From positions 178,411 through 242,410 of the forward strand of contig CAZKVR010000001.1 of assembly GCA_964556395.1 (NCBI GenBank): a stretch of DNA of 64,000 nucleotides. The letters run 5' to 3'. Positions 1 through 64,000 of this stretch are shown one piece after another. The notes beneath the pieces are model-generated. The model saw only the letters and a program-made list of their open reading frames with translations, ran no database searches and was not told the DNA's origin. Position 1 is the stretch's first letter. Every line of letters begins with the position of its first letter. Source of the stretch: an uncultured Methanosarcinales archaeon (GTDB taxonomy: Archaea; Nanobdellota; Nanobdellia; Woesearchaeales; WJKR01). The translations under genes and the position numbers were made by a program.

Positions 1-9
1 CGCGCCGGC

Positions 10-1494
10 GTGGACAAGGCAGTGGAGGATCTCGTCAAGGCGAAGGCCTCCGCCGCAGGCCTAGCGAGCGATGCCGACGACGCGCATAGCACGGCCGCAG
101 GGATGAACCTGTCCTCTGATGGTGTGGACACGAGCCTGGTCGAGACATATTATGAGGAGCTCGACACCGCCATGGTCGACCTCCGGGAGGAGGCGGACGC
201 ACTCATCACGACGTCTAAGGACTTACAGGATGAAATCGGCGATTCGATGAACGACAGCCAGACGTACGACGACTTCTTATCGGCCGTCGACACCCTCGAA
301 TCGGAGATAGACACCAACGAGGAGGACGAGGAGATGCTCCTCAACAGCTTCGACGACGCCATAGGCCTCCTCAAGGTCAGCCTGGATGAGTTGGAGTCGA
401 AGCTCGAGGACGCTGAGGACACCCAGCAGGCGACGCTCGACCGGATCGACGCGCTCCAGGAGGAGGCGGACGCGGTGCTTGAGGACTTGGATGGCTTGAA
501 GTCGTCTCTGGAAGGCCTCATCGCCAACATCGACCGGCTCGAGGTGACGTCGAGCGAGACCATCACCAACCCCATCACGACGACTATAGAGCACATCACG
601 AGCCGCAACAGCAAGCTCACCTACATGTTCCCCTACCTCCTCATGCTCGTCGCCATGTTCGTCGGACTGCTCTTGTCGGGCACGCTCATCATGATGGAGA
701 AGAATTCGAAGTCCTCGTTCAGGACGTTCTGCACCCCTACCAAGGAGGAGCTCCTCATGCTGGGCAACTTCCTCACCTCGTTCATCGTCGTACTCGTCCA
801 GATGGTGATTATCGTCGGCATCGCGTACTATTTCATCGGCGACAGCCTGCTCGGCAACGTGCCGGTCTCGTTGCTCATCGTCGTCCTCGGCGTCGTCGTG
901 TTCATCATACTCGGCATGGCGCTCGGCTACCTGCTCAGCTCCCAGGAAGCCGTGACGATGATCTCTATCAGCTTGGCGAGCGTGTTCCTCTTCCTCTCAA
1001 ACCTCATACTCCCTCTTGAGACTTTGAGCCGGCAGCTGCAGCAGGCGGTGTCGTTCAACCCGTACGTCATCACGTCGGAGGCTTTGCGCAAGGCGTTGTT
1101 GTTCCACACCAAGCAGAGCAAGCTCAACGCCGAGCTCTGGACCCTCGTCGGCTACAGCGTGGCGGTGTTCGTGCTGCTCGTCCTCGTGAGAGAGCTGATG
1201 CGGAGCAAGATCTCCAGGCGGCTCACCTTCGCGCGCAACGCGCGCCTGTTCGACGATCCGAGCGAGCTCTACCTCCACATCCAGGGCAAGGATATCAGGA
1301 ACCTCCGCGAGCTCATGGAATGGTTGGAAGCCGTTGATGACAAGACGTTCCGGGAGCACTTGGCGTGGCACGACCTCCGGGCGTGGCTGAAGAAGAATAA
1401 GATGCGGAAGATGCTCCGCGTCAAGCTGGCGGGCAAGACACGTCAGCAGATGGTCGACATCCTCGAGAAGGAGGTCGAGAAGCGGAAGCGTTGA
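10..1494 (+). CDS. ABC-2 type transporter permease (5' truncated by window edge) with long acidic coiled-coil loop and C-terminal cytoplasmic DUF5752-like domain
   Basis: Acidic heptad region, then multiple TM segments with ABC-2 features (MFPYLLMLVAMF, MEKNSK..FRTF.TP, FLSNLILPLETL, NPYVI.SEALR). Tail GKDIRNLRELMEWLEAVDDKTFREHL..HDLRAWL resembles DUF5752. Confidence 0.75.
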   Translation: MDKAVEDLVKAKASAAGLASDADDAHSTAAGMNLSSDGVDTSLVETYYEELDTAMVDLREEADALITTSKDLQDEIGDSMNDSQTYDDFLSAVDTLESEIDTNEEDEEMLLNSFDDAIGLLKVSLDELESKLEDAEDTQQATLDRIDALQEEADAVLEDLDGLKSSLEGLIANIDRLEVTSSETITNPITTTIEHITSRNSKLTYMFPYLLMLVAMFVGLLLSGTLIMMEKNSKSSFRTFCTPTKEELLMLGNFLTSFIVVLVQMVIIVGIAYYFIGDSLLGNVPVSLLIVVLGVVVFIILGMALGYLLSSQEAVTMISISLASVFLFLSNLILPLETLSRQLQQAVSFNPYVITSEALRKALLFHTKQSKLNAELWTLVGYSVAVFVLLVLVRELMRSKISRRLTFARNARLFDDPSELYLHIQGKDIRNLRELMEWLEAVDDKTFREHLAWHDLRAWLKKNKMRKMLRVKLAGKTRQQMVDILEKEVEKRKR

Positions 1495-1514
1495 AATACG
1501 GAGAGCGGTGGTTT

Positions 1515-2021
1515 ATGAGGATCGCTGGCAAGGATGTGGAGTTCTACTGGAAGGCTATACGGATACCGTTGCTCATACTCGTGGCGTGGCACGTCGCCAG
1601 CCTCTTGGCGGGCGTCTTCTGGTTCGAAACGGTCTATCAGCAGGTCTTCACGAACGCGCTCGTCGGCAACGTGGTGCCGTTGGCGTTGTTCATCGTGGCG
1701 GGCTACCTCGCCGTGGCGGAACACCAGGCGGAGAACCGCCAGGCGACGTGGAGTGGTGCCTTGACTGGATTGCTCGGCGGGGCTGCGGCCGCCATCGTAG
1801 GCATCTTGGCTATCAAGCTCACGCCCGTGCTGGAGTGGAGCGTGGAGCAGGCGTTGGCGCAGGCCGCCGCATCGGGACAGGCGGTCGATAGGGGGATGGT
1901 CCGGGGCCTCACGAGGGTCATGATGACTATAGGGCTCGTCCTGTCACCGTTCATCAGCGCCTTGATAGGCGCCTTGGCCGGGTGGGTCGGAGGCCTCTTG
2001 GCGCGCAAAGTGGAGAAATAG
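1515..2021 (+). CDS. Hypothetical 4-TM membrane protein
   Basis: Four hydrophobic Gly/Ala-rich segments; ATG at 1515 chosen within ORF 1491..2021. Confidence 0.7.
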   Translation: MRIAGKDVEFYWKAIRIPLLILVAWHVASLLAGVFWFETVYQQVFTNALVGNVVPLALFIVAGYLAVAEHQAENRQATWSGALTGLLGGAAAAIVGILAIKLTPVLEWSVEQALAQAAASGQAVDRGMVRGLTRVMMTIGLVLSPFISALIGALAGWVGGLLARKVEK

Positions 2022-2026
2022 GTTCT

Positions 2027-3205
2027 TCATTCGTCGAGGTCGTCGAGGTCTTCGATGTCCTCCAATGAGAACAGTTCGTCCTCTTCGGCTTCCACCTTCT
2101 CTTCCTTCTTGACCGAGACCGATTTCTTGCCGGTGTCCTCGTCCGTCGTGGCGGTGACTGTGGTCTTGGACTCGACGGGCGGGTCTTCCTTCTTCGCGGC
2201 GGGCTCTTCCTTGCCTGACTCCTTGGCGGGCTTGGCCTCGTCGGGGTCGACATCCTTCTCAAGCTCGTACGCTACGAACTCTAGCCTTCCGAACGCCTCG
2301 TTGTTCTTCACCTTGCCGCGGGCCTTGACGACGATGCCTAGCAGGTCGGTCTTGGCGTCCTCAAACGCTCCTCCTTGGTCTTTCATCTTGAGGAGTTCGT
2401 CCCTGTTCTTGCCGAGCAGAGCTTCTATCTGCTCCCGCCAGAGCACGCACCGGATGTTGTCCGTGCTGTCGTCGAGGTAGAGGTTCATGACGTAGTTGTA
2501 CGTCGGCTCCACCTCGCCGTGCCGGGGGCAGGTGTGCTTGCCGTCCTCTTCCTTTGCCCGCGCGTTGCACTCGGGGCAGACTGCGAAGAAGTGTGGGTCG
2601 AAGACCTGTACGATGGTGGCGACGATGACCGCGTTGCCGTCGTCTTCGGAGAGCTCTGCGATCTGCTTCACCTCCGCCGGCGGCCTGGAGGATTGCGTGA
2701 CGTCGACGTCCACCGTCACTCCTTCCGGGTTGACCTGTAGCTTGGCGTCGCTGCCGAGGTGTAGCTCTGTCCGGCCGTTGTTCTCGCGGACGTAGGCCCC
2801 TTGGATGCGGATGACGTCGCCTTGCTTGATGTCTGAGAGCTGGTCGGCCTGGTCGTTCCACAACACCACGCGGGTGACGCCGGTCTCGTCCTGGAGTAGG
2901 AAGTTGCCTACCTTGCCGCTGCGGCGCTCGTTGGAGAACTCCCTGACTTCGAAGACCTGCCGCGCCTTGCCTTTTATGATGAGGTTTCGCATGCCTGAGG
3001 CGAGCTTGTCGATGGTGAGGGGCTTGTCAGGGTCTTGGAGCTTGACGTCGTGCTCGTTCGCGATGATGTGAGCCGCGCCCTCTTCTGAGATGAGTCCTGA
3101 GAGCTCTTCGAGCTTCTGGCTGATCTTCTCCCTCACCTGGGCTTCGGTGAGGTCTGTCTCTTCGGTGATGCGTTCGATGATGGTGTCGAGCGGGAGGTCT
3201 ATCAT
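2027..3205 (-). CDS. rpa: Replication protein A (ssDNA-binding, OB folds plus Zn finger)
   Basis: GLISEEGAAHIIA N-terminus; OB motifs DETG.TRVVLW and DDSTDNIRCVLW; CPEC...CPRHG zinc finger; acidic tail. Confidence 0.9.
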   Translation of the reverse strand: MIDLPLDTIIERITEETDLTEAQVREKISQKLEELSGLISEEGAAHIIANEHDVKLQDPDKPLTIDKLASGMRNLIIKGKARQVFEVREFSNERRSGKVGNFLLQDETGVTRVVLWNDQADQLSDIKQGDVIRIQGAYVRENNGRTELHLGSDAKLQVNPEGVTVDVDVTQSSRPPAEVKQIAELSEDDGNAVIVATIVQVFDPHFFAVCPECNARAKEEDGKHTCPRHGEVEPTYNYVMNLYLDDSTDNIRCVLWREQIEALLGKNRDELLKMKDQGGAFEDAKTDLLGIVVKARGKVKNNEAFGRLEFVAYELEKDVDPDEAKPAKESGKEEPAAKKEDPPVESKTTVTATTDEDTGKKSVSVKKEEKVEAEEDELFSLEDIEDLDDLDE

Positions 3206-3253
3206 GGGTATCGGGTTGCCGGAACGAGCGGAGATTTATATAGTTTGTGTGGT

Positions 3254-3283
3254 CCGACCAGGTCATTTTTCCGACCTGCTCGG
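3254..3283 (-). terminator. Candidate stem-loop just 3' of the pilin-like operon
   Basis: CCGA-C-CAGGTC / GACCTG-C-TCGG inverted repeat with 8-nt loop, immediately beyond the stop codon at 3286. Confidence 0.35.
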
Positions 3284-3285
3284 TC

Positions 3286-6231
3286 TCAGGTGAGTTTGTT
3301 GTAGTCCAGGATGGCTTGGGCTTTGAAGGGGTCCGGGTCTATCTCGAGTCCGTGGAGGTGGTCCAAAGGTTGTATGAGGGCTGGGGCTGTCATCGTGGAT
3401 AACTGGGGTGTGAGGGTGTAGCGGTTGTAGGTGTGGTTGTACTGGCCCGCGCCGTCTACCGGTACGACGGCGACGCTTACCGATCCTCGACCGACGGGTT
3501 CTTCTCCGCAGTTGAGGAGTGGTATGCGGAACTCGTAACCGCTGAAAGAGCTTGTCGTGAACGGTTGGCCGTCGCTTCTCGTGATGGTGTGGGTGAGCGC
3601 TTCTTGCGGTAGAGGCCCGCTCGCGGGCAGGCCTGACGTTGAACAGTATACGCGGTAGCTCTCGATGTCCGGGACATCGTCGCCGTCGTCGTAGCGCGTG
3701 GCGGCTTCCCATGAGATGAAGTATGCTGATATCTTGGGGAGGTATGTGGATGACAGGCTTTCCACGGGCGGCGGGATTTGGTCACGGAGCGTGAGGGCGA
3801 ACCTCGTGGGGTTTTCTTCCAGCGTGCAGAATGAGTGCGAGGAAACGTATGGCTTCCAGCCAGTCTCTCCTTCCCGCCGGCCGTAGGCCAGTCCTTGCTT
3901 GAGCCTTGTGAAGACTAGTGGCTCGTCCTCGTGCAAGTCTTGGTTTTTCAAGCGTTCTTTTCCGTCGGCTGCCCGTATGGTGATGTCGACTTCTTCCGAG
4001 CCTTCTTTGAAACGGAGAGAGATGTTGGCACGGGCCGGTCGTTCCGGGTCTTTGAGGTAGCGGTCCATCTCCTCTCCAGGGAGCATGAGCATAGGTCCGG
4101 ATGGTTGTGGGGACCAGGGCCAGAGTCTTTGTAGGAAGTTGGCAGGGGTGTCGGTCTCCACCCATACGCCGGTGCTGTTGATGACTATCTCGTAGTTCGT
4201 CGTCGGTGCTTCTGCTGGCGCTTCGAGTTCGCAAGTGGTGTCTGGTTGGGCTTGTAGGCAACCGGACAGTTGTCCGAGGATTGTTTGGGCGTGCGTTGGT
4301 TGGAAGCAGTCTTCCGTGAGGTTGTAGCCGTCCTTGGTGGTACGATTGTGTTCTGCGAGCGCTTGTCCGAGGCATGCTTTGGTGTCGTCAGTGCATGCCT
4401 GCGCTTCCTTGGCGAACCTCTCGAATGATTGGAATCGTTCGAGGTCTATAGGTATGGGTTTTTCGAAGTGCGCTTGGAAGGAGTATGTTCCCGGATACGT
4501 GCCTTCCCCTTCCTTGTTGAACTGTGCGGCATTCCCGCCGAAGAACTCGTAGAGTGTCATGACGTCTTCGACGAAGTCCGGGTCGGCCCATGGTTCGCAC
4601 TTGCCGGTGTTGTAGCGCCTGGCGGCTATCTCGTAGGGTTGTGTGTACGTCTCCTTGACGCAGATGTCCTGGTCGAAATTCTGCCCACAGCACTCCCATG
4701 AGATGGGTTTCTTCGTGGCGAGTTCCGCGACGAGGCTCGCTCCGCAACAGATGTTCTTGTCGGGGTCGAAGTAGTCTTCCTTGTCAAGGTCCTTTGAGAA
4801 GTCGCATTCCGGGACGCACCTTGATTCGTGGTGGTAGCTGGGTATTATCTGCATGAGTCCTAGGGCTCCCGTAGGGCTCTCAGCGTCCGCTATACCTCTC
4901 GACTCGTGGGCTATGAAAGCTTTGAGGATTGCTGGTTCGAGTCCTTGACGGGCCGCATGCTCTTTGATGGAGTCATCGTAATCTTCGAGTCGTTCCTCCA
5001 CTTTGGGCGTGACGCTGGATGTGTAGTCCTTGGCGGGCGCGTTAGTCCTCCCAGGGCTAGCTTCTTGCGCTTCAGTATATGGTATCTTTTCCGGTTGGTT
5101 CTTGATGGCTGTGTTGATGCGGCTACGGTAGTCTTTGAGTTTTCGTTCGAAAGCTGGTCCGGGGTCGGTCTTGTCGTCCGTGATGTCTGAGTGCATGACG
5201 AGCGCTTCTTCGCTGAGGACTTCTTGGTCGTCGAGCAGGTTTTCGTGACGTCTTGTGAGGTCTGCGACGAGCTTGACGAAGCTCTCTATCTGCTCTTCAG
5301 TATATGGTTCCCAGCACTGTTCGTCGTCGACGTTGGCGCATGAGGGGTTCCTCCCTTCGCATTCTTTCTTGTAGCCGCAGTTGACGAAGCTGATGCCGAT
5401 GCTGGGTTGGTTCGAACCCGGACGCTTGCAGTTCTCATCGTCCCGCTTGCAACCGGCGTGGTAGGCCGCTTTGTCTTCTGGTACGTGTTGTTGGACCGTG
5501 CCATCATGGTCTATGATGTAGTGGTAGCTGAAGCCTGCGTCCTGCAGAGTCCTGACGGCTCCTTCTAACGTGCCTGAAGCGGTGTAGTGCACGACTACGA
5601 AATCGACGTCATTTCCTCCTCGCCCGCCGAGGTTGAGGGGTGCGCCTCTCTGGGCGGCGTAGTGGTCGGGGGTGAAGGCGTCTCCGGCCAGGCTCATCAT
5701 CTGGTCTCCTCCGCCGGTGAATCGTATGGTGGCTGGTGAGGAACCCCTGGCAGTGAGTTTGGTGGCCCCTGGTATCGTGGCGGTCTCTAGTGCGAAGGAG
5801 GGATAGTGGTAGGTGTCTTGGGCGTTGAGCTTGAGGAATAGGATAGCCCTGAAGGCTGTCTTGAGGTTGTCTTCGAAGTCCGGGATGCAGTTTTTTTCGG
5901 GCACGCTCCATAGGGGTGTGTCGAGGTAGGTGTCGCAGGGGTACGCTCCGCCTTCGTAGTCTTTCTGGAGTCCTCCTCGGGCTCGGAACCGTTCGGCGGC
6001 TTCGATGGATGATTGCCGTGCGGCTTCGTCGAGGTAGGTGAGCGCTTTCTGGGCTTCATCCTCTGCTTGTAGGATTGCGAATTGGGCGCTTCCGAGCGGT
6101 CGGTCGCTGACGACGAGCTTCTCCGCTTGCGTGGTGATGAGGATGCTCATGACGGTTATGAATATGGCGAGCGCTAGTAGGAAGTGGAAGTTGAGCCCTT
6201 TTTTTGTTCGTCTCATCTTGCTATTCCTCAC
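3286..6231 (-). CDS. Class III signal peptide protein with N-acetylmuramoyl-L-alanine amidase (Amidase_2) domain, lytic transglycosylase (SLT) domain and C-terminal FN3-like region
   Basis: N-terminus RRTKKG|LNFHFLLALAIF. Amidase motifs VVVHYTA, SYHYIIDHDG, AYHAG, SIGIS, MHSDI, KTDPG (~5150-5610). SLT motifs FIAHES, GALGLMQI, RRYNTG (~4550-4985). Start may be ATG 6216. Confidence 0.88.
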   Translation of the reverse strand: MRNSKMRRTKKGLNFHFLLALAIFITVMSILITTQAEKLVVSDRPLGSAQFAILQAEDEAQKALTYLDEAARQSSIEAAERFRARGGLQKDYEGGAYPCDTYLDTPLWSVPEKNCIPDFEDNLKTAFRAILFLKLNAQDTYHYPSFALETATIPGATKLTARGSSPATIRFTGGGDQMMSLAGDAFTPDHYAAQRGAPLNLGGRGGNDVDFVVVHYTASGTLEGAVRTLQDAGFSYHYIIDHDGTVQQHVPEDKAAYHAGCKRDDENCKRPGSNQPSIGISFVNCGYKKECEGRNPSCANVDDEQCWEPYTEEQIESFVKLVADLTRRHENLLDDQEVLSEEALVMHSDITDDKTDPGPAFERKLKDYRSRINTAIKNQPEKIPYTEAQEASPGRTNAPAKDYTSSVTPKVEERLEDYDDSIKEHAARQGLEPAILKAFIAHESRGIADAESPTGALGLMQIIPSYHHESRCVPECDFSKDLDKEDYFDPDKNICCGASLVAELATKKPISWECCGQNFDQDICVKETYTQPYEIAARRYNTGKCEPWADPDFVEDVMTLYEFFGGNAAQFNKEGEGTYPGTYSFQAHFEKPIPIDLERFQSFERFAKEAQACTDDTKACLGQALAEHNRTTKDGYNLTEDCFQPTHAQTILGQLSGCLQAQPDTTCELEAPAEAPTTNYEIVINSTGVWVETDTPANFLQRLWPWSPQPSGPMLMLPGEEMDRYLKDPERPARANISLRFKEGSEEVDITIRAADGKERLKNQDLHEDEPLVFTRLKQGLAYGRREGETGWKPYVSSHSFCTLEENPTRFALTLRDQIPPPVESLSSTYLPKISAYFISWEAATRYDDGDDVPDIESYRVYCSTSGLPASGPLPQEALTHTITRSDGQPFTTSSFSGYEFRIPLLNCGEEPVGRGSVSVAVVPVDGAGQYNHTYNRYTLTPQLSTMTAPALIQPLDHLHGLEIDPDPFKAQAILDYNKLT

Positions 6232-6758
6232 AATGGCGTATAAACACTGATGAAAAACCTTGCCTTGTTCGCGTAGGTGACGCCTACCAGGAGGTGTACC
6301 TCGACTAGTCCGCCGTCCCTGGCAGGGAGGGTTGCTTGCGCTACGGTTCTCTTGTCGCCTTTTGCAGGCCCTGCGATCTCGAGCGTGTCCTCCCCTGTGT
6401 TCTCTGCTTCGTATGGGTAGTTGATGACGAGGCTCCAGGGGGTCTCGCTCCCTAGCTCTTCGCTGAAGTGTTGTCCGGCCCAGTGCTTGAGTAGTTCTGG
6501 GGCGTGCTTGTTCTCGGTGTCGGTGATGACTTGCGCGGCGGTGGTGTGGGAGAGTTCGGATGTGAGGAATTCGTTCAGGCTTCTGCTCATCTTGTGTTCG
6601 AAAGAGCTGGTCCGGTAGGTGCCGATGCTTTGCGACTCGCTGGCTTGGTAGGCGGCTATGATTATGAGTAGTGTGATGAGCATGATGACTAGTGCGAAGA
6701 GGTCGTCTGCGAACTCGTCCAGGAGTCCTCGTCTGCGGTTGCGGCGTGGTGGTGTCAT
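6228..6758 (-). CDS. Pilin-like protein (class III signal peptide)
   Basis: RRRG|LLDEF followed by a hydrophobic helix; stop overlaps next start (GTGA). Confidence 0.7.
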   Translation of the reverse strand: MTPPRRNRRRGLLDEFADDLFALVIMLITLLIIIAAYQASESQSIGTYRTSSFEHKMSRSLNEFLTSELSHTTAAQVITDTENKHAPELLKHWAGQHFSEELGSETPWSLVINYPYEAENTGEDTLEIAGPAKGDKRTVAQATLPARDGGLVEVHLLVGVTYANKARFFISVYTPL

Positions 6759-6765
6759 TCGCTGT

Positions 6766-7242
6766 TCACCAGGGGTTGACGTGTATGATGATGGTTGCTT
6801 GGCGTTCTTCTTCGTCTTCTCGGAGGGCGACTTCCTGTTTGAAGGTCGTCGTTGAGGATCTTTCGCCGGTCCAGGGTGTCGTGTGTAGTGAGCTCGGCCT
6901 GCTGGCCTCGGGGTCTATGATGGTGACTTTGACGGGCACTAGCTTGTACGGCGGTTCGGTCGAGAGTGTCGAGCACTTTTCGAGGTGTTCCTGGTCGAGC
7001 TTGGTGACGTCGAGGACTCTGTGGTCGATCCTGCCTGATGGTTGTTCGTAGGCGAAGCAGAGGTGGTTGTTGAGCAGTTGTTCGGCGTAGAGGGTCATCT
7101 GGAGGTCTCGGATCCGGTCCTTGTCTACGCTCGCTGTGTTGAGGGTGAAGAGCACGAGGAATATCCCTATGACTAGTATGAAGATGGTTTTGAAGACTGA
7201 GAGGAACTTCCTTGCAGTGAGGTATTGCCCTTTGCGGTCCAT
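6766..7242 (-). CDS. Pilin-like protein (class III signal peptide)
   Basis: MDRKG|QYLT then hydrophobic helix; Cys pair in head domain. Confidence 0.75.
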   Translation of the reverse strand: MDRKGQYLTARKFLSVFKTIFILVIGIFLVLFTLNTASVDKDRIRDLQMTLYAEQLLNNHLCFAYEQPSGRIDHRVLDVTKLDQEHLEKCSTLSTEPPYKLVPVKVTIIDPEASRPSSLHTTPWTGERSSTTTFKQEVALREDEEERQATIIIHVNPW

Positions 7243-8117
7243 CAGGATTCCACCTCTTCTTCACCGAGGTGCGCCCATGCTTCCGCGATTGAACTGAGGA
7301 ACCGGTTTTGATCTAAGGCGTCTGCTTGGTCTTTGGTGAACGCTAGTTCTATCCTTACTTCGTAGCTTTCGGTCTCTGCTCCTTTTTCTTCTTTGAGCGC
7401 GAGGCTGGTTCCTTGTAGTTCTTTTTTGAGCGTGCAGTAGAGGTGCTGGTAGGCTTGTTCTCGAGCCCCTTCGGCTTCCGGCCTTTTGAAGGTGAGTCTT
7501 CCGTCGTCGTCTGGCTCGCGCGATGTCAGCTTGAGGGCGAGGAATGACCCTTGGTTTCCGGCGAGTCCTTCGTCCTCGAGGTGTTTTGCGTTGAGGACGT
7601 CCGCCATGGCTTTGAGTTCGCTCTTCGTAAAGGCTGCTCCGGTGGTGGCGGTTCCTGCTTGCGCCCGGATGGTGTGCTCTCCTTCCGTACTCGGCATCGG
7701 GGGGCATTCGGTGTCCATAGCGGTTATGGTGTCTTCCTTCCCGAAGGATATGGTTCTTGAGTGCTTGGTGAGGTGTACGACGTCGCTTGCTTCTCCTTCC
7801 TTGTACGTCATGTCTTCGAGGGGCCTGTATGGTTGTGTCTGGGTGACTCCGCTACGGGTGTTCCTCACGGTCACCGCGTCCCGTTCCAGGCTTGCTTCGA
7901 AGTCTTCTTCGAGGGGGTATCGTATCGTGACGTCTCCTGGTACCGCTTGCGTGGCTTCTATGAGTAGTGCGAGGTCGTGGCTGTAGAAGTCTGCGAGGTA
8001 TCGGTGTTGTGTGTCGGCGTCTGCCGCCGCGGCTATGAAGATGGTGAGCGCTACGGCTACGATGGTGATGCTGATTATTATGAGGTTGAGCCTTTCGGAT
8101 CCTTTCTTGCTTGCCAT
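7242..8117 (-). CDS. Pilin-like protein (class III signal peptide)
   Basis: Start re-called at ATG 8117: MASKKG|SERLNLIIISITIVAV. Confidence 0.75.
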   Translation of the reverse strand: MASKKGSERLNLIIISITIVAVALTIFIAAAADADTQHRYLADFYSHDLALLIEATQAVPGDVTIRYPLEEDFEASLERDAVTVRNTRSGVTQTQPYRPLEDMTYKEGEASDVVHLTKHSRTISFGKEDTITAMDTECPPMPSTEGEHTIRAQAGTATTGAAFTKSELKAMADVLNAKHLEDEGLAGNQGSFLALKLTSREPDDDGRLTFKRPEAEGAREQAYQHLYCTLKKELQGTSLALKEEKGAETESYEVRIELAFTKDQADALDQNRFLSSIAEAWAHLGEEEVES

Positions 8118-8128
8118 GAGTATCCTCG

Positions 8129-9223
8129 CTAGTCTTCCGGCGGGTAGTCCATGCCTGCTTCTTCGCAAAAGCTGATGCAGGTTTCTCGTATGAGATCCTC
8201 TTCGTCTCCCGTGCACTCGTTGCACTTGTATTCTGCGAGTCCGTCTGGCGCTATGAATTCTCCGTCCGGGCCTTTGACGAGGCTTGGCTGGTAGGCCACT
8301 TCGTAGGCTGCTATGCGGTCGAGGCATTCTCTCGTGAGGCAGACCGCAATCCGTCCTTGCTCGAGCTTGGCGATGGTGGTGGGGAATGATTCTGGTAGGA
8401 AGTCGTAATGGCCGTAGGTGAACGGCCTGTCTTTCTTCTCGCGGGCGCGGTAGATGAGGAATCCGTTCTCGTGGATGAGGAAGGGTAGTTCTTTCTTTTT
8501 TGTTGACTCGAGTATGTTGAAAAGGGGATTGTCAGCTTCCTCCGGTCGTTGTTTGAAGTCGAAGGCTGTGAGCGGCGTGGCTATCGTGGCTCCAGATACC
8601 TGTTCGCATTGGACTCGCTCGCACTCGAGCGTGGCTTGCTCGTCGAGTCCGCGGAGGTATGCTTCTTGCCACAAATCGTTGGTATACAGTGGTTGTAGTG
8701 GTTCTCCTATGTCGACGTCGAGTCCTTCCTTGTAGTCTTCCGCGACGGTGGTGTTGATGCTGGCTCCTTCGCAGAGGCAGAGGCAGGTCTCCTCTTCGGC
8801 GCATTCACCCGGTCTTTTGAAGTGGAGGGCGTCTTGATAACCTCCACTCGTCTCCTTGCCGGGCGTGGTGAACGTGGATTTATCCCAGGCTTTGTTGAGT
8901 ATGAGGTGTAGGTCTCCGTCCCCTAACCGTCCGTTGCGCTCTTCCTCCTCCATGCGTGGGTTGAGCCCTATGAGGGCGTTTCCTGGATCAAGGTCGACCT
9001 GGGGTGTTTGTATGGCTCCTTTGGGTTCGTCGGCTATGGCTGCGACCTGCTGGTGGAATGTTCGGAAATCCTCCTCGTTCCCGCGGTTCCTGGAGAGTTC
9101 GCTCCCTATCAGGCTGAAGGGTGCTATGAGGATGACTGCTCCTATGATTATCCCTATCAGGGTTTGCAGCATGAGGCCTCTCTTGTCGAGTCTCACCCGT
9201 CCTCCATAAGCCTTCCTGCTCAT
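8129..9223 (-). CDS. Pilin-like protein (class III signal peptide) with Cys-rich head
   Basis: LDKRG|LMLQTLIGIIIGAVIL; C..CLCLC motif. Start ATG 9223 (ATGA overlap) or GTG 9196 with GGAGG upstream. Confidence 0.75.
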   Translation of the reverse strand: MSRKAYGGRVRLDKRGLMLQTLIGIIIGAVILIAPFSLIGSELSRNRGNEEDFRTFHQQVAAIADEPKGAIQTPQVDLDPGNALIGLNPRMEEEERNGRLGDGDLHLILNKAWDKSTFTTPGKETSGGYQDALHFKRPGECAEEETCLCLCEGASINTTVAEDYKEGLDVDIGEPLQPLYTNDLWQEAYLRGLDEQATLECERVQCEQVSGATIATPLTAFDFKQRPEEADNPLFNILESTKKKELPFLIHENGFLIYRAREKKDRPFTYGHYDFLPESFPTTIAKLEQGRIAVCLTRECLDRIAAYEVAYQPSLVKGPDGEFIAPDGLAEYKCNECTGDEEDLIRETCISFCEEAGMDYPPED

Positions 9224-9645
9224 GAGTTCTCCCTTGCTCTTTTCTTCTCGTAGCTTTCTTTCAGCGCCTTGGCGCAGCCCTCCTCTTCCAGGATGCAGAC
9301 TTGCTTGCCGGTCGAGGATTCTTTCTTCAGGGTGATTTCGTAGTCGAGGTCTCCGGTATCGAAGTGGTCGCAACTTCCGTCACGCGGGTCTCCGAAGTAG
9401 TAGTAGTCTCTGCCGTCCTCGGCCGTTATCACTTCTTGCCCTGAGACGCAAGGGCTGTCGTCATTGAAGTCCTTGATGCCATCTCCATCGTAGTCGCTGC
9501 TCACCGATTCGATGTAGCCGCTCAGGACGTTGTCCACGCTTCCTCCCGTCTTCTTCACTAATACGAGCATGACGATAGCGAAGACTGCGAGTATGATGAG
9601 TCCTATCATGAGGTTCGAGACTTTGTCTCCTTTCTTTCCGCGCAT
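9220..9645 (-). CDS. Pilin-like protein with DxDGDG Ca-binding-like loop
   Basis: MRGKKG|DKVSNLMIGLIILAVF; DYDGDGIKDFNDDSPC resembles a thrombospondin type 3-like acidic repeat. Confidence 0.75.
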   Translation of the reverse strand: MRGKKGDKVSNLMIGLIILAVFAIVMLVLVKKTGGSVDNVLSGYIESVSSDYDGDGIKDFNDDSPCVSGQEVITAEDGRDYYYFGDPRDGSCDHFDTGDLDYEITLKKESSTGKQVCILEEEGCAKALKESYEKKRARENS

Positions 9646-9693
9646 GTCGGCATCAACTCCTGTTGGTTTTCTTTTTTGTGGCTGTGGAGGCGT

Positions 9694-10608
9694 TCACCAC
9701 GATATTTGGCACTCCTCAGCATGAGGGTCCCATACGAGGGCTTGTTCGTTCGAGGGCACTTGTTCATATATCGAGTCGTCAGCCCCTTCTTGGAAACAGT
9801 CGTCGTCGAGGATTTGACGATTCTTCCGTACTTTGCAGTTCCCCCAACCGTCCACAGTGGGTATGAGGCATATCGAGTCTCCGCTCTTGTAGATGACGTA
9901 CCGCCCTGGTTTTCTCTGATTGTTAGCAGGGTCAACGCCTTTTTCCGTCTCCCATTCCTCCTCTTCATCTGCGAAACGCAGCTCTTCGTACGTTATCTCG
10001 AGATCTCCGTCTCCGAGGCTGTGGCAGTCTCCATCCTCGAGGGAGAACCCATCGTCCTCGCGGGCTTTCTCATCGAGGTAGTTGTAGTAGAAGCGTGACG
10101 ACTCATCGCTATAGACGACGCCTACGCTCAAGTCTCCCTCTGCATCGACCTTCTTGGGATCTGTTATGGGGTTGTGGTCGCCCTCATCTTCTCTGTCGAA
10201 CAGGAGCTGGAGCGACAGGCCATCATCGACCGGTTGGACCAGTATCTTGTGTTTTTTCAGGGACTTGTAGGGCAGCCCTCGAGGGAGGTAGTAGAGGCAT
10301 TGGTCGGCGTCGTCTCCCGCGAGGGCGACGAACGCTTGGTGGACTTCGTTGAAGACCTCTACGGCATTGTCTTGTTCTGGCCTAGCGTCGTATTTTGGAT
10401 CCTGATAGCCATCGTTCCCCAAGTACTCGTTCGGGTCGGGGAACACTGCCTTGATGCGGTTGTAGAGGGCTGCGGGTCCTATGAAGAGTATGGAGGTCAG
10501 GAGGGCTAGGAAGGCGAGCGCTATGATGAACTTGATGAACGTGCTGACGACGAGTCCTCGTTTGTCCGACCGGTGAGCCATGGGTTGTCCTTTCCTTGTC
10601 TTTTTCAT
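9694..10608 (-). CDS. Pilin-like protein (class III signal peptide)
   Basis: SDKRG|LVVSTFIKFIIALAFLALL; acidic Cys-containing head. Confidence 0.75.
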   Translation of the reverse strand: MKKTRKGQPMAHRSDKRGLVVSTFIKFIIALAFLALLTSILFIGPAALYNRIKAVFPDPNEYLGNDGYQDPKYDARPEQDNAVEVFNEVHQAFVALAGDDADQCLYYLPRGLPYKSLKKHKILVQPVDDGLSLQLLFDREDEGDHNPITDPKKVDAEGDLSVGVVYSDESSRFYYNYLDEKAREDDGFSLEDGDCHSLGDGDLEITYEELRFADEEEEWETEKGVDPANNQRKPGRYVIYKSGDSICLIPTVDGWGNCKVRKNRQILDDDCFQEGADDSIYEQVPSNEQALVWDPHAEECQISW

Positions 10609-10745
10609 AAGCGTTTGAAAAAGTCTATGATAGTGGATGAGTTGTCCGTGAATATCGCCAGTACGGCCACGATGACCAGTATCGCCAGTATCATACCGAT
10701 TATCATGTATGCTTCCATGCCTTTCTTGCGCATCTGTCTAGTCAT
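10605..10745 (-). CDS. 46-aa minimal pilin-like peptide (absent from ORF track)
   Basis: Hand translation MTRQMRKKG|MEAYMIIGMILAILVIVAVLAIFTDNSSTIIDFFKRL*. Fills the intergenic gap; ATGA overlap with the downstream gene. Confidence 0.8.
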   Translation of the reverse strand: MTRQMRKKGMEAYMIIGMILAILVIVAVLAIFTDNSSTIIDFFKRL

Positions 10746-10750
10746 GGTTT

Positions 10751-12118
10751 TCAATCCTCATGTAGGTTGCAGGGCGCGTTGTTCATGAAGTCTTCTGTGT
10801 AGGCGAATCCTATCGAGGGCGCATTGAGGTGATGCTCTCTCTTGAAGTGCGTGTTGTACCATTCAGGCGATGTGAAGGTGATGATGTGACTCCCTCCTCC
10901 ACGTATGAGGAAGGGGTCCTCGTCTTCGCCCGTGAACGTTATCGAGCCTTTCGGCCGGATATCATCGCTTGTCAATACGCCTTCGATGAGCGTGGACCCT
11001 GTGCGTCCGCCGGTGATGTAGGCGGTGTACGTCCTTTGGAACTGCATCAACTCCTCTGAGTCCTCTTCTGAGTTGTCGAGTGTTTTCTCGAGCTCCTCTG
11101 CGAAGTTGAGGAGCGCTTCTCGCGGTTCGCCGCTCGCCGCGTCCGGCTTGAAGTGCTCTTCCAAGAGCGCTTCCACCACGTAAGGGGGGAGGACTGCTGA
11201 GGAGCCGACGTCGTTGGCGTATTGCAGCTTCCCGTCGTTGAAGGAGAACAGGAAGACGTACCCGTTATCGAGCGTCTCAGAGCCTACGCTCCACTCGTTG
11301 AGGATGTTCCTGGCTACTGGTTGCTCCTCGTCCCAGACGTCTGCGGGGAGGCTTGGGATGAGGATGAAGGCTGGTGCGATGCCGTGCGCCGTGTCGATCG
11401 TTTCTAGCTGTGTGCGGAGCGTGTTGAGGGCTCGCTGGTCTTCTGAGAACAGCCCTGTGAAGTCCGCCACGTGCCGTTCGAGGCGTCGCTTGCTGTTGAG
11501 GAGCCTTTGAGGGTTCATCCGGCGTGATTCACGGCTGCTCTCGGCCAGGGTTTGGGGTTCGAACTCGTAGAAGCGGTTGTCGGCGTTCGACGCTCCGCCC
11601 GCCCGCAGGAGTCCTGGCGCGTAGTTGTGCGTGTCAAGGTAGTTTTTGAACTCCTCCGTCGTTATGGGTTCGTCCAATGCTTCGACGTCCTTGACCTTGA
11701 CGATGTAGCAGGCGTGGCAGAGGTTTTCGGGAGCCCATTTGTTCGCGAAGACGTCGTTGTATTCTCCGTTGCCGAACATCCACCAGCACGTGGCGGCTAG
11801 ATCCGCCATTTCTTCCATGGTCTGGAGGCGTACGTCGTTGTCGTCCATCCTCTTCGTGAGTTCTTGGGGTATGGTGACCTCTTCGGTCTCGCACGCTAAT
11901 GGTATCTTCCTGGCGACGGTGTCGTCAGCGTAACCCGGAAGATTATCTTTGATGTTCATCCGTCCCATGACCGAGCTGCGGCAGGCTTGCGGTCCTGTTT
12001 CCTGTCCGAGGATCGAGAAGAGCGTGTTGAGGAGGAAGATGATGATGGCGAGCCCTGCGAGCGCGAGTATCATCTTGCCGAGGCGTTCCATAGACCACAT
12101 CCCTGTTTGCCGGCTCAT
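10751..12118 (-). CDS. Pilin-like protein carrying an inserted TPM (DUF477) domain
   Basis: Degenerate signal RQTG|MWSMERLGKMILAL; C.SSV, PLAC, CWWMFG, CHAC motifs. TPM-like stretch VADFTGLFS...NEWSVG...DNGYVFLFS (~11090-11475). Confidence 0.7.
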   Translation of the reverse strand: MSRQTGMWSMERLGKMILALAGLAIIIFLLNTLFSILGQETGPQACRSSVMGRMNIKDNLPGYADDTVARKIPLACETEEVTIPQELTKRMDDNDVRLQTMEEMADLAATCWWMFGNGEYNDVFANKWAPENLCHACYIVKVKDVEALDEPITTEEFKNYLDTHNYAPGLLRAGGASNADNRFYEFEPQTLAESSRESRRMNPQRLLNSKRRLERHVADFTGLFSEDQRALNTLRTQLETIDTAHGIAPAFILIPSLPADVWDEEQPVARNILNEWSVGSETLDNGYVFLFSFNDGKLQYANDVGSSAVLPPYVVEALLEEHFKPDAASGEPREALLNFAEELEKTLDNSEEDSEELMQFQRTYTAYITGGRTGSTLIEGVLTSDDIRPKGSITFTGEDEDPFLIRGGGSHIITFTSPEWYNTHFKREHHLNAPSIGFAYTEDFMNNAPCNLHED

Positions 12119-12255
12119 GGCGAGCCCCCTCCGAAGAGCCCTCCGCTTCTCATGAGCCTCATCACGGTCATTATCACGAGTGCGAGGAACGCTATGCCTG
12201 CTATCATGAGGACGAGGTAGCTGGTGGCCATCCCTCGTGTTGCTCTCGCTCTCAT
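12115..12255 (-). CDS. 46-aa minimal pilin-like peptide (absent from ORF track)
   Basis: Hand translation MRARATRG|MATSYLVLMIAGIAFLALVIMTVMRLMRSGGLFGGGSP*. ATGA overlap with the next gene; TATA box ~25 nt upstream. Confidence 0.75.
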   Translation of the reverse strand: MRARATRGMATSYLVLMIAGIAFLALVIMTVMRLMRSGGLFGGGSP

Positions 12256-12277
12256 GCCCTCTTCAGAGAGAAGATTG

Positions 12278-12286
12278 TTTTTAAAT
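12278..12286 (-). promoter_or_regulatory. TATA box (ATTTAAAAA) for the 12255-3286 pilin operon, probably leaderless
   Basis: AT island 23-31 nt upstream of ATG 12255. Confidence 0.6.
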
Positions 12287-12343
12287 GTTGCTGTCGGGTG
12301 TTTTATAGAGGCTTAATGGGAGCCACGTGAAGGCCTGTGCGGC

Positions 12344-12387
12344 CTATAAACAATCTTTCCGGTTCATAAGCAGAATCCTTGCAAGAG
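12344..12387 (+). repeat. 44-bp dispersed intergenic repeat, copy 1
   Basis: CTATAAACAATCTTTCCGGTTCATAAGCAGAATCCTTGCAAGAG; 36/44 ungapped identity to the reverse complement of 29880-29923 (hand alignment). Confidence 0.8.
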
Positions 12388-12408
12388 TGGGTCCTCTGCA
12401 CACCTCGT

Positions 12409-12906
12409 CTAGCCGCAACAAACCTTTTCCTCATCAGGGCAGGACGCTTCGAGTTCCTGGTCATCGTTCGAGCACGCATCCATGCAAGCCCCTCCACTCT
12501 CGACGCACTCGTTCTCGGCACCCTCGACTGGTGTGCAGCAGACCAGGCCCTCTTCGCAATCAGCGGTCGACTCCCGCTCTCCCTCCTCGCACCCCTCGTC
12601 CGGTTCTCTGCACTCGCCGTTGACGTCCTCGCACTCCAGACCGGTGCCTTGGATGCCGGTGACGTCCTCCGTGTCCATGCAACAGACGTCCTGGGACTCA
12701 GGACAGTCGTAGGCGGACATGCGGGTCATGCCTGACGAGCAGAGCGGTAGGCAGTGGCCGCCGTTCTTCTCGCAGGACTTGAGGTCTGCAGAGGTGTCTA
12801 CGATGTAATCTTTTATCAGGGCGAAGTACACGACGATGAGTACTGCGAGGATGATGAAGGTGATGACGAGGTTGAGCGCCTTGCTAGCTCCGCGTCGTCC
12901 TCTCAT
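12409..12906 (-). CDS. Pilin-like protein with three 6-Cys modules
   Basis: Start re-called at ATG 12906: MRGRRG|ASKALNLVITFIIL; three C-x6-C-x3/6-C-x10/11-C-x5/6-CC modules. Confidence 0.8.
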   Translation of the reverse strand: MRGRRGASKALNLVITFIILAVLIVVYFALIKDYIVDTSADLKSCEKNGGHCLPLCSSGMTRMSAYDCPESQDVCCMDTEDVTGIQGTGLECEDVNGECREPDEGCEEGERESTADCEEGLVCCTPVEGAENECVESGGACMDACSNDDQELEASCPDEEKVCCG

Positions 12907-12910
12907 CAAG

Positions 12911-13174
12911 TCACCTCTGTGGTACGAGTCCGCAGCACTCGTAGCCTGATTGCTTGCAGAGCCTTTCGTCACCGTCCGGCTCTATCACCTTGTCGGAGTC
13001 GCACGTGCCTTGCTCGACGCACTGGCCGCTCTTCTTCGCGCACGCCGTGCTCTCTTTGAAGTTGCCGGTGCTGTCGCTCACCAGGTATATCAGCAATGCG
13101 AGGACGAGGAGCCCTAGGGCTGCGATGATGATGGTGTTGAACGAGAGCGAGACTCCGTGACGCTTCATAGCCAT
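12911..13174 (-). CDS. Small pilin-like protein with one 6-Cys module
   Basis: MAMKRHG|VSLSFNTIIIAALGLLVLALL; TGATG overlap with the upstream gene. Confidence 0.8.
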   Translation of the reverse strand: MAMKRHGVSLSFNTIIIAALGLLVLALLIYLVSDSTGNFKESTACAKKSGQCVEQGTCDSDKVIEPDGDERLCKQSGYECCGLVPQR

Positions 13175-13458
13175 CACTGGTCGCTGTGCAGCGGGATGCA
13201 GCAGTATTGTCCTTCTTCGTCGCAGCCGTGCGAGGGGTCTCTGATGTAGTCTCCACCCCGGTCCTGACCGAGGTCTCTGCAGCTGGCGTAGCTGCTCGTT
13301 CCGCCTACGCACACGCCGTTCACGCCTTGGCAGCCCGTGCTCTCGTTCACGTTGCCGCCCGCCCGGAGGACGAGGACGCTGATGATGACGAGCACGAGCA
13401 GTGAGATGGCCGCGATGATGATGACGTTCATCGAGAGGCCTTGGGCTTTAGTAGTCAT
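13174..13458 (-). CDS. Small pilin-like protein (candidate major pilin) with one 6-Cys module
   Basis: MTTKA|QGLSMNVIIIAAISLLVLVII; GAGGTGG Shine-Dalgarno before ATG 13458; own TATA box at 13506-13513. Confidence 0.8.
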   Translation of the reverse strand: MTTKAQGLSMNVIIIAAISLLVLVIISVLVLRAGGNVNESTGCQGVNGVCVGGTSSYASCRDLGQDRGGDYIRDPSHGCDEEGQYCCIPLHSDQ

Positions 13459-13505
13459 GATGTTTTCCACCTCGATAATGGTTAGTAGTTTTTCGACGAA
13501 CGGCT

Positions 13506-13513
13506 ATTTAAAT
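13506..13513 (-). promoter_or_regulatory. TATA box (ATTTAAAT) upstream of the small Cys-rich pilins
   Basis: AT island in the short intergenic region, ~50 nt upstream of the SD-led ATG 13458. Confidence 0.55.
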
Positions 13514-13523
13514 CTTGCGGTGC

Positions 13524-14027
13524 TCATCGGCAGAGGTGGAGCTCGAGGACAGCCCTTCCAGGCGCCACTCGGAACAGGCTGACTGGTTGTACGCCCGCGC
13601 CTGCGGTCTCGCCGTCGCAGGTTTCTCCGAGTTCGACGAGCGTTTCCGAATCTTCGTCTTCTCCCGGACGGTAGGTGTAGGTGAAGTGATAGTCCTCGCC
13701 CCATGGTTCCAACGTCCTGCTGAATATCTCTTCCGTGATGTTGCCGAAGGCTTGGCACGAGCTTTTGCCGTCGAGCCTGTACTTGCCGTCGCCGCGGTGG
13801 GAGCGTACGCAGTCCACCGCTACTTCACGCACCTTCAGGTCGTATCCTTGCACGTCTGCTTCGAGGAGTGTTATGAGGAGGTTTCCGGCCATCTTCTCGT
13901 CGGTGTAGACCTCGACGTTCTTCTTCGTCTCGGGCTTTGGCTGGAGGGCTATGCTGAAGAACAGTCCTAGCGTGACGAGTATCACGACGACGACGAGCCC
14001 CATCATCTCGACTTGCGCTTTCTTCAC
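13524..14027 (-). CDS. Pilin-like protein (class III signal peptide)
   Basis: Start re-called at GTG 14027 (GTGA overlap): VKKA|QVEMMGLVVVVILVTLGLFF. Confidence 0.8.
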   Translation of the reverse strand: MKKAQVEMMGLVVVVILVTLGLFFSIALQPKPETKKNVEVYTDEKMAGNLLITLLEADVQGYDLKVREVAVDCVRSHRGDGKYRLDGKSSCQAFGNITEEIFSRTLEPWGEDYHFTYTYRPGEDEDSETLVELGETCDGETAGAGVQPVSLFRVAPGRAVLELHLCR

Positions 14028-14533
14028 GAGCCCACCCCTTTGTGGTATCGTTCTATGTGCAGTATGCCGAAGGCCATGGTGTCTGCCGAGGCGTTGTGGA
14101 TGCTGACCGGTATGAGGAATGGTTGTGAGACTTGTGTCTGGTCCGTGGCGTTGTGTTCGTACAGGGTGAGGTTTTGCCCTGGCGGGTAGATCTGGTTGAG
14201 GACTACCTTGCTGTCGAAGAAGAGTTGCGAGTAGTATCCTTTGGCGGTCTCGTTGTCCTCGAGGAGGTTTGCGAACGCCATGGCTTTGTGCTTGTCGATG
14301 CACGTCGTCTTGAGGCCTTCCTTGTCGCATTTGAGCTCGAACAGGTTCGTCACGGTCTGTGCTGTCTCGACGGAGTCTCCTTCTTGGAACCCTGAGACTT
14401 GCACCTTGTATTTCTCTTCGGCCATCCTGGCGCTGAACACGAGCGCTATGACGAGTATGATGAGTATGAGTATTATGACGATTATCGATTCTCCGATCTG
14501 GAGTTGTCCTCTCTTCAGTATATCAGCGGGCAT
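14024..14533 (-). CDS. Pilin-like protein (class III signal peptide)
   Basis: LKRG|QLQIGESIIVIILILIIL. Confidence 0.8.
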   Translation of the reverse strand: MPADILKRGQLQIGESIIVIILILIILVIALVFSARMAEEKYKVQVSGFQEGDSVETAQTVTNLFELKCDKEGLKTTCIDKHKAMAFANLLEDNETAKGYYSQLFFDSKVVLNQIYPPGQNLTLYEHNATDQTQVSQPFLIPVSIHNASADTMAFGILHIERYHKGVGS

Positions 14534-15507
14534 CGTGGTCCTCTCTTGATGAGCTCGTTGGTGGACTCGACACTCCTCATAGCGTCAGCCATGTCTTTGA
14601 GGGGGTCGCCGCCTGCCAGCTTTTTCAGCGGATCGTTCGCGGAGCCGAGGTATGTCCAGCAGTTGGTGTCTTCCAACTCCTCTTCAAGCCTGTCGAGGCG
14701 TCCTTTGATGATGGTGGCGAGCATGCGCTGCCTCGTCCGGGCCTTCGCGACGGTGCAGTCGTACGTATCCGCGTCTTCGGTGAAGATGGCGCCCCAGAGC
14801 ATCGGTTCCGTGACGTAATCTCCATCCTCCTCCGTACCGTCGTGCTTGAACGTGACCTCGCCCGTCGGGTACTGGCCGTTGCCTGAAGTGATGACCCTGA
14901 CGTGCGCCTTGTCCTCGATACCGGTAGGCACGTCCAGGTCGTCGTCGGTGGTGATGATGACGTACCGGTCATAGCCGGCTTCCGACACGCCTTCGAGCTG
15001 CGCCTCGGTGAGGAGGTGCTTGTCGAACTCGTCAGGCATCTCTTCGTAGAGCTTCTCCTCGATCGAGGTATCTGTATCGTTGACGAAGAGGAAGGTCACG
15101 CGGTCGCTGGCGAGGTGCGTGATGACCATGACCGGGAACGGTGCGTGCCATGTCTGGGTCCACATCGTCACCTCCTTGCCTTCAACGGTTGCGGGTACGA
15201 AGAGTGCTTGGTGCTTCGTGTCGACCGGCCCCGCCCCTTGTATGTAGTATTGGGAGAGCCCTGGCTCGCAGTCGAACCTGATGTCGGCGTCGCTCAGCCT
15301 GAAGGTCTCTACCGTGTCAGGGTTGCTCGAGATGGCCGTGAACACGTTGTCGACGGTCTTGACGAGCTCCGTCGCCTCTTCCGCGTCGGCGCGCTTCTCC
15401 TGGTTGTTGATGACGGTGAGGAAGAACGCCAGGATGACGGCTCCTATGATGAGGATGAATATCCAGTTGAACTGGAGGCTTATCTGTCCTCGAGAGTCAC
15501 ATACCAT
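14515..15507 (-). CDS. Pilin-like protein (class III signal peptide)
   Basis: SRG|QISLQFNWIFILIIGAVILAFF. Confidence 0.8.
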   Translation of the reverse strand: MVCDSRGQISLQFNWIFILIIGAVILAFFLTVINNQEKRADAEEATELVKTVDNVFTAISSNPDTVETFRLSDADIRFDCEPGLSQYYIQGAGPVDTKHQALFVPATVEGKEVTMWTQTWHAPFPVMVITHLASDRVTFLFVNDTDTSIEEKLYEEMPDEFDKHLLTEAQLEGVSEAGYDRYVIITTDDDLDVPTGIEDKAHVRVITSGNGQYPTGEVTFKHDGTEEDGDYVTEPMLWGAIFTEDADTYDCTVAKARTRQRMLATIIKGRLDRLEEELEDTNCWTYLGSANDPLKKLAGGDPLKDMADAMRSVESTNELIKRGPRCPLIY

Positions 15508-15514
15508 GAGGCGT

Positions 15515-16039
15515 TCACCCGTCGTAGAGGTAGATACCGTTCTTGCCGTACCCTTCCATCCAGAAGGAGAACTGCTTGTTCGTGCTGTTGATGCAGAGGA
15601 GCTCTTCCCCTGACCCGTCTTCGGGGTTGATAGTCCTTATCCGCTCGTCGAACAGGACGGGTGTGGTGACGCCGTCGTTGCTCTCGTCGATGAGGTACAC
15701 GTTGTACTCGATGCCATCCCGGGTGTTAGCCCATATCATCGGGTAGTCCGTCTCGATGTCGGAGCCGAGGTCGCTCTCCCCGGTCACGTTCGGCGCGTTG
15801 ACGAAGCAGAGCTTGTGGAAGTCGCAGGGCGCGTGGAGCACGCTGTTCGTACGGCTCAGGTACCTGACGGAATCGTCGAGGTCGTCCTGCAGCCTCGTCA
15901 TGAACTGCTGGTCCGCGACCTCGCATTGCTGGTTGAGCAGCTTGTCGATCATCTGGTATCCGAAGAGTATGAGGAATCCTATGACTAGTATGGCCATGAT
16001 GTAGATGAAAACCTGCTTCACTTGCCCTTTCCGTCCCAT
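15515..16039 (-). CDS. Pilin-like protein (class III signal peptide)
   Basis: MGRKG|QVKQVFIYIMAILVIGFLILFGY. Confidence 0.85.
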   Translation of the reverse strand: MGRKGQVKQVFIYIMAILVIGFLILFGYQMIDKLLNQQCEVADQQFMTRLQDDLDDSVRYLSRTNSVLHAPCDFHKLCFVNAPNVTGESDLGSDIETDYPMIWANTRDGIEYNVYLIDESNDGVTTPVLFDERIRTINPEDGSGEELLCINSTNKQFSFWMEGYGKNGIYLYDG

Positions 16040-19000
16040 TACTTGCCCTCCTTGAGCGCTTCGAGGTCGTCGAGTATCTTCGTCTTCTGGTTCTCCGTGA
16101 GCTTGTCCGCTTCGGCGAGCTTGTGGACTGCCTGGTGGGCGACGTGGTGTTCCAGCTTGCCCTTGCTGATGAGCTCCTTGAAGACGGGCGTGATCGTCGT
16201 GGGCTTGACGTCGCGCTTCTGGGCGTTCTCGAACAGCCTGGCGATCGCGTCCGACGTCGCGCCTTTCCTCAACGTGGTCTGTATCCGGTTGTGAGACGAG
16301 CCCGAGAGTTCCGAGAGCTCCTTGAATATCTCCTTGTTCGTCCTCGTCGTCGCGAGCGACGCTTGGGGTTTCTGCTTTGAGAGGGTGGAGAGCTCGTCGA
16401 ACACGTCTTTACCCGCAGGCTTCTTCGGGGCCTGCTTCTTGGTAGCGGGTTGTTCGGCTGCCGGTTCGGGCTTGGAGGCCTTCCCCGGACCCGCCGCTTC
16501 GGCAGGAGCTTTTCCAGACTCTTCACCGGAGGCTTCCTTCCCGTCAGAAGACCCCTTCTCGGAGAGCTCGTCGTTCTTGAAGCTGGACAGCAATGAGCGG
16601 CGCTGCTTCTCCTTCTCCCTCTGCGCTCTCCGACGGGCCTCTTCCTGCATGCGGCGCTTGCGTCGTTCCTCCTCGAGCCTCGCCGCCTTCGCCGCAGGGT
16701 CTTCCTGCGGTTGTTGTGGTTGCTGGGGTGAGGGTTGCTGTGATTGTGCAGGCGTGGGCGGCGGGTTGATGAACGTGGTGTACGCGAGGTAGCCTCCGCC
16801 TCCGAGCATGAAGACGAGCCCTGCGATGAGGAACACGAGGCCGAGGGTGTGGTCTTCTTCGGGCGGGGTGGACGGCGGGCGGGTGTAGTTGTCGTCCTGG
16901 CCTTCCGAACCATCTTCGGGTTCGGGGCTGACGTCGATGCACTCGTAGTCTTCGCACTCCTCGTCCGGGCCGCAATCGTCGTCGCTCAGGCACTCCGGCT
17001 CGGTGCCTTGGCACGTGCTGGTGTCGAAGTGGCAGTTGCGGCAGGTCGGCATGCCGCCGGTGAACGTGTCTGCGATGTCCTCGCACGTCTCGACGTCGCC
17101 CCAGTTGAGGCCGTCGCAGCTCTCACCTTGGTCTATCTCGCCGTCGCCGCAGTAGCCGCTGTAGCAGCCGCTCGTGTCGACCTCGCAGTCTGTGCAGGAG
17201 AGCTCCCCGCTGGTGAGTCCGAAGTCCTCGCACGTCAAGCCGGCGAGGTTGTCGCCGTCGCAGGTCTCGCCCGACCCGATGATGCCGTCGCCGCAGTAAC
17301 CGTCTTCCAACCCTTCACATGTGGAGGTGTCTGCCTTGCAGTTGTCGCAGGAGAGCTCCCCGTTGGTGAGTCCGAAGTCCTCGCACGTCAAGCCGGCGAG
17401 GTTGTCGCCGTCGCAGTCCTCTCCAGGGTCTATGGTGCCGTCGCCGCAATAGCCGGTCTGGTCTTGTTGGCAGTCGCCGGTGTCGATGCGGCAGTGCTCG
17501 CACGAGGTGGTGCCTCCCGTGAAGCCGAGCTCTTCGCATGTGAGGCCGCTCTGGCCGTCGCACTCCTCTCCGGGTTCGACGTAGCCGTTGCCGCAGCTCG
17601 AGCTGCAGCTCTGCGGGCAGACGCCGCCGCAGTCGACGCCTTCCTCGTCAGGGTCTTGCTTGCCGTTGTTGCACGTGTCGCACGAGGCCGGGCAGGGGCC
17701 TCCGCAGTCGACGCCTTCCTCTTCAGGGTCTCGGAGGCCGTTGCTGCAGTGCGCTATGATGGTGAAGCTCTCGCTGGCGGTGTCGTCGTTGCCGGCCTGG
17801 TCGTACACCTTGGCGCAGGCGGTGCCGCTGGTTTCCAGCGTGATGGGTCGTTGCGTGTACGGGTATGACTGGTAGCTGTCGTTGCAGTCTTGGAGCGCGT
17901 GTTGGAAGTCGTAGTATTCGGTGCAGCCCGTGCCGTCGTCCTGGCATTCGACGTATGCGTCGACTCCTCCGTAGACGTCTTCTACGTTGAGGATTGCTGT
18001 CGGGTCTTCGAAGTCGCAGTCAGGGTGTGATTCGTCCTCTGCCTGGACGCTCTTCGAGAGTATAGAGCTTTTCCGTCCGAACTCGTCGATGGCTTGTGCT
18101 TGCCAGGTGTAGGTCTCGCCGGCGGTGAGGGTGAATGTTTCGGTGGCTGTGGCCGTGCCTGTTGCTGGTAGTAGTGTCCAGTCGGTGAGCGCTTCTCCTC
18201 GCGCGTCGGTGATGGTGTAGTTGTACGCGTCCAGTCCTATGATGGTGGCGTTGCTGACGAGCTTGGCTTCGAGTTCTGTCAGGCTGCAGGTCTGGTCTTG
18301 CGCTATGATGTCGAGCATTTTTGGCCCTGTGGAGTCGACGGCTAGTTTCTTGGTCGTGCTCGCCGCGTAGGGTCCTGAGACCGCTTCGCAGGCTATGGAG
18401 AGCGTGTAGGTCCCGTCGTCTCTGAAGCCGTGTGATTGTACGTGGCTGGTGCCGCCCGTGGTGTGGAACTTCTTCGGGGGGTGGTCTGGGTTGAACGTGT
18501 AGGTGCACTCAGCTTCGAGGTCGGTGGTGGCGTTGAGCGTGACTGATCGGGTGTCGTGCTTTGCGGGGGTGTGGATGGTGATGCCTACCTCGTTGGTCGG
18601 GGCTACTGTGAGGTCGACGTCCCTCGTGGCTTGGGTTCCTGCGAGGTTGACGCACGTCACCTTGTAGGGGGCTGTGTAGCTCGTCTCTCCTTCCGCTGGT
18701 GGTGTGAAGTAGCCGAGGTGTTTCTCGTGGTCGGGCTTGTATTGTGTCCGGTCTTCAATGTCGGGGTTTGGGCTGAAGCTCTCCGACTCGCCGGTGTCGT
18801 CTCGTTCGTACCGGCACCACACGTCGTCGTCGCTCTCGGCGTACAGGGTTGATTGTAGGTTTCCGGGTTCCCTGACAGGGTTGGGTCGTGCGCGGGCGTT
18901 GAGGCTCGGTGCGGTCTTGTCGTAGCCGAGCCGGTCGACGGTGTAGTGGTAGCGGTCGTTCTCGGTGCAGATGACCGCCATTGCTTGCGTGCACTCGTCT

Positions 19001-22000
19001 TCGCCTTGGCAGGCGGTGGCGCCCGCTTCTGTGATGCTGAAGTTTTCTATGACGTGGCGGGAGCCTCCTGTCCGGTCGAATGCTATGGGTAGTTGTCCGT
19101 ACCATTCGCTGAGCGTGGAGGGGTGGTTCGGGTTGAGGAATCCTATCTTGCACTCGGCCGCCCTGCTCGTCGTGTAGGCGAGCCTGTAGGTCTCCTCGGC
19201 GCCGATGCCGAAGCTTGGCTCTTCCGCTTCTATGTCGAGGCTGACGGTGATGTCGAGCGGTTGTCCTGGCGTGTAGGTGTTGCCGGCCTCGTCCTTGACG
19301 CGCCAGCAGAGCCGTTGGTCTTGTGTGATGGTGACGGGCTCGTCGTACGCGTCGCCTGTCATGCCGGGGCTGCTGCTCTGGTACTGGGCGTCGTCGCACG
19401 TCTGTCCTTGGTTGATGAGGGCGTACTCGTAGGAGTCGGCGCACCCGCTCTCGTCATCGGTGCAGTGGATGGTGATGTCCGCGCCGCTCGACGTGTCTTG
19501 GCGTTCGGGCCAGCCTGTCGGGGCGGTCTCGTCGCATCGGATGTCGTTCTCGTCCGTCGCTTCGATGGTGGCTTCTTTTGACCATGCTCCTTGGTTGCCG
19601 GCGTCGTCGACCGCCCTGGCTTTGACTTGGTAGGTGTCTCCTTGTTGGAGCGGCGTGCTGAGGGGTAGTTCTATCCGTTCCTGGCTGGTCGTGCGCGTCT
19701 CGGTCTCGCCTCCCGCTGTGAGTTCGTACTCGTAGTGGTGGATGCCGGTGCCGTCTCCGTCGCTGGATTGCATCCTGATGCTGGGTGCTTCGTCGAGGCC
19801 GCAGGTGGCTCCGACGGCGGTGATGTTCGTCCTGGTCGGGGGTTTCGTGTCGACCCGGATGGATTTCTCGGCCGATCCTGAGAGTTGTGCGCTCGTGGTC
19901 GATTGGCAGTTGATGACGAGCCGGTAGGGGTTTTTCCGGTCTTCGAGCCTGGTGTTCGTCTCGTGGTGGTGGTTCTCGTCGGTCGCTCGGAGTGTTTGGG
20001 CTTCGGCGCCGTCGATGCTGTAGGTGCACTCTGCTTGGAGGACTGTGGTGGCGTTGATGCGGACGTTGTTGGTCGAGACCTGGTTTGGCGTGTGGATGGT
20101 GACTGCGAGGCCGTTGGGCGGGTCGACGATGACGTCTTCCGTGGCTCTCGCCTCCCTGCCTGCCAGGTTGGTGCACGTGACGTCGTAGAGGTAGGTGGTG
20201 TAGGCGCCGGTGTAGAGGAAGTAGGCGTCGTCTTCGGGTATCCGGGTCTGGTAGCTCGTCTGGTACTGGTCTCGGTCGTCCAGGTCTGTGTGGCTGTTGC
20301 TGTCCGGGTCGTTGAAGTTGTACCTGTACGGGACTGGCGTCATGCCTGGAAGGGGGTAGGGGTTGCTCGCTGGCTGGAGGTAGGTGCAGAGGGCTGGCTC
20401 GTCGGTCTCGATGGTGAGGGTGGCGTGGTCGTGGTCTGGTTCGACGAGGGGGTTGGGTTCTGCTGTGATGGTGATGTTAGGCCCGGTGGTGTCGTAGCCG
20501 AGGCTGTACGTTTCGGAGCCGTAGAGCTCCCCGTCGTTTGACGTGCAGGTGACGAGCCAGTCGACTGTCCTTGACTCTGCGCCTGTGCTGAGCTCGTCGA
20601 AGCCCGTGACGGTGTGGGTGGTGCCGCCGGTGGTGTCGAACTCCCTGTCGTCGGGGATGCTGTTGTAGAGTTGTTGGTCGTTCCGGTCGTCGTACTGGTC
20701 TAGGTGTTCTGCGTGCTTGCACGTGGCTTCTTGGGCTGTGCTGACGCTGAAGGCGAATTCCTTGTCTGGGCTGATGCCGAACTGCGGCTCTTCGAGGGTG
20801 ATGCCGAGGTCTCCGGTGAGTGAGGTGTCTCCGAACCCTTGGTTGGGCGGTTGGGCTTGGTCTTCCACGTACCAGCACAGCTTGGCGTTCTCTCGTAGGG
20901 TGAATGGTTGGCCGACGGTGCGGGTCGTGCCGGTGTAGGCTGTCGTGTTCGCCGTGTCGCAGTCTTCCGTGGGAGAGAGGGTGTAGGTTTTTGCCTGGTC
21001 GTTCTCAGCGCACCCGCTGCCTGCGTCTTCGCATCGTATCGTCACGTTGATGCCTTCTCCCGCTTCGGCTGGTTCGGTGTCAGCCCATGTTTCAGGGGGT
21101 GTGCGGTCGCAGTGCGGGTCTTCTGGTGTCGTGTAGGTGGCAGTCCTGGTCTTCTCCGGGCCTTCGTTGCCGGCCTTGTCGACTGCTTTCGCGGTGATGG
21201 TGATCTCGCTGCCTTCCTCTTGGATGATAGCGACGCTGACGCCGTCGTCGGCCTCGCCTTCGTCGAGCGTATCTCCTTGCTGTTCGATGGTGTAGTTGTA
21301 GTGGTCGATGCCTGAGCCGTCCTCGTTGTCTTCCGCTTCGAACGTGGCGTCTAGGGCGTCACCCCCGCAGATGTAGTCGTCCGTGGTGATGTTGACGTCT
21401 CCCGGGGGTTGGTCGTCGATCGTGAGCGTGTATGTTTCGGTGGTGGATGGGCGTGTGACGTGGTCGCACGTCACGGTGTAGTCGTGGGTCCCTGCCGTGA
21501 CAGGGAGTGTTTCTGAGTGCGTGGTTCCTTCTCGTTCCAGGTCGTGTTCTTCGTCGTCGAGTGTGAGGGTGCAGTTCACTGATCGCCAGTTGGTCTCGAA
21601 CTCGAAGTCGATGTTCTTTTCTGACGCGTAGCGCGGCGGTTGGCTCTTGGTGATGGTGATGCCGGCGTCGTATTCTATCGTGACGGGGGTCGTCGTCGTG
21701 GTTGTGAAGCCTGCGATGTTCTCGCATGTCGTGTCGAACTCGTACTCGTAGGGAGGGTTTTGAGGGGGTGGTTCTTGCTTGAGCATGTTGAAGTCGAGCG
21801 TCGTCAGGATGTTCGTGGTGTAGTCGTGGATGTCTCTGACCGTGGCTGGCGGGAAGTCGAGCTGGTAGCGCTCGTCATCTGAGGGATAGGTCGTCGTGGT
21901 GTGGTTGCAGACCGTTTGGTCGTCGGTGGTGACGTTGAGGGTGCTCTCGACGTGGTTGGGGTCGTCGATGGTGGAAGGTTGTGCTCGTGCTGTGATGTCC

Positions 22001-22764
22001 GGCGGTGTGGTGTCGTAGCCGGTGCTGACGACTCCCCGGGTGTAGTTGCCGGTGACTTCCTTGCAGACGATGAGGACTGGGTAGAGGGTTCCTTCCTGGT
22101 ATCCTGACGGTTGGCGGTCGAAGTCCTCGTTGTAGAAGGTCTTGTTGTCAGGGCCGTGGTTTTCGAAATCCGCTTCTGATCCGAGGAAGTTGTACAGGCT
22201 CTCCGGTTCGAGGTTGCCGTCGTCTATCACGCCTGCGAGGGCCCACTTGCAGTTCTCCGCCGGGATGTCCGGCAGTCGTATGGAGAGGTTGAAGGGTGGC
22301 GTGTGGTTCGCGACGCCGAACGTGGTGTTTTCCAGGTGGTGGTTGACGGGCTTATCCAGGTATATGGGTTGTTCTTGGGTCTCGACCGTGAAGAGGATGT
22401 TGATTGTGACGATGTTGTTGTCAGCGTCTTCGGCTTCGGCGGTGAAGCGGTAGTCTTCTGAGATGAGGTATTTGTCATCTGGGAGCGTGAATTCGTAGTT
22501 GCGTTGGTCATCAGTATGTTGTTCTAGGTTTGGGAGTGTTGAGATGTCGTATCCTTCCTTGTCGTAGGCGAGGTTGTAGCTCGTGACGTCGACCGGTTCT
22601 TCTCCGAAGCCGACCTTGATCGTGGGTTGGGCGTTCGGGAAGGGTTCTTCGAGCTCGTAGGTGATGACCTCCGAGTCGGCGTAGCTGTCCCCTTCTTGTC
22701 CGCTTACAACTAGTGCTAGGGCGACGAGTAGGATGAGTATACCTGCGGCTCTGGTTGCTGACAT
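16039..22764 (-). CDS. Giant (~2240 aa) single-pass surface protein: Sec signal, three ~510-aa Ig/FN3-like supermodules, Cys-rich repeats, TM helix and charged cytoplasmic tail
   Basis: Start re-called at ATG 22764 (MSATRAAGILILLVAL). Repeated GYD.T.P landmarks at ~22020, ~20495 and ~18925. C.NG..D..EEGVDCGG.C twice; CG[DN]G....GE.CDG four times; TM at ~16780-16850. Confidence 0.85.
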   Translation of the reverse strand: MSATRAAGILILLVALALVVSGQEGDSYADSEVITYELEEPFPNAQPTIKVGFGEEPVDVTSYNLAYDKEGYDISTLPNLEQHTDDQRNYEFTLPDDKYLISEDYRFTAEAEDADNNIVTINILFTVETQEQPIYLDKPVNHHLENTTFGVANHTPPFNLSIRLPDIPAENCKWALAGVIDDGNLEPESLYNFLGSEADFENHGPDNKTFYNEDFDRQPSGYQEGTLYPVLIVCKEVTGNYTRGVVSTGYDTTPPDITARAQPSTIDDPNHVESTLNVTTDDQTVCNHTTTTYPSDDERYQLDFPPATVRDIHDYTTNILTTLDFNMLKQEPPPQNPPYEYEFDTTCENIAGFTTTTTTPVTIEYDAGITITKSQPPRYASEKNIDFEFETNWRSVNCTLTLDDEEHDLEREGTTHSETLPVTAGTHDYTVTCDHVTRPSTTETYTLTIDDQPPGDVNITTDDYICGGDALDATFEAEDNEDGSGIDHYNYTIEQQGDTLDEGEADDGVSVAIIQEEGSEITITAKAVDKAGNEGPEKTRTATYTTPEDPHCDRTPPETWADTEPAEAGEGINVTIRCEDAGSGCAENDQAKTYTLSPTEDCDTANTTAYTGTTRTVGQPFTLRENAKLCWYVEDQAQPPNQGFGDTSLTGDLGITLEEPQFGISPDKEFAFSVSTAQEATCKHAEHLDQYDDRNDQQLYNSIPDDREFDTTGGTTHTVTGFDELSTGAESRTVDWLVTCTSNDGELYGSETYSLGYDTTGPNITITAEPNPLVEPDHDHATLTIETDEPALCTYLQPASNPYPLPGMTPVPYRYNFNDPDSNSHTDLDDRDQYQTSYQTRIPEDDAYFLYTGAYTTYLYDVTCTNLAGREARATEDVIVDPPNGLAVTIHTPNQVSTNNVRINATTVLQAECTYSIDGAEAQTLRATDENHHHETNTRLEDRKNPYRLVINCQSTTSAQLSGSAEKSIRVDTKPPTRTNITAVGATCGLDEAPSIRMQSSDGDGTGIHHYEYELTAGGETETRTTSQERIELPLSTPLQQGDTYQVKARAVDDAGNQGAWSKEATIEATDENDIRCDETAPTGWPERQDTSSGADITIHCTDDESGCADSYEYALINQGQTCDDAQYQSSSPGMTGDAYDEPVTITQDQRLCWRVKDEAGNTYTPGQPLDITVSLDIEAEEPSFGIGAEETYRLAYTTSRAAECKIGFLNPNHPSTLSEWYGQLPIAFDRTGGSRHVIENFSITEAGATACQGEDECTQAMAVICTENDRYHYTVDRLGYDKTAPSLNARARPNPVREPGNLQSTLYAESDDDVWCRYERDDTGESESFSPNPDIEDRTQYKPDHEKHLGYFTPPAEGETSYTAPYKVTCVNLAGTQATRDVDLTVAPTNEVGITIHTPAKHDTRSVTLNATTDLEAECTYTFNPDHPPKKFHTTGGTSHVQSHGFRDDGTYTLSIACEAVSGPYAASTTKKLAVDSTGPKMLDIIAQDQTCSLTELEAKLVSNATIIGLDAYNYTITDARGEALTDWTLLPATGTATATETFTLTAGETYTWQAQAIDEFGRKSSILSKSVQAEDESHPDCDFEDPTAILNVEDVYGGVDAYVECQDDGTGCTEYYDFQHALQDCNDSYQSYPYTQRPITLETSGTACAKVYDQAGNDDTASESFTIIAHCSNGLRDPEEEGVDCGGPCPASCDTCNNGKQDPDEEGVDCGGVCPQSCSSSCGNGYVEPGEECDGQSGLTCEELGFTGGTTSCEHCRIDTGDCQQDQTGYCGDGTIDPGEDCDGDNLAGLTCEDFGLTNGELSCDNCKADTSTCEGLEDGYCGDGIIGSGETCDGDNLAGLTCEDFGLTSGELSCTDCEVDTSGCYSGYCGDGEIDQGESCDGLNWGDVETCEDIADTFTGGMPTCRNCHFDTSTCQGTEPECLSDDDCGPDEECEDYECIDVSPEPEDGSEGQDDNYTRPPSTPPEEDHTLGLVFLIAGLVFMLGGGGYLAYTTFINPPPTPAQSQQPSPQQPQQPQEDPAAKAARLEEERRKRRMQEEARRRAQREKEKQRRSLLSSFKNDELSEKGSSDGKEASGEESGKAPAEAAGPGKASKPEPAAEQPATKKQAPKKPAGKDVFDELSTLSKQKPQASLATTRTNKEIFKELSELSGSSHNRIQTTLRKGATSDAIARLFENAQKRDVKPTTITPVFKELISKGKLEHHVAHQAVHKLAEADKLTENQKTKILDDLEALKEGK
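17194..17416. repeat. Near-perfect 70-bp intragenic direct repeat (17194-17263 and 17347-17416)
   Basis: 69/70 identical with a 153-nt period; encodes CDGDNLAGLTCEDFGLT(N/S)GELSC. Confidence 0.9.
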
Positions 22765-22787
22765 GATTGCCTCTTTTTTGTCATGGT

Positions 22788-25700
22788 TCACTCGGGCTGT
22801 GTTTGCGGATAGAAGCATTCTCCTTCTGACGTGCAAATCTCGACTCCTTGTAGGTAGACTTGGAGGTCTCGTAGCCAGAGGCTTTCGACGTTCTCTTCTT
22901 CCTCGTTCCCGTGCCTGTCTTGGGAGTAGAAGTGGATGTGCGTGCCTGGCCTGTCATCTGCCGTCAGGCGGAATGGTTCTTCGTATGCTTCGAACTCGCA
23001 CGAGCCCGGCTGAGGGTTGTAGTTGAAGCAGTAGTGGGTGGTCGTCTCGCCGGCGTTGCCGTCCCAGAGGACTTCTCCGTCGACGGTCTGTAGCTGTAGT
23101 GAGGGGTCTTTGTCTTCGGCAGCGAGGCTGAGTTGTCGGGTGTCGTTCCAGTAGGACGGTCCGAAAGGCTCGTCGTGGTAGTCGTCCCATAGCGTGGTGG
23201 CCGGTGGCGTGTCATCGATGCTGAACAGTATCATGTCGCCTCCGTTGCCTTCTGTCACCTTGCCGTCTTCGAACTCGCATCCGGTGTGGTAGTAGTATAA
23301 TCCTGGCTCGAGATCTTCCAGGGTGTATTCGTGGTGGTGGCCGTCCTCGGTTGTGAATTCCTCGGCACCGGTTTCTTGGGTCGCTGGCTCGTCGTGCTGT
23401 TTGCTGAAGCGGCACTCGGCTTGTTTGCGTGGCGTCTCGATGCTGATGGTCACGTTGGTGGTGTCTCCAGGGTAGACTTCGCGGTGCGGTTGCGGGTCGG
23501 TGATGCTCTTGTCCGCTTCGATGGTGATGTCGTGCGTGTAGGTTTCGCTGTTGTTGAGGGATTCGTGGTCGGTGCAGGTGAGTTTGAAGGTGTAGGTGGA
23601 GTCGGGTAGTTGGTGGTAGTCCTGCGTGAACTCGACGCTGCCTGAGGCTTGGCTGGCGTGGTAGGTCCGGTCGCCGCCCAGGTCTGTCTGGCCGTCGGAG
23701 TAGAGTCGTCCTTCGCACGTGATGGGTCCGTGGGGTTCTTTGACGGTGTAGGTTATCGTGAGGTTGGTGCGCCACTCGTCTTCTGCTATGAGGTAGGGTG
23801 TGGTCTCGTTCCCGATGCTCTCGAGCTCCGGTGGGGTGTTGTCGAACGTGACGGTGTGAGTTTGGACTTCTTCGAGGTTCTGGCTGGCGTCTTTGCTGTA
23901 GTAGGCCAGGTTGTATGTTCCGTCAAGGTCTTGTGCGTACGCGTTTTCGAAATTGTCTGCTTCAAGGTCGGGGTAGTCGTGGCCGGTCTCGTTATAGCTG
24001 ATATAGGTGTCTATCTCTTTTTGGGGGAAGAGGTTGTCGCTGGCGCGGAAGGTGAAGAGGTTGTGGGCGCTGTAGACAGGGTGCTCGAGGTTCCAGGGCT
24101 GGTCTGATGGTGTGAGGAAGTCGACGTGCGTTTCGGGTTGTTCGGTGTCTCGGACGCAGTCGGGGTATGATCTCCTCGTCTTGGGAGTGCAGTCGGTTTC
24201 CTCGTAGTGGTCGGCGTTCTTCACGCAGGACTGTTCTTCCTGGTCCCACTCGCACACGCCGAATGCGAAGGGGTCTTCCGTGAGGCTCGTCCGTTCGTGC
24301 GTACCTCCGACGGGTTTTGATTCGTATCCTTCTTCGGTGCTGTAGGTGATGTTGAGCTCGTACGTCTGGCTGCCGGTGCAGTCTTGCTTGTTGTTGTATG
24401 ATTCGCAGCTGGCTTCGGCTTTGGAGAGGCATGCTCCTCCGCTGCCGTCTCCCGAGTAGTAGCACTTCTCGTCAGGGTTTGTTCCGGTGGCGTAGAGTCC
24501 GCATAGTTGTTCCGTGCATGCTGGGAGGACGTGGTCGTCCTCGTTGCAGCGGGAGCATGCGGGCGCTCCTTCTGCGGGCTTGCACACGCCTAGTCCCAGC
24601 TCGTCGGATTCCTCTGGGAAGGGTTGCCATTCGCAGTTCTCGAGGCCTTCCTTGTTGCACTGGTTGTCGGTGCAGGAGCCTTTGGTGGTGTAGTCGTAGC
24701 ACGTGTGGACGTTCCCGCAGGTGTCTAGCTCGTCGGTGGCCGTCCGTGTGCGGTCGTCCCGACAGGCAGGGAGGTCGTCGCCTCCTTGCGGGTAGATTCG
24801 GTAGTCGTCGCAATCGGTAGAGAGGGTCTCGTCAGCGTCTGGTCGTAGGAAGGGTACCTCGAAAGTTCTTCCTTGCGGTGTGAGGTAGCCGTACATGCCG
24901 AACAGCCCGTTGCAGAGCTGGCAGACGGTCTTGTCGGAGCAGGCGGTCTTCTCTTGGGCGTCCGGTCCGAAGCAGAGCTGGTTTTCCTCCGCGCAGTCCT
25001 TGAATGGGTCGAGGTTGTTGTGGTCGTCGCACCTGTTCCGGACGTCTCCGATGCAGAACTCGTCGGGGTGTGGTTGCATGCACTCCTCGTCACCGGTCTT
25101 GGAGCACTCCTCGTCTGAGGTCGTGGTGTCTTCCTGGCCGTTCTCTTGAAGGCTGGCTTCGACGGTGTAGCAGTAGTTGGTGTCCTCGTCGAGCCCGCTT
25201 ATCTCGTCGTATGAGAAGGTCGAGGTCGCTCCTCCTGTGAAGACGTCGTTGTCAGTGTTCGGTATGACGATGTCCTTGTAGGGTTCGGAGTCGTCTTCTA
25301 TGCGGATGGTGAATGACCGTATGGCGTCGTAGCACTCCTGGTCGAAGGTCCATGTGACGATGGCTTCGTCCGTCTCTTCAGGGTATCGTATGCTCTGGAT
25401 TTCAGGGCTGGTTTCGAGGCATTCTGTCTGTCCGCAGACGTCTTCGCACACTTCGCACTCGTTGCATTGCGTCTCGGTGCAGTAGTCGGGGTCGGACTGC
25501 GGGCAGGCGTCGCACCCGCTGAGGTCTACCCTGCAGTCGTTGCACGACAGGTCTCCCCCGTCGTAGCCGTAGTCCTCGCAGGCGTCCTTGCCATCCCTGT
25601 ACTCGTCGCCGTCGCAGGCTTCCCCTTCATCCAGCGTCCCGTCGTCGTTGCACGTGTCAGGGGTCACGGGGCAGGGATTGAAAGGTAGCGGCTTCGTCTC

Positions 25701-26462
25701 GCCGTGGACTTCCTCGTAGTAGTCCTGGTATGAGTAGTCGGTGCAGTCCGAGGCGTCGTTGCAGTAGTCGTACCTCCGGCCGCATTCCGTGTCGTCGTCG
25801 TAACCGCACTCCCAGTCAGGGGTGCAGGCGTCTTCGCCTCCGCCGGCCGTGCAGTTGAGCGTTATGGTGTAGTCGAGGTCTTGGTTGACGTAGGGGTGTT
25901 CTGTTTGCGTGCAGGTGCCGTTGTCGGCTTTCAGGATTTTTCCCCCTGGTTCGACATCATTGAATGTCAAGGTGCCGTCAGGCCCGGTCTCTTTTTTTAT
26001 GGATGGCACGTCGAGCGTGACGTTCACGCCTGCGAGCGGGGACCCGTCAGGGCCTTCGACGACAACATCGATGGTGTAGGTTTCCTCCGAGTCGCTGCAC
26101 GCGGTGATGCAATCGTCGTCCTCGTTCGCAGGGACGAATTTGCTCGTGTCGTCTGACTCTTCGTCGCATGATGCTTGTGCGATGAAGCTCCACCCTCCCG
26201 TGTTGTCGCAGCAGCATCCTGTCGTGCACTCCTCGACTTCGGTGCAGTTTTGGTCTTCCCATTCGTACCCTATGTCACCGCACGCTGACTCGTTCATATC
26301 ATCTCCTATGAGGGAGGAGTATTGGTCCTCGTCCACGCATTCTCCTGGGTACTCTTTGTCAGGGATGCAGCACCCTTCGGCCGTGGCGGTCGCCGCTCCG
26401 AGTATGGTGAACGCTAGGAGGAAGAGTAATAGCTGAGAGTGCTTATGATGGACGCGTACCAT
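22788..26462 (-). CDS. Large secreted Cys-rich surface protein with carboxypeptidase-regulatory-like and FN3/Ig-like domains
   Basis: Sec signal (LLLFLLAFTILGAATATA); GCC motifs; GSPLAGVNVTL...TGPDG; D.TPP Ig-like landmarks; acidic with many N-x-S/T sequons. Confidence 0.8.
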   Translation of the reverse strand: MVRVHHKHSQLLLFLLAFTILGAATATAEGCCIPDKEYPGECVDEDQYSSLIGDDMNESACGDIGYEWEDQNCTEVEECTTGCCCDNTGGWSFIAQASCDEESDDTSKFVPANEDDDCITACSDSEETYTIDVVVEGPDGSPLAGVNVTLDVPSIKKETGPDGTLTFNDVEPGGKILKADNGTCTQTEHPYVNQDLDYTITLNCTAGGGEDACTPDWECGYDDDTECGRRYDYCNDASDCTDYSYQDYYEEVHGETKPLPFNPCPVTPDTCNDDGTLDEGEACDGDEYRDGKDACEDYGYDGGDLSCNDCRVDLSGCDACPQSDPDYCTETQCNECEVCEDVCGQTECLETSPEIQSIRYPEETDEAIVTWTFDQECYDAIRSFTIRIEDDSEPYKDIVIPNTDNDVFTGGATSTFSYDEISGLDEDTNYCYTVEASLQENGQEDTTTSDEECSKTGDEECMQPHPDEFCIGDVRNRCDDHNNLDPFKDCAEENQLCFGPDAQEKTACSDKTVCQLCNGLFGMYGYLTPQGRTFEVPFLRPDADETLSTDCDDYRIYPQGGDDLPACRDDRTRTATDELDTCGNVHTCYDYTTKGSCTDNQCNKEGLENCEWQPFPEESDELGLGVCKPAEGAPACSRCNEDDHVLPACTEQLCGLYATGTNPDEKCYYSGDGSGGACLSKAEASCESYNNKQDCTGSQTYELNITYSTEEGYESKPVGGTHERTSLTEDPFAFGVCEWDQEEQSCVKNADHYEETDCTPKTRRSYPDCVRDTEQPETHVDFLTPSDQPWNLEHPVYSAHNLFTFRASDNLFPQKEIDTYISYNETGHDYPDLEADNFENAYAQDLDGTYNLAYYSKDASQNLEEVQTHTVTFDNTPPELESIGNETTPYLIAEDEWRTNLTITYTVKEPHGPITCEGRLYSDGQTDLGGDRTYHASQASGSVEFTQDYHQLPDSTYTFKLTCTDHESLNNSETYTHDITIEADKSITDPQPHREVYPGDTTNVTISIETPRKQAECRFSKQHDEPATQETGAEEFTTEDGHHHEYTLEDLEPGLYYYHTGCEFEDGKVTEGNGGDMILFSIDDTPPATTLWDDYHDEPFGPSYWNDTRQLSLAAEDKDPSLQLQTVDGEVLWDGNAGETTTHYCFNYNPQPGSCEFEAYEEPFRLTADDRPGTHIHFYSQDRHGNEEEENVESLWLRDLQVYLQGVEICTSEGECFYPQTQPE

Positions 26463-26527
26463 GGGATTTGCCGCTCACACCGGTGATAGGTTTTTTAGGA
26501 GCATTTCCCTTTATAAAACTTACGGGT

Positions 26528-29500
26528 TTAGCGCGGTTCGAAACAATCATCGTCTTCCTCGTCGCAGCACTCGACGCCTGTCGGGGTGCACGTCACGCCA
26601 GTCTGACCCGTATCTAGGCAGTCCTCGTGGTCGTCTTCCACGTCGTCCGTGTAGAGGCGACACACTCCCGAGGAGGTGCACCGCTGGTTGAAGTCGTCGC
26701 CGTCAGCGGTGTAGTAGCACGTGTTCAAGTTCTGGTTCGTCGTCCCCATCGAGCCGGGGGCGGGGCATTCTGCTCCTTCGACCCGTCCTTGTTGGAGTGT
26801 GCAGGTGTCGCAGAAGTCTGCTCTGAGCTCTTCGGTTTTGGGGAGGCGACAGCCATGTTGGGTGCATACGGCTGAGAAGTCCCCGCTATCGATCACGCCT
26901 TGGTGATAGTGGCAGTAGGCGTCCTCTGTGAAGTCGGTCCGGGTGTAGGCGCAGTCCTCGTAGCTGTCAGGGTTTTGGTCTGTGTGGATGCAGTACGGCG
27001 GGCAAGGTTCGTCGGTAACCTTATATTCGCAGTCATCATTGTTGCAGCTGTGGTCGCAGGAGGCCTGGCCTAGGTCTTGGGGTGAAAAGGATGAAGGATG
27101 GTTGTACGTCGAGTCGCCTGGTTCGCACTCGGCGCCGCACGTGTCGATGTCACACTGGCACTCTACGGGTGCGACGCATCCTTGTTCTTCGGCGCAGCCT
27201 CCTCGGCAGAGGTGTACTCCATCGCTCGGGTCGTTATCATAGCTGTAGCCGTTGGTTTCCATAGGGTCTGCGCATTGCTCGTGGTCGTTGCAGATGCCGT
27301 CGGCAGTGTTGCCGTCTATGTCAGGGAGTTTGTGTTCTTGTTCGAATGTCCTAGGATAACCATCACTATAGCTGTAATACTTGCAGGTTTGTCCTTCGGC
27401 TCCGGAGCACCGCTCGTCCTGGCCTTCCTCCTCGTAGTCATCGCATTCTTGCAGTTGCCGGTACTCTTCTTCCGCGTCGCCGGTGCAGGTGTTCCCTCTC
27501 TTGCCGTCGCAGTGGCGCGTGAAGGTGAGGTTGAAGGGGTCGTTCTGGTACTCCTTCTGAGCTTCCGAAGCATCGTGAAAATTTCTTTCAAGGTTCTGAA
27601 GGGCTTCGATCTGACTGGAAGAATATCTCAAGTACGTCGTGTCATCATCGATATTATTAGGGAATTGAATCTCAGGATTGTTGTAAAGACTTTCTAATCC
27701 TTTATGGACATCCCATAGATCGTCGAGGATTCCTGTCTCGGAGTGTGTGAAGCACGCGGTGCTTTCTAGTGCGATCTCGCCCCATTCATTGGAGTCTGGC
27801 TCGCCTTCAGGATCGGTATCTCCGAGGCAGCACGCGTGCTCGTAGGAGGTGCTGTCCGTGTCGTTGTACGGGTAGGGGTGGGGGTGTGTGTCGTTGCGTA
27901 CCGGGAGGCATTGCCTGACGTCGAGTGTGAAGCTTGAGGGGTCGCTGAAGAAGTTCGAGGATCCGACGGTGAGGTTGACCGTGTAGTCAAGACCTTCGAT
28001 AAGGCTGTTATGGGTGGTGTTGAAAGGGTGTTGGGTGATGTCGTCCGAACCCAAGTCTCCATCTTGCAGGTGGTAGAAGGTGCCTGTTCCTGGCAGGAGG
28101 TAGAGGTGGTCGTTGTCTTTTATCGTGAAGGTGCGCTCGCCGTCGTGCCCCCCGGTCCATATCCACGTAGTGAGGGGTTCGTTCATGACCTGGCTGGCGG
28201 TGCTCTCGCTCCCGTTGAGGAGGTAGGGGTCTTCGAGGCTGGCGTACTCGTCGCTGATGCCTGGTATCATGTTGGTGCCGTTCGGCCGTGCGACCGGGAG
28301 GTCGTACACGAGTATCCTGACGACCTGGAAGTCTTCCAACCCGGTGTCGTCTCGTACCGTGATCGTGACGTTGTGGAGTCCGGTGTCGTTGCGCGTGAGG
28401 TTTATCTTCGCGTCCTGCTTGGTGTCAATGTATGGTTGCGATTCGGTCCAGTTGTGTGGCTCGACGCTTTCGTCGACGTCGACGCACTCTGTCCTGAGAC
28501 ACTCCGTCGTAGTGCAACTCGCGGCGCATTCGAAGTTGTACTGCGCGTCCCAGGTCTCCTTCCACCCTTTGTAGTGGTATGAGACTCCTCGGTCGTCGGG
28601 GTCGTAGCCTTCCGGGGTGAGCCAGAGCGTGTCGTCTTCCCGTGCTTGGAGGTCGTAGTCAGAGTTCCCCGTCTCGTGGATGTAGTCGAGTGCCGGCCGG
28701 CGGTTCCTGATGGCGGCGTGGAACACGAGTGTCCGGTTGTCGACGCGGGCGTCTTCCCGCCGGTCTTCTAAGCGTATGACGTCGTCGTATAAGGGTCCGT
28801 TCTCGGGGCAGTCCTCGTGGTCTGCGCAGGGGTCTTGGATGACGGTGACGTCGAATGAGGGGTCGTAGCCGTCGACGTCGTCGTAGCTCTCCGTGAGGTT
28901 GAAATCGTAGCGTTTGTTGTCGTTCTTCACCAGGTTGATGAGGTATTCGTAGACCTGTTTGAGACGGTAGGGTGACGTGTAGGAGAACTCTCTCATGGCG
29001 ACGACCGTCTGGCCGTCGGACACCCTGACGGTGAACGGGTAGGTGGCGGTGACGTGGACCTTGTCCTGGCCGTAGATGACCGTCGTGTTCGCTTCGTCCT
29101 CGTGGACCGTGATGTTGTGTCCGAGGATGTCTTCGTAGAGCGAGAAGTCGGCGCAGGTCTTGAGCCCTTCGGTGATGTTCCTCTGAAGGTCGTTCTGGAT
29201 GTTGTCGTCTCGTAGCGTGTAGGCGTTGGTCTTGCACGCCAAGGCCGAATGTCCGGGGGTCTCTCGGAACGCGTTCGCGCCTTTCAGGTAGCAGAGCTTG
29301 GGCAGGGCGGCTTTGCCGAGGAATCCTGAGAGCCGGTCGCTCTTGCACGAGGACCCCTCGTAGATGCCGTAGAGGTCTTCGAGCTCTGTTCGGGGGCGCG
29401 GGTACGGGGGCGGGTCGAGGGAGACCTCGTCGCACCGGTCGTTCGGCTTGATGGCGTACGCCACCTCGTATACTTGTCCGGTGTCGTTGTAGAGGAAGTG

Positions 29501-29785
29501 GTCTTGCCATGGATCGCCTTCGTGGTCTGAGGACAACCCCCCTCTGGCTGCCGCGTGCCGGATGGCGTCCGCGCTGACGTCTTCCAGGCAGTTCTCGACG
29601 TAGTAGTTGATGCTGTTCGTCTGGATGACGTCCGTCAGTATCCGTTCGGCTTCCTGCTGGGCCCGGTCGGTGGTGAGGAGGCTGCGCGCGTAGAGTGCGA
29701 ATGCGAAGACCGCTACGAGCACTAGTCCTAGGACGACGAATATCGTCGCTTGGCCTTTGAGCCGGCGCCACCTCTTCTTTGGCAT
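26528..29785 (-). CDS. Large pilin-like adhesin (class III signal peptide, PKD-like middle, Cys-rich C-terminus)
   Basis: RRLKG|QATIFVVLGLVLVAVF; YVENCL motif; LNGSEST...W.W PKD-like segment; Cys-rich tail. Confidence 0.82.
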   Translation of the reverse strand: MPKKRWRRLKGQATIFVVLGLVLVAVFAFALYARSLLTTDRAQQEAERILTDVIQTNSINYYVENCLEDVSADAIRHAAARGGLSSDHEGDPWQDHFLYNDTGQVYEVAYAIKPNDRCDEVSLDPPPYPRPRTELEDLYGIYEGSSCKSDRLSGFLGKAALPKLCYLKGANAFRETPGHSALACKTNAYTLRDDNIQNDLQRNITEGLKTCADFSLYEDILGHNITVHEDEANTTVIYGQDKVHVTATYPFTVRVSDGQTVVAMREFSYTSPYRLKQVYEYLINLVKNDNKRYDFNLTESYDDVDGYDPSFDVTVIQDPCADHEDCPENGPLYDDVIRLEDRREDARVDNRTLVFHAAIRNRRPALDYIHETGNSDYDLQAREDDTLWLTPEGYDPDDRGVSYHYKGWKETWDAQYNFECAASCTTTECLRTECVDVDESVEPHNWTESQPYIDTKQDAKINLTRNDTGLHNVTITVRDDTGLEDFQVVRILVYDLPVARPNGTNMIPGISDEYASLEDPYLLNGSESTASQVMNEPLTTWIWTGGHDGERTFTIKDNDHLYLLPGTGTFYHLQDGDLGSDDITQHPFNTTHNSLIEGLDYTVNLTVGSSNFFSDPSSFTLDVRQCLPVRNDTHPHPYPYNDTDSTSYEHACCLGDTDPEGEPDSNEWGEIALESTACFTHSETGILDDLWDVHKGLESLYNNPEIQFPNNIDDDTTYLRYSSSQIEALQNLERNFHDASEAQKEYQNDPFNLTFTRHCDGKRGNTCTGDAEEEYRQLQECDDYEEEGQDERCSGAEGQTCKYYSYSDGYPRTFEQEHKLPDIDGNTADGICNDHEQCADPMETNGYSYDNDPSDGVHLCRGGCAEEQGCVAPVECQCDIDTCGAECEPGDSTYNHPSSFSPQDLGQASCDHSCNNDDCEYKVTDEPCPPYCIHTDQNPDSYEDCAYTRTDFTEDAYCHYHQGVIDSGDFSAVCTQHGCRLPKTEELRADFCDTCTLQQGRVEGAECPAPGSMGTTNQNLNTCYYTADGDDFNQRCTSSGVCRLYTDDVEDDHEDCLDTGQTGVTCTPTGVECCDEEDDDCFEPR

Positions 29786-29808
29786 GGTTCTTGCTTGGGA
29801 GACGCTTG

Positions 29809-29816
29809 TTTTTAAG
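29809..29816 (-). promoter_or_regulatory. TATA-like box upstream of 29785
   Basis: CTTAAAAA 24-31 nt upstream of the ATG. Confidence 0.5.
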
Positions 29817-29879
29817 GGTTATCCTTTGTCCTTGTTTGAAGCACGCCCTGTCCTTGCCGTGGCCGTAGCGTCTGGATGC

Positions 29880-29923
29880 CTCTTGCAAGTATTTTTCTTA
29901 TAGTTCGGAAAGGTTGTTTATAG
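29880..29923 (-). repeat. 44-bp dispersed intergenic repeat, copy 2
   Basis: Minus strand CTATAAACAACCTTTCCGAACTATAAGAAAAATACTTGCAAGAG; 36/44 identity to 12344-12387. Confidence 0.8.
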
Positions 29924-29970
29924 AACGCGAAGGCTTGCGTAACTCTTGGTAGATATTCGACAACTCATTG

Positions 29971-30837
29971 TTATCGGAAGACCACGCTGGCGTAGCTCAC
30001 CGAGTTGCGCTCGTCGCCCGTGACGACGGCTGACGTGTAGTATTGTTCGAGGTGCGCTCTGGAGAACTTGACCGTCTTGAGCAGTAGTGCGATGGCGTCG
30101 GAGCCGCAGATGGTGGCGAGGTGTTCTTCCACGTAGGCTTGGAGTCCTTCCGCGTCTCCTTGCTTGATGAGGTCCAACGCGCCCTTGTCGAGCCTGGCGA
30201 TGTTCTCTTGGATGTTGCTGCTGAACGGGACGTAGCGGTAGTTCCGTCCGTAGTGGGTGAAGTCGGTGCTGACGATGAACACGGCTTTCTTGCCCGTGTC
30301 GACCAACACCTCCTTAAGGTCGATGCTGAACTGCTGTAGGTCGAGGTCGTGGCTGACCAGGACCGGCAATATCTTTATCTGTTCCTTCACGTCGGACTGC
30401 ACGAATTGGAGGAACGGCAACTGCACCTCGATGGCGTGCTCCTCCTCGTGGAGCCCGTCGTCCTCTCGTATGGTGCCTTTCTCGAGGAGCCGTCGGGCGA
30501 GGTCCTGGTCGGTTCGGACCATGCCGAGGGGTGTCTCGAACGTCTGCTGGGTGAGTCCTGAGCGCAACGCCTTGTGGCTCGGCGCGAGGATGACGTACAC
30601 GTCAGCCTTGGGGGCGTCGCCGACCGCCTTGTACGCCCACGCCGCGCACTCTCCGGAGTAGTCGTAGCCCGCGTGGGGTGCGATGACCGCTTTCGGCGGC
30701 TCCGACTGCTTCTGCTTCTGGAGCGCTGGCGGGACGGCGCCCGGGCCGCGCTCCCCCTCGAAGCATCCTTGGACTTGTCGTTGGAGGCTGACCTCTCCTT
30801 TCTGGTAGAACATTCCCGCGACGGCTGGCTTGCGCAT
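29971..30837 (-). CDS. amrB: AmmeMemoRadiSam system protein B (MEMO1 family)
   Basis: RKPAVAGMFY, APHAGYDYSG, EHAIEVQLPFLQ, STDFTHYG, TICG, SVSYAS motifs. Confidence 0.93.
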   Translation of the reverse strand: MRKPAVAGMFYQKGEVSLQRQVQGCFEGERGPGAVPPALQKQKQSEPPKAVIAPHAGYDYSGECAAWAYKAVGDAPKADVYVILAPSHKALRSGLTQQTFETPLGMVRTDQDLARRLLEKGTIREDDGLHEEEHAIEVQLPFLQFVQSDVKEQIKILPVLVSHDLDLQQFSIDLKEVLVDTGKKAVFIVSTDFTHYGRNYRYVPFSSNIQENIARLDKGALDLIKQGDAEGLQAYVEEHLATICGSDAIALLLKTVKFSRAHLEQYYTSAVVTGDERNSVSYASVVFR

Positions 30838-30926
30838 AGGAAAACCATAGGGAAGACGCGTTTTAAAGTTCTTCGCTTCGCAAAGGGCTTGTAGAAAATG
30901 CTGGTCTGACCAGTGGCCTGCACAGG

Positions 30927-30991
30927 AGGGTTCTTATAAGCATTCTTCTTATAGGTTCGGAATCGTCTCTTGCCCTCTTATCAAGAACCCT
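30927..30991. repeat. Inverted repeat/hairpin containing a partial third copy (30938-30962) of the dispersed repeat
   Basis: AGGGTTCTTATAAG (30927-30940) pairs with CTTATCAAGAACCCT (30977-30991) with one bulge. AAGCATTCTTCTTATAGGTTCGGAA matches 29887-29910 at 22/25. Confidence 0.6.
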
Positions 30992-30997
30992 GCTCTT

Positions 30998-33900
30998 TCA
31001 CTGAGAATCCCCGACCGGCACGAGGCAGTGGAGGTGACGTTCGTCATCGCAGCTATCAACGCTACTGAAGAGCCAACTGCCATCCACAGAGTAAGAGGAC
31101 GAGCCGTACACGCCGTAGACATCTCGCGACGAGGAGGTCCACTCGTCGCAGTGGTTTCCTGAACTATGGGTTGAGCCGTCGCTACTAGACCCGGTCCAGA
31201 ACTCGGCGGTGCTCATCAGATCACCGTACTCGTCGTAAAAGAACGATCTGCCGCCGCTGCCGACTGAAAAGCCTTGTTTGCGGAAAAGGTCTGTGACATA
31301 CGTGTCGCTACCGAAGGGGTCGTTCTTCGAGCAAGGCACGTCGACGTTGGAGCACACATGGACTTCGTCTTCGAAACGGGAGTCCGCGCCGAGCGTGCCG
31401 TCTGAGATGACTGCCTGCGCGGCTCGTGTGATGACATCGTCGCCCATCGACCCTTGCCGGGCGGCTGCGCGGCACTTCTCGTCAGCTCCCATGACGCCGC
31501 CGAGGTCTCCGGTATAGGGGTCGCTCGTGACGTAGAGCCGGTAGCTGTCGATGCCGCAGGACGCGTCGCTGAGTTCTCCGTCGATGCAGAGCTTCTCAAT
31601 TGCTTGCGCATTCGTACAGTATTCCTTACCCTCATATTCATCGGCGATGGCGACTATCTCGTAAGGCTGGTCGTACGTGTCGTCGCACTCCTCGTCAAGG
31701 TCTATCCGGCCGTTGTGAAGCCAGCACGAGGAGTCCGAGGCGAAGTTGCCGGGATCGCCCTCGCCGTCGAGGCGTATGTTACTGGTGAGGTATCGCCAGT
31801 CAACCCCTGCGGCGTCGTCATCCTTGAAACTGAGGAAGACCGTCTGGTTGGGGCCGGAACTGCAACGCTTCGCGTCGCTCGGGGTGAATCCTGAAGCCCT
31901 GTACCCTTCGACGAGCGGTTCCACGCTCCCGCTGAGGTTTTCGTAGTCGACGCGTACGAACCAATCCTCTTTGTTCTCGTCGTGTTCCATGATGCCGCGT
32001 ACCCGTTTGGAACCGTTCTCGGACAGGTAGAGGTAGGTGTAATCGCCTTGGATTGATTGGAAGGGGAGGGTGGTGGGTTCGGCGTCGCTTGTGCCTTCGC
32101 CTTCTCCGAGGAACATGTCGATGAAGAATCCTTTGACCGACTCCCAGAGCGAGGCCAGGAATCCTTGTGTGGGTGGCTCGTCGATGCTGAGGAGTAGTAG
32201 TTCGAGCGGCTTGTTGTAGGAGGCGTGGAGCTCGTCTGAACCCATGCACTCCACGAAGAAGTCGTCGGAGGATCCTTGTAGTATGATGTCGTCCGGCATG
32301 GTGTTGCCTTCGCCGTCTAGCGCGCAGTCAGGAGGGTCGTCGCTGCCGTTGAGCGGGTAGTACGTCCGGTAGAGCGATGCTATGAACTCGTTGACGTCGG
32401 TCGCCTGGTGGAGGGGTAGTGCGAGGTAGACTCGCTGGCCGTCGTCAGTCTCGTTGCGCAGCACGCAGGCGTGGGTGGCGTTGTCGCCCGGTGTTCCTAG
32501 CGGCGTCCCGAGAGCCGCGAGGCTCGTGCTGTTGAGAGGTTGCGCTTCGAGGTCGTAGTAGTCGCAGTGGAGGGTGTAGTCGTCGCCGGCCATGCCGTAC
32601 AGCTTTGAGGCGAGGGCTTTGACGCGGGCGACGTCGCCCAGCGGCTTCCACTGGTCTGAGGGGTCGCAGTACCAGTGTCCGAGGATGCTGAAGTGGTCTA
32701 CCTCTTCGACCACGAGGTCTTGGGCACTACCGCTGCCTCCTACCTGGCTGATGGTGTAGGTGCCGTCATCATTCTCATCGATACCGTACGCACTCATATC
32801 ATCTTCATAAGGGGCTTCGAAGGATCCTTCGCCGCAACTCCACATCTTCCCCTCGCCACCCGCCTTCTTGTAGAGGAGGTGTGACCAGTAGCCGGGGTTG
32901 TTGCCGTACGCCCGGCTGACCGGGGTGTCATCCTTGACGCGGACGCCCCCCCAGCAAGCCGCTTCGGTGTCGAGGAAGTACTCTCCTCGTGTGAAGTCTG
33001 TCTCGTCAGGATTGACGTCGGCCTCGTCCTCGTAGGTGCGGCCGCAGCACGAAGTCCCGGTCCAGCCCGCGCTGAGCTGGGCGTTGCACGCGAAGCGCTC
33101 GGCATGGGTTTCTTCAAGGTTTGATCCTTCTTCGACTATCAGGTCTTCCAGCCACTCGTTCGCCGGCCCGGCGCAGTACATGGGGTCTTCGCCGCCTGGT
33201 TTGAGGACGACGTTGTCGACGACGACCCTGGTCTCGTCGCCTTCGCGGAGCGGCGTGACGTTCTTGACGTAGAGGTATAGCTCTTCGGCGTCAGGCAGGT
33301 CTTCTTCGAATGTTATCTCGACGTGGTGCCAGTGGTTCGGGATGAGCCTGTCGAGGACGAGGTGGTCTTCGAGCTCGAAGGAAGAATCCGCATCATCACC
33401 ATTTCCTCGTAGGATGAGGTTCCTTGGCTTGTGAGGGCCTTGGTATCGGAGGTCGAAGGCGAGGACGTCGTCTTCTTTCCAGGTCCCTTTCATGAGATCG
33501 GGAACCGCTCCGAGACGGACATCGGATTCATGTTCCTCATCACTTATGGTGATACTCCTCATATAATCCGTGAGGTTCCCATACCCTCCGAAGGAAGCCT
33601 GGTCGAAGCTGAGCACGGTGTGCAGTTGGGTGCCGGTGCCGAAGACGCGCCCGTTGTCGGGGCCGAGGGCTCGGGACAGGGAGCTCCACGTGTCGATGTT
33701 GTAGCACTGGCTCTCGTGGCAGCACTCGGCGTACATCGGCCGGCCGTCGAGTCCTTCGTAGCACGTGATGGCGGGTGTTTCTCCCTCGGACTCGTCTTCC
33801 GAGGTGGCATAGCCCCAACGCCCGACGCAACAATCGCCGTCGGCGCTGTCTACGATATCCCCATGGCAGACGAAGTCTTCTGAACCTTCAGGTATGACGA

Positions 33901-36900
33901 CTGAGTCGCCGGCTCCTCCGAGCTCGGAACAAGTTTGATCACCAGGGCTTTCCTCGCAGTACCCTCCGAAGCAGCACTTACCGTCTCTAGCATCGACGAG
34001 GAATCCTAGGTTTGGGTCGAGAGAGACGCACACCTCATCGCATGGCTCGGAGGGCTGGTTGAAAGAGGCTCCGAACTCAGCGCACGATAAACCGGTCTGA
34101 CGCGGGTAGGAGTGGCCGAACCCTTCGTCCTTGAGGATGTCATCAGACGCTGGCGGATTACCATTGTCTTCATCCTCTGTTTCAAAGTCCCGCAGGGGCC
34201 TGCACTCGAAGCCGTCGCAACTGACACTCACGGAGGGTTCGAAGAATTCCTCGAAGTCATGGGTGGTTTCTGCGTTTGGGTGGTAGCAGCACCCCATGAA
34301 TTCTTCAGCCAGAGCCGACACATCCTCTTCAGTGAGCTCATTTTCGAATTTTTCGACATAATGTTCTAGTTCACCCTGCAACTCATCTTCATCAAGTTCT
34401 GCGAGCGGTTCACAAAAATTGTTCTCGTTCGTCAGGACGTAGTTGCTCCAACCCTCGATTTGAGAGAGCGAGAATGAAGGCAATGATTCGTCGACGTCAT
34501 CAGCCTTCCGCAACGGGCACAAAGAATCGAAAGCGATATCGGTATCGGTAGGAGGTAAGACTTCGTACTCATCAGACTCGATTGCGTTGCCCTCGTAGCC
34601 ATTATCAGCGTCGCAGGCGAACCATGATTCAGCGTTGGAGACGAAGTCCCGCTCCAAGCCGGCGTGGATCCTGAAAGGATGCCTTAGGCCTTCTGCAGAC
34701 CACCACTTCCAGGCACCGTCGTCGGCGTAGGTGATGCCGTTGTTGGCTCCTGACTTATCGCTGTAATCCTGGTTGCAGAAGTATTGCTGGTCTGATGAGA
34801 CGTAGGCATGGTCTGAACTGGTGGTCTCGACCGGCGCACTTTGCTTGAGGGTGCAGGCAGGATTCTCCTGACAGTCTTCTGAACCGATATCATCGCAGAT
34901 GTCAGGCCGTATCTTGCGGTTCTCGGATTCTCCTTGAAAGATTCCTTGGTCGTTGTCAGCAACACATGCAGACACGACGCGGCATAAACCACCGCAATCC
35001 TCAGTGCTGTAATAACTGCATATCCAATTAGATATTGGTTCGATACCCTTACACGTTTCAGATACAGAACAGCCTTCCACAGAACTGCACTCTTCCATAT
35101 CAAGATCGGCGCACTCCTCGACCGAGAGGTTTCGGATACAGTTCTCTTCCAGGATATTGATATAGGGATGTTCACATTGGTTGTAGTCATCCAGGGATGG
35201 TTCTGAACAGGTTAATGATACGGAACAGGATTCATGATTGATGGCTTCTTGGGGGTCGACGTCGTCACAGCTCGTTTGTTCATCGCATTCCCAGGAGCAA
35301 GGGTTAGAGTTGGTATGGGGGTTCCCTGAAACATCCTCGCAGATATATGGGTCATCAAAGCCATCACAAACAAAAGTTCCTTGCACCGTCTGACAACTAT
35401 AATCTGAGCAGAAGGAACCTTCAGCTGTGACCTCCGCTTCGCAACCCATAGCTTGACAAGCGGTGTCAAGCTCGTAAGAGTAAATGTCGCTGGAGTAATC
35501 GTCACAGGAGGCGTCCTCCATAGGCTTTCTGCAGACCGCGTAGCCTCCCCAGACAGAGCATTCGTCGAATGATTCCGGATCGTCACGAGTACTGCAAGAC
35601 GTCGAGTCTTGGCATTCCCAAGAACAAGCGTAATCACCGGAGTTATCTTCCACAGTCTTACAATCTTCTTCATTATTATAATCAGCACAACTACAGGTAT
35701 TAGGACCGCAATCGAATTCGCCGCCTTGACATTTATATTCCAGACAAGCATCCCCTTCTATATTTGGAGGAATATACTCGCAACCATTATCTTCGCAGGA
35801 GTCTTCATCCCCTAGCCAGTCATCAATGTCGCCGGAGTACTGGTTGCAGTCGTCACCACCCTCAGATCCATCGCTGTAGGGGTGTCCACATATGAATGCG
35901 TCGTCTCCGCAGCAGCCGTCAGAGCCATCATTCAAGCTATTGATGTCATGAGAGGTTATACTTTCTGAGCCTTCCAAGAAGAAAGGCGTGCTGTGAGATT
36001 GCCGGATATTATCCTCACAGTAACTTTCGGCATTGTTTTCTTTCCATCGTCCATCAGCACAGACTAAATCATTGTGTATGTGACTGTCATCCTCGTCGTC
36101 ACCGCAGCAATGATATCGTTCCGGGATATCGTCATAGTCGTCCGTGTGGGTGCCTATCCAGGAGTCGTCTCCGTACGCGGCTTTGCAGAATTCTCCGACT
36201 TCGTCGAAATCGCGGAATTGCTCGAGCTTTGAGGCCAGATCTCCTGTTCCTATAGCGTTGTGGGAGATGACAAATTCGTCCGAGGTGAACTCTTCCCCAT
36301 CATTCAAATCCTGCAAGGAGTGGTCATCAAACTGGATGTCCATGTTGACGTTTTCTCCTTTTTTCTTATCATTTTCCTCGTCGTCAAGATCCAAGCCGAC
36401 GGCTATATAGTAGACTCCAGGGTCAAGTGACATTTCCTTCGACTCATAGGTGTAACTACCGCCGCAGTTTCCAGGATCGTGGTTATAGAAGTATCTTGAT
36501 GAGTTGAGGTCGTCATTGTTTGGAGGAACACTCGAGTCTGAGAAGGTGAGGGGATGGATGTAGATGTGGGCTGTAGATTTTATATTGTGAGAATTGTGAC
36601 AATATGTGTCCAGACCTAGTTTGACGGTTTCGATTGGCTCGAATACGTAAAGATATCCTTGGTGGGCTGTACTGGCTGTCGTCCAAATTCTGGTACTGAG
36701 GCGTAATTCCTCACTCGCATCGAAGCACTCGTCTTGGCGGTCGCTGCTAGCATAGTGCTTGTTCCGGAACGCGTTCCAGAAATCCTCGACATTATCAACA
36801 CCAGCATCATTCTTATGGAAATAATTCTCTTGTACAGAACCATCGCCCTCGCCGGTATTTCCTTCAGTGACCACTTTGAAAGTGTAGGGTTGCTCAGAGC

Positions 36901-37012
36901 ATGAGACCAATGGATGGAGTTCCGCATTCCCTAACTCGGCAGCCATGACGAGCGATAGCGTAAGGAGTAGGACGAGTAGCAATCTTTGAGAGGTATGCTT
37001 TTCGCTCACCAC
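30998..37012 (-). CDS. Giant (~2000 aa) secreted Cys-rich acidic surface protein with C-terminal DUF1554 (endostatin/C-type lectin-like) domain
   Basis: Signal peptide LLLVLLLTLSLVMA; CCGDD motifs and many Cys repeats. C-terminus LYVTS..YTGDLGG..GADEKC...FWTGS...C..WTS...C....HLHC. Confidence 0.8.
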   Translation of the reverse strand: MVSEKHTSQRLLLVLLLTLSLVMAAELGNAELHPLVSCSEQPYTFKVVTEGNTGEGDGSVQENYFHKNDAGVDNVEDFWNAFRNKHYASSDRQDECFDASEELRLSTRIWTTASTAHQGYLYVFEPIETVKLGLDTYCHNSHNIKSTAHIYIHPLTFSDSSVPPNNDDLNSSRYFYNHDPGNCGGSYTYESKEMSLDPGVYYIAVGLDLDDEENDKKKGENVNMDIQFDDHSLQDLNDGEEFTSDEFVISHNAIGTGDLASKLEQFRDFDEVGEFCKAAYGDDSWIGTHTDDYDDIPERYHCCGDDEDDSHIHNDLVCADGRWKENNAESYCEDNIRQSHSTPFFLEGSESITSHDINSLNDGSDGCCGDDAFICGHPYSDGSEGGDDCNQYSGDIDDWLGDEDSCEDNGCEYIPPNIEGDACLEYKCQGGEFDCGPNTCSCADYNNEEDCKTVEDNSGDYACSWECQDSTSCSTRDDPESFDECSVWGGYAVCRKPMEDASCDDYSSDIYSYELDTACQAMGCEAEVTAEGSFCSDYSCQTVQGTFVCDGFDDPYICEDVSGNPHTNSNPCSWECDEQTSCDDVDPQEAINHESCSVSLTCSEPSLDDYNQCEHPYINILEENCIRNLSVEECADLDMEECSSVEGCSVSETCKGIEPISNWICSYYSTEDCGGLCRVVSACVADNDQGIFQGESENRKIRPDICDDIGSEDCQENPACTLKQSAPVETTSSDHAYVSSDQQYFCNQDYSDKSGANNGITYADDGAWKWWSAEGLRHPFRIHAGLERDFVSNAESWFACDADNGYEGNAIESDEYEVLPPTDTDIAFDSLCPLRKADDVDESLPSFSLSQIEGWSNYVLTNENNFCEPLAELDEDELQGELEHYVEKFENELTEEDVSALAEEFMGCCYHPNAETTHDFEEFFEPSVSVSCDGFECRPLRDFETEDEDNGNPPASDDILKDEGFGHSYPRQTGLSCAEFGASFNQPSEPCDEVCVSLDPNLGFLVDARDGKCCFGGYCEESPGDQTCSELGGAGDSVVIPEGSEDFVCHGDIVDSADGDCCVGRWGYATSEDESEGETPAITCYEGLDGRPMYAECCHESQCYNIDTWSSLSRALGPDNGRVFGTGTQLHTVLSFDQASFGGYGNLTDYMRSITISDEEHESDVRLGAVPDLMKGTWKEDDVLAFDLRYQGPHKPRNLILRGNGDDADSSFELEDHLVLDRLIPNHWHHVEITFEEDLPDAEELYLYVKNVTPLREGDETRVVVDNVVLKPGGEDPMYCAGPANEWLEDLIVEEGSNLEETHAERFACNAQLSAGWTGTSCCGRTYEDEADVNPDETDFTRGEYFLDTEAACWGGVRVKDDTPVSRAYGNNPGYWSHLLYKKAGGEGKMWSCGEGSFEAPYEDDMSAYGIDENDDGTYTISQVGGSGSAQDLVVEEVDHFSILGHWYCDPSDQWKPLGDVARVKALASKLYGMAGDDYTLHCDYYDLEAQPLNSTSLAALGTPLGTPGDNATHACVLRNETDDGQRVYLALPLHQATDVNEFIASLYRTYYPLNGSDDPPDCALDGEGNTMPDDIILQGSSDDFFVECMGSDELHASYNKPLELLLLSIDEPPTQGFLASLWESVKGFFIDMFLGEGEGTSDAEPTTLPFQSIQGDYTYLYLSENGSKRVRGIMEHDENKEDWFVRVDYENLSGSVEPLVEGYRASGFTPSDAKRCSSGPNQTVFLSFKDDDAAGVDWRYLTSNIRLDGEGDPGNFASDSSCWLHNGRIDLDEECDDTYDQPYEIVAIADEYEGKEYCTNAQAIEKLCIDGELSDASCGIDSYRLYVTSDPYTGDLGGVMGADEKCRAAARQGSMGDDVITRAAQAVISDGTLGADSRFEDEVHVCSNVDVPCSKNDPFGSDTYVTDLFRKQGFSVGSGGRSFFYDEYGDLMSTAEFWTGSSSDGSTHSSGNHCDEWTSSSRDVYGVYGSSSYSVDGSWLFSSVDSCDDERHLHCLVPVGDSQ

Positions 37013-37103
37013 GTAGCATCACACCAGTATGACACGCACAGTACCGTCCAGGGCACTCACAAGCTTCTCCTCCCAGCTATCATATTTAAACCTTTCGAGA
37101 ACC

Positions 37104-37658
37104 TTACAGGTTCTCTCTGAAGAATTCCCTTTCTTTCGGCGGCCGCACGCCAGTCCATGTTTGCGCGTGGCTGTACGCTCTCGTCTTGCAGCCATACTTG
37201 TCCAGTATCGTCTTGTTCTGCCGCATCCGTCCGAGCATTTTGGCGCGTTCCTTCCCGTCGAGGACGAGCGACAGGTCTAACGCGTACGTCTTCTCCTTCT
37301 CCTTGACGAGCTTGGCCGCGACCTGGTTGAGCCCTGAGCCGCGCCGGTGGGTCTTGTCCTTCTTCTCGAGGAGCTCTGCGTGGTAGATGATGTCGACGGC
37401 TTTGGATTCGAGGCAGTCCCTCGTCGCCGGCGCGATGATGACATCATACTTCTGCTCGTAGCGTTGCGCTTCCCGCCCGTCCTTCACGACGAGCCCTGAC
37501 TTCACGGTCAAGCCTTCGACCGCGAGGTGTGACAGGACTTCCTTGTTGCCGTTCTCGTGCTTGGCGAACGCCACCACCACCTCTGTTTCGCCGAGCTTCC
37601 GCTGGAAGCCGAGCGTTGCCAGCGTCGTCTTGGGGTCGGTGTAGAGGATGACGTCCAT
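37104..37658 (-). CDS. rnp3: Ribonuclease P protein component 3 (Rpp30), short form
   Basis: Start re-called at ATG 37658, with TATA at 37683-37690. KDKTHRRGSGLNQVAAKL...LGRMRQN...SHA...R matches the Rpp30 C-terminal pattern. Confidence 0.7.
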   Translation of the reverse strand: MDVILYTDPKTTLATLGFQRKLGETEVVVAFAKHENGNKEVLSHLAVEGLTVKSGLVVKDGREAQRYEQKYDVIIAPATRDCLESKAVDIIYHAELLEKKDKTHRRGSGLNQVAAKLVKEKEKTYALDLSLVLDGKERAKMLGRMRQNKTILDKYGCKTRAYSHAQTWTGVRPPKEREFFRENL

Positions 37659-37692
37659 GAGAGCAAGAAAAAGAGACTGACTATTTAAATGT

Positions 37693-38463
37693 TCATGCCA
37701 CGCCGAGCGCTTTCCGCAGGCTGAACGACAAGGCGATGCTGAACACGATGTAGATGCCGATCCACCCCCAGTTGCCGACGAGCGGCGCGCCTTCGAGCGG
37801 CCGGATCTTCTCGTTCCCCAAAACCAGCTGTTTGTAAGGCTCCGCGTCGAGCTTCTGGACCGGTTGGACGTAGTTGCCCGTCTCGGACGTGATGGTGATG
37901 GTCTGAGACGCCTCTGCGCCTGACGAGTGGGTGAAGGCCAACTGGTAATCCCCCGGGTCGCCCCGTAGCGTCCACAACAGCTTGTCATCGTCGATGGCCT
38001 GCGTGGCGCCCTGGTCCTGGGCGATCTGCAATGCCGGCGTCGTCGAGAGCGTGACGTTGCCAGCGACGTCGTCGTCCACCACGAGGGTGACGTTGAACGG
38101 CTGTCCCGGCTCGAGAGGATGGTAGGCCATGTGGGCGTTGAGCCATCCGAAGATGATAATAAGCGGAATCAGCGTGTACAGGGTCGGTTTGAAGCTGTGC
38201 TTCATGAGCTCCATGTTCTTCCCCATCATCTCCTTCTGGAGCGCCATCGCCTTCTTGGGGTCTTCCTTGGAGAGCTTCTTCAGCTTCTTCTGGTACTCCT
38301 TCATCTCCTTCTTCAGGGCTTTCATCCGTTTCTGGTCGGTGAGGTACTTGTACGCCAGTGTAGTGAGTACCGTGATGACCGCGCTGATGACGAGGATGGC
38401 CGCCCACGAGGGCAAGCTGAGAAGCGGTGACAATAACGGGTCGAGGACGCCTTCGAGTACCAT
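37693..38463 (-). CDS. EMC3/TMCO1 (DUF106, Oxa1 superfamily) membrane protein insertase with extracellular insertion
   Basis: TM, coiled coil (KYLTDQKRMK..KKEMKE), FKPTLYTLIPLIIIFGWL, GWIGIYI..S...RKALG; position downstream of secY. Confidence 0.88.
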   Translation of the reverse strand: MVLEGVLDPLLSPLLSLPSWAAILVISAVITVLTTLAYKYLTDQKRMKALKKEMKEYQKKLKKLSKEDPKKAMALQKEMMGKNMELMKHSFKPTLYTLIPLIIIFGWLNAHMAYHPLEPGQPFNVTLVVDDDVAGNVTLSTTPALQIAQDQGATQAIDDDKLLWTLRGDPGDYQLAFTHSSGAEASQTITITSETGNYVQPVQKLDAEPYKQLVLGNEKIRPLEGAPLVGNWGWIGIYIVFSIALSFSLRKALGVA

Positions 38464-38606
38464 GACAGGCTGGGAAGCCTCGGCTTATTTAAACCTAATG
38501 GAAAACGTAACGGGTGGAAAAAACGCTCTTGCCACGTCCCTGCCGCTGACGGCTCTTGCAAGGGACGACCTTGACGTGTATTTAAGAGAGAAAGGAAAAA
38601 AATGTT

Positions 38607-39938
38607 TTATTCGCCGCCCATGAACTTCCGCATCATCGGGTTCATGTCGTACATGTGCTCTTTCGCGATCTCCTCGTAGAGCCTGTACACGATCATGACT
38701 GTCAACAGGATGCCGGTTCCCGAGCCGATGGCACCGGTCAAATCGGCGAGTCCGGCCAACAATCCGATGGCGATGCCGCCCATGACCGTCAACGGCTGGA
38801 TGTACCGGTTCAGCAGTCGTTCCAGCACTCGCTGGTCCTTCCTGAAACCCGGTATCGACAAGCCGGAGGACATGATCTGCTTGGCCTGGCTCCTGGCATC
38901 AAGGCCTGATGTTTGCACCCAGAACCAGCTGAACAATACCGCGCCGCCAGTCATTATCATGAGGTAGACGAACCCTTGCGCGAGCATGACGCCGCTGATG
39001 CTGCCCGTCAGACCGGCGTTCAAGAGGTTTGGCGCGCTCACCCAGTTCGCCAGGGTGGAGTTGGCGCTGCCGGTGATGAGCCGCGCGAACAACTGTATGT
39101 TCGCCAGCAACGCAGCCACCAATATCACCGGGATGTTGGATGTGTAGAGGAAGTTGAGAGGCCAGCGTATGCCGTGACCCCTGATGCGTCCGAACGACAA
39201 TGGTATCTCCACCTTCATGCTCTGGACGTAGACGACGAATGCGAACACGCCTATCGTCGCCAGGATGGCGCCGAGAGCCAGGCCTGCGGTCTGGCCGTCG
39301 AGGTTGAGGAATGCCTGGAAGACCTGCCACACCTTTCCGATGAAGTACGGGCTGCCCTGCTCGCTGATGAAGCTGAACAGCTGTGTGAAGATCGTCTTTG
39401 ACACGCCCGCGGCGATGAACAATGAGATGCCCGAGCCGAAGCCCCACTTGGATATGACTTCGTCCATGAACATGATCATGATGCCGCCCAGGAACAATTG
39501 GAACACCAACAATAATGGCGACACCCCCGCCCGCGGCGCGATGCCTCCGAGGTTGACGTAGATGAAAGCCTCGAGGATGATGAAGAATATGCTGAGGATT
39601 TTCTGGAAGCCCTGGAAGCGCTTCTTGCCTTCCGGCGTGGTCATGTCGAACTTGAACAACCCGCTGCCGTTGAGCAGCTGCAGGATGATGCTCGCCGTGA
39701 CGATGGGGCCGATGCCGAGGCTGATGATGCTGCCGAACTGGGCTCCCAGGACGATGCTCATGAACTCCAGTTGCTGGAGGGTGCTCTCGCCCGCCCCGAA
39801 CACCGGGATGAGTCCTAGCACGAAGTAGATGACGAGTATGGTGAGCGTCCAGGTCAGCTTCTTCTTGAAGCCGAGCCGCTTCTCCTTCGGAGAGGCGACT
39901 TCGGGGAGGTTGTTCAGGAACCCGTCATACCATGCCAT
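38607..39938 (-). CDS. secY: Preprotein translocase subunit SecY
   Basis: LGIGPIVTASIILQLL, DEVISKWGFGSGISLFIAAG, YTSNIPVIL, GTGILLTV. Confidence 0.98.
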   Translation of the reverse strand: MAWYDGFLNNLPEVASPKEKRLGFKKKLTWTLTILVIYFVLGLIPVFGAGESTLQQLEFMSIVLGAQFGSIISLGIGPIVTASIILQLLNGSGLFKFDMTTPEGKKRFQGFQKILSIFFIILEAFIYVNLGGIAPRAGVSPLLLVFQLFLGGIMIMFMDEVISKWGFGSGISLFIAAGVSKTIFTQLFSFISEQGSPYFIGKVWQVFQAFLNLDGQTAGLALGAILATIGVFAFVVYVQSMKVEIPLSFGRIRGHGIRWPLNFLYTSNIPVILVAALLANIQLFARLITGSANSTLANWVSAPNLLNAGLTGSISGVMLAQGFVYLMIMTGGAVLFSWFWVQTSGLDARSQAKQIMSSGLSIPGFRKDQRVLERLLNRYIQPLTVMGGIAIGLLAGLADLTGAIGSGTGILLTVMIVYRLYEEIAKEHMYDMNPMMRKFMGGE

Positions 39939-39941
39939 CGT

Positions 39942-40415
39942 TTACGCTCCTTCGTCGCTCGCCTCTTCAGAGGCGTTCGTCACGGTGACGGTGCCGCCGG
40001 CTTTTTTAACCTTTTCGATGGCGCCGTCGGTCGCGTTCGGCACGGTGATGGCCCATTTCCTCGTGGCTTGGCCCGTTCCCAACAATTTGGTGTAGCCCGC
40101 CTTGCCGAGGTCTATCGAGTGGGAGCCGTCCTTGACGGAGAGGTATCCTTCGTCCTGGAGCGTCCTGGTGAACCGTTCGAGGTGCGCCAGGGTGACCGGG
40201 GCGTTCCGCGTCCTCGTCTTGGAGACGAAACCGTGGTTGCCCGCGTAGCGGGTGTTCTTCCAGATGCTCGGCTTCTTCGCGTCTCCGCGCTTGCCAGAGC
40301 CGGCCGCTCCGCGTCCTCCGCGGTGGCCTGCTCCTCGTCGCTTCTTCATGGAGCCGCCGCCGTGCGTCTTGCTCCCGCGGTATCGTGAGTTCTTGCTGCG
40401 CTTGGTAGTGGTCAT
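39942..40415 (-). CDS. rpl15: 50S ribosomal protein uL15
   Basis: RGSKTHGGG.KKRRGAGHRGGRG; KLLGTG; operon position. Confidence 0.97.
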   Translation of the reverse strand: MTTTKRSKNSRYRGSKTHGGGSMKKRRGAGHRGGRGAAGSGKRGDAKKPSIWKNTRYAGNHGFVSKTRTRNAPVTLAHLERFTRTLQDEGYLSVKDGSHSIDLGKAGYTKLLGTGQATRKWAITVPNATDGAIEKVKKAGGTVTVTNASEEASDEGA

Positions 40416-40421
40416 GGTGGA

Positions 40422-40802
40422 TCACAACATCTTCTTGATGAGCTCGTTGATCTTTTCGCCGCGGTCGCCGAGGGCTCCGCCGTTCCTGTAGGCTTGCTTG
40501 ATGCCCTTCCGCTCGAACCCCCCTCTAGGCGGGTTGAGGTGGAGGTGCTTCTTGGTCTCGCCGTCAGCGCCTTTCACGCCGCGCTTGTCGAGGAGCTCTT
40601 TCTCGGTCTCGGCGTCGATGACGCCCCAGGTGATGGCGTCCTTGACCTTCTGGAGCATGCCTCTCGTCGTCGGGTTGTCGTCGAGGATGACGCAGGTGTG
40701 CTTCCGTTCCAGGCCTAGCTGGTCGAGCGTCCGCTTCGCCTGCTGGCTGAAGCCGATGCGTCCTCGGAGGAGGATGGCTGCGAGTCTCTTGGCGTCGCTC
40801 AT
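40422..40802 (-). CDS. rpl30: 50S ribosomal protein uL30
   Basis: GMLQKVKDAITWG; LNPPRGGF; GALGDRG. Confidence 0.96.
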   Translation of the reverse strand: MSDAKRLAAILLRGRIGFSQQAKRTLDQLGLERKHTCVILDDNPTTRGMLQKVKDAITWGVIDAETEKELLDKRGVKGADGETKKHLHLNPPRGGFERKGIKQAYRNGGALGDRGEKINELIKKML

Positions 40803-41614
40803 GCCTGCTCACCTTCCTTGGGTTCTTCTGCGTTCTCCGCCGCGGCTGCGGCTTCCTCATCCTTGCCAGAGGCGGTCTTGCGCTCAGCGCCTTCGACGAT
40901 GGCGAACTTCTCCATCTGGTCGTGCTTGATCTTCATCTTCGCCAGCTGTCTGAGAGCGGCTTCGGTGGCTTTGATGACGTTGACCTTGTTCTTCGCCTGT
41001 CCTCGCGTCTTGGCCCAGCAGTTCTTGATGCCGGCCATCTCGAGGATCTTGGCGACCTCCCGGTCCACTACCAGTCCTTTGCCTTTCGGGGCTGGCATGA
41101 GCTTGACGACGACGGAGCCGCACTTGCCTTCGACTGCGAAGGGGATGCTGTGCGGCTCTGCTGCGGCGTCTTCCCAGCTGCCCGAGCCGCGTCTGATCTT
41201 GAAGAGGCTGAGCTTGGCGTTCCTGACAGCTTTCTCGCGGGCGGGGATGGTCTCCTTGCTCCGGCCGTGGCCGACGCCGATGAACCCGTCCTTGTTGCCC
41301 ACGACGGCGTAGGCTGCGAAGGTCGGCTTGTTGCCTTCCATCGTCTTCTTCTGGGTCTGCCTGAAGGCCCGTCGCTGGCCGCCGCCGAACTTTCCTTTCG
41401 ACTGGCCGATGAGGATGAGGTCTGACTCGACGTTGAGGAGCGTGTCGACTATCTCGGGCTCGAGTATCCTGTAGCCCTTGTCGAGGATCTCGTCGATCTC
41501 GGTGATCTCCTTGTTCTTCACCTTCATGCCCATCTCTGTCTTGGGCTTCCAGTTGTCGAGATCCTCTCGCGGGTCCCGTCGGGGGTCCTTCCTTGGTGAT
41601 CGTTTGTCTTTCAT
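40799..41614 (-). CDS. rps5: 30S ribosomal protein uS5
   Basis: WKPKTEMG, VVGNKDG, RRGSGSWE, GKCGSV..LMPAPKG. Confidence 0.97.
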   Translation of the reverse strand: MKDKRSPRKDPRRDPREDLDNWKPKTEMGMKVKNKEITEIDEILDKGYRILEPEIVDTLLNVESDLILIGQSKGKFGGGQRRAFRQTQKKTMEGNKPTFAAYAVVGNKDGFIGVGHGRSKETIPAREKAVRNAKLSLFKIRRGSGSWEDAAAEPHSIPFAVEGKCGSVVVKLMPAPKGKGLVVDREVAKILEMAGIKNCWAKTRGQAKNKVNVIKATEAALRQLAKMKIKHDQMEKFAIVEGAERKTASGKDEEAAAAAENAEEPKEGEQA

Positions 41615-41630
41615 GATAAAGCCCTTCCGT

Positions 41631-42137
41631 TCATTGTTTTTCGATGGTCGCCTTGAGCTTGGTGAAGCTTTCCTGCACCTGCTCGTCGGCGACGTGCGAT
41701 CCTTTGAGCCGGTCCTCGGTCGGGAACACTTCTTCCGACGCCGGGACGTCGAGTCCTCCGTCGATGGCGCCTTTGAGGGCTGCGTACAGCCTGGAGCCCT
41801 TGAGGGGTGTCTGGAGTCCGAGGTCGAGGATGGCGCCTTTGACGCCTTTCTCCTGCGCCTTCTTGGCGAGCAGCAGTCCTGTCAGGTAGCTGGCGGGCAG
41901 GTTCTTGGTGGAGTGCTTCCACCCCATGCCTTCGAGCGCCTTGCTGCTCACGCCCACGACGACCTTGTCGCCGTCCGGGTCGTAGCCGGTGACTTGCAGG
42001 ACGATGTGCTTGTTCGTCCTCCTGATGACGAGCCGGTGCTGTCGGCTCTTGAGCATCTCGAGACGCTTCTTGTAGTTCGTCTTCCCTTCGCGCTTGCGGC
42101 GGTAGGGGATGGTCCTCCTCGTGGTCTGTTGCGTCAT
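41631..42137 (-). CDS. rpl18: 50S ribosomal protein uL18
   Basis: RRKREGKTNYKKRL; NLPASYLTG; LDLGL. Confidence 0.97.
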   Translation of the reverse strand: MTQQTTRRTIPYRRKREGKTNYKKRLEMLKSRQHRLVIRRTNKHIVLQVTGYDPDGDKVVVGVSSKALEGMGWKHSTKNLPASYLTGLLLAKKAQEKGVKGAILDLGLQTPLKGSRLYAALKGAIDGGLDVPASEEVFPTEDRLKGSHVADEQVQESFTKLKATIEKQ

Positions 42138-42144
42138 GGGAGCA

Positions 42145-42597
42145 TCACTCTTTCTTGACGAGGCGGTGCTCGTCGATGTATAGCTTGATGTGCTTCTTGC
42201 TTCGGAAGAAGCCTCCTTTCGCCTTCTTGTAGAGGTCTGAGAAGGTCTTCCGGTCTATCAGCCCTTTCTCGCGGAGTTCTTGGAGGAATCCTCGTTGGGC
42301 TCTGATCTTGGCCATCCAGGTGTCCTTCTTCGGCGTGTGCGTGGTCTGCTTGCCCTTGCGGTGGCCTGGGCCTTTGCGCTGGCCTTTGGACTTCTGCCTG
42401 AGCAGCTTGTTCGTCCGCGACCGGGAGCTGCCTTTCTTCTGCACTTTCTTGATGGCGCCGTCTCCGACGAGTCCTCGCAGGTCGGTCTTCGTGATGGCTT
42501 CCTTGAGGTCCGGGGCCCTGGTCGGGTCGAGCTTCACCCGTTTGGGTGAGACTTTCAGGAGCGCCGCCGCGATTCGTTTCTGGATGTTGGTCTTCAT
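42145..42597 (-). CDS. rpl19e: 50S ribosomal protein eL19
   Basis: QKRIAA, AITK.D.R, GPGHRKG, LYKKAKGGFF. Confidence 0.97.
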   Translation of the reverse strand: MKTNIQKRIAAALLKVSPKRVKLDPTRAPDLKEAITKTDLRGLVGDGAIKKVQKKGSSRSRTNKLLRQKSKGQRKGPGHRKGKQTTHTPKKDTWMAKIRAQRGFLQELREKGLIDRKTFSDLYKKAKGGFFRSKKHIKLYIDEHRLVKKE

Positions 42598-42608
42598 GGG
42601 TGATCACT

Positions 42609-43256
42609 TCAGTAGCCTTTCTTGCTGGTGAGGACCTTGTCCTTCTCCTCTTTCTCCTGCTGCTTCTTGTCCTCTTCAGGAGTGGCTTGGTCCTGCTGGG
42701 CTGCCTTGTCGTCGGAGGGCTTCTCCTCCGCCTGTTGCTCGGCGGGGGCTTCCTCCTGTGTGGCTTCCTCTTCTTTCTTCGCCTTCTCGGCCTTCTTCTT
42801 GGCTTCAGCCTTCTGCTTCAGGGTTTCCTTCTTCTTTTGCTTGAGCTCCTGGAGCTTCTTGGTCTGTTCCTGATATGCCTTGACGGCGAGGTTTGCGAGC
42901 GTGATGCCTTTCTCCTGGGCTGTCTTGATGAGCTCTTCCTTCTTCCTGCGGCCGAGGTTTCCGATGAGGGCCGCGTCGGTCTTGGGGTCGAGCTGTTCGA
43001 GGTCCTTGAGGTTGTCGACGCGCTTGATGGTGAGGCCGTCCTTCGTCGTGCCTCTCAGGGCTGCGGGGGTGCCGTAGCCCGTGTCGACGGTCCGGTGGTA
43101 GCCTTTCTTGTGGAGTCGCATCTTGCTCTGGAGGCCTTTAGGCCTGCGCCAGGTGCCCGCTTTCACGCGGTCCTTCTTGTGGGAGTCGGTCCTGGTGAAC
43201 TTGGGCTTGCGCGCCTTGGCGTCCCTTTTCGCTTTGATGAGTTTGTCGTCTGCCAT
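42609..43256 (-). CDS. rpl32e: 50S ribosomal protein eL32 with C-terminal extension
   Basis: KPKFTR, WRRPKGLQSKMR, GYGTP; long K/E/Q tail. Confidence 0.95.
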   Translation of the reverse strand: MADDKLIKAKRDAKARKPKFTRTDSHKKDRVKAGTWRRPKGLQSKMRLHKKGYHRTVDTGYGTPAALRGTTKDGLTIKRVDNLKDLEQLDPKTDAALIGNLGRRKKEELIKTAQEKGITLANLAVKAYQEQTKKLQELKQKKKETLKQKAEAKKKAEKAKKEEEATQEEAPAEQQAEEKPSDDKAAQQDQATPEEDKKQQEKEEKDKVLTSKKGY

Positions 43257-43262
43257 TTGTGA

Positions 43263-43808
43263 TCACACTTCTCGGGCTGGTTTCTCGGTGATGTAGATGC
43301 CGTCCTGGAAGACGCGCCTGTCGAAGCCCGGCCTGCGGGTGATGTTCTCGATGTCCGCCGCCACCTGGCCTGCGACTTCGCGGTCGGCTGCCTTGACGGT
43401 GATCTCCTCTCCGTTGACCTTGACGTCAGCCCCTTCCTTGAGGCGGAGGACTCGCGGCACCTTCTCGCCGAGGTAGTTCTTGATCTCGAGCTTGCCGTCC
43501 TTGGCTGCGACGGTCATGGGGAAGTGTCCGGAGCACGCCTTGAGCTTGTAGGTGAATCCTTCCTTGGCGCCGTGCACCATGTTCTTGAGGTGCGCCTTGA
43601 ACGTTAGCAACAGGTTCTTGATGGGTTTGGTCACCTGCGTGGCTTCCAGGGTGATGGATTCCTGGTCTGCCTTGATGGTGACGCCTTTCGCCTGGAACTC
43701 TCTGGTGAGTTCTCCTTCAGGCCCTTTGACGGTGACTGCCGGGGGGTTCACGGTCGCCGTGACTCCTTCCGGGAGCGGGATGGTCTCGTGGAGGTCTATT
43801 CGTGCCAT
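43263..43808 (-). CDS. rpl6: 50S ribosomal protein uL6
   Basis: HFPMTV, NYLGEKVPR, DRRVFQDGIYI. Confidence 0.97.
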   Translation of the reverse strand: MARIDLHETIPLPEGVTATVNPPAVTVKGPEGELTREFQAKGVTIKADQESITLEATQVTKPIKNLLLTFKAHLKNMVHGAKEGFTYKLKACSGHFPMTVAAKDGKLEIKNYLGEKVPRVLRLKEGADVKVNGEEITVKAADREVAGQVAADIENITRRPGFDRRVFQDGIYITEKPAREV

Positions 43809-43820
43809 TGTCGTTCACTT

Positions 43821-44210
43821 CTAGTAGCAGTAGCTGATGAGCGTGCCGCCGATGCCTTTCTCTTTGGCTTCGACGTGGGTCATCAGCCCTTGGTTGGTGC
43901 TGACGACGAGGAATCCGAAGTCCTTGCTCGGCAGGTATCGCTTCTCGTACTTCTCGTAGTCGTCCTTTCCTATCTGGAACCGCGGCTTGATGACGCCGCA
44001 CTTGTTGACGGCTCCGATGAGGTTGATGGTGAGCGTGTTGCCCTTGCTGTCCTCGGTCTCCTCGTATCCGCCGACGTAGCCGTGGTCCTGCATGAGTTGT
44101 AGGACTCCTTTGATGAGCTTGCTGTTGTCCTTGGTCGTCACGGCTTGCTTGCCGCTCCGCTCGTAGTTGAGGATGTGTGAGAGGACGTTTGCGAGTGGGT
44201 CGTTGTTCAT
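43821..44210 (-). CDS. rps8: 30S ribosomal protein uS8
   Basis: Start re-called at ATG 44210 (MNNDPLANVL); NKCGVIKPRF; STNQGLMTH. Confidence 0.97.
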   Translation of the reverse strand: MNNDPLANVLSHILNYERSGKQAVTTKDNSKLIKGVLQLMQDHGYVGGYEETEDSKGNTLTINLIGAVNKCGVIKPRFQIGKDDYEKYEKRYLPSKDFGFLVVSTNQGLMTHVEAKEKGIGGTLISYCY

Positions 44211-44221
44211 ATCGGTCACCT

Positions 44222-44452
44222 TTAGCTGTATTTCTTGAAGCCGAGGTCTGTGGCTATCTCTCGGAAGCACTGCCTGCACAGGCTCATGCCGTACTTGCTG
44301 ATGTGCCCGCCGGTCCGGCCGCACCTGGAGCAGGGCTTGGAGGCTTCTCCGTGCTTCCTGTCTTTCGGCGTGTTGTGCTTGAGGTAGCGGTCGTGCTTCG
44401 CTTTCTTGTTCTGGATCTGCTGGAGGACTTTGGCGTGGTTGGATGTGGTCAT
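44222..44452 (-). CDS. rps14: 30S ribosomal protein uS14 with N-terminal extension
   Basis: CSRCG...[18 protein letters not shown]. Confidence 0.96.
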
Positions 44453-44964
44453 GCTTCCTCACCTGTGGTGACGCCGTACTTCTCTTTCATGAAGGCTATG
44501 GCGTCTTGCTTGCCGACCTTGTGGGTGGCCGGGATCTTGCCTTTCTGGAGCTTGCGCTTCTTCACCCTGTAGCCGGCCCGGTCGAGCGTCACGCTGGCCT
44601 GGAGGCCTATGATGCCGATGTCCGGGTCGTACTTGGCGTCCTCGATGTCGACGTATTCCGGGATGCCGAAGCTGACGTTGCCGTGATCGTCGAAGCAGGT
44701 CTCTTTCAGGACGTTCTCCTTTGCTGAGAGGAGTTTGGGGAGGAGTTCCTCCGCCTGCGCTCCTCGCAGGGTGATCTTGACGCCTATGGGGAGTCCTGGC
44801 CTGAGGTGCCATGCCTGGACGCGCTTGTTCGTGACGGTCTTGACCGGCTCGATGCCTGTGAGGTTCTTGAGGAGCTTGGCCCCTTTCTCGAGCATCTTCT
44901 GGTCCTTGCCTGCCCCTACGTTGAGGGTGAGCTTCTCTATCCGGACGTTCTGCATGGGGTTCAT
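44449..44964 (-). CDS. rpl5: 50S ribosomal protein uL5
   Basis: [17 protein letters not shown]; [10 protein letters not shown]; [11 protein letters not shown]. Confidence 0.97.
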
Positions 44965-45653
44965 CGTGAACACTTGATCGCTGGTTTTTTCTCGCCGGTG
45001 ACGTACGCGTACGCCCGGCTGGTGTTGACCTGCCCTTCAGGGGTCTCTATCTCGACCGAGTCTCCTTCGAGCTTCTTGATGACGCCGTGGGCGCCGGTGT
45101 GCTTGCCCTTGTAGACGGTCACGCTGGCGCCTTCCTTGAGCGGGAGGTGCTGCTTGACCTCCTGCCCCGGCACGGTGATGAGGAGCGAGTCCCCGACGGT
45201 GTAGTCGGCCTTGTCGAGCTTGAGGTTGCGGCCGTCGTTGCACTGGACCTGTATCTTGCCGCCCTTGACGTGCTGCTTGCCGACGACGCGGGTGAGCTTG
45301 AGGCCCGCTTCCTTCTCAGGGATGTCGAAGGCTGTGAGCTTGCCCTTCTCGGTGAAGCCGAGCCTGTAGTGCTGCTTCGTGGAGGGGATGCTGATGACGT
45401 CCATGAAGCCGACGTTGAAGCGCTCGTCGTGGCGCCTCTTGCCGTCCACCAGGACTTCCTTCTCGTGCAGCGCCCTCTTCGTCTCCTTCGTCGTCCTCGT
45501 CAGCCCTATGAGTTCTTTGAGGGCGGTGTTGAGCGAGGTGGCGTGCGTGTAGGCGTGCGCCCCCGCGTCCGGCCTCGTGATGAACGTGTGGCTCTTCCTG
45601 AGGATGTTCCACGTCTTGGGTGTCGCGATGCGTTTGAGGTGTTGTTTGACCAT
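44961..45653 (-). CDS. rps4e: 30S ribosomal protein eS4
   Basis: HLKRIATPKTW; VGFMDVI; DGRN; GKHTG. Confidence 0.96.
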   Translation of the reverse strand: MVKQHLKRIATPKTWNILRKSHTFITRPDAGAHAYTHATSLNTALKELIGLTRTTKETKRALHEKEVLVDGKRRHDERFNVGFMDVISIPSTKQHYRLGFTEKGKLTAFDIPEKEAGLKLTRVVGKQHVKGGKIQVQCNDGRNLKLDKADYTVGDSLLITVPGQEVKQHLPLKEGASVTVYKGKHTGAHGVIKKLEGDSVEIETPEGQVNTSRAYAYVTGEKKPAIKCSR

Positions 45654-45659
45654 GATTGC

Positions 45660-46052
45660 TCACTCCTTCTTCTCCGGTTGTTCGAGCTTCGCCTTGCGCT
45701 TCTTGTCGCTGAGGTCGAGCTCTGTTATCATGAGGTTCGAGGGGTTGAACGCGACGGGCGTGCTGGTGCCGTCCATCTTCCGCGCCTCGACCCGTGTGAG
45801 GTAGACCTTGCCGCGTTGGGCGTCGACCTTCTCAGCCTTTGCTTCCCGGCCCTTGTACGTGCCTCGGAGGACCTTGACCTTGTCGCCTTTCCTCACCCTG
45901 ACAGAGCGCTTCCCATGCTTCTCCTTGAGTTCTTTGGAGAGGTGTGCTGAGAGGAAGCGTCCCTTGACGTGATAGGGGGCGTTGTACGCGTACTTGCGCT
46001 GCTTGCGCGTCTGCACGCTTTTCTTCCAGGTGGTTGCGAATGCGGATCTCAT
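45660..46052 (-). CDS. rpl24: 50S ribosomal protein uL24
   Basis: RKQRK..YNAP.H; LSKEL; VRKGDKVKVLRG; PSNLMI. Confidence 0.97.
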   Translation of the reverse strand: MRSAFATTWKKSVQTRKQRKYAYNAPYHVKGRFLSAHLSKELKEKHGKRSVRVRKGDKVKVLRGTYKGREAKAEKVDAQRGKVYLTRVEARKMDGTSTPVAFNPSNLMITELDLSDKKRKAKLEQPEKKE

Positions 46053-46059
46053 TTTGTCT

Positions 46060-46467
46060 TCACACGATGATGCTTGCTACTTTGGCCACGCCCGGCCACC
46101 TGCTCGTGGCTTCCTTGGCGATGGGCCCCTTGAAGATGGTTCCTTTCGGGTTGCCCTTGTCATCCTTGAGGACGACGGCCGCGTTGTCTTCGAACTTGAT
46201 GCGCGTCCCGTCGGGGCGCTTGTACTCCTTCCGTTGGCGTACGATGACTGCGAACACGACCTGTTTCCGCATGTCGGGCCTGCCCTTGACCACGCTGGCC
46301 TGGACGAGGTCGCCGACGCCTGCGGCTGGCGTCTGCCCTTTCACCGTCTTGTGGCCTTTGACGGCGAATATCCTGAGCACCTTGGCGCCGCTGTTGTCGG
46401 ATGTGGGGACTTCGCTGCCGACGGGGAGTCCTTTCGTGATGGTGGCGTTGACGGCTTTCATGATCAT
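46060..46467 (-). CDS. rpl14: 50S ribosomal protein uL14
   Basis: DNSGAK; IKFEDNAAV; GPIAKEA. Start may be 46461. Confidence 0.97.
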   Translation of the reverse strand: MIMKAVNATITKGLPVGSEVPTSDNSGAKVLRIFAVKGHKTVKGQTPAAGVGDLVQASVVKGRPDMRKQVVFAVIVRQRKEYKRPDGTRIKFEDNAAVVLKDDKGNPKGTIFKGPIAKEATSRWPGVAKVASIIV

Positions 46468-46925
46468 TCACTCTTCTTGGCGGCCTTCTTCGTCGAAGAT
46501 TTCTTCGTGGTTTTCTTCGTCGTCTTCTTCGTGGCCTTCTTGGTGGAGGTCGTCTTCTTCGTCGTGGACTTCTTGGTCGCTTTCTTGGCGTCCTTGTCTT
46601 CGGAGGGCTTGGCTTCGGCCTTCTTCTCTGGCTTGGCCACTTCCTTCACGGCTTCTTCGGCCTTCTCGTCCGCGCCGACCTTCCTGATGATGGTGAAGTG
46701 CTTGGTCTTCGACATCGGTCTGGTCTCTTTGATGACGACCTCGTCGCCGACCCGGGCGTCCACCTCTGGGGGGTTGTGCGCCTTGACGCGGGTGCGTCGC
46801 TTCTCGTATCGTTCGTACTTCGGGATGTAGTGGCGCCTGTTCCACTCCACGGTGACCGTCTTTCTCATGCTGTCACTCGTGACGACGCCTGTGAACGTCC
46901 TTCCTCGTGTGCTCGTGTTCGTCAT
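46464..46925 (-). CDS. rps17: 30S ribosomal protein uS17 with Lys/Thr-rich tail
   Basis: PKYERYEKRR..AHNP; ETRPMSKTKHF. Confidence 0.96.
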   Translation of the reverse strand: MTNTSTRGRTFTGVVTSDSMRKTVTVEWNRRHYIPKYERYEKRRTRVKAHNPPEVDARVGDEVVIKETRPMSKTKHFTIIRKVGADEKAEEAVKEVAKPEKKAEAKPSEDKDAKKATKKSTTKKTTSTKKATKKTTKKTTKKSSTKKAAKKSE

Positions 46926-47155
46926 GGTTTGTGCACCTTGATCCTTTCTGTGGGTGTCTTCGCGATGGTCCGGCCGTCGATGACGGCTCCGTCGACCTTG
47001 ATCGTGACTTGCTCCTTGATGACTTTCTTGCGTCCGATGGTGAGCGTGTGTTTCGTCTCGTCCCGCACGACCCCTTCGTGGCCTTTGAGGCTCGGGTTGC
47101 GCGCCTCCGTGATGGCGGCGCGTTTCCCGATAAGCGGTCGTTGGTGCGGTCTCAT
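46922..47155 (-). CDS. rnp1: Ribonuclease P protein component 1 (Rpp29)
   Basis: LIG...G..G.V.DETKHTL...IDG....PTERIK; canonical position between SUI1 and S17. Confidence 0.88.
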   Translation of the reverse strand: MRPHQRPLIGKRAAITEARNPSLKGHEGVVRDETKHTLTIGRKKVIKEQVTIKVDGAVIDGRTIAKTPTERIKVHKP

Positions 47156-47484
47156 CGTCGTCGCGGGTAGCTGCTCTTCTTGACCTCGATCGTGTCCGGG
47201 GCGAAGCCGAGCTTGACGAGCTCGCCTTTGATATCCTTGGTGTGGTTGCCTTGCAGCTCGATGGTCCCGTCCTTCGCGGTCCCGCCGCAGGCGAACTTGG
47301 CCTTGAGCTTCTTCGCCAGGTCTTTCATGTCGAGTTCGTGTTCGTTGATGCCTTCGACCACGGTGTATTCCTTGCCGAACTTCTTCTTGGTGATCGACAC
47401 CGTGACCTTCTGGTTCTCCTTCGCGAGGTTCTCGAAGGTCCCTAGTTCTTTTGGTAGTCCCGTGATGGGATCAATTTCCGGCAT
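47152..47484 (-). CDS. sui1: Translation initiation factor SUI1 (aIF1)
   Basis: GLPKEL; LAKKLKAKFACGGT; IELQGNH. Confidence 0.95.
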   Translation of the reverse strand: MPEIDPITGLPKELGTFENLAKENQKVTVSITKKKFGKEYTVVEGINEHELDMKDLAKKLKAKFACGGTAKDGTIELQGNHTKDIKGELVKLGFAPDTIEVKKSSYPRRR

Positions 47485-47695
47485 CCTGGTCTTGTACCTC
47501 CTCCTTTTGTTGGGGGTTGTTCCTCAGCGTGTTGATGCGCGCGAGGATCTTCTTGAGCTGTCGTATCTGGCCGGGGCTCTTCGGCGTGGTGCCGGCCGCG
47601 GCCTGTGATTGGAGCTTGGTGAGCTCTACTTTGGTCTCCTTTTCCTTCTGTTCCAGGTCTTTCTGGCTGAGGTCGGCGAGGTCCTTGTACTTCAT
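47471..47695 (-). CDS. rpl29: 50S ribosomal protein uL29
   Basis: PGQIRQLKKILARINT; operon position. Confidence 0.93.
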   Translation of the reverse strand: MKYKDLADLSQKDLEQKEKETKVELTKLQSQAAAGTTPKSPGQIRQLKKILARINTLRNNPQQKEEVQDQDAGN

Positions 47696-48477
47696 GCGGC
47701 GTCACCTTCCTTCTTAGGTTCTTCCTCAGGCTCGGGTTCCTTAGCTTCGGGTTCCTCTTCGGTCTCGGCTTCCGCCTCACCCTCAGATTTTTCCTCTTTG
47801 GCCTCAGACTCCTTCTTCTCAGAGGCCTCTTCCGCCGGGGCTTCGACCTTCTCGTCCGTCTCTTCGACGACTTGTTTGGGTTGTTCGAGGAGTTCGACGC
47901 GGTCGGGCAGCTTGGTGTCGCCCGGCATGATGCTGACCTTAATGCCCACGGACCCCGTCTTGAGGAACGCGGTGGTGAAGGCTGTGTTGACGCCTGTCAT
48001 GGCGATGTCGCCGCACTTCTTGAGGTAGCCTTCGTAGAAGCGCCACGTCTTCGATCGCTGGCTCGGTACCTTGCCGCTGATGAGGATCTCGACCCCGAGG
48101 GCGCCGGCTGACATGACGTTCCTGAGGGACCGGTAGCCGGAGCCCTTGAACTGCCTGGCGCCGAAGCGTTCCATCGAGGATGCGATGCTCTCCGCGACGA
48201 TGGCGGGATCGAGGTTGACGTCCTTGATCTCCTCGATCTCGATCTGCGGGTTCTCGAGCTTGAACTTCGCCTTGAGATCCTTGGTGAGCTTCTGGATGTT
48301 GCTGCCTCCGCGTCCGACGACGAGGCCGGGCCTGCTGGCTGAGACGACGATCTTCTCGCCGAGCGGGGTTCGTTGGAGCTTGACGTCGCTGAGTCCGACC
48401 CTGCTGAGGTTCTGGGCGACGAATTCCTTGATGCGGAACTCCTTGAAGTTTTCTGAGACGAATTTGCGTTCGATCAT
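47692..48477 (-). CDS. rps3: 30S ribosomal protein uS3 with acidic tail
   Basis: RTPLGEKI, RPGLVVGRGG, GALGVEILISGK, GIKVSIM. Confidence 0.97.
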   Translation of the reverse strand: MIERKFVSENFKEFRIKEFVAQNLSRVGLSDVKLQRTPLGEKIVVSASRPGLVVGRGGSNIQKLTKDLKAKFKLENPQIEIEEIKDVNLDPAIVAESIASSMERFGARQFKGSGYRSLRNVMSAGALGVEILISGKVPSQRSKTWRFYEGYLKKCGDIAMTGVNTAFTTAFLKTGSVGIKVSIMPGDTKLPDRVELLEQPKQVVEETDEKVEAPAEEASEKKESEAKEEKSEGEAEAETEEEPEAKEPEPEEEPKKEGDAA

Positions 48478-49160
48478 TGTTGAGCGCTCTCCTTCTTCTG
48501 TTGTGATTGTGCATCTTTCTTAGGGGCTGCCTTCGCCGGCTTCTTCTTCACGGTGTCGGTCTTCTTGGGCTGCTCCTTCTTGGACTCTGGCTTCTGCTCG
48601 GCGGGCTTGGACTCCTGCTCGGGCTCCGGCTTCTTTGGGGTTTGCGCCTTGGATTCCTGTTTCTGCGCGGGCTGTTTGGGAGTTGTCTTCTTCGCCTGCT
48701 TCTTCTCGGCCTTCTTGGCGTTCGGGTCTTCCTTCACGGCGATCTCGACGTGCGACTGCTTGACCTGTCGTCGTCGTTGACGGCCGTAGCGGAAGGGCCT
48801 GCTCGCCTCGTGGGCGGCGAGGTGCTTGATGACGAGCTCTTCGGCGAGGCCTGCCTGGGCTGCGTTGGCCTCGACCGACTCGAGGAGGCTGAGGAATGCC
48901 TTCGAGGCCTTCTCAGGGTATCGTCCTGCGCTTACGCCCTTGCCGGGCTTGTGGCCGACGCCGTCGGTGAACCGCTTGTATGGGATGGCTTCCTCGTGCT
49001 TGAGGACTCGTTCGAGGATGGCCTTGGCGGCGGCGGTGCTCCTGCCTCGGAGGTGGTTGCTGATCTCGATGGCTACCTTGATGGAGATAGGCGCGTCCTT
49101 GAGGACCGCTTTCGCCACTCCTTCTTGGGGGCCGTTGTATGCGTATCTGTAGTCAGCCAT
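48474..49160 (-). CDS. rpl22: 50S ribosomal protein uL22 with long K/Q/P/E tail
   Basis: GRYPEKA, NA...GL, HVEI. Confidence 0.95.
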   Translation of the reverse strand: MADYRYAYNGPQEGVAKAVLKDAPISIKVAIEISNHLRGRSTAAAKAILERVLKHEEAIPYKRFTDGVGHKPGKGVSAGRYPEKASKAFLSLLESVEANAAQAGLAEELVIKHLAAHEASRPFRYGRQRRRQVKQSHVEIAVKEDPNAKKAEKKQAKKTTPKQPAQKQESKAQTPKKPEPEQESKPAEQKPESKKEQPKKTDTVKKKPAKAAPKKDAQSQQKKESAQQ

Positions 49161-49170
49161 TTTGATTCAC

Positions 49171-49548
49171 TCACCTTACGGAGACGCTCGCGCTTGACTT
49201 CGTCGCTCCCACTCCTGGTCCGCCGTGCGAGACGCGCTTCCTGCTCGGGACGAGCTGTCCGAAGCGCATGCCTATCATCTCCGGTTGGACGTGGACGTCG
49301 ACGAAGGCCTTGCCGTTGTGTACCTTGATGACTTTCCCCACCATGTGCGGGAAGACTATCATCTCGCGGTGGTGCGTCTTGACGTTGTCCTTGTTCTTCG
49401 TCTTCTCGTAGACCTGCTTGAGCTCTTCGCTCATGCGGTCGACTGTCCTGCGTTCTCGTGAGGGCAGGAGGTGGACGAACTCATCGAAGGAGAGTTCTTG
49501 GAGCTCCTTGACGGTCTTGCCGCGGTAGGTGTGTTCTTTACGTGCCAT
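49171..49548 (-). CDS. rps19: 30S ribosomal protein uS19
   Basis: YRGKT, KTHHREM, HNGK.F, HGGPGVGATKSS. Confidence 0.97.
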   Translation of the reverse strand: MARKEHTYRGKTVKELQELSFDEFVHLLPSRERRTVDRMSEELKQVYEKTKNKDNVKTHHREMIVFPHMVGKVIKVHNGKAFVDVHVQPEMIGMRFGQLVPSRKRVSHGGPGVGATKSSASVSVR

Positions 49549-49560
49549 CTTGCATCAGTT

Positions 49561-50262
49561 TTATCGTTTTCTGCCGGTGCGCTTGGCGGCGATCGCGCCC
49601 ACCTTCCTTCCGGGCGGGGCGTGCCTGCTGGTCGGCTTGGCTTTGGATTTACGTAGCGACCTCTTGTTTCCGAAGGGGTGCGCCACCGCGTTCATCGCCG
49701 ATCCTGAGACTATCGGGTAGTACTTGTTGCGGGCTTTCATGGCGTGGTGCTTGGTGCCGGCTTTGAGGAACGGTTTCTCCGTCCTGCCGCCGCCTGCCAC
49801 GAAGCCTATAATCGCTTTGCATTCCGGGTGGAATGTCTTGTTCCTTTTGGAGGGGAGCTTGACGGTGACTCCTTTCTCCGTCCGGTTGACGAGTCTTCCT
49901 GCGGCTCCGCTTGATTTGATGAACTTGCCGCCGTCTCCGGGTCTGTTCTCGATGTTGAACACCGGGGTCCCTTCGGGGATGTCTTTGAGGGCGAGCGCGT
50001 TGCCGTAGTCCACCGGCGCTTCCTCACCGATGGCGTATTGCTTGCCGACGAACAGTCCTTCGGCGGCTATGATGAGGCCGTTGGTGTTGTCTTCGTACTG
50101 CACTCTCGCGAGCGGTGCGCTGTGGCCTGCGCTGTTGATGAGGTCGAGGACGGTGTATGATTGCTTGCCTTTGAGTGCGGCGTCGCCTGCTGAGGCGAAG
50201 CTTCGCGCTCGGAAGCGTGTCGTCCCTTTTCCTCGTCGTTGTTGGATGAGGTTCTTGCCCAT
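49561..50262 (-). CDS. rpl2: 50S ribosomal protein uL2
   Basis: MGKNLIQQRRGKG; PGDGGK; AMNAVAHPFG; PPGRKVG. Confidence 0.98.
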   Translation of the reverse strand: MGKNLIQQRRGKGTTRFRARSFASAGDAALKGKQSYTVLDLINSAGHSAPLARVQYEDNTNGLIIAAEGLFVGKQYAIGEEAPVDYGNALALKDIPEGTPVFNIENRPGDGGKFIKSSGAAGRLVNRTEKGVTVKLPSKRNKTFHPECKAIIGFVAGGGRTEKPFLKAGTKHHAMKARNKYYPIVSGSAMNAVAHPFGNKRSLRKSKAKPTSRHAPPGRKVGAIAAKRTGRKR

Positions 50263-50273
50263 TTATGTCACCT

Positions 50274-50525
50274 TTACATGAGGCCGAGGTCTGTGGCGAT
50301 GTCGATCGCCGGCGTCTCGTCGCTGAACGTGATGTATGCCCGTTTCTTGTTGTCCGGGGTGTGCAGCGTCCTGACGGCCGTCACCTTGGCGTTGAATTGT
50401 TCTTCGATGGCTTTCTTGATCTCTGGCTTGGTGGCTTTCTCGTCTACGACGAAGATGAGCTTGTTCTGTGATTCCATGAGCCTGATGCTCTTCTCTGTGG
50501 AGAGGGGGTATTTGATGGTGCTCAT
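50274..50525 (-). CDS. rpl23: 50S ribosomal protein uL23
   Basis: PLSTEK; NKLIFVV; KRAYI; IATDLG. Confidence 0.97.
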   Translation of the reverse strand: MSTIKYPLSTEKSIRLMESQNKLIFVVDEKATKPEIKKAIEEQFNAKVTAVRTLHTPDNKKRAYITFSDETPAIDIATDLGLM

Positions 50526-51412
50526 GCTTTCACCTCGGCTGTTTTCTTCGTCGTCTTCTTCGTGGTCTTCTTAGCGGTTTTCTCTTGCTTGGGTTGCCGC
50601 TTCTTGTCCGTGAAGAGCTTTTCGTCGTCCATGCGCTTGAGCGCCGCGTCCGTGTACAGTGTGAGCCTGCCTGGTTCTGCGCCCGGCGCGAGGAGGCCTG
50701 CGTTGAGCTCGTCGATCGTGGCGACGTCGACTCCTTGCAGGTTGATGGCCGCCGCTTGGAGCGGGCAGTCCTTGCTGGTCACGATGAGCGCGCTGGTGGC
50801 GTGCTTGCGCCTCCTGCCTCTCATGGTGCCTTTGCCTGCGCGGATGGCTCGCTTCTCGGCCCTGGCGAGGTCGTCGCCGAGTCCGAGCGCTTCCATCATG
50901 GCCTTGACGTCTTTCGTCTTGGCGAGCTGTTCGGCTTCAGCGGAGAGTATGAAAGGGTATGCTTCGGGGGTCTTGTGTCCTCTGGCCGCGACGATTTCCT
51001 TGTCGACTGTGGCTGCGAGGGCTGCCCTGATGGCTTTCTTGCGCTCTTTCGTGTTGATGGCTTTCGTCCAGATCTTGCTGGCTTTGGGCGGGTGGGCCCG
51101 TCGTCCGCCGACGGTCTGGGGTGCGAAGGCGCCGGTCCACATGAACCTGCTTCCGCGGTAGTTCATCGCTTTCCTCGGCGTCCTTGATTGTCCGATGCCG
51201 TACGTGCCCCTGTAGTCGTGGCGTCGCTTGCTGATGCGGACGCTGTGTCTGAGGCCTGCTTCTTCGTCGGCGCCGTAGGGTTGTCTGGCGTTGCTCTGGA
51301 GCGCTTGGACCGCTCGCTTGATGAGGTCTGGCCTGACCTGCTCCTCGAACTGTGTGGGGAGCTTGACCTCTCCGGCCGCCTTGTTGTCTTTCGTGACGAG
51401 TTTGAGCTTCAT
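50522..51412 (-). CDS. rpl4: 50S ribosomal protein uL4
   Basis: Start re-called at ATG 51412; RPDLIKRAV, GGRRAHPPK, LAPGAEPGRLT. Confidence 0.97.
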   Translation of the reverse strand: MKLKLVTKDNKAAGEVKLPTQFEEQVRPDLIKRAVQALQSNARQPYGADEEAGLRHSVRISKRRHDYRGTYGIGQSRTPRKAMNYRGSRFMWTGAFAPQTVGGRRAHPPKASKIWTKAINTKERKKAIRAALAATVDKEIVAARGHKTPEAYPFILSAEAEQLAKTKDVKAMMEALGLGDDLARAEKRAIRAGKGTMRGRRRKHATSALIVTSKDCPLQAAAINLQGVDVATIDELNAGLLAPGAEPGRLTLYTDAALKRMDDEKLFTDKKRQPKQEKTAKKTTKKTTKKTAEVKA

Positions 51413-51414
51413 CG

Positions 51415-52392
51415 TTATCGTCCTTGTTTCGACTCCGTGCTGATGGCTTTGATCGCGGGTAGCGGGTGCGCCTTGGCGTCCGGCCTGACCGGTTTTGCCA
51501 TGATGATGGCTCGCTTCTTGGCTCCCGGTACCGTCCCTTTCACGAGGATGTAGGTCGTCTTGACGTTGCCGTAGTTGACGAGTCCTCCTTTCGGGTTGAC
51601 TTCTTCCGGGTTGTCGCTGATCTTGAGTATCTGGTTGTTGTATTGGACGCGCTGGTGGTATCCTGTCTGTCCTGCGTGGGCGACCCGGTACATGAAGTGC
51701 GCGTGTCCTTTCCAGCCGCCGAGGCTTCCGGGTGTCCGTCGGCCTTTCTCTGACTTGTGTGGTGTGAGTCCGATGCCGAATCGCTTGACGGCTCCTTGGA
51801 ATCCTTTGCCTTTGGTGACGGCGTGGATGTCCATGTAGTCCCCTTCCTGGTAGAGGTCGGTGACTGGGATGTCCTTGCCGGCGTGCTCCTTTATGTATTG
51901 GAGCTTGTCTTCGTTGCTGCCTCCGAGTTTGACTTCGAAGAGGTCCGGGCTCTTCTTGAATCCTATCTTGCCTGGTTGGGTGTGGCAGATGATGGTGATG
52001 TCCTCGTATTCTTCCGGTTTGAGGTCGTCGAGCTTGCCTTCTTTCTTGGCTTGCGGGACTTTCCGGGCGAGGTCTTTCTCGGTGCTGAGGACGACTTCTT
52101 TGGCGACGCCGGTGCCGTACCCGTTGGGCTTGTAGCCTCTCGCGCTGTAGATGCGGATGGGTGGGCATTCGATGATGGTCGCTGGGATGGTGATGGCTTG
52201 GTTCTTGCTCGTGCTGCTCTTGCGCGTGTCGGTGGCGGTGACGTGGGTCATGCCTGCCTTGTAGCCTGCGGTGGCGAGTGGTTGGGCGTCTTTTGTTTCC
52301 GCCCAGGATCGCACGCGGGCTACGCTGCGCTTGGCTCTTTTTCGGGGCCAGAACTGCATGCTGCCGAATCGTGGTCTCTTGGTGGTTGGCAT
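51415..52392 (-). CDS. rpl3: 50S ribosomal protein uL3
   Basis: PRFGSMQFWPRKRA; GYKAGMTH; TKGKGFQG; GQTGYHQR. Confidence 0.98.
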   Translation of the reverse strand: MPTTKRPRFGSMQFWPRKRAKRSVARVRSWAETKDAQPLATAGYKAGMTHVTATDTRKSSTSKNQAITIPATIIECPPIRIYSARGYKPNGYGTGVAKEVVLSTEKDLARKVPQAKKEGKLDDLKPEEYEDITIICHTQPGKIGFKKSPDLFEVKLGGSNEDKLQYIKEHAGKDIPVTDLYQEGDYMDIHAVTKGKGFQGAVKRFGIGLTPHKSEKGRRTPGSLGGWKGHAHFMYRVAHAGQTGYHQRVQYNNQILKISDNPEEVNPKGGLVNYGNVKTTYILVKGTVPGAKKRAIIMAKPVRPDAKAHPLPAIKAISTESKQGR

Positions 52393-52458
52393 TTGCTGTC
52401 TTCCTCTTGGGTCACGGGTCCCTTCTTGTCGGATTGCCGTGTGTCTGCTTTCGTACGT

Positions 52459-52566
52459 GCAGCCTTTTGCTGAAAGACTCCTTTGAGAATACGCGTTTGA
52501 TGCGTACTGAAAAGGGCTTTCTTTTCAGGCTGCGGGTGTGCTCGTCACAATCTGTTGAAGGTGACG
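52459..52566 (-). promoter_or_regulatory. Candidate structured 5' leader RNA of the rpl3 operon
   Basis: Multi-stem junction read by eye (details in findings), between the TATA at 52590-52598 and the rpl3 start at 52392. Confidence 0.5.
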
Positions 52567-52589
52567 TGGGTCGGGGAGAATCCTGCGGG

Positions 52590-52598
52590 TTTTATAAA
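52590..52598 (-). promoter_or_regulatory. TATA box of the ribosomal protein operon
   Basis: TTTATAAAA on the minus strand, ~200 nt upstream of rpl3. Confidence 0.6.
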
Positions 52599-52725
52599 GG
52601 TTGCGTATGGAAAAGAAAGTCGAAGAAATAATTTCTATATAGTAATTTCTTTATAGAAAATAAATTGTGAAGAGACCAGGATGGCCGAAAAGAGATAGCT
52701 GCAGAATCAAAAATAAGAGAAAGAC

Positions 52726-52998
52726 TCAACAGGTGCCTGCCTCGACACAATCATTCTTACTGGCACACCACTCGCAATTACCATATCTGCTACAGGCTTC
52801 CTCGGAAGCGCCGTTGCACTGGTGGTCGCTAGCGAGAGATTCGGCATACATCAGGTGCCTGTAGGACTCCCCGGCGACGTTGTCTGACGGGACCATGACT
52901 ACCGACTGCGCAGACCCTTGCATCAGCGTGACGACGCCGACGACAGCCACGACAGCCACCATACCCACTACTGCCAGCATACTTTGCTTGTCATCCAT
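52726..52998 (-). CDS. Small membrane-anchored Cys-rich protein
   Basis: N-terminal VVGMVAVVAVVGVV helix; C-terminal cluster of 7 Cys. Confidence 0.65.
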   Translation of the reverse strand: MDDKQSMLAVVGMVAVVAVVGVVTLMQGSAQSVVMVPSDNVAGESYRHLMYAESLASDHQCNGASEEACSRYGNCEWCASKNDCVEAGTC

Positions 52999-53039
52999 TC
53001 GTTGATCACCTCTGGAAACACCAACGGCAAGAACTCTTT

Positions 53040-54668
53040 TTAAACCTTTTCGGAATCCTCTGAGGATTCCTTCGCCTTCTTCCGCTCCCTGTACTTCCGC
53101 CGCATCTCCTTCTGCTCGTCCGTGAGCTTCTGCCGGCCGCCTTTCTTCTGGCCGTGGCCCGCCCTGGCAGCCTTCTTCTTCGCGTACTGCAAAGGATTCT
53201 TGATCGTGTTGCAGAACTCGTCAGGCCTGCACACCCCGAAGTCCTGGTAGTACTGCTTGCAATTATGCGGGGGCATGACCTCTTTCTTCGACTTCTCGTA
53301 CCGGACGCGGCCTTTTATCTCGACCTCCCGCAAGGGTTCCTCATTACGCTGGTTCCACTCCATCAACGTCGCCTCGATGGCGTCGAACGACCAGCCCGCG
53401 CCGCGGAGGAAGTTGATCAGGGTGAACAACGCTCTCTTGCGACCGTCCTTCAGGCCTTCGAGCATCAGCCTGATGCATGGCGGGAAGTAGTCCTCAGGGA
53501 TGGCCTCCTCGGGCAGGGCGTACTCCTTCGGCCCCTCGTCCTTGTCCGACAGGTCAGGGTCGTGGTCATACGCCTGGGTCAACAGTGAGGCCGCCTCGCC
53601 GGGCTCCGCCGAGTCGCGGTCGAGGAACGGCACGTCGAAGCCGACCTTGTCCGGCTCCGCCTCCTCCTTGCTGAACGACAACACCCTCTCCAAAGGGATG
53701 GGGACGCTGACGAGCTGGCTCTTCTCATGGAAGCTGTACGGCATCCGGTAGAGGTGCCGGTGAGCCAGCAGTATCGTGTCGACCTCGACGACGGACAACG
53801 GGTCGAACGCCTCCCGGTGGACCGGGTTGAACCGCGAGTCGTTAGGACTGTACTTCTTGTGGCAGTCGCACACCGCCGTGTCCTTCAGCACCTGCTCCTG
53901 CATGAGGTTGTGGCACGCCGGGCAGGTCGGCACGTCCATGCGCTCGTCGACCACTTGCCGGTGGCCGCAGTGGCCGCACGTGTAGGCGTACTTGTCCTGG
54001 GCTTCCCGCACCGTGGCGCCGCACGTGTCGCACACCGTGATGAAGAACTCCGACGACGGCTTGCCGAAGTGCTCCGACAACGCCTCCTTAGTCACCGCAA
54101 CCTTCTTACCGCCGACGGAGAAGCGTATCTCGTCGTTGCCAACCTCGGTGTACTCCTTGACGATGTAGTCCAACAGGTACTTGGCGATCTTCTTCGGCGC
54201 TTCTGGGAAGAGGTCTTTCGTCTCCTGATTGTTGAACTCCCCAGGGAACGCTTCGAACGGGACCGCGACGTGAAAGCCCTTGTTCCCGCTGAACTTCACG
54301 CTGACCGCCTTCACCCCATGGTCCTGCAATGCCCTGATGAAGAGGTGGGTGATCAATTTGGATAGCGGCCAGTACGGGCAGTCGACGTCCAGTATGAGGT
54401 CCCACCCGGTCCGGAGCTCCGCGATATCCTTCTTGCCCATACCGGTCTCGATGTGGAGCGGGTTGCTCCACAACTCTTCGGAGCAGTGGAATGATGAGGC
54501 CTTCCTCTTCGCGAATTCCAGGACGTCCCCTTCCGTGAACAGCGCGTCCGGCCTCTTTCCGAAGTAGGTCTGGAACCGCACCGAGACCTCCTTGTCGCGC
54601 GCCTGCTCCACCAGGGCGCGCTGCACTTCCGGGCGCTTGTAGAACGAGAGCGTCTTGGCGATGAACAT
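53040..54668 (-). CDS. priSL: Fused DNA primase PriS-PriL with Zn-ribbon insertion
   Basis: PriS motifs GWDLILDVD, FSGNKGFH, HRHLYRMPYS. PriL Fe-S C-terminal domain FPPCI..., PPHNC, C.PD..C..IKNPL. Confidence 0.9.
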   Translation of the reverse strand: MFIAKTLSFYKRPEVQRALVEQARDKEVSVRFQTYFGKRPDALFTEGDVLEFAKRKASSFHCSEELWSNPLHIETGMGKKDIAELRTGWDLILDVDCPYWPLSKLITHLFIRALQDHGVKAVSVKFSGNKGFHVAVPFEAFPGEFNNQETKDLFPEAPKKIAKYLLDYIVKEYTEVGNDEIRFSVGGKKVAVTKEALSEHFGKPSSEFFITVCDTCGATVREAQDKYAYTCGHCGHRQVVDERMDVPTCPACHNLMQEQVLKDTAVCDCHKKYSPNDSRFNPVHREAFDPLSVVEVDTILLAHRHLYRMPYSFHEKSQLVSVPIPLERVLSFSKEEAEPDKVGFDVPFLDRDSAEPGEAASLLTQAYDHDPDLSDKDEGPKEYALPEEAIPEDYFPPCIRLMLEGLKDGRKRALFTLINFLRGAGWSFDAIEATLMEWNQRNEEPLREVEIKGRVRYEKSKKEVMPPHNCKQYYQDFGVCRPDEFCNTIKNPLQYAKKKAARAGHGQKKGGRQKLTDEQKEMRRKYRERKKAKESSEDSEKV

Positions 54669-54738
54669 ACTAGGGTGGTGATGGAGTGGTATTTATGCGT
54701 TGCGCGACGGGTGGCCAGTGGAAAGAAAAAGAAATGGT

Positions 54739-54963
54739 TCAGATGACGCGTTCGCCGGTCTCGTTGTCCACGATGTGTATCACACCCACAGGACAGCTCT
54801 CCGCCGCTTGCTTGTTCGCTTCCAGTTCGGATTCTTCTATCTCCTTCTTGAGCAGGTTGGCCTTGCCGTCGTCGCCCATCTGCCAGTTGTCCGGGTCCGC
54901 GCTGACGCAGCCGCCGGCTCCGATGCATCCGTCCCTGTCGTATTCTATCGTGTATTTCGCCAT
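54739..54963 (-). CDS. Ferredoxin (probable 3Fe-4S single-cluster type)
   Basis: CIGAGGC ... AAESCPVGVI; the second Cys of CxxCxxC is replaced by Ala. Confidence 0.85.
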   Translation of the reverse strand: MAKYTIEYDRDGCIGAGGCVSADPDNWQMGDDGKANLLKKEIEESELEANKQAAESCPVGVIHIVDNETGERVI

Positions 54964-55059
54964 TGCTAACACCTATGATTCTCAACGCCAACTCCTATTT
55001 ATATGTGTTTGCGTGGGGTAGCGCCAGATTTTTCAATGTCGAATGGTTTCCCTGCAAGC

Positions 55060-55356
55060 ATGTCCTACGAGCGCGTCTATGATGAGATAGAAGGCATTAG
55101 GAAGTGGTATCTCCGTGAATTGGCTCCGAAGAGTTCCCAGGAGGAGACTGATGATTTCCTCAGGGAGCTGGAGACGTTGGAGGACATGCTCGAACACCAT
55201 GAGTTCCCCGAGGCCAAGGCTATCGTGAAGCACCAAGAGAAATATTTCAGTGACAACAACTATTTGGGGATCATGGATAATTACAAGTCATTGCGTAAAG
55301 GGCTCGAGACCGTCCACGCCCAGTACAACAAAAAGAGTCAGGACGGCAAGATATGA
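55060..55356 (+). CDS. Hypothetical helical protein
   Basis: Protein-like ORF filling the gap between convergent genes; start uncertain (55036 or 55060). Confidence 0.55.
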   Translation: MSYERVYDEIEGIRKWYLRELAPKSSQEETDDFLRELETLEDMLEHHEFPEAKAIVKHQEKYFSDNNYLGIMDNYKSLRKGLETVHAQYNKKSQDGKI

Positions 55357-56262
55357 TTACCTGCCGGGAGGGATGGTCATCTTGAACGTGGTGCCTTCGT
55401 CGGGCGCTGTGCGTTCGATTTCTAGCGTGCCGCCTCGTTCTTCCACGTAGGCTTTCGCGAGGTAGAGTCCTTTGCCGTGGTCGTCTCCTTCTCCTGCGCG
55501 GCTTGACTCCCGGTATCCGAACACGCTGTCGGGGTTATTGAAGTGGTTGGTGTCTATGCCTTTCCCGTTGTCCGAAAATAAGAGGGTGTACGTCCTGTCG
55601 TCGTTGTTCTTGCCTCTGATTGTGATTTGTCGGTCTTCCTGCTCTGGAGGGAATGCGTGGTCGACTGTGTTGTCGAGGAGTGTCTTGAGGACGTTGCCGA
55701 CGTAGTCCCCTTCAGTCTTCCTCGTTTCCATCCTGTAGTCCAGGGCGATGCCGTGGCGGTCGAGGAGTGGTTGGATGTCTTTGGCGTGGTGGTGGAATGC
55801 CTGGTCTATGAAGTGTTCCTTGGAGTTTTTGCCGAAGAAGGTGTTGCCTGCGTAGGCGAGCTTTTCGATGGAGTCGACGAGGTGTGTGTGGAGTTCTTGC
55901 TCCTTCTCGCGTCCTGGCCTGTTCTCCTTGACGTCCGGCAGGTAGGCGAGGATCGCTTTGAGGTTGTCGCGGTAGTCGCGGGCCGCCTCTTCCAGCAGGG
56001 GGTCTTCGAGCGTTTGGGGTGCGGAGATGGTTTCGGCCATCGCGTCGCAGGACTTGGCATACTCGTGACCCAGGGTGGAGAGTGCGTCTGTGAGGCCGAG
56101 CCGTTCATACTTCGGGATGAAGTTGGCGAGTTCGAGGCCGTTGGCCGGTGATTTGAGGTCGTGGTTGAGCCTCTCGATGACGCGCGCTTTCCGCTCGCCT
56201 TCCGTTTGTTGGCCTCGCTTGAGCTCTTCCATGACGTCTTCTACCGTGAATTCGAGGTCCAT
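55357..56262 (-). CDS. Soluble histidine kinase (HisKA plus HATPase_c)
   Basis: H box LNHDLKSP; N box LLDNTVDHA; G1 SDNGKGI; G2 GKGLYLAK; GTTF. No TM segment. Confidence 0.85.
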   Translation of the reverse strand: MDLEFTVEDVMEELKRGQQTEGERKARVIERLNHDLKSPANGLELANFIPKYERLGLTDALSTLGHEYAKSCDAMAETISAPQTLEDPLLEEAARDYRDNLKAILAYLPDVKENRPGREKEQELHTHLVDSIEKLAYAGNTFFGKNSKEHFIDQAFHHHAKDIQPLLDRHGIALDYRMETRKTEGDYVGNVLKTLLDNTVDHAFPPEQEDRQITIRGKNNDDRTYTLLFSDNGKGIDTNHFNNPDSVFGYRESSRAGEGDDHGKGLYLAKAYVEERGGTLEIERTAPDEGTTFKMTIPPGR

Positions 56263-56325
56263 GGTATTCCACAACCAAGCAGTATTTAAAAAAATTCCTA
56301 ATAATGACTACTGGAAGATAGTAAA

Positions 56326-57171
56326 TTATCCATACATGGTTCTGAGCCGCTTGACACGCTCCTTCACCGGCGGGTGCGTCGAGAACAACCTGGTGAGACC
56401 TTGCCGCGAGAAAGGGTTGACGATGAACATCGACGCCCCGGCTTCCGTGGAGGCGCGCATCGGCCGGCGCTTGTTCGCACCTTCCAGCTTCTCCAACGCC
56501 CGCGCGAGGTATTCGCCATGCCCGACGATCCTAGCACCACCCGCGTCAGCAGCGTACTCCCTGCTCCGGGATATCGCCAGCTGGATGATGGTCGCCAGTA
56601 TTGGTGTCAAGATGGCCAGGACGAGCAACGACAGGATGTTCTCCCCGTCGCCGTCACCCCCCATGCCGCCGAAGATGGCCGCCCACCGGGCCATGAACGC
56701 CACGTAGCTTATGATGCCGGCTATCGTCGCGGCCACCGTGGCGATGAGGACGTCGCGGTGCTTGACGTGAGCCAGTTCGTGCGCTATCACGCCTTTGAGC
56801 TCGTGCTTGGACAAGAGGTGCAGGATGCCTTCGGTCGCCGCCACCGAGGCTTTCTTCGGGCCGCGGCCGGTGGCGAACGCGTTCGGCGTCTGGGACGGCA
56901 CGACGTAGACCGACGGCATCGGGATGTCGGCTTTCTGCGACAGCTCCCGCACGATGTCGATGAGTTGTTTGTGCTTCCTAGGGTCGGCTTTCTGGGCGCG
57001 GTACATCTTCAGGGCAATCTTGTCGCTCCACAGGTACATGCCGAAATTCATCAGCACCGACAGCACGATGGCTATCGTCAGCCCGCTGGCTCCGCCGACG
57101 AGGTAGCCGACACCTAAGAGGATGCCTGTCAGTACCGCCAACAACAAGGCCGTCTTGAACGCATAACTCAT
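56326..57171 (-). CDS. htpX: Zinc metalloprotease HtpX (M48)
   Basis: PNAFATGR, HELAH, ISRSREYAAD, FSTHPP; start re-called at ATG 57171. Confidence 0.96.
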   Translation of the reverse strand: MSYAFKTALLLAVLTGILLGVGYLVGGASGLTIAIVLSVLMNFGMYLWSDKIALKMYRAQKADPRKHKQLIDIVRELSQKADIPMPSVYVVPSQTPNAFATGRGPKKASVAATEGILHLLSKHELKGVIAHELAHVKHRDVLIATVAATIAGIISYVAFMARWAAIFGGMGGDGDGENILSLLVLAILTPILATIIQLAISRSREYAADAGGARIVGHGEYLARALEKLEGANKRRPMRASTEAGASMFIVNPFSRQGLTRLFSTHPPVKERVKRLRTMYG

Positions 57172-57196
57172 ACTATTGGGGAAGGATGTGTGTTTT

Positions 57197-57565
57197 TTAA
57201 ACTTGACGTAACCGGCGACAAGAAAGATACCTCCCAAGACCTTCGACCTGCCGGAGCTCGGTCTGCCACAACGCGTCCCGCGGCTTGTCCTCGACCTTGA
57301 CGCCGTGTTGCGACAGGTAGGCGCGGAGCTTGCCGTACAGCCGTTTCCCTTCCGCGTCGAGATCCGTCAGGATGACCGCTTTCCCGTAGCGCCCAGCGAC
57401 CCGTTCCGAGAACAGGTAGAGGTTGGTGTCGACCTCCTCGACGTTCGCCACGCCGACATCCTTAAGGGCTGCGACGTCGCGCCGGCCTTCGACGACGAAG
57501 CACGTGTCGCCGTCGTCAAACTCCTCCAAGGCGTCGAGGAATTCTGAAAGGGAGTGTTGTCCCAT
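57197..57565 (-). CDS. Stand-alone Toprim domain protein
   Basis: VVEGRRD and ILTDLDAEG Toprim motifs; ELRQVEGL tail. Confidence 0.88.
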   Translation of the reverse strand: MGQHSLSEFLDALEEFDDGDTCFVVEGRRDVAALKDVGVANVEEVDTNLYLFSERVAGRYGKAVILTDLDAEGKRLYGKLRAYLSQHGVKVEDKPRDALWQTELRQVEGLGRYLSCRRLRQV

Positions 57566-57589
57566 GACAGGAAGATGAAGAGAAAAGCA

Positions 57590-57595
57590 TTTAAA
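57590..57595. promoter_or_regulatory. Palindromic TTTAAA, candidate shared bidirectional TATA box
   Basis: 25 nt from the minus-strand ATG 57565 and 26 nt from the plus-strand ATG 57621. Confidence 0.55.
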
Positions 57596-57620
57596 GTTGT
57601 TACGAAGTGGTAAATCCATA

Positions 57621-58757
57621 ATGGACGCTCACGAACGAGAGAAATACGCGCGGTACAACCGCAGGCTCCTACGGGCACTCCAACACTTCTACAACCAACG
57701 GCTCGACACCATCAAGAAAGCTGATATGGAGTCGAAGAAGGAATTCGTCACAGGACTCAAGGACGTCCTTGACAAGGCGGCAGTCATCAAGCGGCGGATG
57801 CCGCGGAAGTACGTCCCGATGAGGGGGTTGTTCAAGCGGCTCTACGACGACCTCTACGGCGGCAAGGGCTCGTACCTCTCAGCCTTGGAGTCGGGCGATG
57901 AGAAAGCGATAAGGGATGCCGAGGAAAAGGTCCTTCATAGGATGGATAAGGGCATGCGACACCTCAAGCCGCCGAGAGGCTTGGACATGGATGACGTCGA
58001 GGAGCTGTATCACGAGGTCGGACTGCAGGCCCGTCACAAGGCCCGTGCCAAGTCATCCAGCCCGTTCGTACGGACGGCTGCGCTCATCGCGGTCTTCCTC
58101 GTCATGAGCAGCTTCACCCCAGTCATAGCCCAGACGGCTGAGAAGCCATTCACCACGGACGAGAAGAAGACGTCGATGTTTGAAGAGATAAAACAAGACA
58201 TCAAGGGCGTCGTCGCCAGTGCCATCAACCTCGCCGAGACCGGCTCTGACGGCATGTCCGGGCGGATGCACCTCGTCCGCGAGGCGGGAGACGTCGGTGA
58301 CGAGGCGGAGTCGGACCTGTCGGAGCGCAAGGCCGAGGTGACGGCGTGGGCTGACGCTCTCAACCTCCTGGACAAGGATTTCGTAGGGAAGATACTGGAC
58401 CAGGACGCGGTCAAGGCCGGCAAGGCGTTGGCGAACACGTGGAAGAAGCTATTGCCGAAAGGCTATAACGTGAAGGTGAAGACGTTCGACAGCGCGAAGG
58501 ACTCCATCAAGGTTCCTTTGGAGTACAGGCCTGTCGAGGAGTTGAAGGGCCGGTTGGCGAGGGACCGGACATCATTGGAGAAGGACGTACAGTGGGGTCC
58601 TGAGACGAGCGTCCGTCGTGTGAAAGAGATTTTCTTAGGGCTCAACGAGAAGGAGGATTTCGTGTTCGTCATCCGCGAGCACGTGAAGAGCCAGAAGGAT
58701 GACGACTCGAGGACCCAGACACGCCAGGTCAACGTCTTCATCAGCTACGAGGATTGA
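57621..58757 (+). CDS. Hypothetical protein with central TM/signal-like segment
   Basis: Long ORF with typical codon usage; hydrophobic TAALIAVFLVMSSFTPVIA at ~aa 150. Confidence 0.75.
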   Translation: MDAHEREKYARYNRRLLRALQHFYNQRLDTIKKADMESKKEFVTGLKDVLDKAAVIKRRMPRKYVPMRGLFKRLYDDLYGGKGSYLSALESGDEKAIRDAEEKVLHRMDKGMRHLKPPRGLDMDDVEELYHEVGLQARHKARAKSSSPFVRTAALIAVFLVMSSFTPVIAQTAEKPFTTDEKKTSMFEEIKQDIKGVVASAINLAETGSDGMSGRMHLVREAGDVGDEAESDLSERKAEVTAWADALNLLDKDFVGKILDQDAVKAGKALANTWKKLLPKGYNVKVKTFDSAKDSIKVPLEYRPVEELKGRLARDRTSLEKDVQWGPETSVRRVKEIFLGLNEKEDFVFVIREHVKSQKDDDSRTQTRQVNVFISYED

Positions 58758-58758
58758 G

Positions 58759-59142
58759 TCAGCGGAGTTCTCGGATTGCTGATCGCCGCTTGTCGGTCCA
58801 CTCCTGGTGTTCGGTCGTGGGCAGCCAGGCGTCGCCGCTCGTGGCGACCGTGACGAGTTCTTCGAGGAGGCCGTGGGCGTACGCGGCGTAGCCTTCGAGG
58901 CCTTCGCCCGACGTCTTGGCGACACGTGCAGGTCCTAGCGCGCGGAGGTGTGCGTGGAGCGGTGACGGGCCTGACGGTTCCCGCTTGAGGCCTGCGGTGA
59001 CGTCCATGCCGTCCAAGGCGGTGTTCGCCGCCCGCATCGGGTAGCGCGTGGCGTGCTCGCCGTCCACGCTCTTCTCAGGTCCTCGTCGCATCTCTTCAGA
59101 GGTGAATTTCTTGAGGGGTTCTCGTGCTGTGACTGGCTCCAT
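58759..59142 (-). CDS. Hypothetical protein
   Basis: Fills the gap; AT-rich promoter-like island at ~59165-59195 upstream. Confidence 0.5.
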   Translation of the reverse strand: MEPVTAREPLKKFTSEEMRRGPEKSVDGEHATRYPMRAANTALDGMDVTAGLKREPSGPSPLHAHLRALGPARVAKTSGEGLEGYAAYAHGLLEELVTVATSGDAWLPTTEHQEWTDKRRSAIRELR

Positions 59143-59217
59143 GTCCGACGGTTAAGACTGCGTCGCATAAAAAGGTTTGCTAAAATTATATATAGGATGA
59201 CCGCTCACTCGGGATTG

Positions 59218-59457
59218 ATGGAAGTCGCCTACATCCTCGTCGATTGCCGTCACGGCAAGCTGAAGATCGCGGCGAACGCCCTGCGCCGCCACGAGGAGGT
59301 TGAGGAGTTGCACGAGGTGTTCGGAAGCGCAGACCTCGTCGTCAAGATCGTCTGCGAGGATCGCGAGGAGTTGAAGGCGTTCATCCAGAACAAGCTCCAG
59401 ATCACCGAGGGTATCCGGACGACGGAGACCTTGGTCGTGAGCGACCTCGAAGGCTAA
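59218..59457 (+). CDS. Stand-alone Lrp/AsnC ligand-binding (RAM) domain protein
   Basis: AYILV...EVEELHEVFGSADLVVKI...L..FI..KL....GI..TETLV; TATA at ~59186-59194. Confidence 0.88.
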   Translation: MEVAYILVDCRHGKLKIAANALRRHEEVEELHEVFGSADLVVKIVCEDREELKAFIQNKLQITEGIRTTETLVVSDLEG

Positions 59458-61670
59458 CCCTCGTAAGGCCGGTCCAGCACGTCCTGTATCGTCTTGGCTT
59501 TCTTCTCGCCGATGAGCTCGACGTCCTGGAGTTCTTCTTCCGTGGCTTCCAACACCTGCCTGACCGTCCCGAAGTGTTTGAGCAAGGGCTTCGCCAGCTT
59601 GGGGCCGATGCCCGGCAGGCTCCCCACGACGTACTCCTGGCGTTCCTTCAAAGTCCAGGGCTTCGCGCTGTGCGGCGTGTGGCTCCGGTCGTCGTGCTGT
59701 TGCACCCGCTTCGCCATGGCCAGTAGGACGCCGGCGGTGTCTTGCGCCGACGCCGTCCGTAGCAATGGTATGTGGTATGAGAGCATGATGGTAGCGAGCA
59801 TGCCTCTGATGGCCGCCGGGCTCACCCTTCGTTGCGCGTACAGGTCTTCCTGTCCTTCGAGTATGAGGACTGGCTTGTACACCGACCGTAGCGCGGAGAG
59901 TTGCGATAACAGCCGTCCGTCGACGATGCTGTCGACGAAGTCCTTCACCGTCTTGTATTCCACCACGACGTCGTCGCCTACCTGGTAGTCGCCGACTTCC
60001 AGTTGTTTGAGGTCGAGCGCGGCGTCCCCTGCCAATAACGCTTTCATGACTGCCGAGCCTTTCTCCCTGTAGTCGGCGGTGATGGTTATCTTCTGGGGCT
60101 TCTCGTACGATGACAACGTCGGTCGGCCTTTGGGCGGCTCCTGCTTGGTGGGGCCTGTGAAATTCTTCTTCAGCTTGGCGATGGTGCGGTACATGCGTTT
60201 CTCCTTGTGGTGCGCCGACCACCTGTAGCCCTCGTCGCGCGTGTCCTTGGCGATGAGGATGGCGACGCTCCCCGCACTGTGCCTTCCCGTCCGGCCACGG
60301 CGCTGTACCGTCCTGATCGCGCTGGGGATAGGCTCGTAGAAGATGACGCCCTCCACGGCCGGGATGTCGAGTCCTTCTTCCGCCACGCTCGTGGCGATGA
60401 GGATGTTGAACTCCCCTTCCCTGAAACGTTCCACCATCCGCTTCTGCTCTTTCTGCGACAGCCCGGTCGTGCCTTTCTTGGCCTGGCCGACGAAGATCTC
60501 CGCGGAGGCGAGGTCTTTCAATTCCTCTTTCAGCACCGTGCCCGTGATCCTGAACTGCGTGAAGATGATGAACTTCTTGTCCTGGCCCGTCATGAAGGCT
60601 TTCGTCAGGTAGTCCTTGAGCCGAGCCACCTTGGGGTGTTCGACGCCTTCCTCCACGGCGCGGTCGGCGAGTATCACGGCTGCTTTGAAATCTGCGTCCT
60701 TGACGAGGTTCTGCACGGCTTTCGTCTTGCTCGTCCGCGACAGTGATTGGAGTTGGTGGAGGTATGCCGACAACGCCCTGACCGTCTGGGTCTCGCACAG
60801 CTCGAGGGCGTGCTGGACCTTCAACGCCTCCGCCAACAGGCTGATGGTCTTGAGGACGTCGAACCCCTTGTCGCCTCTGGCGGTCTGGGCGTGGAGTTCC
60901 GCTTGCATCTTGAGCAGGGTCGTCTTGTTGTAGTTCCTCGTGTCGCCTTTGAGGACGCCGAGGCTTTTCGCGTCGTCGAGCTTGCGCTGATAGCATTTCT
61001 GAAGGTAGCTTTGGATGCGTTTGAGGTAGCTGTCGAGAGTGACCTCGAGGAAGCGGGTGTCGACGTCCTGCGTGTACTCCTTGAGCTCCGCGTCGTCCGG
61101 CGATCTCAGCTCGATAGCCTCTATGTGGAGGTTCTCGCACACCGTCTTGATAGTCTCCTCGTCGGATCCCGGCGAGGCGGTGAGGGCTAATACGCGTTCG
61201 TGCAGGGCTTTCTTGTGGTACTGGTCGGCTATGTAGACGTACGCGTAGTCGCCCGTCGCCCGGTGCGCCTCGTCGAACACGAGCAGTCCAACGTCTCGCA
61301 TTGATATCTTGTTGCTGATGAGGTCGTTCTCCAGGCCTTGCGGCGTGCTGAAGATGAATCGCGACTCGTTCCACAGCTTGACTCGTTTGGCCGGCGTGAC
61401 GCTGCCTGTCAACAAGGAGAATTCTTCCTCGGGCAGGTCGAAGAGTTCGGTGAAGGTGTCGAGGTGTTGCTGCACCAACGGTTTCGTCGGTGCGAGGAAG
61501 ACTATCTTGGCGTCGTCGTTCTGGTCGAGCCGGTGGGCTGCCATCATGGCTGCGATGGCGGTCTTCCCCATGCCTGTCGGGAGGACGACGAGGGTGTTAT
61601 GTCTCGCCGCTGTGGCGAGTATGGTCTCCTGGTAGCGCCGCGGCGTGAACCCTGGTTTGAGAAGAGCCAT
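59454..61670 (-). CDS. hef: Hef (FANCM-like) DEAH helicase-ERCC4 nuclease
   Basis: LPTGMGKT, DEAH, TASPG, ATSVAEEGLD, QRRGRTGR; ERCC4 D.RE...GDY...EYKT; two HhH motifs. Confidence 0.95.
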   Translation of the reverse strand: MALLKPGFTPRRYQETILATAARHNTLVVLPTGMGKTAIAAMMAAHRLDQNDDAKIVFLAPTKPLVQQHLDTFTELFDLPEEEFSLLTGSVTPAKRVKLWNESRFIFSTPQGLENDLISNKISMRDVGLLVFDEAHRATGDYAYVYIADQYHKKALHERVLALTASPGSDEETIKTVCENLHIEAIELRSPDDAELKEYTQDVDTRFLEVTLDSYLKRIQSYLQKCYQRKLDDAKSLGVLKGDTRNYNKTTLLKMQAELHAQTARGDKGFDVLKTISLLAEALKVQHALELCETQTVRALSAYLHQLQSLSRTSKTKAVQNLVKDADFKAAVILADRAVEEGVEHPKVARLKDYLTKAFMTGQDKKFIIFTQFRITGTVLKEELKDLASAEIFVGQAKKGTTGLSQKEQKRMVERFREGEFNILIATSVAEEGLDIPAVEGVIFYEPIPSAIRTVQRRGRTGRHSAGSVAILIAKDTRDEGYRWSAHHKEKRMYRTIAKLKKNFTGPTKQEPPKGRPTLSSYEKPQKITITADYREKGSAVMKALLAGDAALDLKQLEVGDYQVGDDVVVEYKTVKDFVDSIVDGRLLSQLSALRSVYKPVLILEGQEDLYAQRRVSPAAIRGMLATIMLSYHIPLLRTASAQDTAGVLLAMAKRVQQHDDRSHTPHSAKPWTLKERQEYVVGSLPGIGPKLAKPLLKHFGTVRQVLEATEEELQDVELIGEKKAKTIQDVLDRPYEG

Positions 61671-61725
61671 GGCTAGGGAGAACGAGCGCCTGGTTTAAAT
61701 GCGTTGTGACGTCGTGGCCAGTGCT

Positions 61726-61956
61726 TCATGCACGGCCGCGGGCCATCTTAGCCTTGCTGATGTCTCCGTCCTTGTCGACGAAGTACAGGTAGCCGGGCTC
61801 TTTCCGGACGTTGGCGCGCGCGACCTTCTCGGCCCGTCCTTTCGCGCCCTTGCCGCCTCTGACCATGGGCGCCTTGCTGACGTCCCCTTGCTTGTCGACG
61901 AAGTAGAGGTAGCCGCGTTCCTTACGCACGCCCACTCGAGCAACTTTGTCTGCCAT
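61726..61956 (-). CDS. Small basic protein with an internal tandem duplication
   Basis: KVAR..VRKE.GYLYFVDK.GD.SKA.M.RG occurs twice; SD-like GGGGTG upstream; TATA at ~62011-62018. Confidence 0.8.
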   Translation of the reverse strand: MADKVARVGVRKERGYLYFVDKQGDVSKAPMVRGGKGAKGRAEKVARANVRKEPGYLYFVDKDGDISKAKMARGRA

Positions 61957-62108
61957 GTGCTTTTACACCCCCATGTGCACTGTTTTGTGGGTGATTCCCG
62001 GCGACGTTGGTATATAAAACTTCCGATTTTCTCGAGGAGAAGGGCTGAAATGGGGTCTCTGGAAACGCAGAGGAACTTTTTTATAAACAGGTCTTCTCCT
62101 TGACAACT

Positions 62109-62378
62109 ATGCTCCTGGTGAAGTTCTTCGGCCTCATGGACATCTTCAGCGCGGTCGTCATGCTCCTCGTCCAGTTCGACGTCACGCCGTGGCGTGTCAT
62201 CCTCACGGCGGCCGGGTGGCTGTTCCTCAAGGGATTCCTGTTCCGGGGTGAGCTGGCGAGCATGATCGACATGGGCATCGGCGGGTATCACATCCTCATG
62301 GTCGTCCTGCCCATCCCGTTCGTCACGTACGTGGCGGCGGCCTATCTTTTCATCAAGGGCATCGTCTCCATCTTCTAG
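62109..62378 (+). CDS. Small membrane protein
   Basis: Hydrophobic throughout, repeated ..KG motif; TATA at ~62078-62087. Confidence 0.7.
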   Translation: MLLVKFFGLMDIFSAVVMLLVQFDVTPWRVILTAAGWLFLKGFLFRGELASMIDMGIGGYHILMVVLPIPFVTYVAAAYLFIKGIVSIF

Positions 62379-63091
62379 TCGTACGTACGCTTGTAGAACC
62401 ACGTGGCTGCGAAGGCGAGGATGGCGGCGACGACGTAGCTGAACACGCCTCCGAGGAGTATGAGGAGGAAGTAGACGCCGACGAAGATGGTGACGAACAC
62501 CCAGAGCCAGCGCCGGTAGTAGAGGATGTGGAAGCCTTCTTGGCCGTTGATCGGTATCAGGCCGAAGAACGCGATGGCGGCGGTGGCTTGGAGTATCTTG
62601 GTGATGAGGATGCTGTCCGTCGCGAGTGCGATCGGCTTGAGCGGTATCATGAGGAGGACGCACGCCGCCGGCGCCGCGATGCCGATGCTGGCGAGGTGCT
62701 TGTAGTTCAACCCGTACCGGAAGGCTCCGAGCCTGAGGCGTTTGGATTCCGTGATGCGGAGGTGTCCTGGCGCGACGTAGGGGATGATTCCTTTGAGGAA
62801 GAGGGCGAGGAAGATGCTGATGGGGAGGCCGTACTTGTGGGCGGTATACCGGGTCAGGTAGCCGAGCCTGAGCGCCAGCCATTTCTGCGCGACTGTGCGG
62901 AGCATGATGACGGCGAACGACGCCCCTGCGACGGCGAGGAACGTCCAGAGGAGGTAGCTCACCGTGACTTCTCCTTGTCGTATCCAGTCGAGCAGGTTGA
63001 CGATGAAGCCTATGCTGAGGGCTGTGACGAGCATGGCGACGAGTTCTTTGAGGGTGAATTCTTTCGCCTTGGCTGACGCGCGTCGGTACAT
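62375..63091 (-). CDS. Multi-TM membrane protein, degenerate M50 peptidase-like
   Basis: M50-like layout (AQKWLA..LGY, APG, IGIAAP, FGLIPINGQEG) but the HExxH and NLLP..LDG motifs are altered. Confidence 0.55.
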   Translation of the reverse strand: MYRRASAKAKEFTLKELVAMLVTALSIGFIVNLLDWIRQGEVTVSYLLWTFLAVAGASFAVIMLRTVAQKWLALRLGYLTRYTAHKYGLPISIFLALFLKGIIPYVAPGHLRITESKRLRLGAFRYGLNYKHLASIGIAAPAACVLLMIPLKPIALATDSILITKILQATAAIAFFGLIPINGQEGFHILYYRRWLWVFVTIFVGVYFLLILLGGVFSYVVAAILAFAATWFYKRTYD

Positions 63092-63114
63092 GCCTCTTCC
63101 CTTGGGAGGATTCT

Positions 63115-63792
63115 TTAAGAATGTTGCGCTTGCTCTTCCAATAGTTGGCGGTAGCGGCCCTGGACTCCTTGGAGGTGTCCTGCGCCGAGGACTGCGAGCA
63201 TCTTCTTGTCAGGGTGTTGGAGCGTCGCGGCTGCGAGCCGTCGGGCCATGAACTCGTTGCGTTCTTCCACGAGGATGCGGTGCATGGTGGGGTAGCGTCC
63301 TTTGAGCTCGTCGAGGAGCAGGGTGACGAGCTTTCTCGGCGGGACTTTCTTGAGGTCTATCTTCATCCGCTTGGCGCGCCGCTTGCCGAACAGGAGGTCT
63401 CCGAGGAAGCGCCACTTCTCCTTCCTCGTCAGCTGTTTGGAGAACCGTTTGAGCGTGGTCTGGAGGTTGCGGTCCATGAGCAGGACCTGTTTCTGGTTGT
63501 TCTTCGCCAGCACCACCGCTTGTTTCATGTCAGACCCTGGCTGGACGCCGACCATGCGTCCGAGTTTCCGTTGGAAGTAGCTGCCGATGATGGCGAACAG
63601 GTATCCTTTCAGGCCTATCCTGCCTATCATCCTGGGCGAGTAGCTCGGCTTCTGGTCTGACAGGAGCGCGTGGAGTCGTTGCCGGTCGAGCTCCACGGCC
63701 ACGATGTCGGGGTCTTGCTCGAGGAAGGCTTTCTTGATCTCGTTGACGCTGTCCTCGGCGATGTGGCTGGTGCCGATGAAGGTGACGGGCAT
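63115..63792 (-). CDS. TraB/PrgY/GumN family protein
   Basis: IGTSHIA..S, PDIVAVELD..R, PGSDM..A, DRNLQ.T, LVEERNEFMA, VLGAGH. Confidence 0.9.
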   Translation of the reverse strand: MPVTFIGTSHIAEDSVNEIKKAFLEQDPDIVAVELDRQRLHALLSDQKPSYSPRMIGRIGLKGYLFAIIGSYFQRKLGRMVGVQPGSDMKQAVVLAKNNQKQVLLMDRNLQTTLKRFSKQLTRKEKWRFLGDLLFGKRRAKRMKIDLKKVPPRKLVTLLLDELKGRYPTMHRILVEERNEFMARRLAAATLQHPDKKMLAVLGAGHLQGVQGRYRQLLEEQAQHS

Positions 63793-63832
63793 GGTGGGGT
63801 GTAAGGAAGACTGGCTTTTAAATTGTTGCATC

Positions 63833-64000
63833 CTAGACCTTCACCCAGTCGGCGAGGCCGAGCTGTTTCTCCTTGTCCTTGCCGAAGTAGGATTCTATAC
63901 GCACTCTCGTGAGTTCTAATGTCTGTCGTAGGAATGCCGGCACGTCGTAGTTGCGCGCCAGCATGAGCGACGGTTCCAGGTATTTGGTGACTGAGCCTTC
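63833..64000 (-). CDS. polC: C-terminus of DNA polymerase D large subunit DP2 (5' part outside the window)
   Basis: Hand translation EGSVTKYLEPSLMLARNYDVPAFLRQTLEL...IESYFG...QLGLADW*; matches the DP2 terminus with PIP-box-like QxxLxxW. Confidence 0.85.
   Translation of the reverse strand, partial: EGSVTKYLEPSLMLARNYDVPAFLRQTLELTRVRIESYFGKDKEKQLGLADWVKV

Follow-up and report, generated by a model that had tools for sequence, protein, structure and literature searches.

Architecture of the locus

The window analysed here is a stretch of 64,000 nucleotides that carries, on its minus strand, a reading frame for a 981-aa protein built of four parts: a carrier module, an amidase, a lytic transglycosylase and a Cys-rich/FN3 tail. 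The coordinates of these parts and of the neighbouring genes are collected in Table 1, in which a slash in a sequence marks the putative cleavage site.

Table 1. Features of the target gene and its surroundings, in window coordinates.
Feature	Coordinates	Strand	Description
Whole ORF	3286..6231	(-)	981 aa from GTG; 976 aa from ATG at 6214-6216
Basic leader MRRTKKG	6193..6216	(-)	Residues 6-13; ends in K-G of the class III (prepilin-type) cleavage motif
Hydrophobic helix	6124..6192	(-)	Residues 14-36, LNFHFLLALAIFITVMSILITTQ; within modelled helix 10-42
N-terminal carrier module	5647..6231	(-)	Residues 1-195: signal, amphipathic helix 46-84, small alpha/beta part
Amidase_2 domain	5155..5616	(-)	Residues 206-359; Zn ligands H215, H347, D356; Tyr236, Lys354
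SLT / GH23 lytic transglycosylase domain	4522..4971	(-)	Residues 421-570; E443-S444, GLMQ 458-461, Cys-rich insertion, YNTG at Y540
C-terminal region	3289..4521	(-)	Residues 571-981; Cys-rich three-helix part, beta-sandwiches, FN3-like domain
FN3-like domain	3397-3783	(-)	About residues 817-945
g13	6228..6758	(-)	176 aa, class III-like N-terminus RRRG/LLDEF...; predicted carrier partner
g12 to g01	6766..16039	(-)	Twelve co-directional genes, nearly all with [KR][GA] plus hydrophobic helix
g07	10751-12118	(-)	Carries TPM domain
RPA-type single-strand DNA-binding protein	2027..3205	(-)	Conserved downstream neighbour; marks the operon end, not part of the device

The ATG that forms residue 6 of the GTG-started frame is the likelier start, because a public record begins there, with the leader MRRTKKG. 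The N-terminus then follows the class III signal pattern, MRRTKKG/LNFHFLLALAIF..., with a short basic leader whose last two residues fit [KR][GA] and the helix directly after it. The earlier note on this DNA had read here a class III signal (KKG/LNF plus a hydrophobic helix) in front of two peptidoglycan-cleaving domains, and every motif that it quoted (KKG/LNF, HYT, SYHY, SIGIS, MHSD, KTDPG, IAHES, GLMQ and YNTG) is found in the translation, together with a hydrophobic stretch of 22 residues. The matches are far beyond chance, and the motifs are conserved in homologues at 28–62% identity. The class III reading is further supported by the family and by the genome, which holds a prepilin peptidase: in alignment A3 the position directly before the helix (−1) is G or A in 23 of 24 orthologues and S in the remaining one, and position −2 is K or R in 22. 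A possible signal-peptidase I site behind the helix, TQA/E, occurs in the target protein alone, and the family alignment of 11 sequences has no conserved site of this kind; a Sec-type signal was rejected for this reason. Across the target family 13 Cys positions are invariant (alignment A1), which supports an extracellular location of the protein.

The carrier module and its operon

The carrier module contains an invariant pair of cysteines, C99/C115 (24 orthologues, alignment A3), and its AF2 model has a mean pLDDT of 80.1. It was found in 294 of the 401 sampled genomes of the phylum, usually as a single copy, as is the case in the target's own genome, and its gene always closes a conserved series of about 14 genes with class III signals. 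What follows the carrier differs among relatives: nothing, an SLT domain, an amidase, both, or other/unknown domains. Carrier and amidase share one frame in at least 14 of the 401 genomes and carrier and SLT in at least 25 of them, both counts being lower bounds obtained by cross-referencing match lists by hand. The carrier is a module with swappable cargo, and its conservation, its position in the operon and the variation of its cargo are new here, as are its predicted binding to g13 and the gene inventory of the genome described below.

The carrier has no match among Pfam pilin families even at E up to 5, and its model has none among solved structures in Foldseek at E ≤ 0.001. The best VIA result, to a phage sheath (Z 7.2, rmsd 3.1, 81 aligned), is within noise, and no fold was assigned. 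The missing family or fold match does not exclude that the carrier is a pilin; display of this class III-signal module on a type IV pilus is a prediction only.

The operon as a whole is rich in proteins of this kind: a strict class III filter retains 8 of its about 14 genes, compared with 49 of 1004 ORFs genome-wide. Its gene order is also present in two relatives (L022 and L023) and partly in 14 further loci (L034-L047), and it recurs in relatives with just 28–34% identity. In 10 of the 14 loci fetched the RPA gene is the direct neighbour, and in 13 it lies no more than a few genes away. With respect to the same-genus record L022, the target is 34% identical and the other operon genes 23–44%, whereas RPA and an ABC-like neighbour reach 56–58%; the lower values within the operon fit surface proteins under diversifying pressure. 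At E up to 5, Pfam returned just sub-threshold noise for the proteins of the operon, and neither the tRNA scan nor the Rfam scan of the window had a match. The eight ORFs lying upstream of g01 in six relatives, which were tested for filament machinery, are adhesin-like proteins with TSP3/Ig and Big_13 domains. No ATPase, platform or peptidase gene was found in or beside the operon, either within the window or among these eight ORFs.

A complex between the carrier and the product of g13 is predicted with a score of 0.68, the best of three controls being 0.00. Of 80 solved complexes 58 reach this mark, as do 2 of 110 mismatched pairs, a calibration that holds only roughly, as the alignments were self-made. 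The contacts agree between runs to at least 59%, with a partner pLDDT of at least 73. The predicted interface on the carrier comprises residues 51-77 and 134-140 and is placed on conserved motifs of the soluble parts rather than on the hydrophobic helices; Y66 and D68 of the carrier and P145 of g13 belong to it. The carrier is therefore predicted to bind g13 by means of conserved soluble surfaces.

The two enzymatic domains and the C-terminal tail

The Pfam match of the amidase to Amidase_2 (PF01510) scores 95.1 bits against a cut-off of 26 (E 5.6e-27) and spans positions 2-131 of the 131 of the profile, well in line with the domain assignment of the earlier note. The AmpD-type zinc site proposed there is also borne out, since H215, H347 and D356 align with the ligand positions of AmpD and T7 lysozyme. 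H215, Y238, H347 and K354 are invariant in the 11 sequences of alignment A1, D356 is kept in 10 of them, and all seven archaeal sequences of alignment A2 keep the ligands. The note had also remarked that SIGIS stands where AmpD has its catalytic Glu and that the Tyr of SYHY, used catalytically in amidases of the T7 lysozyme/PGRP type, is present. Both remarks agree with the alignments: the SIGIE of P. aeruginosa AmpDh2 (4bol, E 2.1e-13) aligns with the target SIGIS, placing Ser at the Glu position, as in 9 of the 11 family members, and Tyr236 aligns with Tyr46 of T7 lysozyme (GYHF), while Lys354 aligns with T7 Lys128. Tyr and Lys are catalytic residues in T7 lysozyme. Presence of the Tyr and loss of the Glu go together: Glu-bearing SIGIE sequences (E. 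coli AmpD, L017, AmpDh2) have Ala at the T7 Tyr46 position, and P0012 pairs the SIGIE Glu with Ser there; the Glu-less sequences, namely the target clade and T7 lysozyme, have Tyr. Judged by its aligned residues, the target amidase has those of the T7 lysozyme/PGRP subtype and lacks the Glu of the AmpD subtype.

AmpDh2 (the best solved match), E. coli AmpD and T7 lysozyme share the Amidase_2 fold with the target, which combines the His/His/Asp zinc site of AmpD with the Tyr and Lys of T7 lysozyme. It is a hybrid, with Ser in place of the AmpD catalytic Glu and Asp in place of the T7 Cys ligand. Unlike AmpD and T7 lysozyme, it has Cys-rich insertions and is embedded in a 981-aa surface protein.

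The second domain matches SLT (PF01464) with 46.5 bits against a cut-off of 21.3 (E 3.2e-12) over residues 421-509, which agrees with the lytic transglycosylase assigned earlier, its motifs being intact; the match is partial and takes in positions 2-84 of the 117 of the profile. Between GLMQ and YNTG lies a Cys-rich insertion of about 75 residues, and the remainder of the SLT domain, YNTG included, comes after it. E443 is kept in 10 of 11 sequences and S444 and Y540 in all 11 (alignment A1), and the target E-S and GLMQ align with the solved transglycosylase 9vi7. Family 1 lytic transglycosylases (MltE/EmtA, 3t36; transglycosylase C, 9vi7) have the E-S, GLMQ and YNxG motifs in common with the target; the similarity to them is weak (E about 0.009), and the insertion sets the target apart. 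Some relatives show decay of the domain: P0006 (L022) has Ser instead of E443, and P0010 (L023) and P0009 no longer have GLMQ. The degraded motifs in two same-genus relatives indicate that transglycosylase activity is not always maintained.

The C-terminal region is modelled with a mean pLDDT of 70.1, and Foldseek relates it to FN3 arrays and SiiE (best E 5.8e-5). In VIA its best result is the FN3 module of SleM (Z 9.3, rmsd 2.5, 94 aligned). ESM Atlas scores of 0.76-0.78 to FN3/Ig-like proteins were also obtained for this region, and these are leads only. The module occurs enzyme-free in L052 and L056. No recognised wall-binding domain was found in the target with Pfam.

The host genome

The producer is, judging from its gene content, a Woesearchaeota-type (DPANN) archaeon. 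The window contains L32e, S4e, L5e, a Hef-type helicase-nuclease, RPA and a fused primase, the genome measures 1.06 Mb, and relatives are recorded as Candidatus Woesearchaeota, all of which sustains the assignment to a DPANN archaeon made by the earlier note. The same can be said, for this genome, of its premise that archaea lack murein: neither Mur_ligase_M nor FtsW/RodA (SEDS) has a match in the genome, which is 93.75% complete. Genes of MurNAc catabolism were also looked for in this genome; AnmK and GH3 gave no match and MurQ did not pass its cut-off (22.5 vs 302 bits). Their absence favours breaching of walls over feeding on amino sugars.

Filament machinery is encoded elsewhere in the genome, with prepilin peptidase, ATPase and platform genes, none of them beside the target operon. 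Peptidase_A24, encoded at C2:7516-7872, is matched at E 4.7e-16, T2SSE has five matches over the cut-off, and T2SSF has seven matches in four loci beside ATPases, with canonical pilins nearby.

The sequencing runs that hold the stretch are labelled hypersaline lake or microbial mat metagenomes, and no RNA run is among those listed. The earlier note had named a bacterial contig misjoined to the archaeal scaffold as a hazard to its reading. Both gene junctions are bridged at ≥99% and without joints by contigs of a second study (X2 records 4 and 8, X3 record 14, X6 record 20). The target gene lies inside a 277-kb contig, and the GC content of its stretch (0.557-0.594) falls within the window range (0.505-0.633). 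Parts of the stretch are left without contig cover in runs X3 and X6. A prophage origin was rejected, given the recurrence of the gene order in relatives and the bridging contigs. The bacterial homologues covered were seven weak matches (L027-L033) and two reference enzymes.

Proposed function and alternative explanations

We think, with a confidence somewhat above even, that the target is an extracellular, cell-associated two-enzyme murein hydrolase with which a Woesearchaeota-type DPANN archaeon would breach bacterial walls. The A24 prepilin peptidase of the own genome would remove the short basic leader, and the hydrophobic helix and the carrier module would dock the target to other class III-signal products of the operon, at least g13. 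Being bulky, the protein would sit at the tip or the base of a type-IV-filament-like structure, with the Cys-rich/FN3 tail possibly serving as stalk or contact element. The lytic transglycosylase would cut MurNAc-GlcNAc bonds while the zinc amidase would strip stem peptides from MurNAc, and both enzymes may in this way open a local breach in the bacterial sacculus for attachment, for access to the contents of a partner, or for killing. To our knowledge, no attachment target of Woesearchaeota-type archaea has been shown.

The protein could also work outside any filament, as a bacteriolytic or scavenging enzyme, either bound to the surface or secreted, which kills competing bacteria or harvests wall peptides in the mat, the helix being an anchor or a removed signal. 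We consider this unlikely, if serious. It would explain why no pilin family or fold is recognised and why the operon has no assembly genes, it could make use of the possible TQA/E site, and it has a precedent in the secreted archaeal peptidoglycan hydrolases for which killing of bacteria has been demonstrated, according to the accessible text of Strock 2025 (PMC12352652). It fits less well with the [KR][GA] motif being kept in 23 of 24 orthologues while TQA is not conserved, with the fixed place of the target as last gene in an operon of class III-signal proteins, and with the carrier-g13 interface predicted on soluble surfaces, whose score stands so far above the best control. A change of substrate is a different matter. 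Bacterial transglycosylases associated with pili and secretion systems let the filament pass, the known DPANN hosts are archaea, and GH23 enzymes with chitinase activity exist. The substrate might be, instead of bacterial murein, a glycan that belongs to an archaeal partner or to the own envelope, cut for instance for filament passage. SLT domains occur in 209 of the 401 phylum genomes, often in several copies, so commonly that a non-bacterial role is conceivable, and the missing AmpD Glu and the unusual SLT insertion point in the same direction. We nevertheless give this reading a small probability, since the own genome has no Mur ligase or SEDS match and the zinc site and Tyr/Lys pair are those of MurNAc-L-Ala amidases, while pseudomurein has no MurNAc-lactyl-peptide bond. 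Moreover, just two homologues of peptidoglycan hydrolases are given for pseudomurein-making classes in the accessible text of Strock 2025 (PMC12352652).

It seems very improbable that the amidase, the SLT domain or both have lost their catalytic activity and serve to recognise or bind peptidoglycan in the manner of non-catalytic PGRPs, the target being an adhesin. The absent AmpD-type Glu and the SLT motifs that decay in some close relatives would suit such a role, but non-catalytic PGRPs lose a zinc ligand, whereas the target clade conserves all three, together with Tyr and Lys, and the Glu-Ser, GLMQ and YNxG of the target SLT domain are intact. As for bacterial or viral DNA misjoined to the archaeal scaffold, both enzyme families are typically bacterial and none of the four archaea among 14 control genomes matches either of them. 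The GC content within the window range, the 277-kb contig and an N-terminal module specific to the operon of this archaeal phylum speak against a misjoin, whose chance we regard as negligible; it is refuted by the gene order recurring in L022 and L023 and by the second-study contigs that bridge both junctions.

Relation to known systems

Murein transglycosylases in DPANN archaea and the possible targeting of bacteria by them are already published and are not new here. As far as the accessible text of these papers goes, Castelle 2021, Vigneron 2022 and Strock 2025 describe such enzymes in Woesearchaeota and Pacearchaeota and propose bacterial hosts or prey, fam00969 being the DPANN cluster of murein-like transglycosylase proteins in Castelle 2021. 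These proteins belong to the same phylum-level group as the target, have the SLT/GH23 domain and led to the same inference of attachment to, or attack on, bacterial walls. They reach up to about 3000 aa, and the accessible passages on them mention no amidase, class III signal, carrier or operon. The enzymes of Strock 2025 (PMC12352652), prominent in Nanoarchaeota, are, as proposed for the target, archaeal enzymes directed against bacterial murein. That survey, in its accessible text, admitted only proteins in which a wall-binding domain is recognised and names Sec and Tat as their signals; the target has neither such a domain nor such a signal. The cases demonstrated there are haloarchaeal enzymes that are secreted and have a single catalytic domain.

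A likeness for the carrier is found in bacteria. Modular type IV pilins, PilB of S. sanguinis among them, in the part of Raynaud 2021 (PMC8179133) that was available, likewise join a small N-terminal class III-signal module to a bulky functional module, with cargo that varies among relatives and a proposed tip location. That work, in its available part, concerns bacteria only; the target carrier differs in having no recognised pilin signature or fold and in bearing two wall-cutting enzymes as cargo. A 2026 survey, in its available portion, describes DPANN as sparsely equipped with type IV filament systems. The target would have further counterparts in systems with no homology to its carrier. 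In phage tail-tip hydrolases of the phi29 gp13 type, and in type VI effectors that pair glycan-cutting with peptide-cutting enzymes, two activities, presented at the end of a fibre, open a local hole in a foreign wall; the producer of the target is a cell, not a virion.

Perspectives

We put forward a wider proposal tentatively, and hold it to be doubtful at this stage: Woesearchaeales and their sister orders may have in common an archaeal complex corresponding to the minor-pilin tip complex of bacteria, formed by a conserved set of about 14 class III-signal proteins and ending in a carrier whose exchangeable cargo would decide which envelope is opened. The lineages with amidase or SLT cargo or both, the present one among them, would then live on, or prey on, bacteria.

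The published hint of bacterial targeting by these archaea is drawn from the presence of transglycosylase domains alone, and the locus described here makes it a concrete and testable device. Five parts of it are defined: the carrier, the predicted g13 partner with a mapped interface, the cleavage motif, the two enzymes with named catalytic residues, and the conserved operon, present in roughly three out of four genomes sampled. With its swappable cargo, the carrier may also offer a means of sorting uncultured lineages by the envelope that they are able to breach. If the proposal is true, the idea of modular pilins would extend from bacteria to archaea, and these archaea would engage in a cross-domain episymbiosis or predation with a defined molecular device.

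The fused hydrolase and its genomic setting

The target gene encodes a carrier module (its first ~195 residues), an Amidase_2 domain, an SLT domain and a Cys-rich/FN3-like C-terminal region. An ATG five codons inside the GTG start is the first codon in the public record of the same protein, giving the leader MRRTKKG. Every motif quoted in the earlier note was found in the translation, and the Pfam search that it called for placed both enzymes above cut-off: Amidase_2 at residues 206–359 (E 5.6e-27, 95.1 bits, cut-off 26) and SLT at residues 421–509 (E 3.2e-12, 46.5 bits, cut-off 21.3, profile positions 2–84 of 117). Its observation is thus confirmed; its interpretation, a wall-cutting enzyme displayed on a type IV pilus against bacteria, is supported in part.

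Features of the window discussed in the text
Feature	Window position	Strand	Remarks
RPA-type gene	2027–3205		downstream of target
Target ORF	3286–6231	-	981 codons, GTG start
g13	6228–6758	-	176 aa, operon gene adjacent to target
Operon g01–g13	6228–16039	-	target follows as last gene
g07, TPM-domain protein	10751–12118	-	PF04536, E 2e-12; within pilin-like operon
Giant ORF, 2265 aa	16039–22836	-	Sec-like N-terminus
Giant ORF, 1224 aa	22788–26462	-	Sec-like N-terminus
Class III-like protein, 1085 aa	26528–29785	-	N-terminus RLKG/QATIFVV...; outside main operon
Giant ORF, 2004 aa	30998–37012	-	Sec-like N-terminus
Primase ORF, 542 aa	53040–54668	-	PriS/PriL fusion

The window is archaeal, with genes for ribosomal proteins L32e, S4e and L5e/L18, SecY, a Hef-type helicase-ERCC4 nuclease and a fused PriS/PriL primase, in which one ORF matches the small and large primase families; the target's immediate downstream neighbour is an RPA-type gene. 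Over most of positions 1–64000 the AT skew is strongly negative (down to -0.52), and the long genes lie almost without exception on the minus strand. The assembly totals 1,055,321 bases over 20 contigs (93.75% complete, 0.32% contaminated), with contig GC of 0.54–0.61; the contig containing the window is 277 kb long. Relatives of the target protein come from records titled Candidatus Woesearchaeota archaeon, and the sequencing runs containing the stretch carry hypersaline-lake or microbial-mat metagenome labels. Two records titled uncultured Methanosarcinales archaeon (L024, L026) share the domain coordinates of L014 and L016, whose genomes belong to the same order as the window, with matching or nearly matching E-values, so that the labels of L024 and L026 look wrong.

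The earlier note had considered that a bacterial contig might be misjoined here. GC around the target is 0.557–0.594, within the window range of 0.505–0.633. Two long contigs of sequencing run X1, possibly the source sample, cover 1500–4112 and 4102–8500. Contigs of a second study bridge both target junctions at ≥99% identity and without joints: X2 record 4 (3089–3863) and X6 record 20 (3151–3682) at the RPA side, X2 record 8 (6076–6826) and X3 record 14 (6104–6723) at the g13 side. Two same-genus Woesearchaeota records, L022 and L023, hold target homologues (34% and 28% identical) as the last of about 13 class III-signal genes in the same order; L022 continues with RPA and a membrane protein, as in the window, and L023 stops at the hydrolase gene. 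In-range GC, bridged junctions and conserved gene order rule out a misjoin, and we regard an artefactual locus as extremely improbable.

A conserved carrier with exchangeable cargo

Nearly all the operon genes, and that of the 1085-aa protein (which matches nothing but Tad and Ig-like families, weakly and below threshold), have a short basic start that closes with [KR][GA] and leads into a hydrophobic helix. A strict class III filter is passed by 49 of 1004 ORFs genome-wide and by 8 of the ~14 operon genes, the remainder failing only because of a charged residue early in the helix. Among 24 orthologues compared over the target's first 200 residues, with a mean identity to it of only ~21%, the residue before the helix is Gly or Ala in 23 and Ser in 1, and the second before it is Lys or Arg in 22.

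Of 401 genomes sampled from the phylum, 294 match the carrier profile, nearly all of them once only, as does the genome of the target. At 14 loci drawn from further genera, other families and sister orders the carrier is always the last in a run of class III-signal genes, preceded by recognisable relatives of g01–g04, the TPM-domain g07 and g11–g12; relatives of g07 keep their operon position in several other genomes. The RPA gene is adjacent at 10 of these loci, within a few genes at 3, and was not found at one (L041). The cargo varies: none (frames of 166–290 aa), amidase alone (~400 aa), SLT plus the C-terminal module, both enzymes plus that module, the module without enzyme (L052, L056), or unknown domains. 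Stop-to-stop frames span 175–1860 aa in a hand count of 150 of the 306 matches: 29 up to 330 aa, 71 of 331–700 aa and 50 longer. A hand cross-reference of coordinates put carrier and Amidase_2 in one frame in at least 14 of the 401 genomes (six families), carrier and SLT in at least 25, and all three in at least 7. Overall, Amidase_2 occurs in 64 of the 401 and SLT in 209 (206 over cut-off), with up to 6 SLT copies per genome. Genomes flagged unpublished number 2 in another of the tallies used for the cross-reference, 1 in the SLT tally and 5 among the 150 carrier rows; no other claim depends on them.

The predicted carrier (mean pLDDT 80.1) has helices at 10–42 and 46–84, a small alpha/beta part and an invariant pair C99/C115, and structure searches with this model gave no convincing solved relative, an outcome that speaks neither for a pilin fold nor against one. 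The C-terminal region (mean pLDDT 70.1) is modelled as a Cys-rich helical part, beta-sandwiches and an FN3-like domain; Foldseek matched SiiE and FN3 arrays (best E 5.8e-5), and the best VIA match was the FN3 module of cortex-lytic SleM (Z 9.3, rmsd 2.5, 94 aligned), tied with many FN3 domains. Complex prediction supports binding of the carrier to the adjacent gene product g13: the pair scored 0.68 against 0.00 for the best of three controls, passing a mark that 58 of 80 solved complexes reach, as do 2 of 110 mismatched pairs (rough counts, as custom alignments were used). At least 59% of contacts agree between runs, with partner pLDDT of at least 73. The confident contacts (carrier 51–77 and 134–140; g13 51–79 and 142–151) coincide with the soluble motifs that are best conserved in each family, away from the hydrophobic helices.

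Active sites

The closest solved relative of the amidase is P. aeruginosa AmpDh2 (4bol, E 2.1e-13). H215, Y238, H347 and K354 are invariant in 11 of 11 family members and D356 is kept in 10; the position of the AmpD catalytic Glu is Ser in nine, Ala in one and Glu in one. The domain was further aligned with E. coli AmpD and T7 lysozyme, whose aligned residues we take to have their customary catalytic roles. Of the sequences with the Glu, AmpD and L017 in this alignment and AmpDh2 in its own carry Ala at the position of T7 Tyr46, and P0012 in the family alignment pairs the Glu with Ser; the amidases lacking the Glu (the target's clade and T7 lysozyme) have Tyr there. These are two alternative configurations, and the target thus combines the Tyr/Lys pair of T7 lysozyme with the His/His/Asp zinc site of AmpD, a residue pattern that is as expected of an active enzyme.

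The target SLT has the Glu-Ser pair, GLMQ and YNTG, the first two aligning with solved transglycosylase 9vi7. Conservation is not uniform: P0006 has Ser in place of E443, and P0009 and P0010 lack GLMQ; two of these three proteins are same-genus relatives. At L022 (10.0–13.1 kb) and L023 (10.0–12.9 kb) the SLT motifs have decayed, by a Glu-to-Ser change in one and loss of GLMQ in the other, with the amidase residues intact; the two enzymes thus seem differently constrained.

What the enzymes may be for

The target is the sole Amidase_2 or SLT gene that profile searches found in its genome (93.75% complete). The same genome gave no match to Mur_ligase_M, FtsW/RodA, AnmK or GH3, and none over cut-off to MurQ, which makes murein unlikely as the cell's own wall or as a sugar source. 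We favour, at somewhat better than even chance, a cell-associated device in which the class III-signal carrier would present two complementary enzymes that open bacterial walls. Identity to the L022 counterparts is 34% for the target and 23–44% for other proteins of the operon, against 56–58% for RPA and an ABC-like neighbour, a pattern consistent with fast-diverging surface proteins.

The chief rival, to which we give a real but clearly smaller chance, keeps the same enzymes and bacterial target and dispenses with the filament. Peptidase_A24, T2SSE and T2SSF have no match inside the 64-kb window; elsewhere the genome holds a Peptidase_A24, five T2SSE ATPase matches over cut-off and, adjoining these, seven T2SSF platform matches at four loci, with canonical archaeal pilins nearby. 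The family alignment has no conserved signal-peptidase I site after the helix. A substrate other than murein is improbable in our opinion. Binding-only domains, for which the altered SLT motifs of some relatives might be cited, appear very unlikely beside the conserved amidase residues.

In the accessible portions of published work, large extracellular murein-like transglycosylase proteins are described in Woesearchaeota and Pacearchaeota, with bacterial hosts raised as a question (Castelle 2021); predation is proposed (Vigneron 2022); and archaeal hydrolases, prominent in Nanoarchaeota, are reported to kill bacteria, in a survey where a wall-binding domain was obligatory and Sec and Tat signal peptides were reported (Strock 2025). 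An ODZ survey lists the transglycosylase in three MAGs, modular pilins are defined for bacteria only (Raynaud 2021), and a 2026 survey finds type IV filament systems sparse in DPANN. An amidase fusion, a class III signal and the operon are mentioned in none of those portions, and supplements may list the family; in full-text literature, one paper names both N-acetylmuramoyl-L-alanine amidase and DPANN, once each, with nothing closer found. Sister orders also have SLT in carrier-less frames of 2000–3100 aa, which could correspond to the published 'large' proteins and represent a distinct way of deploying this enzyme.

Giant surface proteins, with sub-threshold Ig-like or DUF1554 matches only, lie upstream of the operon in the window, and TSP3 and Big_13/Ig-repeat adhesin-like proteins do so in relatives; overall, the locus resembles a contact apparatus.

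What the first reader, a model, noticed from the sequence alone, without database searches (positions are those of the whole stretch)
3286..37012. ~34-kb locus of 18 type IV pilin-like genes and giant adhesins ending in the murein hydrolase: candidate contact-dependent attachment/attack apparatus
Seen: 17 consecutive minus-strand genes (3286-16039) plus 26528-29785 begin with a basic [KR]..[GA] motif followed by a hydrophobic helix, many coupled by ATGA/GTGA/TGATG overlaps. Three 1200-2250 aa Cys-rich surface proteins are co-oriented. Heads differ: enzyme, TPM, Ca-loop, 6-Cys modules, or none. No assembly ATPase, TadC or prepilin peptidase is in the window. Inference: a large multi-pilin tip or adhesion complex with modular cargo, analogous to Tad/Kil-type contact systems of predatory bacteria, assembled by motors encoded elsewhere.
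Basis: partly seen in the sequence, partly recalled or inferred. Interest (0 to 1): 0.85.

Follow-up and report, generated by a model that had tools for sequence, protein, structure and literature searches.

The report
Pilin-like operon ending in wall-cutting enzyme
A tiny archaeon of the Woesearchaeota group carries a long, conserved operon of pilus-type surface proteins and giant adhesins that ends in an enzyme cutting bacterial cell walls, which points to a contact organelle aimed at bacteria.

Summary
Each opens with a basic [KR][GA] site followed by a hydrophobic helix; gene 26528-29785 does too. Four Cys-rich proteins of 1085-2241 aa lie upstream.

The 1.06-Mb genome holds one A24 prepilin peptidase and several T2SSE ATPase/T2SSF platform pairs, none closer than about 100 kb.

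Synteny is strong:
- The whole array is conserved in two congeners.
- The quartet g15-g14-g13-g12 is in 20 of 20 loci from other families of the order.
- It is also in five genomes of other orders of the class.
- g14 relatives occur in 351 of 401 sampled genomes of the phylum.

The last gene (976 aa) fuses a conserved N-terminal module to Amidase_2 and SLT domains. These are the only such domains found in a genome where no murein-synthesis genes were found. Elsewhere the same N-module carries SLT, M23, amidase, CHAP, NlpC/P60, M15, M74, muramidase or glucosaminidase domains.

Best reading (about 0.5): a type-IV-pilus-like surface fibre with adhesins and swappable peptidoglycan hydrolases, directed at bacterial partners. 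Assembly and targeting are inferred, not shown. The enzymes are known in print; I found no paper linking them to a pilin operon.

The parts
3286..6216 (-). g01, 976 aa: class-III-like N-terminus, a conserved N-module of about 170 aa, Amidase_2 (residues 201-354), SLT (416-504) and a C-terminal region of about 400 aa. It is the last gene of the array.
   Evidence: Pfam gave Amidase_2 at E 5.6e-27 and SLT at 3.2e-12. These are the only SLT and Amidase_2 hits in the genome. Nine full-length relatives, two of them named Woesearchaeota, all have a basic-G/A site plus a hydrophobic N-terminus. The H-E-S / G-L-M-Q and H-x-T / H-S-D...D-P-G-P motifs are kept. The N-module model has pLDDT 79.
6228..6758 (-). 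g02, 176 aa, class-III-like N-terminus, no Cys.
   Evidence: No BLAST hit in the two congeners. No Pfam hit.
6766..7242 (-). g03, 158 aa, pilin-like. It lies upstream of the hydrolase, separated from it by g02 in the window.
   Evidence: N-terminus. Orthologs in G192 and G106. Weak HMM hits in 10 of 20 loci of other families, just upstream of the g01-like gene.
7242..8117 (-). g04, 291 aa, pilin-like.
   Evidence: Start and N-terminus. Orthologs in congeners. HMM hits in 6 of 20 loci.
8129..9223 (-). g05, 364 aa, pilin-like, 12 Cys.
9220..9645 (-). g06, 141 aa, pilin-like, with an acidic D-x-D-x-D-G loop.
   Evidence: The G192 ortholog keeps the loop. No G106 hit for g06 was listed.
9694..10608 (-). 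g07, 304 aa, pilin-like.
10605..10745 (-). Mini-ORF of 46 aa with a basic-G site and a hydrophobic helix. Coding status uncertain.
   Evidence: No equivalent was found in the congeners with the crude rule.
10751..12118 (-). g08, 455 aa, pilin-like N-terminus (T-G site here, K-G and Q-G in the congeners) plus a TPM domain.
   Evidence: Pfam TPM_phosphatase at E 2e-12. Orthologs. g08-like hits in 17 of 20 loci.
12115..12255 (-). Mini-ORF of 46 aa with a basic-G site and a hydrophobic helix. Coding status uncertain.
   Evidence: G192 has a 37-aa ORF of the same kind at the same position.
12409..12906 (-). g09, 165 aa, pilin-like N-terminus plus three tandem six-Cys modules (18 Cys).
   Evidence: Its HMM cross-hits g10/g11-type genes in relatives.
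12911..13174 (-). g10, 87 aa, small six-Cys pilin-like protein, paralog of g11.
   Evidence: BLAST of g10 against g11 gave 47% identity, E 3e-10. Alignment A5.
13174..13458 (-). g11, 94 aa, small six-Cys pilin-like protein and candidate major subunit.
   Evidence: The family is in 20 of 20 loci, mostly 2-5 tandem copies (one copy in two loci). It has six invariant Cys and a near-constant N-terminal helix. The first 35 residues are 53% identical on average against 28% for the rest.
13524..14027 (-). g12, 167 aa, member of the conserved quartet.
   Evidence: 20 of 20 loci of the order and 5 of 5 genomes of other orders. It has a K-A / Q-x-E N-terminus.
14024..14533 (-). g13, 169 aa, member of the conserved quartet.
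   Evidence: 20 of 20 and 5 of 5. Alignment A6.
14515..15507 (-). g14, 330 aa, the largest member of the conserved quartet.
   Evidence: Relatives in 333 of 401 genomes of the order and 351 of 401 of the phylum sample. The AlphaFold2 model has pLDDT 87.2: helix 7-60, then beta strands, then a C-terminal helical bundle. No Pfam family.
15515..16039 (-). g15, 174 aa, first member of the conserved quartet. Its start overlaps the stop of g16 by one base.
   Evidence: 20 of 20 and 4 of 5. Junction.
16039..22764 (-). g16, 2241 aa, 74 Cys. It has a Sec-type signal, a large outer part, one hydrophobic segment at 1973-1994 and a tail of about 247 aa.
   Evidence: Orthologs in congeners. g16 hits directly upstream of g15 in 10 of 20 loci; in several others the stretch was cut. 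Only a weak Ig-like Pfam hit.
22788..26462 (-). g17, 1224 aa, 72 Cys, Sec-type signal, no anchor.
   Evidence: g17 hits in 4 of 20 loci.
26528..29785 (-). g18, 1085 aa, 50 Cys, class-III-like N-terminus (K-G / Q).
   Evidence: Orthologs with the same N-terminus in both congeners. A 256-aa relative lies upstream of the quartet in L181.
30998..37012 (-). g20, 2004 aa, 96 Cys, Sec-type signal. It is separated from the rest by the Memo gene (29971-30837). Whether it belongs to the unit is uncertain.
   Evidence: weak DUF1554 hit, below the cut-off.

Best explanation
The locus encodes the structural parts of a surface fibre or short pseudopilus of the type IV pilus kind. The organism is a Woesearchaeales (Nanobdellota, DPANN) archaeon.

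**Shown**
- The genes form a tightly packed, co-oriented array of prepilin-like proteins.
- The array is conserved in order across distant relatives.
- The genome holds a prepilin peptidase and pilus-type motors elsewhere.
- The last gene is a peptidoglycan hydrolase whose catalytic domain is swapped among relatives behind a constant N-terminal module.

**Inferred**
1. The single A24 peptidase cuts the precursors after [KR][GA].
2. One of the distant ATPase/platform pairs assembles them.
3. g12-g15 form a conserved base or tip complex that carries the giant Cys-rich adhesins g16 and g17. This would resemble the minor pilins plus PilY1 of bacterial pili.
4. The small six-Cys proteins g10 and g11 (and g09) build the shaft.
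5. g01 is held on or beside the fibre by its pilin-like N-module and cuts the murein of a bacterial partner at the contact site, for attachment, feeding or killing.

The archaeon has no recognisable murein synthesis, so it needs no immunity.
For: **Prepilin-like N-termini**
- 15 solid genes plus g18 have them, and they are kept in orthologs that share only 20-50% identity.
- In g10-g15 the first 35 residues are 40-53% identical against 25-28% for the rest. This is the pattern expected of pilin assembly helices rather than plain anchors.
- Of 16 genome-wide scan hits with Q after the site, 13 lie in this locus or within about 9 kb of an ATPase/platform pair on C2 or C9.

**Machinery**
- One Peptidase_A24.
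- T2SSE hits over the cut-off at five places.
- T2SSF hits at four loci.

**Fold**
- The g14 model has pLDDT 87.2, with helix 7-60 followed by beta strands.

**Conservation**
- The full array is in two congeners, at 23-58% identity against 67-69% for Memo.
- The quartet and the small six-Cys genes are in 20 of 20 loci of other families, and a g01-type gene is in 18 of 20.
- g14 relatives are in 333 of 401 genomes of the order and 351 of 401 of the phylum sample.
- The quartet is present in order in 5 of 5 genomes of other orders, with g15 detected in 4 of them.

**Cargo**
- 12 of 18 terminal proteins, from 11 of 16 genomes, carry a murein hydrolase domain over Pfam's cut-off: SLT 7, M23 3, Amidase_2 2, muramidase 1.
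- The N-module profile finds 1962 cluster representatives, always at the N-terminus, in proteins of 120-1449 aa.
- Of 54 long representatives scanned, 19 had SLT and 11 had M23. CHAP, NlpC/P60, Amidase_3, M15, VanY, M74 and glucosaminidase also occurred.

**Foreign target**
- g01 holds the genome's only SLT and only Amidase_2 domains.
- No Mur ligase, transpeptidase or FtsW/RodA hit was found in a genome 93.75% complete.

**Print**
- Large lytic transglycosylase proteins of Woesearchaeota and Pacearchaeota have been read as tools against bacterial walls (passages of PMC8204110 and PMC9723730).
Against: - No ATPase, platform or peptidase lies in or near the locus. The nearest ATPase hit is about 103 kb away here and 118-193 kb away in 5 of 5 other genomes checked. 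The link to a motor is therefore only inferred.
- No small protein matched Pfam or NCBIfam pilin models.
- The g14 and g01 N-module models have no solved relative: Foldseek found no match at E <= 0.001, and the best wide-search Z was 8.2, on the helical bundle only.
- The N-terminus of g01 is no more conserved than the rest of its N-module, 25% against 24%, as for a plain anchor.
- The helix of the g01 N-module is kinked, 5-36 and 43-79.
- In other orders the quartet sits next to an S-layer-like gene, and no hydrolase or six-Cys gene was found within the 20 kb read. The ancient core may therefore serve the cell envelope.
- Four of 18 terminal proteins have no recognised domain, and one has a Metallophos domain.
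- There are no expression data.
Confidence: 0.5

Rival explanations
1. Surface display without a fibre. The class III signal serves only for export and anchoring, as in the Sulfolobus bindosome. The proteins sit in the membrane or under the S-layer as a fixed array. g01 is a tethered exoenzyme that harvests murein fragments from debris or neighbours as food, with no dedicated contact machine.
For: - No motor lies in the locus here or in 5 of 5 other genomes.
- The g01 N-terminus is no more conserved than the rest of its module.
- No pilin family model matched.
- The quartet lies next to an S-layer-like gene in other orders.
- Archaeal class III signals on non-pilus proteins are established (the bindosome is discussed in passages of PMC4858521).
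Against: - The N-terminal helices of g10-g15 are far more conserved than their heads.
- The small multi-copy six-Cys proteins look like shaft subunits.
- The fixed order of four pilin-like genes beside a giant secreted protein resembles minor-pilin sets.
- The same [KR][GA]-Q site marks the genes next to the ATPase loci.
Confidence: 0.25
2. Secretion pseudopilus. The quartet and the small pilins form a short piston like that of type II secretion. It pushes the giant Cys-rich proteins and the hydrolase through the S-layer into the medium, where they act freely.
For: - The core is four minor-pilin-like genes, one of them larger (g14), as in GspH-K sets (recalled).
- Giant secreted proteins are translationally coupled to the quartet.
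- S-layer-like genes neighbour the quartet in other orders.
Against: - g01 and g18 carry prepilin-like N-termini themselves, which secreted substrates of type II systems do not (recalled).
- g16 has a membrane segment near its C-terminus.
- No secretin-like part is expected or was sought in an archaeon.
Confidence: 0.12
3. Housekeeping envelope system. The quartet and giant proteins build or anchor the archaeon's own wall or S-layer, or act in division, and the hydrolase remodels an own murein-like polymer.
For: - The family is near-universal in the class.
- Here the locus lies directly downstream of the ribosomal/SecY/YidC-like block.
- An S-layer-like gene follows the quartet in other orders.
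Against: - No Mur ligase, transpeptidase or FtsW/RodA was found (the genome is 93.75% complete).
- Catalytic domains that cut different bonds of bacterial murein replace one another. That fits a foreign substrate better than a fixed own wall.
- Surface proteins diverge fast, 23-58% identity against 67-69% for Memo.
Confidence: 0.08
4. Chance pattern, mis-called genes or a mobile or viral island carrying a lysin.
Against: - All larger frames are open and are conserved with their N-terminal motif in relatives with 29-63% G+C.
- There were 15 scan hits where about 2 were expected.
- The order is fixed across the order, between housekeeping genes.
- Composition is like the rest of the window.
Confidence: 0.02

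Closest known systems
Archaeal type IV pilus loci with minor pilins, PilY-like adhesins and S-layer-like proteins (census of Makarova, Koonin and Albers 2016, PMC4858521; passages read)
   Same: - Several class-III-signal proteins in one operon.
- Large secreted or C-terminally anchored Cys-rich proteins.
- An S-layer-like neighbour (in other orders here).
- Pilin sets that can lie apart from the ATPase/TadC pair. The paper names Vulcanisaeta and Caldivirga loci without ATPase and TadC.
   Different: - That census has no DPANN or Woesearchaeota entry: these terms occur 0 times in its text. It states that cognate pilins of a nanoarchaeal ATPase could not be identified.
- The families here match no Pfam or NCBIfam model.
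- A murein hydrolase is not among the components named in the passages I read.
Minor-pilin priming/tip complex with PilY1 of bacterial type IVa pili, and GspH-I-J-K of type II secretion (recalled, not tested)
   Same: Four small pilin-like genes in fixed order, one of them larger with an extra helical domain (g14), next to a giant non-pilin surface protein (g16).
   Different: - No sequence or fold match to these proteins was found.
- The organism is an archaeon without an outer membrane.
- The complex prediction gave no verdict.
Modular pilins, for example PilB of Streptococcus sanguinis (PMC8179133; listing and abstract only)
   Same: A pilin-type N-terminus carries a grafted functional module, so that the fibre gains a function.
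   Different: - The module here is a murein hydrolase.
- It sits behind a dedicated N-module of about 170 aa with no solved relative.
- The module is exchanged among about ten catalytic families.
Large extracellular lytic transglycosylase proteins of Woesearchaeota and Pacearchaeota (PMC8204110, PMC9723730) and archaeal peptidoglycan hydrolases (PMC12352652); passages read
   Same: Probably the same proteins as g01 and its relatives. They are read in these papers as tools against bacterial walls and as a hint of bacterial hosts.
   Different: - 'Pili' and 'pilin' occur 0 times in the first two papers, and 'pilin' and 'class III' 0 times in the third.
- The third paper counts only Sec and Tat signals: 32% of archaeal hydrolases had a known signal.
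- I did not find the operon context, the shared N-module or the domain swapping in them.
Phage tail (virion-associated) murein hydrolases and polymorphic effectors with a constant N-terminal delivery domain (recalled)
   Same: A constant delivery part is joined to interchangeable wall-cutting domains (SLT, M23, amidase, CHAP, NlpC/P60). The enzyme acts locally on a foreign wall from outside.
   Different: - No phage genes are present.
- The constant part is prepilin-like.
- No immunity gene is expected, because the producer has no murein.
Tad-like Kil apparatus of Myxococcus and type IV pili of Saccharibacteria used on host or prey cells (Kil recalled; Saccharibacteria PMC9894109 and PMC11623550, listing and abstract only)
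   Same: A pilus-type machine used by a small or predatory cell for contact with another microbe.
   Different: - Those are bacterial systems with their ATPase, platform and (for Kil) secretin genes in the locus.
- No Tad-specific part was tested here.
- The resemblance is functional only.

Membership tests
Archaeal class III signal peptide (type IV prepilin-like) proteins | A short basic N-terminus, a [KR][GA] cleavage site, then a hydrophobic stretch of about 20 residues directly after the site. | tested here: met
   Seen in 15 solid genes plus g18 (g08 has T-G here and K-G / Q-G in the congeners). The site is kept in orthologs of 22 other genomes.
Archaeal class III signal peptide (type IV prepilin-like) proteins | A match to curated pilin or class-III models (Pfam, NCBIfam). 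| tested here: not met
   No such family at E <= 0.01 in Pfam or at E <= 1 in NCBIfam. Precomputed Pfam is '-' for 96 g14 relatives.
Archaeal class III signal peptide (type IV prepilin-like) proteins | A long N-terminal alpha-helix followed by a beta-sheet head. | tested here: met
   Met for g14: helix 7-60, then strands 66-232, pLDDT 87.2. The g01 N-module has helices 5-36 and 43-79 and only small hairpins, so it is less clear. The other genes were not modelled.
Archaeal class III signal peptide (type IV prepilin-like) proteins | Cleavage by a prepilin peptidase (PibD/FlaK/EppA type). | not testable with these tools
   One Peptidase_A24 gene is present at G000:C2:7516-7872. Cleavage itself needs an experiment.
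Complete type IV pilus system | A VirB11/T2SSE-family ATPase and a TadC/FlaJ (T2SSF) platform that assemble the pilins. | tested here: inconclusive
   Both are present in the genome at C2, C4, C9 and C1:7-10 kb. None is in the window or within about 100 kb, and none within 118-193 kb in 5 of 5 other genomes. Which pair serves the locus, if any, is unknown.
Complete type IV pilus system | Subunits polymerise into a fibre. | not testable with these tools
   Indirect only: the N-terminal 35 residues of g10-g15 are 40-53% identical against 25-28% for the rest.
Modular pilins | A pilin module followed by a separate functional domain in one protein. | tested here: inconclusive
   g01 has a prepilin-like N-terminus, an N-module and two enzyme domains. 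g08 has a TPM domain. The N-module has no detectable likeness to a solved pilin.
Tad/Kil-type contact-killing apparatus | A TadA/CpaF ATPase, TadB/C, a secretin and Flp-type pilins in one system, shown to be needed for killing. | not tested
   No ATPase or platform lies in the locus. The type of the distant ATPases was not resolved.
Polymorphic effector families | A constant N-terminal delivery domain with interchangeable C-terminal activity domains. | tested here: met
   The N-module profile gave 1962 representatives, always N-terminal. The cargo includes SLT, M23, Amidase_2/3, CHAP, NlpC/P60, M15, VanY, M74, muramidase and glucosaminidase.
Polymorphic effector families | A cognate immunity gene next to the effector. 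| not tested
   None is expected if the producer lacks murein. The gene after g01 is a replication factor A homolog.
Murein hydrolases (Amidase_2, SLT) | A domain match over the curated cut-off, with active-site motifs kept. | tested here: met
   Amidase_2 scored 95.1 bits (cut-off 26) and SLT 46.5 bits (cut-off 21.3). The H-E-S and G-L-M-Q motifs are kept in g01. H-E-S is kept in 7 of 9 relatives, with V-E-S in one and the Glu lost in one. G-L-M-Q is kept in 7 of 9. The amidase H and D-P-G-P motifs are kept in 8 of 9. The roles of these motifs are recalled.

The most novel reading that the evidence does not exclude
Woesearchaeales, a large and widespread group of DPANN archaea with no cultured member, live on bacteria rather than on archaea. 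They use a dedicated organelle derived from the type IV pilus.
- An ancient four-pilin core with giant Cys-rich adhesins docks the cell.
- A shaft of tiny six-Cys pilins reaches the partner.
- Pilin-anchored, freely exchangeable murein hydrolases open its wall.

This would be the first contact-dependent machine known by which an archaeon attacks a bacterium. It would need no immunity proteins, because the attacker has no murein.
Probability: 0.3. Interest if true: 0.9.

Novelty: new variant of a known kind. Interest (0 to 1): 0.74.

Why it matters
**An open question becomes testable.** The hosts and the attachment mechanism of Woesearchaeota and their relatives are unknown. These archaea make up a large share of archaeal diversity in sediments and groundwater. 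The locus gives concrete handles:
- a near-universal marker, the g14 family;
- a candidate shaft subunit;
- giant adhesins that evolve fast;
- a family of murein hydrolases whose catalytic domains could be matched to the wall chemistry of candidate bacterial partners.

**An export route for archaeal hydrolases.** Many archaeal peptidoglycan hydrolases were reported without a known signal peptide (PMC12352652, passage). In this lineage they carry a prepilin-type signal that Sec/Tat predictors do not count.

**Unnamed families get a context.** Several lineage-specific families of unknown function in Woesearchaeota and Pacearchaeota (PMC8204110, passage) may be parts of one pilin-like operon. I could not check that paper's supplementary tables, so this last point is open.

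Tried and rejected
- **Complex prediction.** I submitted the soluble parts of g15, g14, g12 and g13, with g13 as partner. The tool's verdict was 'no answer'. The score was 0.83 and the partner-replaced controls scored 0.00 and 0.00. The control with g14 replaced scored 0.71. This is not used for or against binding.
- **Fold searches.** The g14 model gave no match at E <= 0.001 in PDB with Foldseek. The wide VIA-align search had a best Z of 8.2, on the C-terminal helical bundle only, which is noise level for helical parts. The g01 N-module gave no match. These blanks do not show a new fold.
- **ESM Atlas for g14.** The neighbours are unnamed Nanobdellota clusters. The first named structural row is a bacterial prepilin-type protein at TM 0.26, too weak to use.
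- **Expression.** No RNA holder was listed, so no reads were laid.
- **NCBIfam on ten small proteins.** Only chance-level hits to membrane anchors.
- **Pfam on the giants.** Only sub-threshold Ig/fn3-like and DUF1554 hits, so 'adhesin' rests on size, signal, Cys content and position.
- **Literature.** No paper was found that ties DPANN pilin-like genes to murein hydrolases. One search was too loose to be useful. The library lacks many subscription papers, and supplements were closed. The supplementary tables of PMC4858521 and PMC8204110 may list some of these families.
- **Rejected ideas.**
  - Own-wall remodelling was set aside because searches found no murein synthesis genes.
  - A provirus or island was set aside because the order is fixed across the order, between housekeeping genes.
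  - A frame artefact was set aside because all frames are open and conserved.
- **Note corrected.** An early note said g16 was found in 12 of 20 loci. A recount gives 10 of 20.

Full report
**What is in the window.** The window is G000:C1:178411-242410. The genome is 1.055 Mb in 20 contigs, 93.75% complete, with about 57% G+C. Source names on relatives of its proteins read Candidatus Woesearchaeota, Nanoarchaeota, Nanoarchaeia or Nanobdellati. The protein atlas gives Nanobdellota.

Between a replication factor A gene (2027-3205) and the YidC-like/SecY/ribosomal block (from 37693) lie twenty co-oriented minus-strand genes. I number them g01 (3286-6216) to g20 (30998-37012). All are open, and most are packed with overlaps or spacings of 2-11 nt.

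**Checking the observation.** g01-g15 and g18 start with a few basic residues, a [KR][GA] site (T-G in g08) and a hydrophobic stretch of about 20 residues.
- Two further 46-aa ORFs of the same design lie in the two largest gaps. One congener has a 37-aa equivalent at the same position.
- A crude scan of the genome for this design gave 81 hits. Fifteen fall in the 26.5 kb from g01 to g18, where about two were expected.
- The giants are g16 (2241 aa, 74 Cys), g17 (1224 aa, 72 Cys), g18 (1085 aa, 50 Cys) and g20 (2004 aa, 96 Cys).
- g16 has a Sec-type signal, one hydrophobic segment at 1973-1994 and a tail of about 247 aa.
- A Memo gene (g19) separates g20 from the rest.
- Pfam recognises only Amidase_2 and SLT in g01 and a TPM domain in g08. 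The other small proteins match nothing in Pfam or NCBIfam.

**Machinery elsewhere.** The genome has one Peptidase_A24 gene, on C2. T2SSE ATPase hits over the cut-off lie at C4, C9, C2 and two places on C1. T2SSF platform hits lie at C2, C9, C4 and C1:6.8 kb.
- The pairs on C2, C4 and C9 are flanked by their own prepilin-like genes. The C1:3-17 kb region has archaellin-like N-termini.
- None lies in the window; the nearest ATPase hit is about 103 kb from g01.
- Of 16 scan hits with Q right after the site, seven are in this locus and six lie within about 9 kb of the C2 or C9 ATPase. The motif is therefore shared with genes that sit beside motors.

**Conservation.**
- *Congeners.* In two genomes of the same genus the array g20-Memo-g18-g17-g16-g15...g03-g01 is kept in order. 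Only g02 and g09 gave no hit in either congener, and g06 gave none in G106. Identity is 23-58%, against 67-69% for Memo. The N-terminal sites are kept.
- *g14 across taxa.* A three-sequence profile of g14 found relatives in 333 of 401 sampled genomes of the order, and in 241 of 281 high-quality ones. A 20-sequence profile found them in 351 of 401 high-quality genomes sampled from the phylum. That sample held genomes of the same order and of other orders of the same class. These tallies include 11 and 5 genomes that the tool flags as unpublished. No locus from those was analysed.
- *Other families of the order.* I read 20-kb stretches from 20 genomes of other families (29-63% G+C) and scanned them with profiles of each window gene.
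  - g15, g14, g13 and g12 were found adjacent and in order in 20 of 20. One locus has a 1.6-kb gap between g15 and g14.
  - Small g10/g11-type genes were in 20 of 20, mostly two to five copies (one copy in two loci).
  - g08-like genes were in 17 of 20 and a g01-type gene downstream in 18 of 20.
  - g03 was in 10 of 20 and g04 in 6 of 20.
  - A g16 match directly upstream of g15 was in 10 of 20. Several stretches ended too early to show one.
  - The orthologs keep the [KR][GA]-Q site.
- *Other orders of the class.* In five genomes from five families the quartet is again present in order, with g15 detected in four of them. It is preceded by a giant Cys-rich gene. It is followed not by small pilins and a hydrolase but by an S-layer-like gene and two small membrane proteins. 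The S-layer-like gene matched PF05124 at E 1e-8 in one genome and 4e-4, below the cut-off, in another.
- *This genome.* The S-layer-like homolog lies on C2 and the two small membrane genes on C3.
- *Motors in other genomes.* In 5 of 5 genomes checked, the nearest T2SSE hit on the same contig is 118-193 kb from the g14 homolog.

**Are they pilins?** The small g10/g11 family is about 85 aa. It has a near-constant N-terminal helix and six invariant Cys. g09 carries three such heads.

| Family | Identity, first 35 residues | Identity, rest |
|---|---|---|
| g10/g11 | 53% | 28% |
| g14 | 50% | 25% |
| g13 | 43% | 28% |
| g15 | 43% | 26% |
| g12 | 40% | 27% |
| g01 N-module | 25% | 24% |

The first five rows show the pattern of pilin assembly helices; the g01 N-module does not. 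The AlphaFold2 model of g14 (20-row alignment, pLDDT 87.2, pTM 0.81) has a helix from 7 to 60, beta strands to 232 and a C-terminal helical bundle. No solved structure matched convincingly.

**The hydrolase.**
- g01 relatives of full length number nine, and the two that carry a source name are called Woesearchaeota. All have the same kind of N-terminus, and most keep the SLT and amidase motifs.
- The first 130-170 residues of g01 match proteins of many lengths across the order.
- A profile of this N-module found 1962 cluster representatives at E <= 0.001, 1306 at <= 1e-10 and 202 at <= 1e-30 among 1.84 billion. The match was always at the N-terminus, in proteins of 120-1449 aa.
- The model of the module (pLDDT 79) has helices 5-36, 43-79 and 114-132 and two small hairpins. 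It has no solved relative.
- I scanned 18 terminal proteins from 16 of the 20 genomes. L089 and L093 were not scanned, and L098 and L099 had no g01-type gene in reach.
  - Twelve proteins, from 11 genomes, have a murein hydrolase domain over the cut-off. SLT occurs in 7, M23 in 3, Amidase_2 in 2 and muramidase in 1; one protein carries two of these.
  - One has a weak M23 hit, one has a Metallophos domain and four have none.
- I scanned 54 long representatives (440 aa or more). They were taken from the best 150, leaving out those that matched my own loci by length.
  - SLT occurred in 19 and M23 in 11.
  - Amidase_3, CHAP, NlpC/P60 and M15_4 occurred in 2 each.
  - VanY, M74, glucosaminidase and TPM occurred in 1 each.
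  - GDSL lipase occurred in 3 and fn3 in 7.
- In this genome g01 holds the only SLT and the only Amidase_2 domain, and there is no M23. No Mur ligase, transpeptidase or FtsW/RodA was found.
- Exchange of domains that cut different bonds of the same polymer, in an organism that appears to make none, argues that the substrate is foreign murein.

**Interpretation.**
- *Shown.* This is a conserved operon of prepilin-like proteins with giant secreted proteins. In Woesearchaeales it also has a polymorphic murein hydrolase with a dedicated prepilin-like N-module. A peptidase and pilus motors are encoded elsewhere.
- *Inferred.* The steps inferred are cleavage, assembly by one of those motors, a fibre with g10/g11 as shaft, g12-g15 as base or tip complex, g16/g17 as adhesins, and action of g01 on a bacterial partner.
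- *Confidence.* I put this at about 0.5.
- *Rivals.* The main rival (0.25) is a fixed surface array that uses the class III signal only for export, with a tethered scavenging enzyme. A secretion pseudopilus (0.12) and an own-envelope role (0.08) follow.
- *What the other orders imply.* The S-layer neighbour there shows that the ancient quartet is an envelope-associated core. The hydrolase and the six-Cys pilins look like an elaboration of Woesearchaeales, or are too diverged to be seen elsewhere.

**Comparison with what is known.**
- Archaeal type IV pilus loci with several minor pilins, PilY-like adhesins, Cys-rich components and S-layer-like proteins have been described. So have pilin sets apart from their ATPase (passages of PMC4858521). 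That census does not mention DPANN or Woesearchaeota.
- Large lytic transglycosylase proteins of Woesearchaeota and Pacearchaeota, and murein hydrolases of Nanoarchaeota, are in print as possible weapons or attachment tools against bacteria (passages of PMC8204110, PMC9723730 and PMC12352652). None of these texts contains the word pilin.
- Seven searches found no paper that links the two. Supplements were closed, so lists of families there could not be checked.
- I therefore rate this a new variant of a known kind. The kind is an archaeal type-IV-pilus-like locus. The variant is a class-wide four-pilin core that, in one order, carries a swappable murein hydrolase on a prepilin-like module.

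Noticed in passing
G000:C1:3000-17100 (outside the window): Archaellum-like region. It has several genes with archaellin-type N-termini, a T2SSE hit in an 1186-aa open frame and a T2SSF hit at C1:6789-7163.
   Followed up: no
G000:C2:109300-120600, C9:11400-20900, C4:19100-25800 (outside the window): Three separate pilus-type loci. Each has a T2SSE ATPase, T2SSF platform genes and its own prepilin-like genes with an R-[GA]-Q site. Two of those genes encode proteins of 1252 and 1278 aa. Any of these loci could be the motor for the window's locus.
   Followed up: partly
L181-L185 (five genomes of other orders of the class): The quartet is followed by an S-layer-like gene (PF05124) and two small membrane proteins. 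In this genome their homologs lie at C2:127424-129817 and C3:59381-60862.
   Followed up: partly
L181:8978-9915 and L184:3557-4151: Small gene pairs that look like toxin-antitoxin or nucleotidyltransferase-type cassettes sit inside or just before the quartet. In L181 they come with a second giant Cys-rich gene between g14 and g13. This is read by eye from N-termini only.
   Followed up: no
window 16039-22764 (g16): The giant protein has a single hydrophobic segment at residues 1973-1994, followed by a Lys/Glu-rich tail of about 247 aa. It may therefore span the membrane, with a sizeable inner domain.
   Followed up: no
L162 and many loci: Many records holding g14 relatives are titled 'uncultured Methanosarcinales archaeon', and one is titled 'Alphaproteobacteria bacterium'. 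These are probably generic or wrong labels of bins rather than real occurrences outside the Nanobdellota.
   Followed up: no
L092:18202-19680: One protein with the g01-type N-module carries a calcineurin-like phosphoesterase (Metallophos) domain instead of a murein hydrolase. Three of 54 representatives carry GDSL lipase domains. The cargo slot is therefore not strictly limited to wall enzymes.
   Followed up: no
window 37104-37988 and 37693-38463: Two overlapping open frames. The second is a YidC/EMC3-like insertase (PF01956, E 8e-25). The first is Arg/Ser-rich with no family and is probably not a gene.
   Followed up: no
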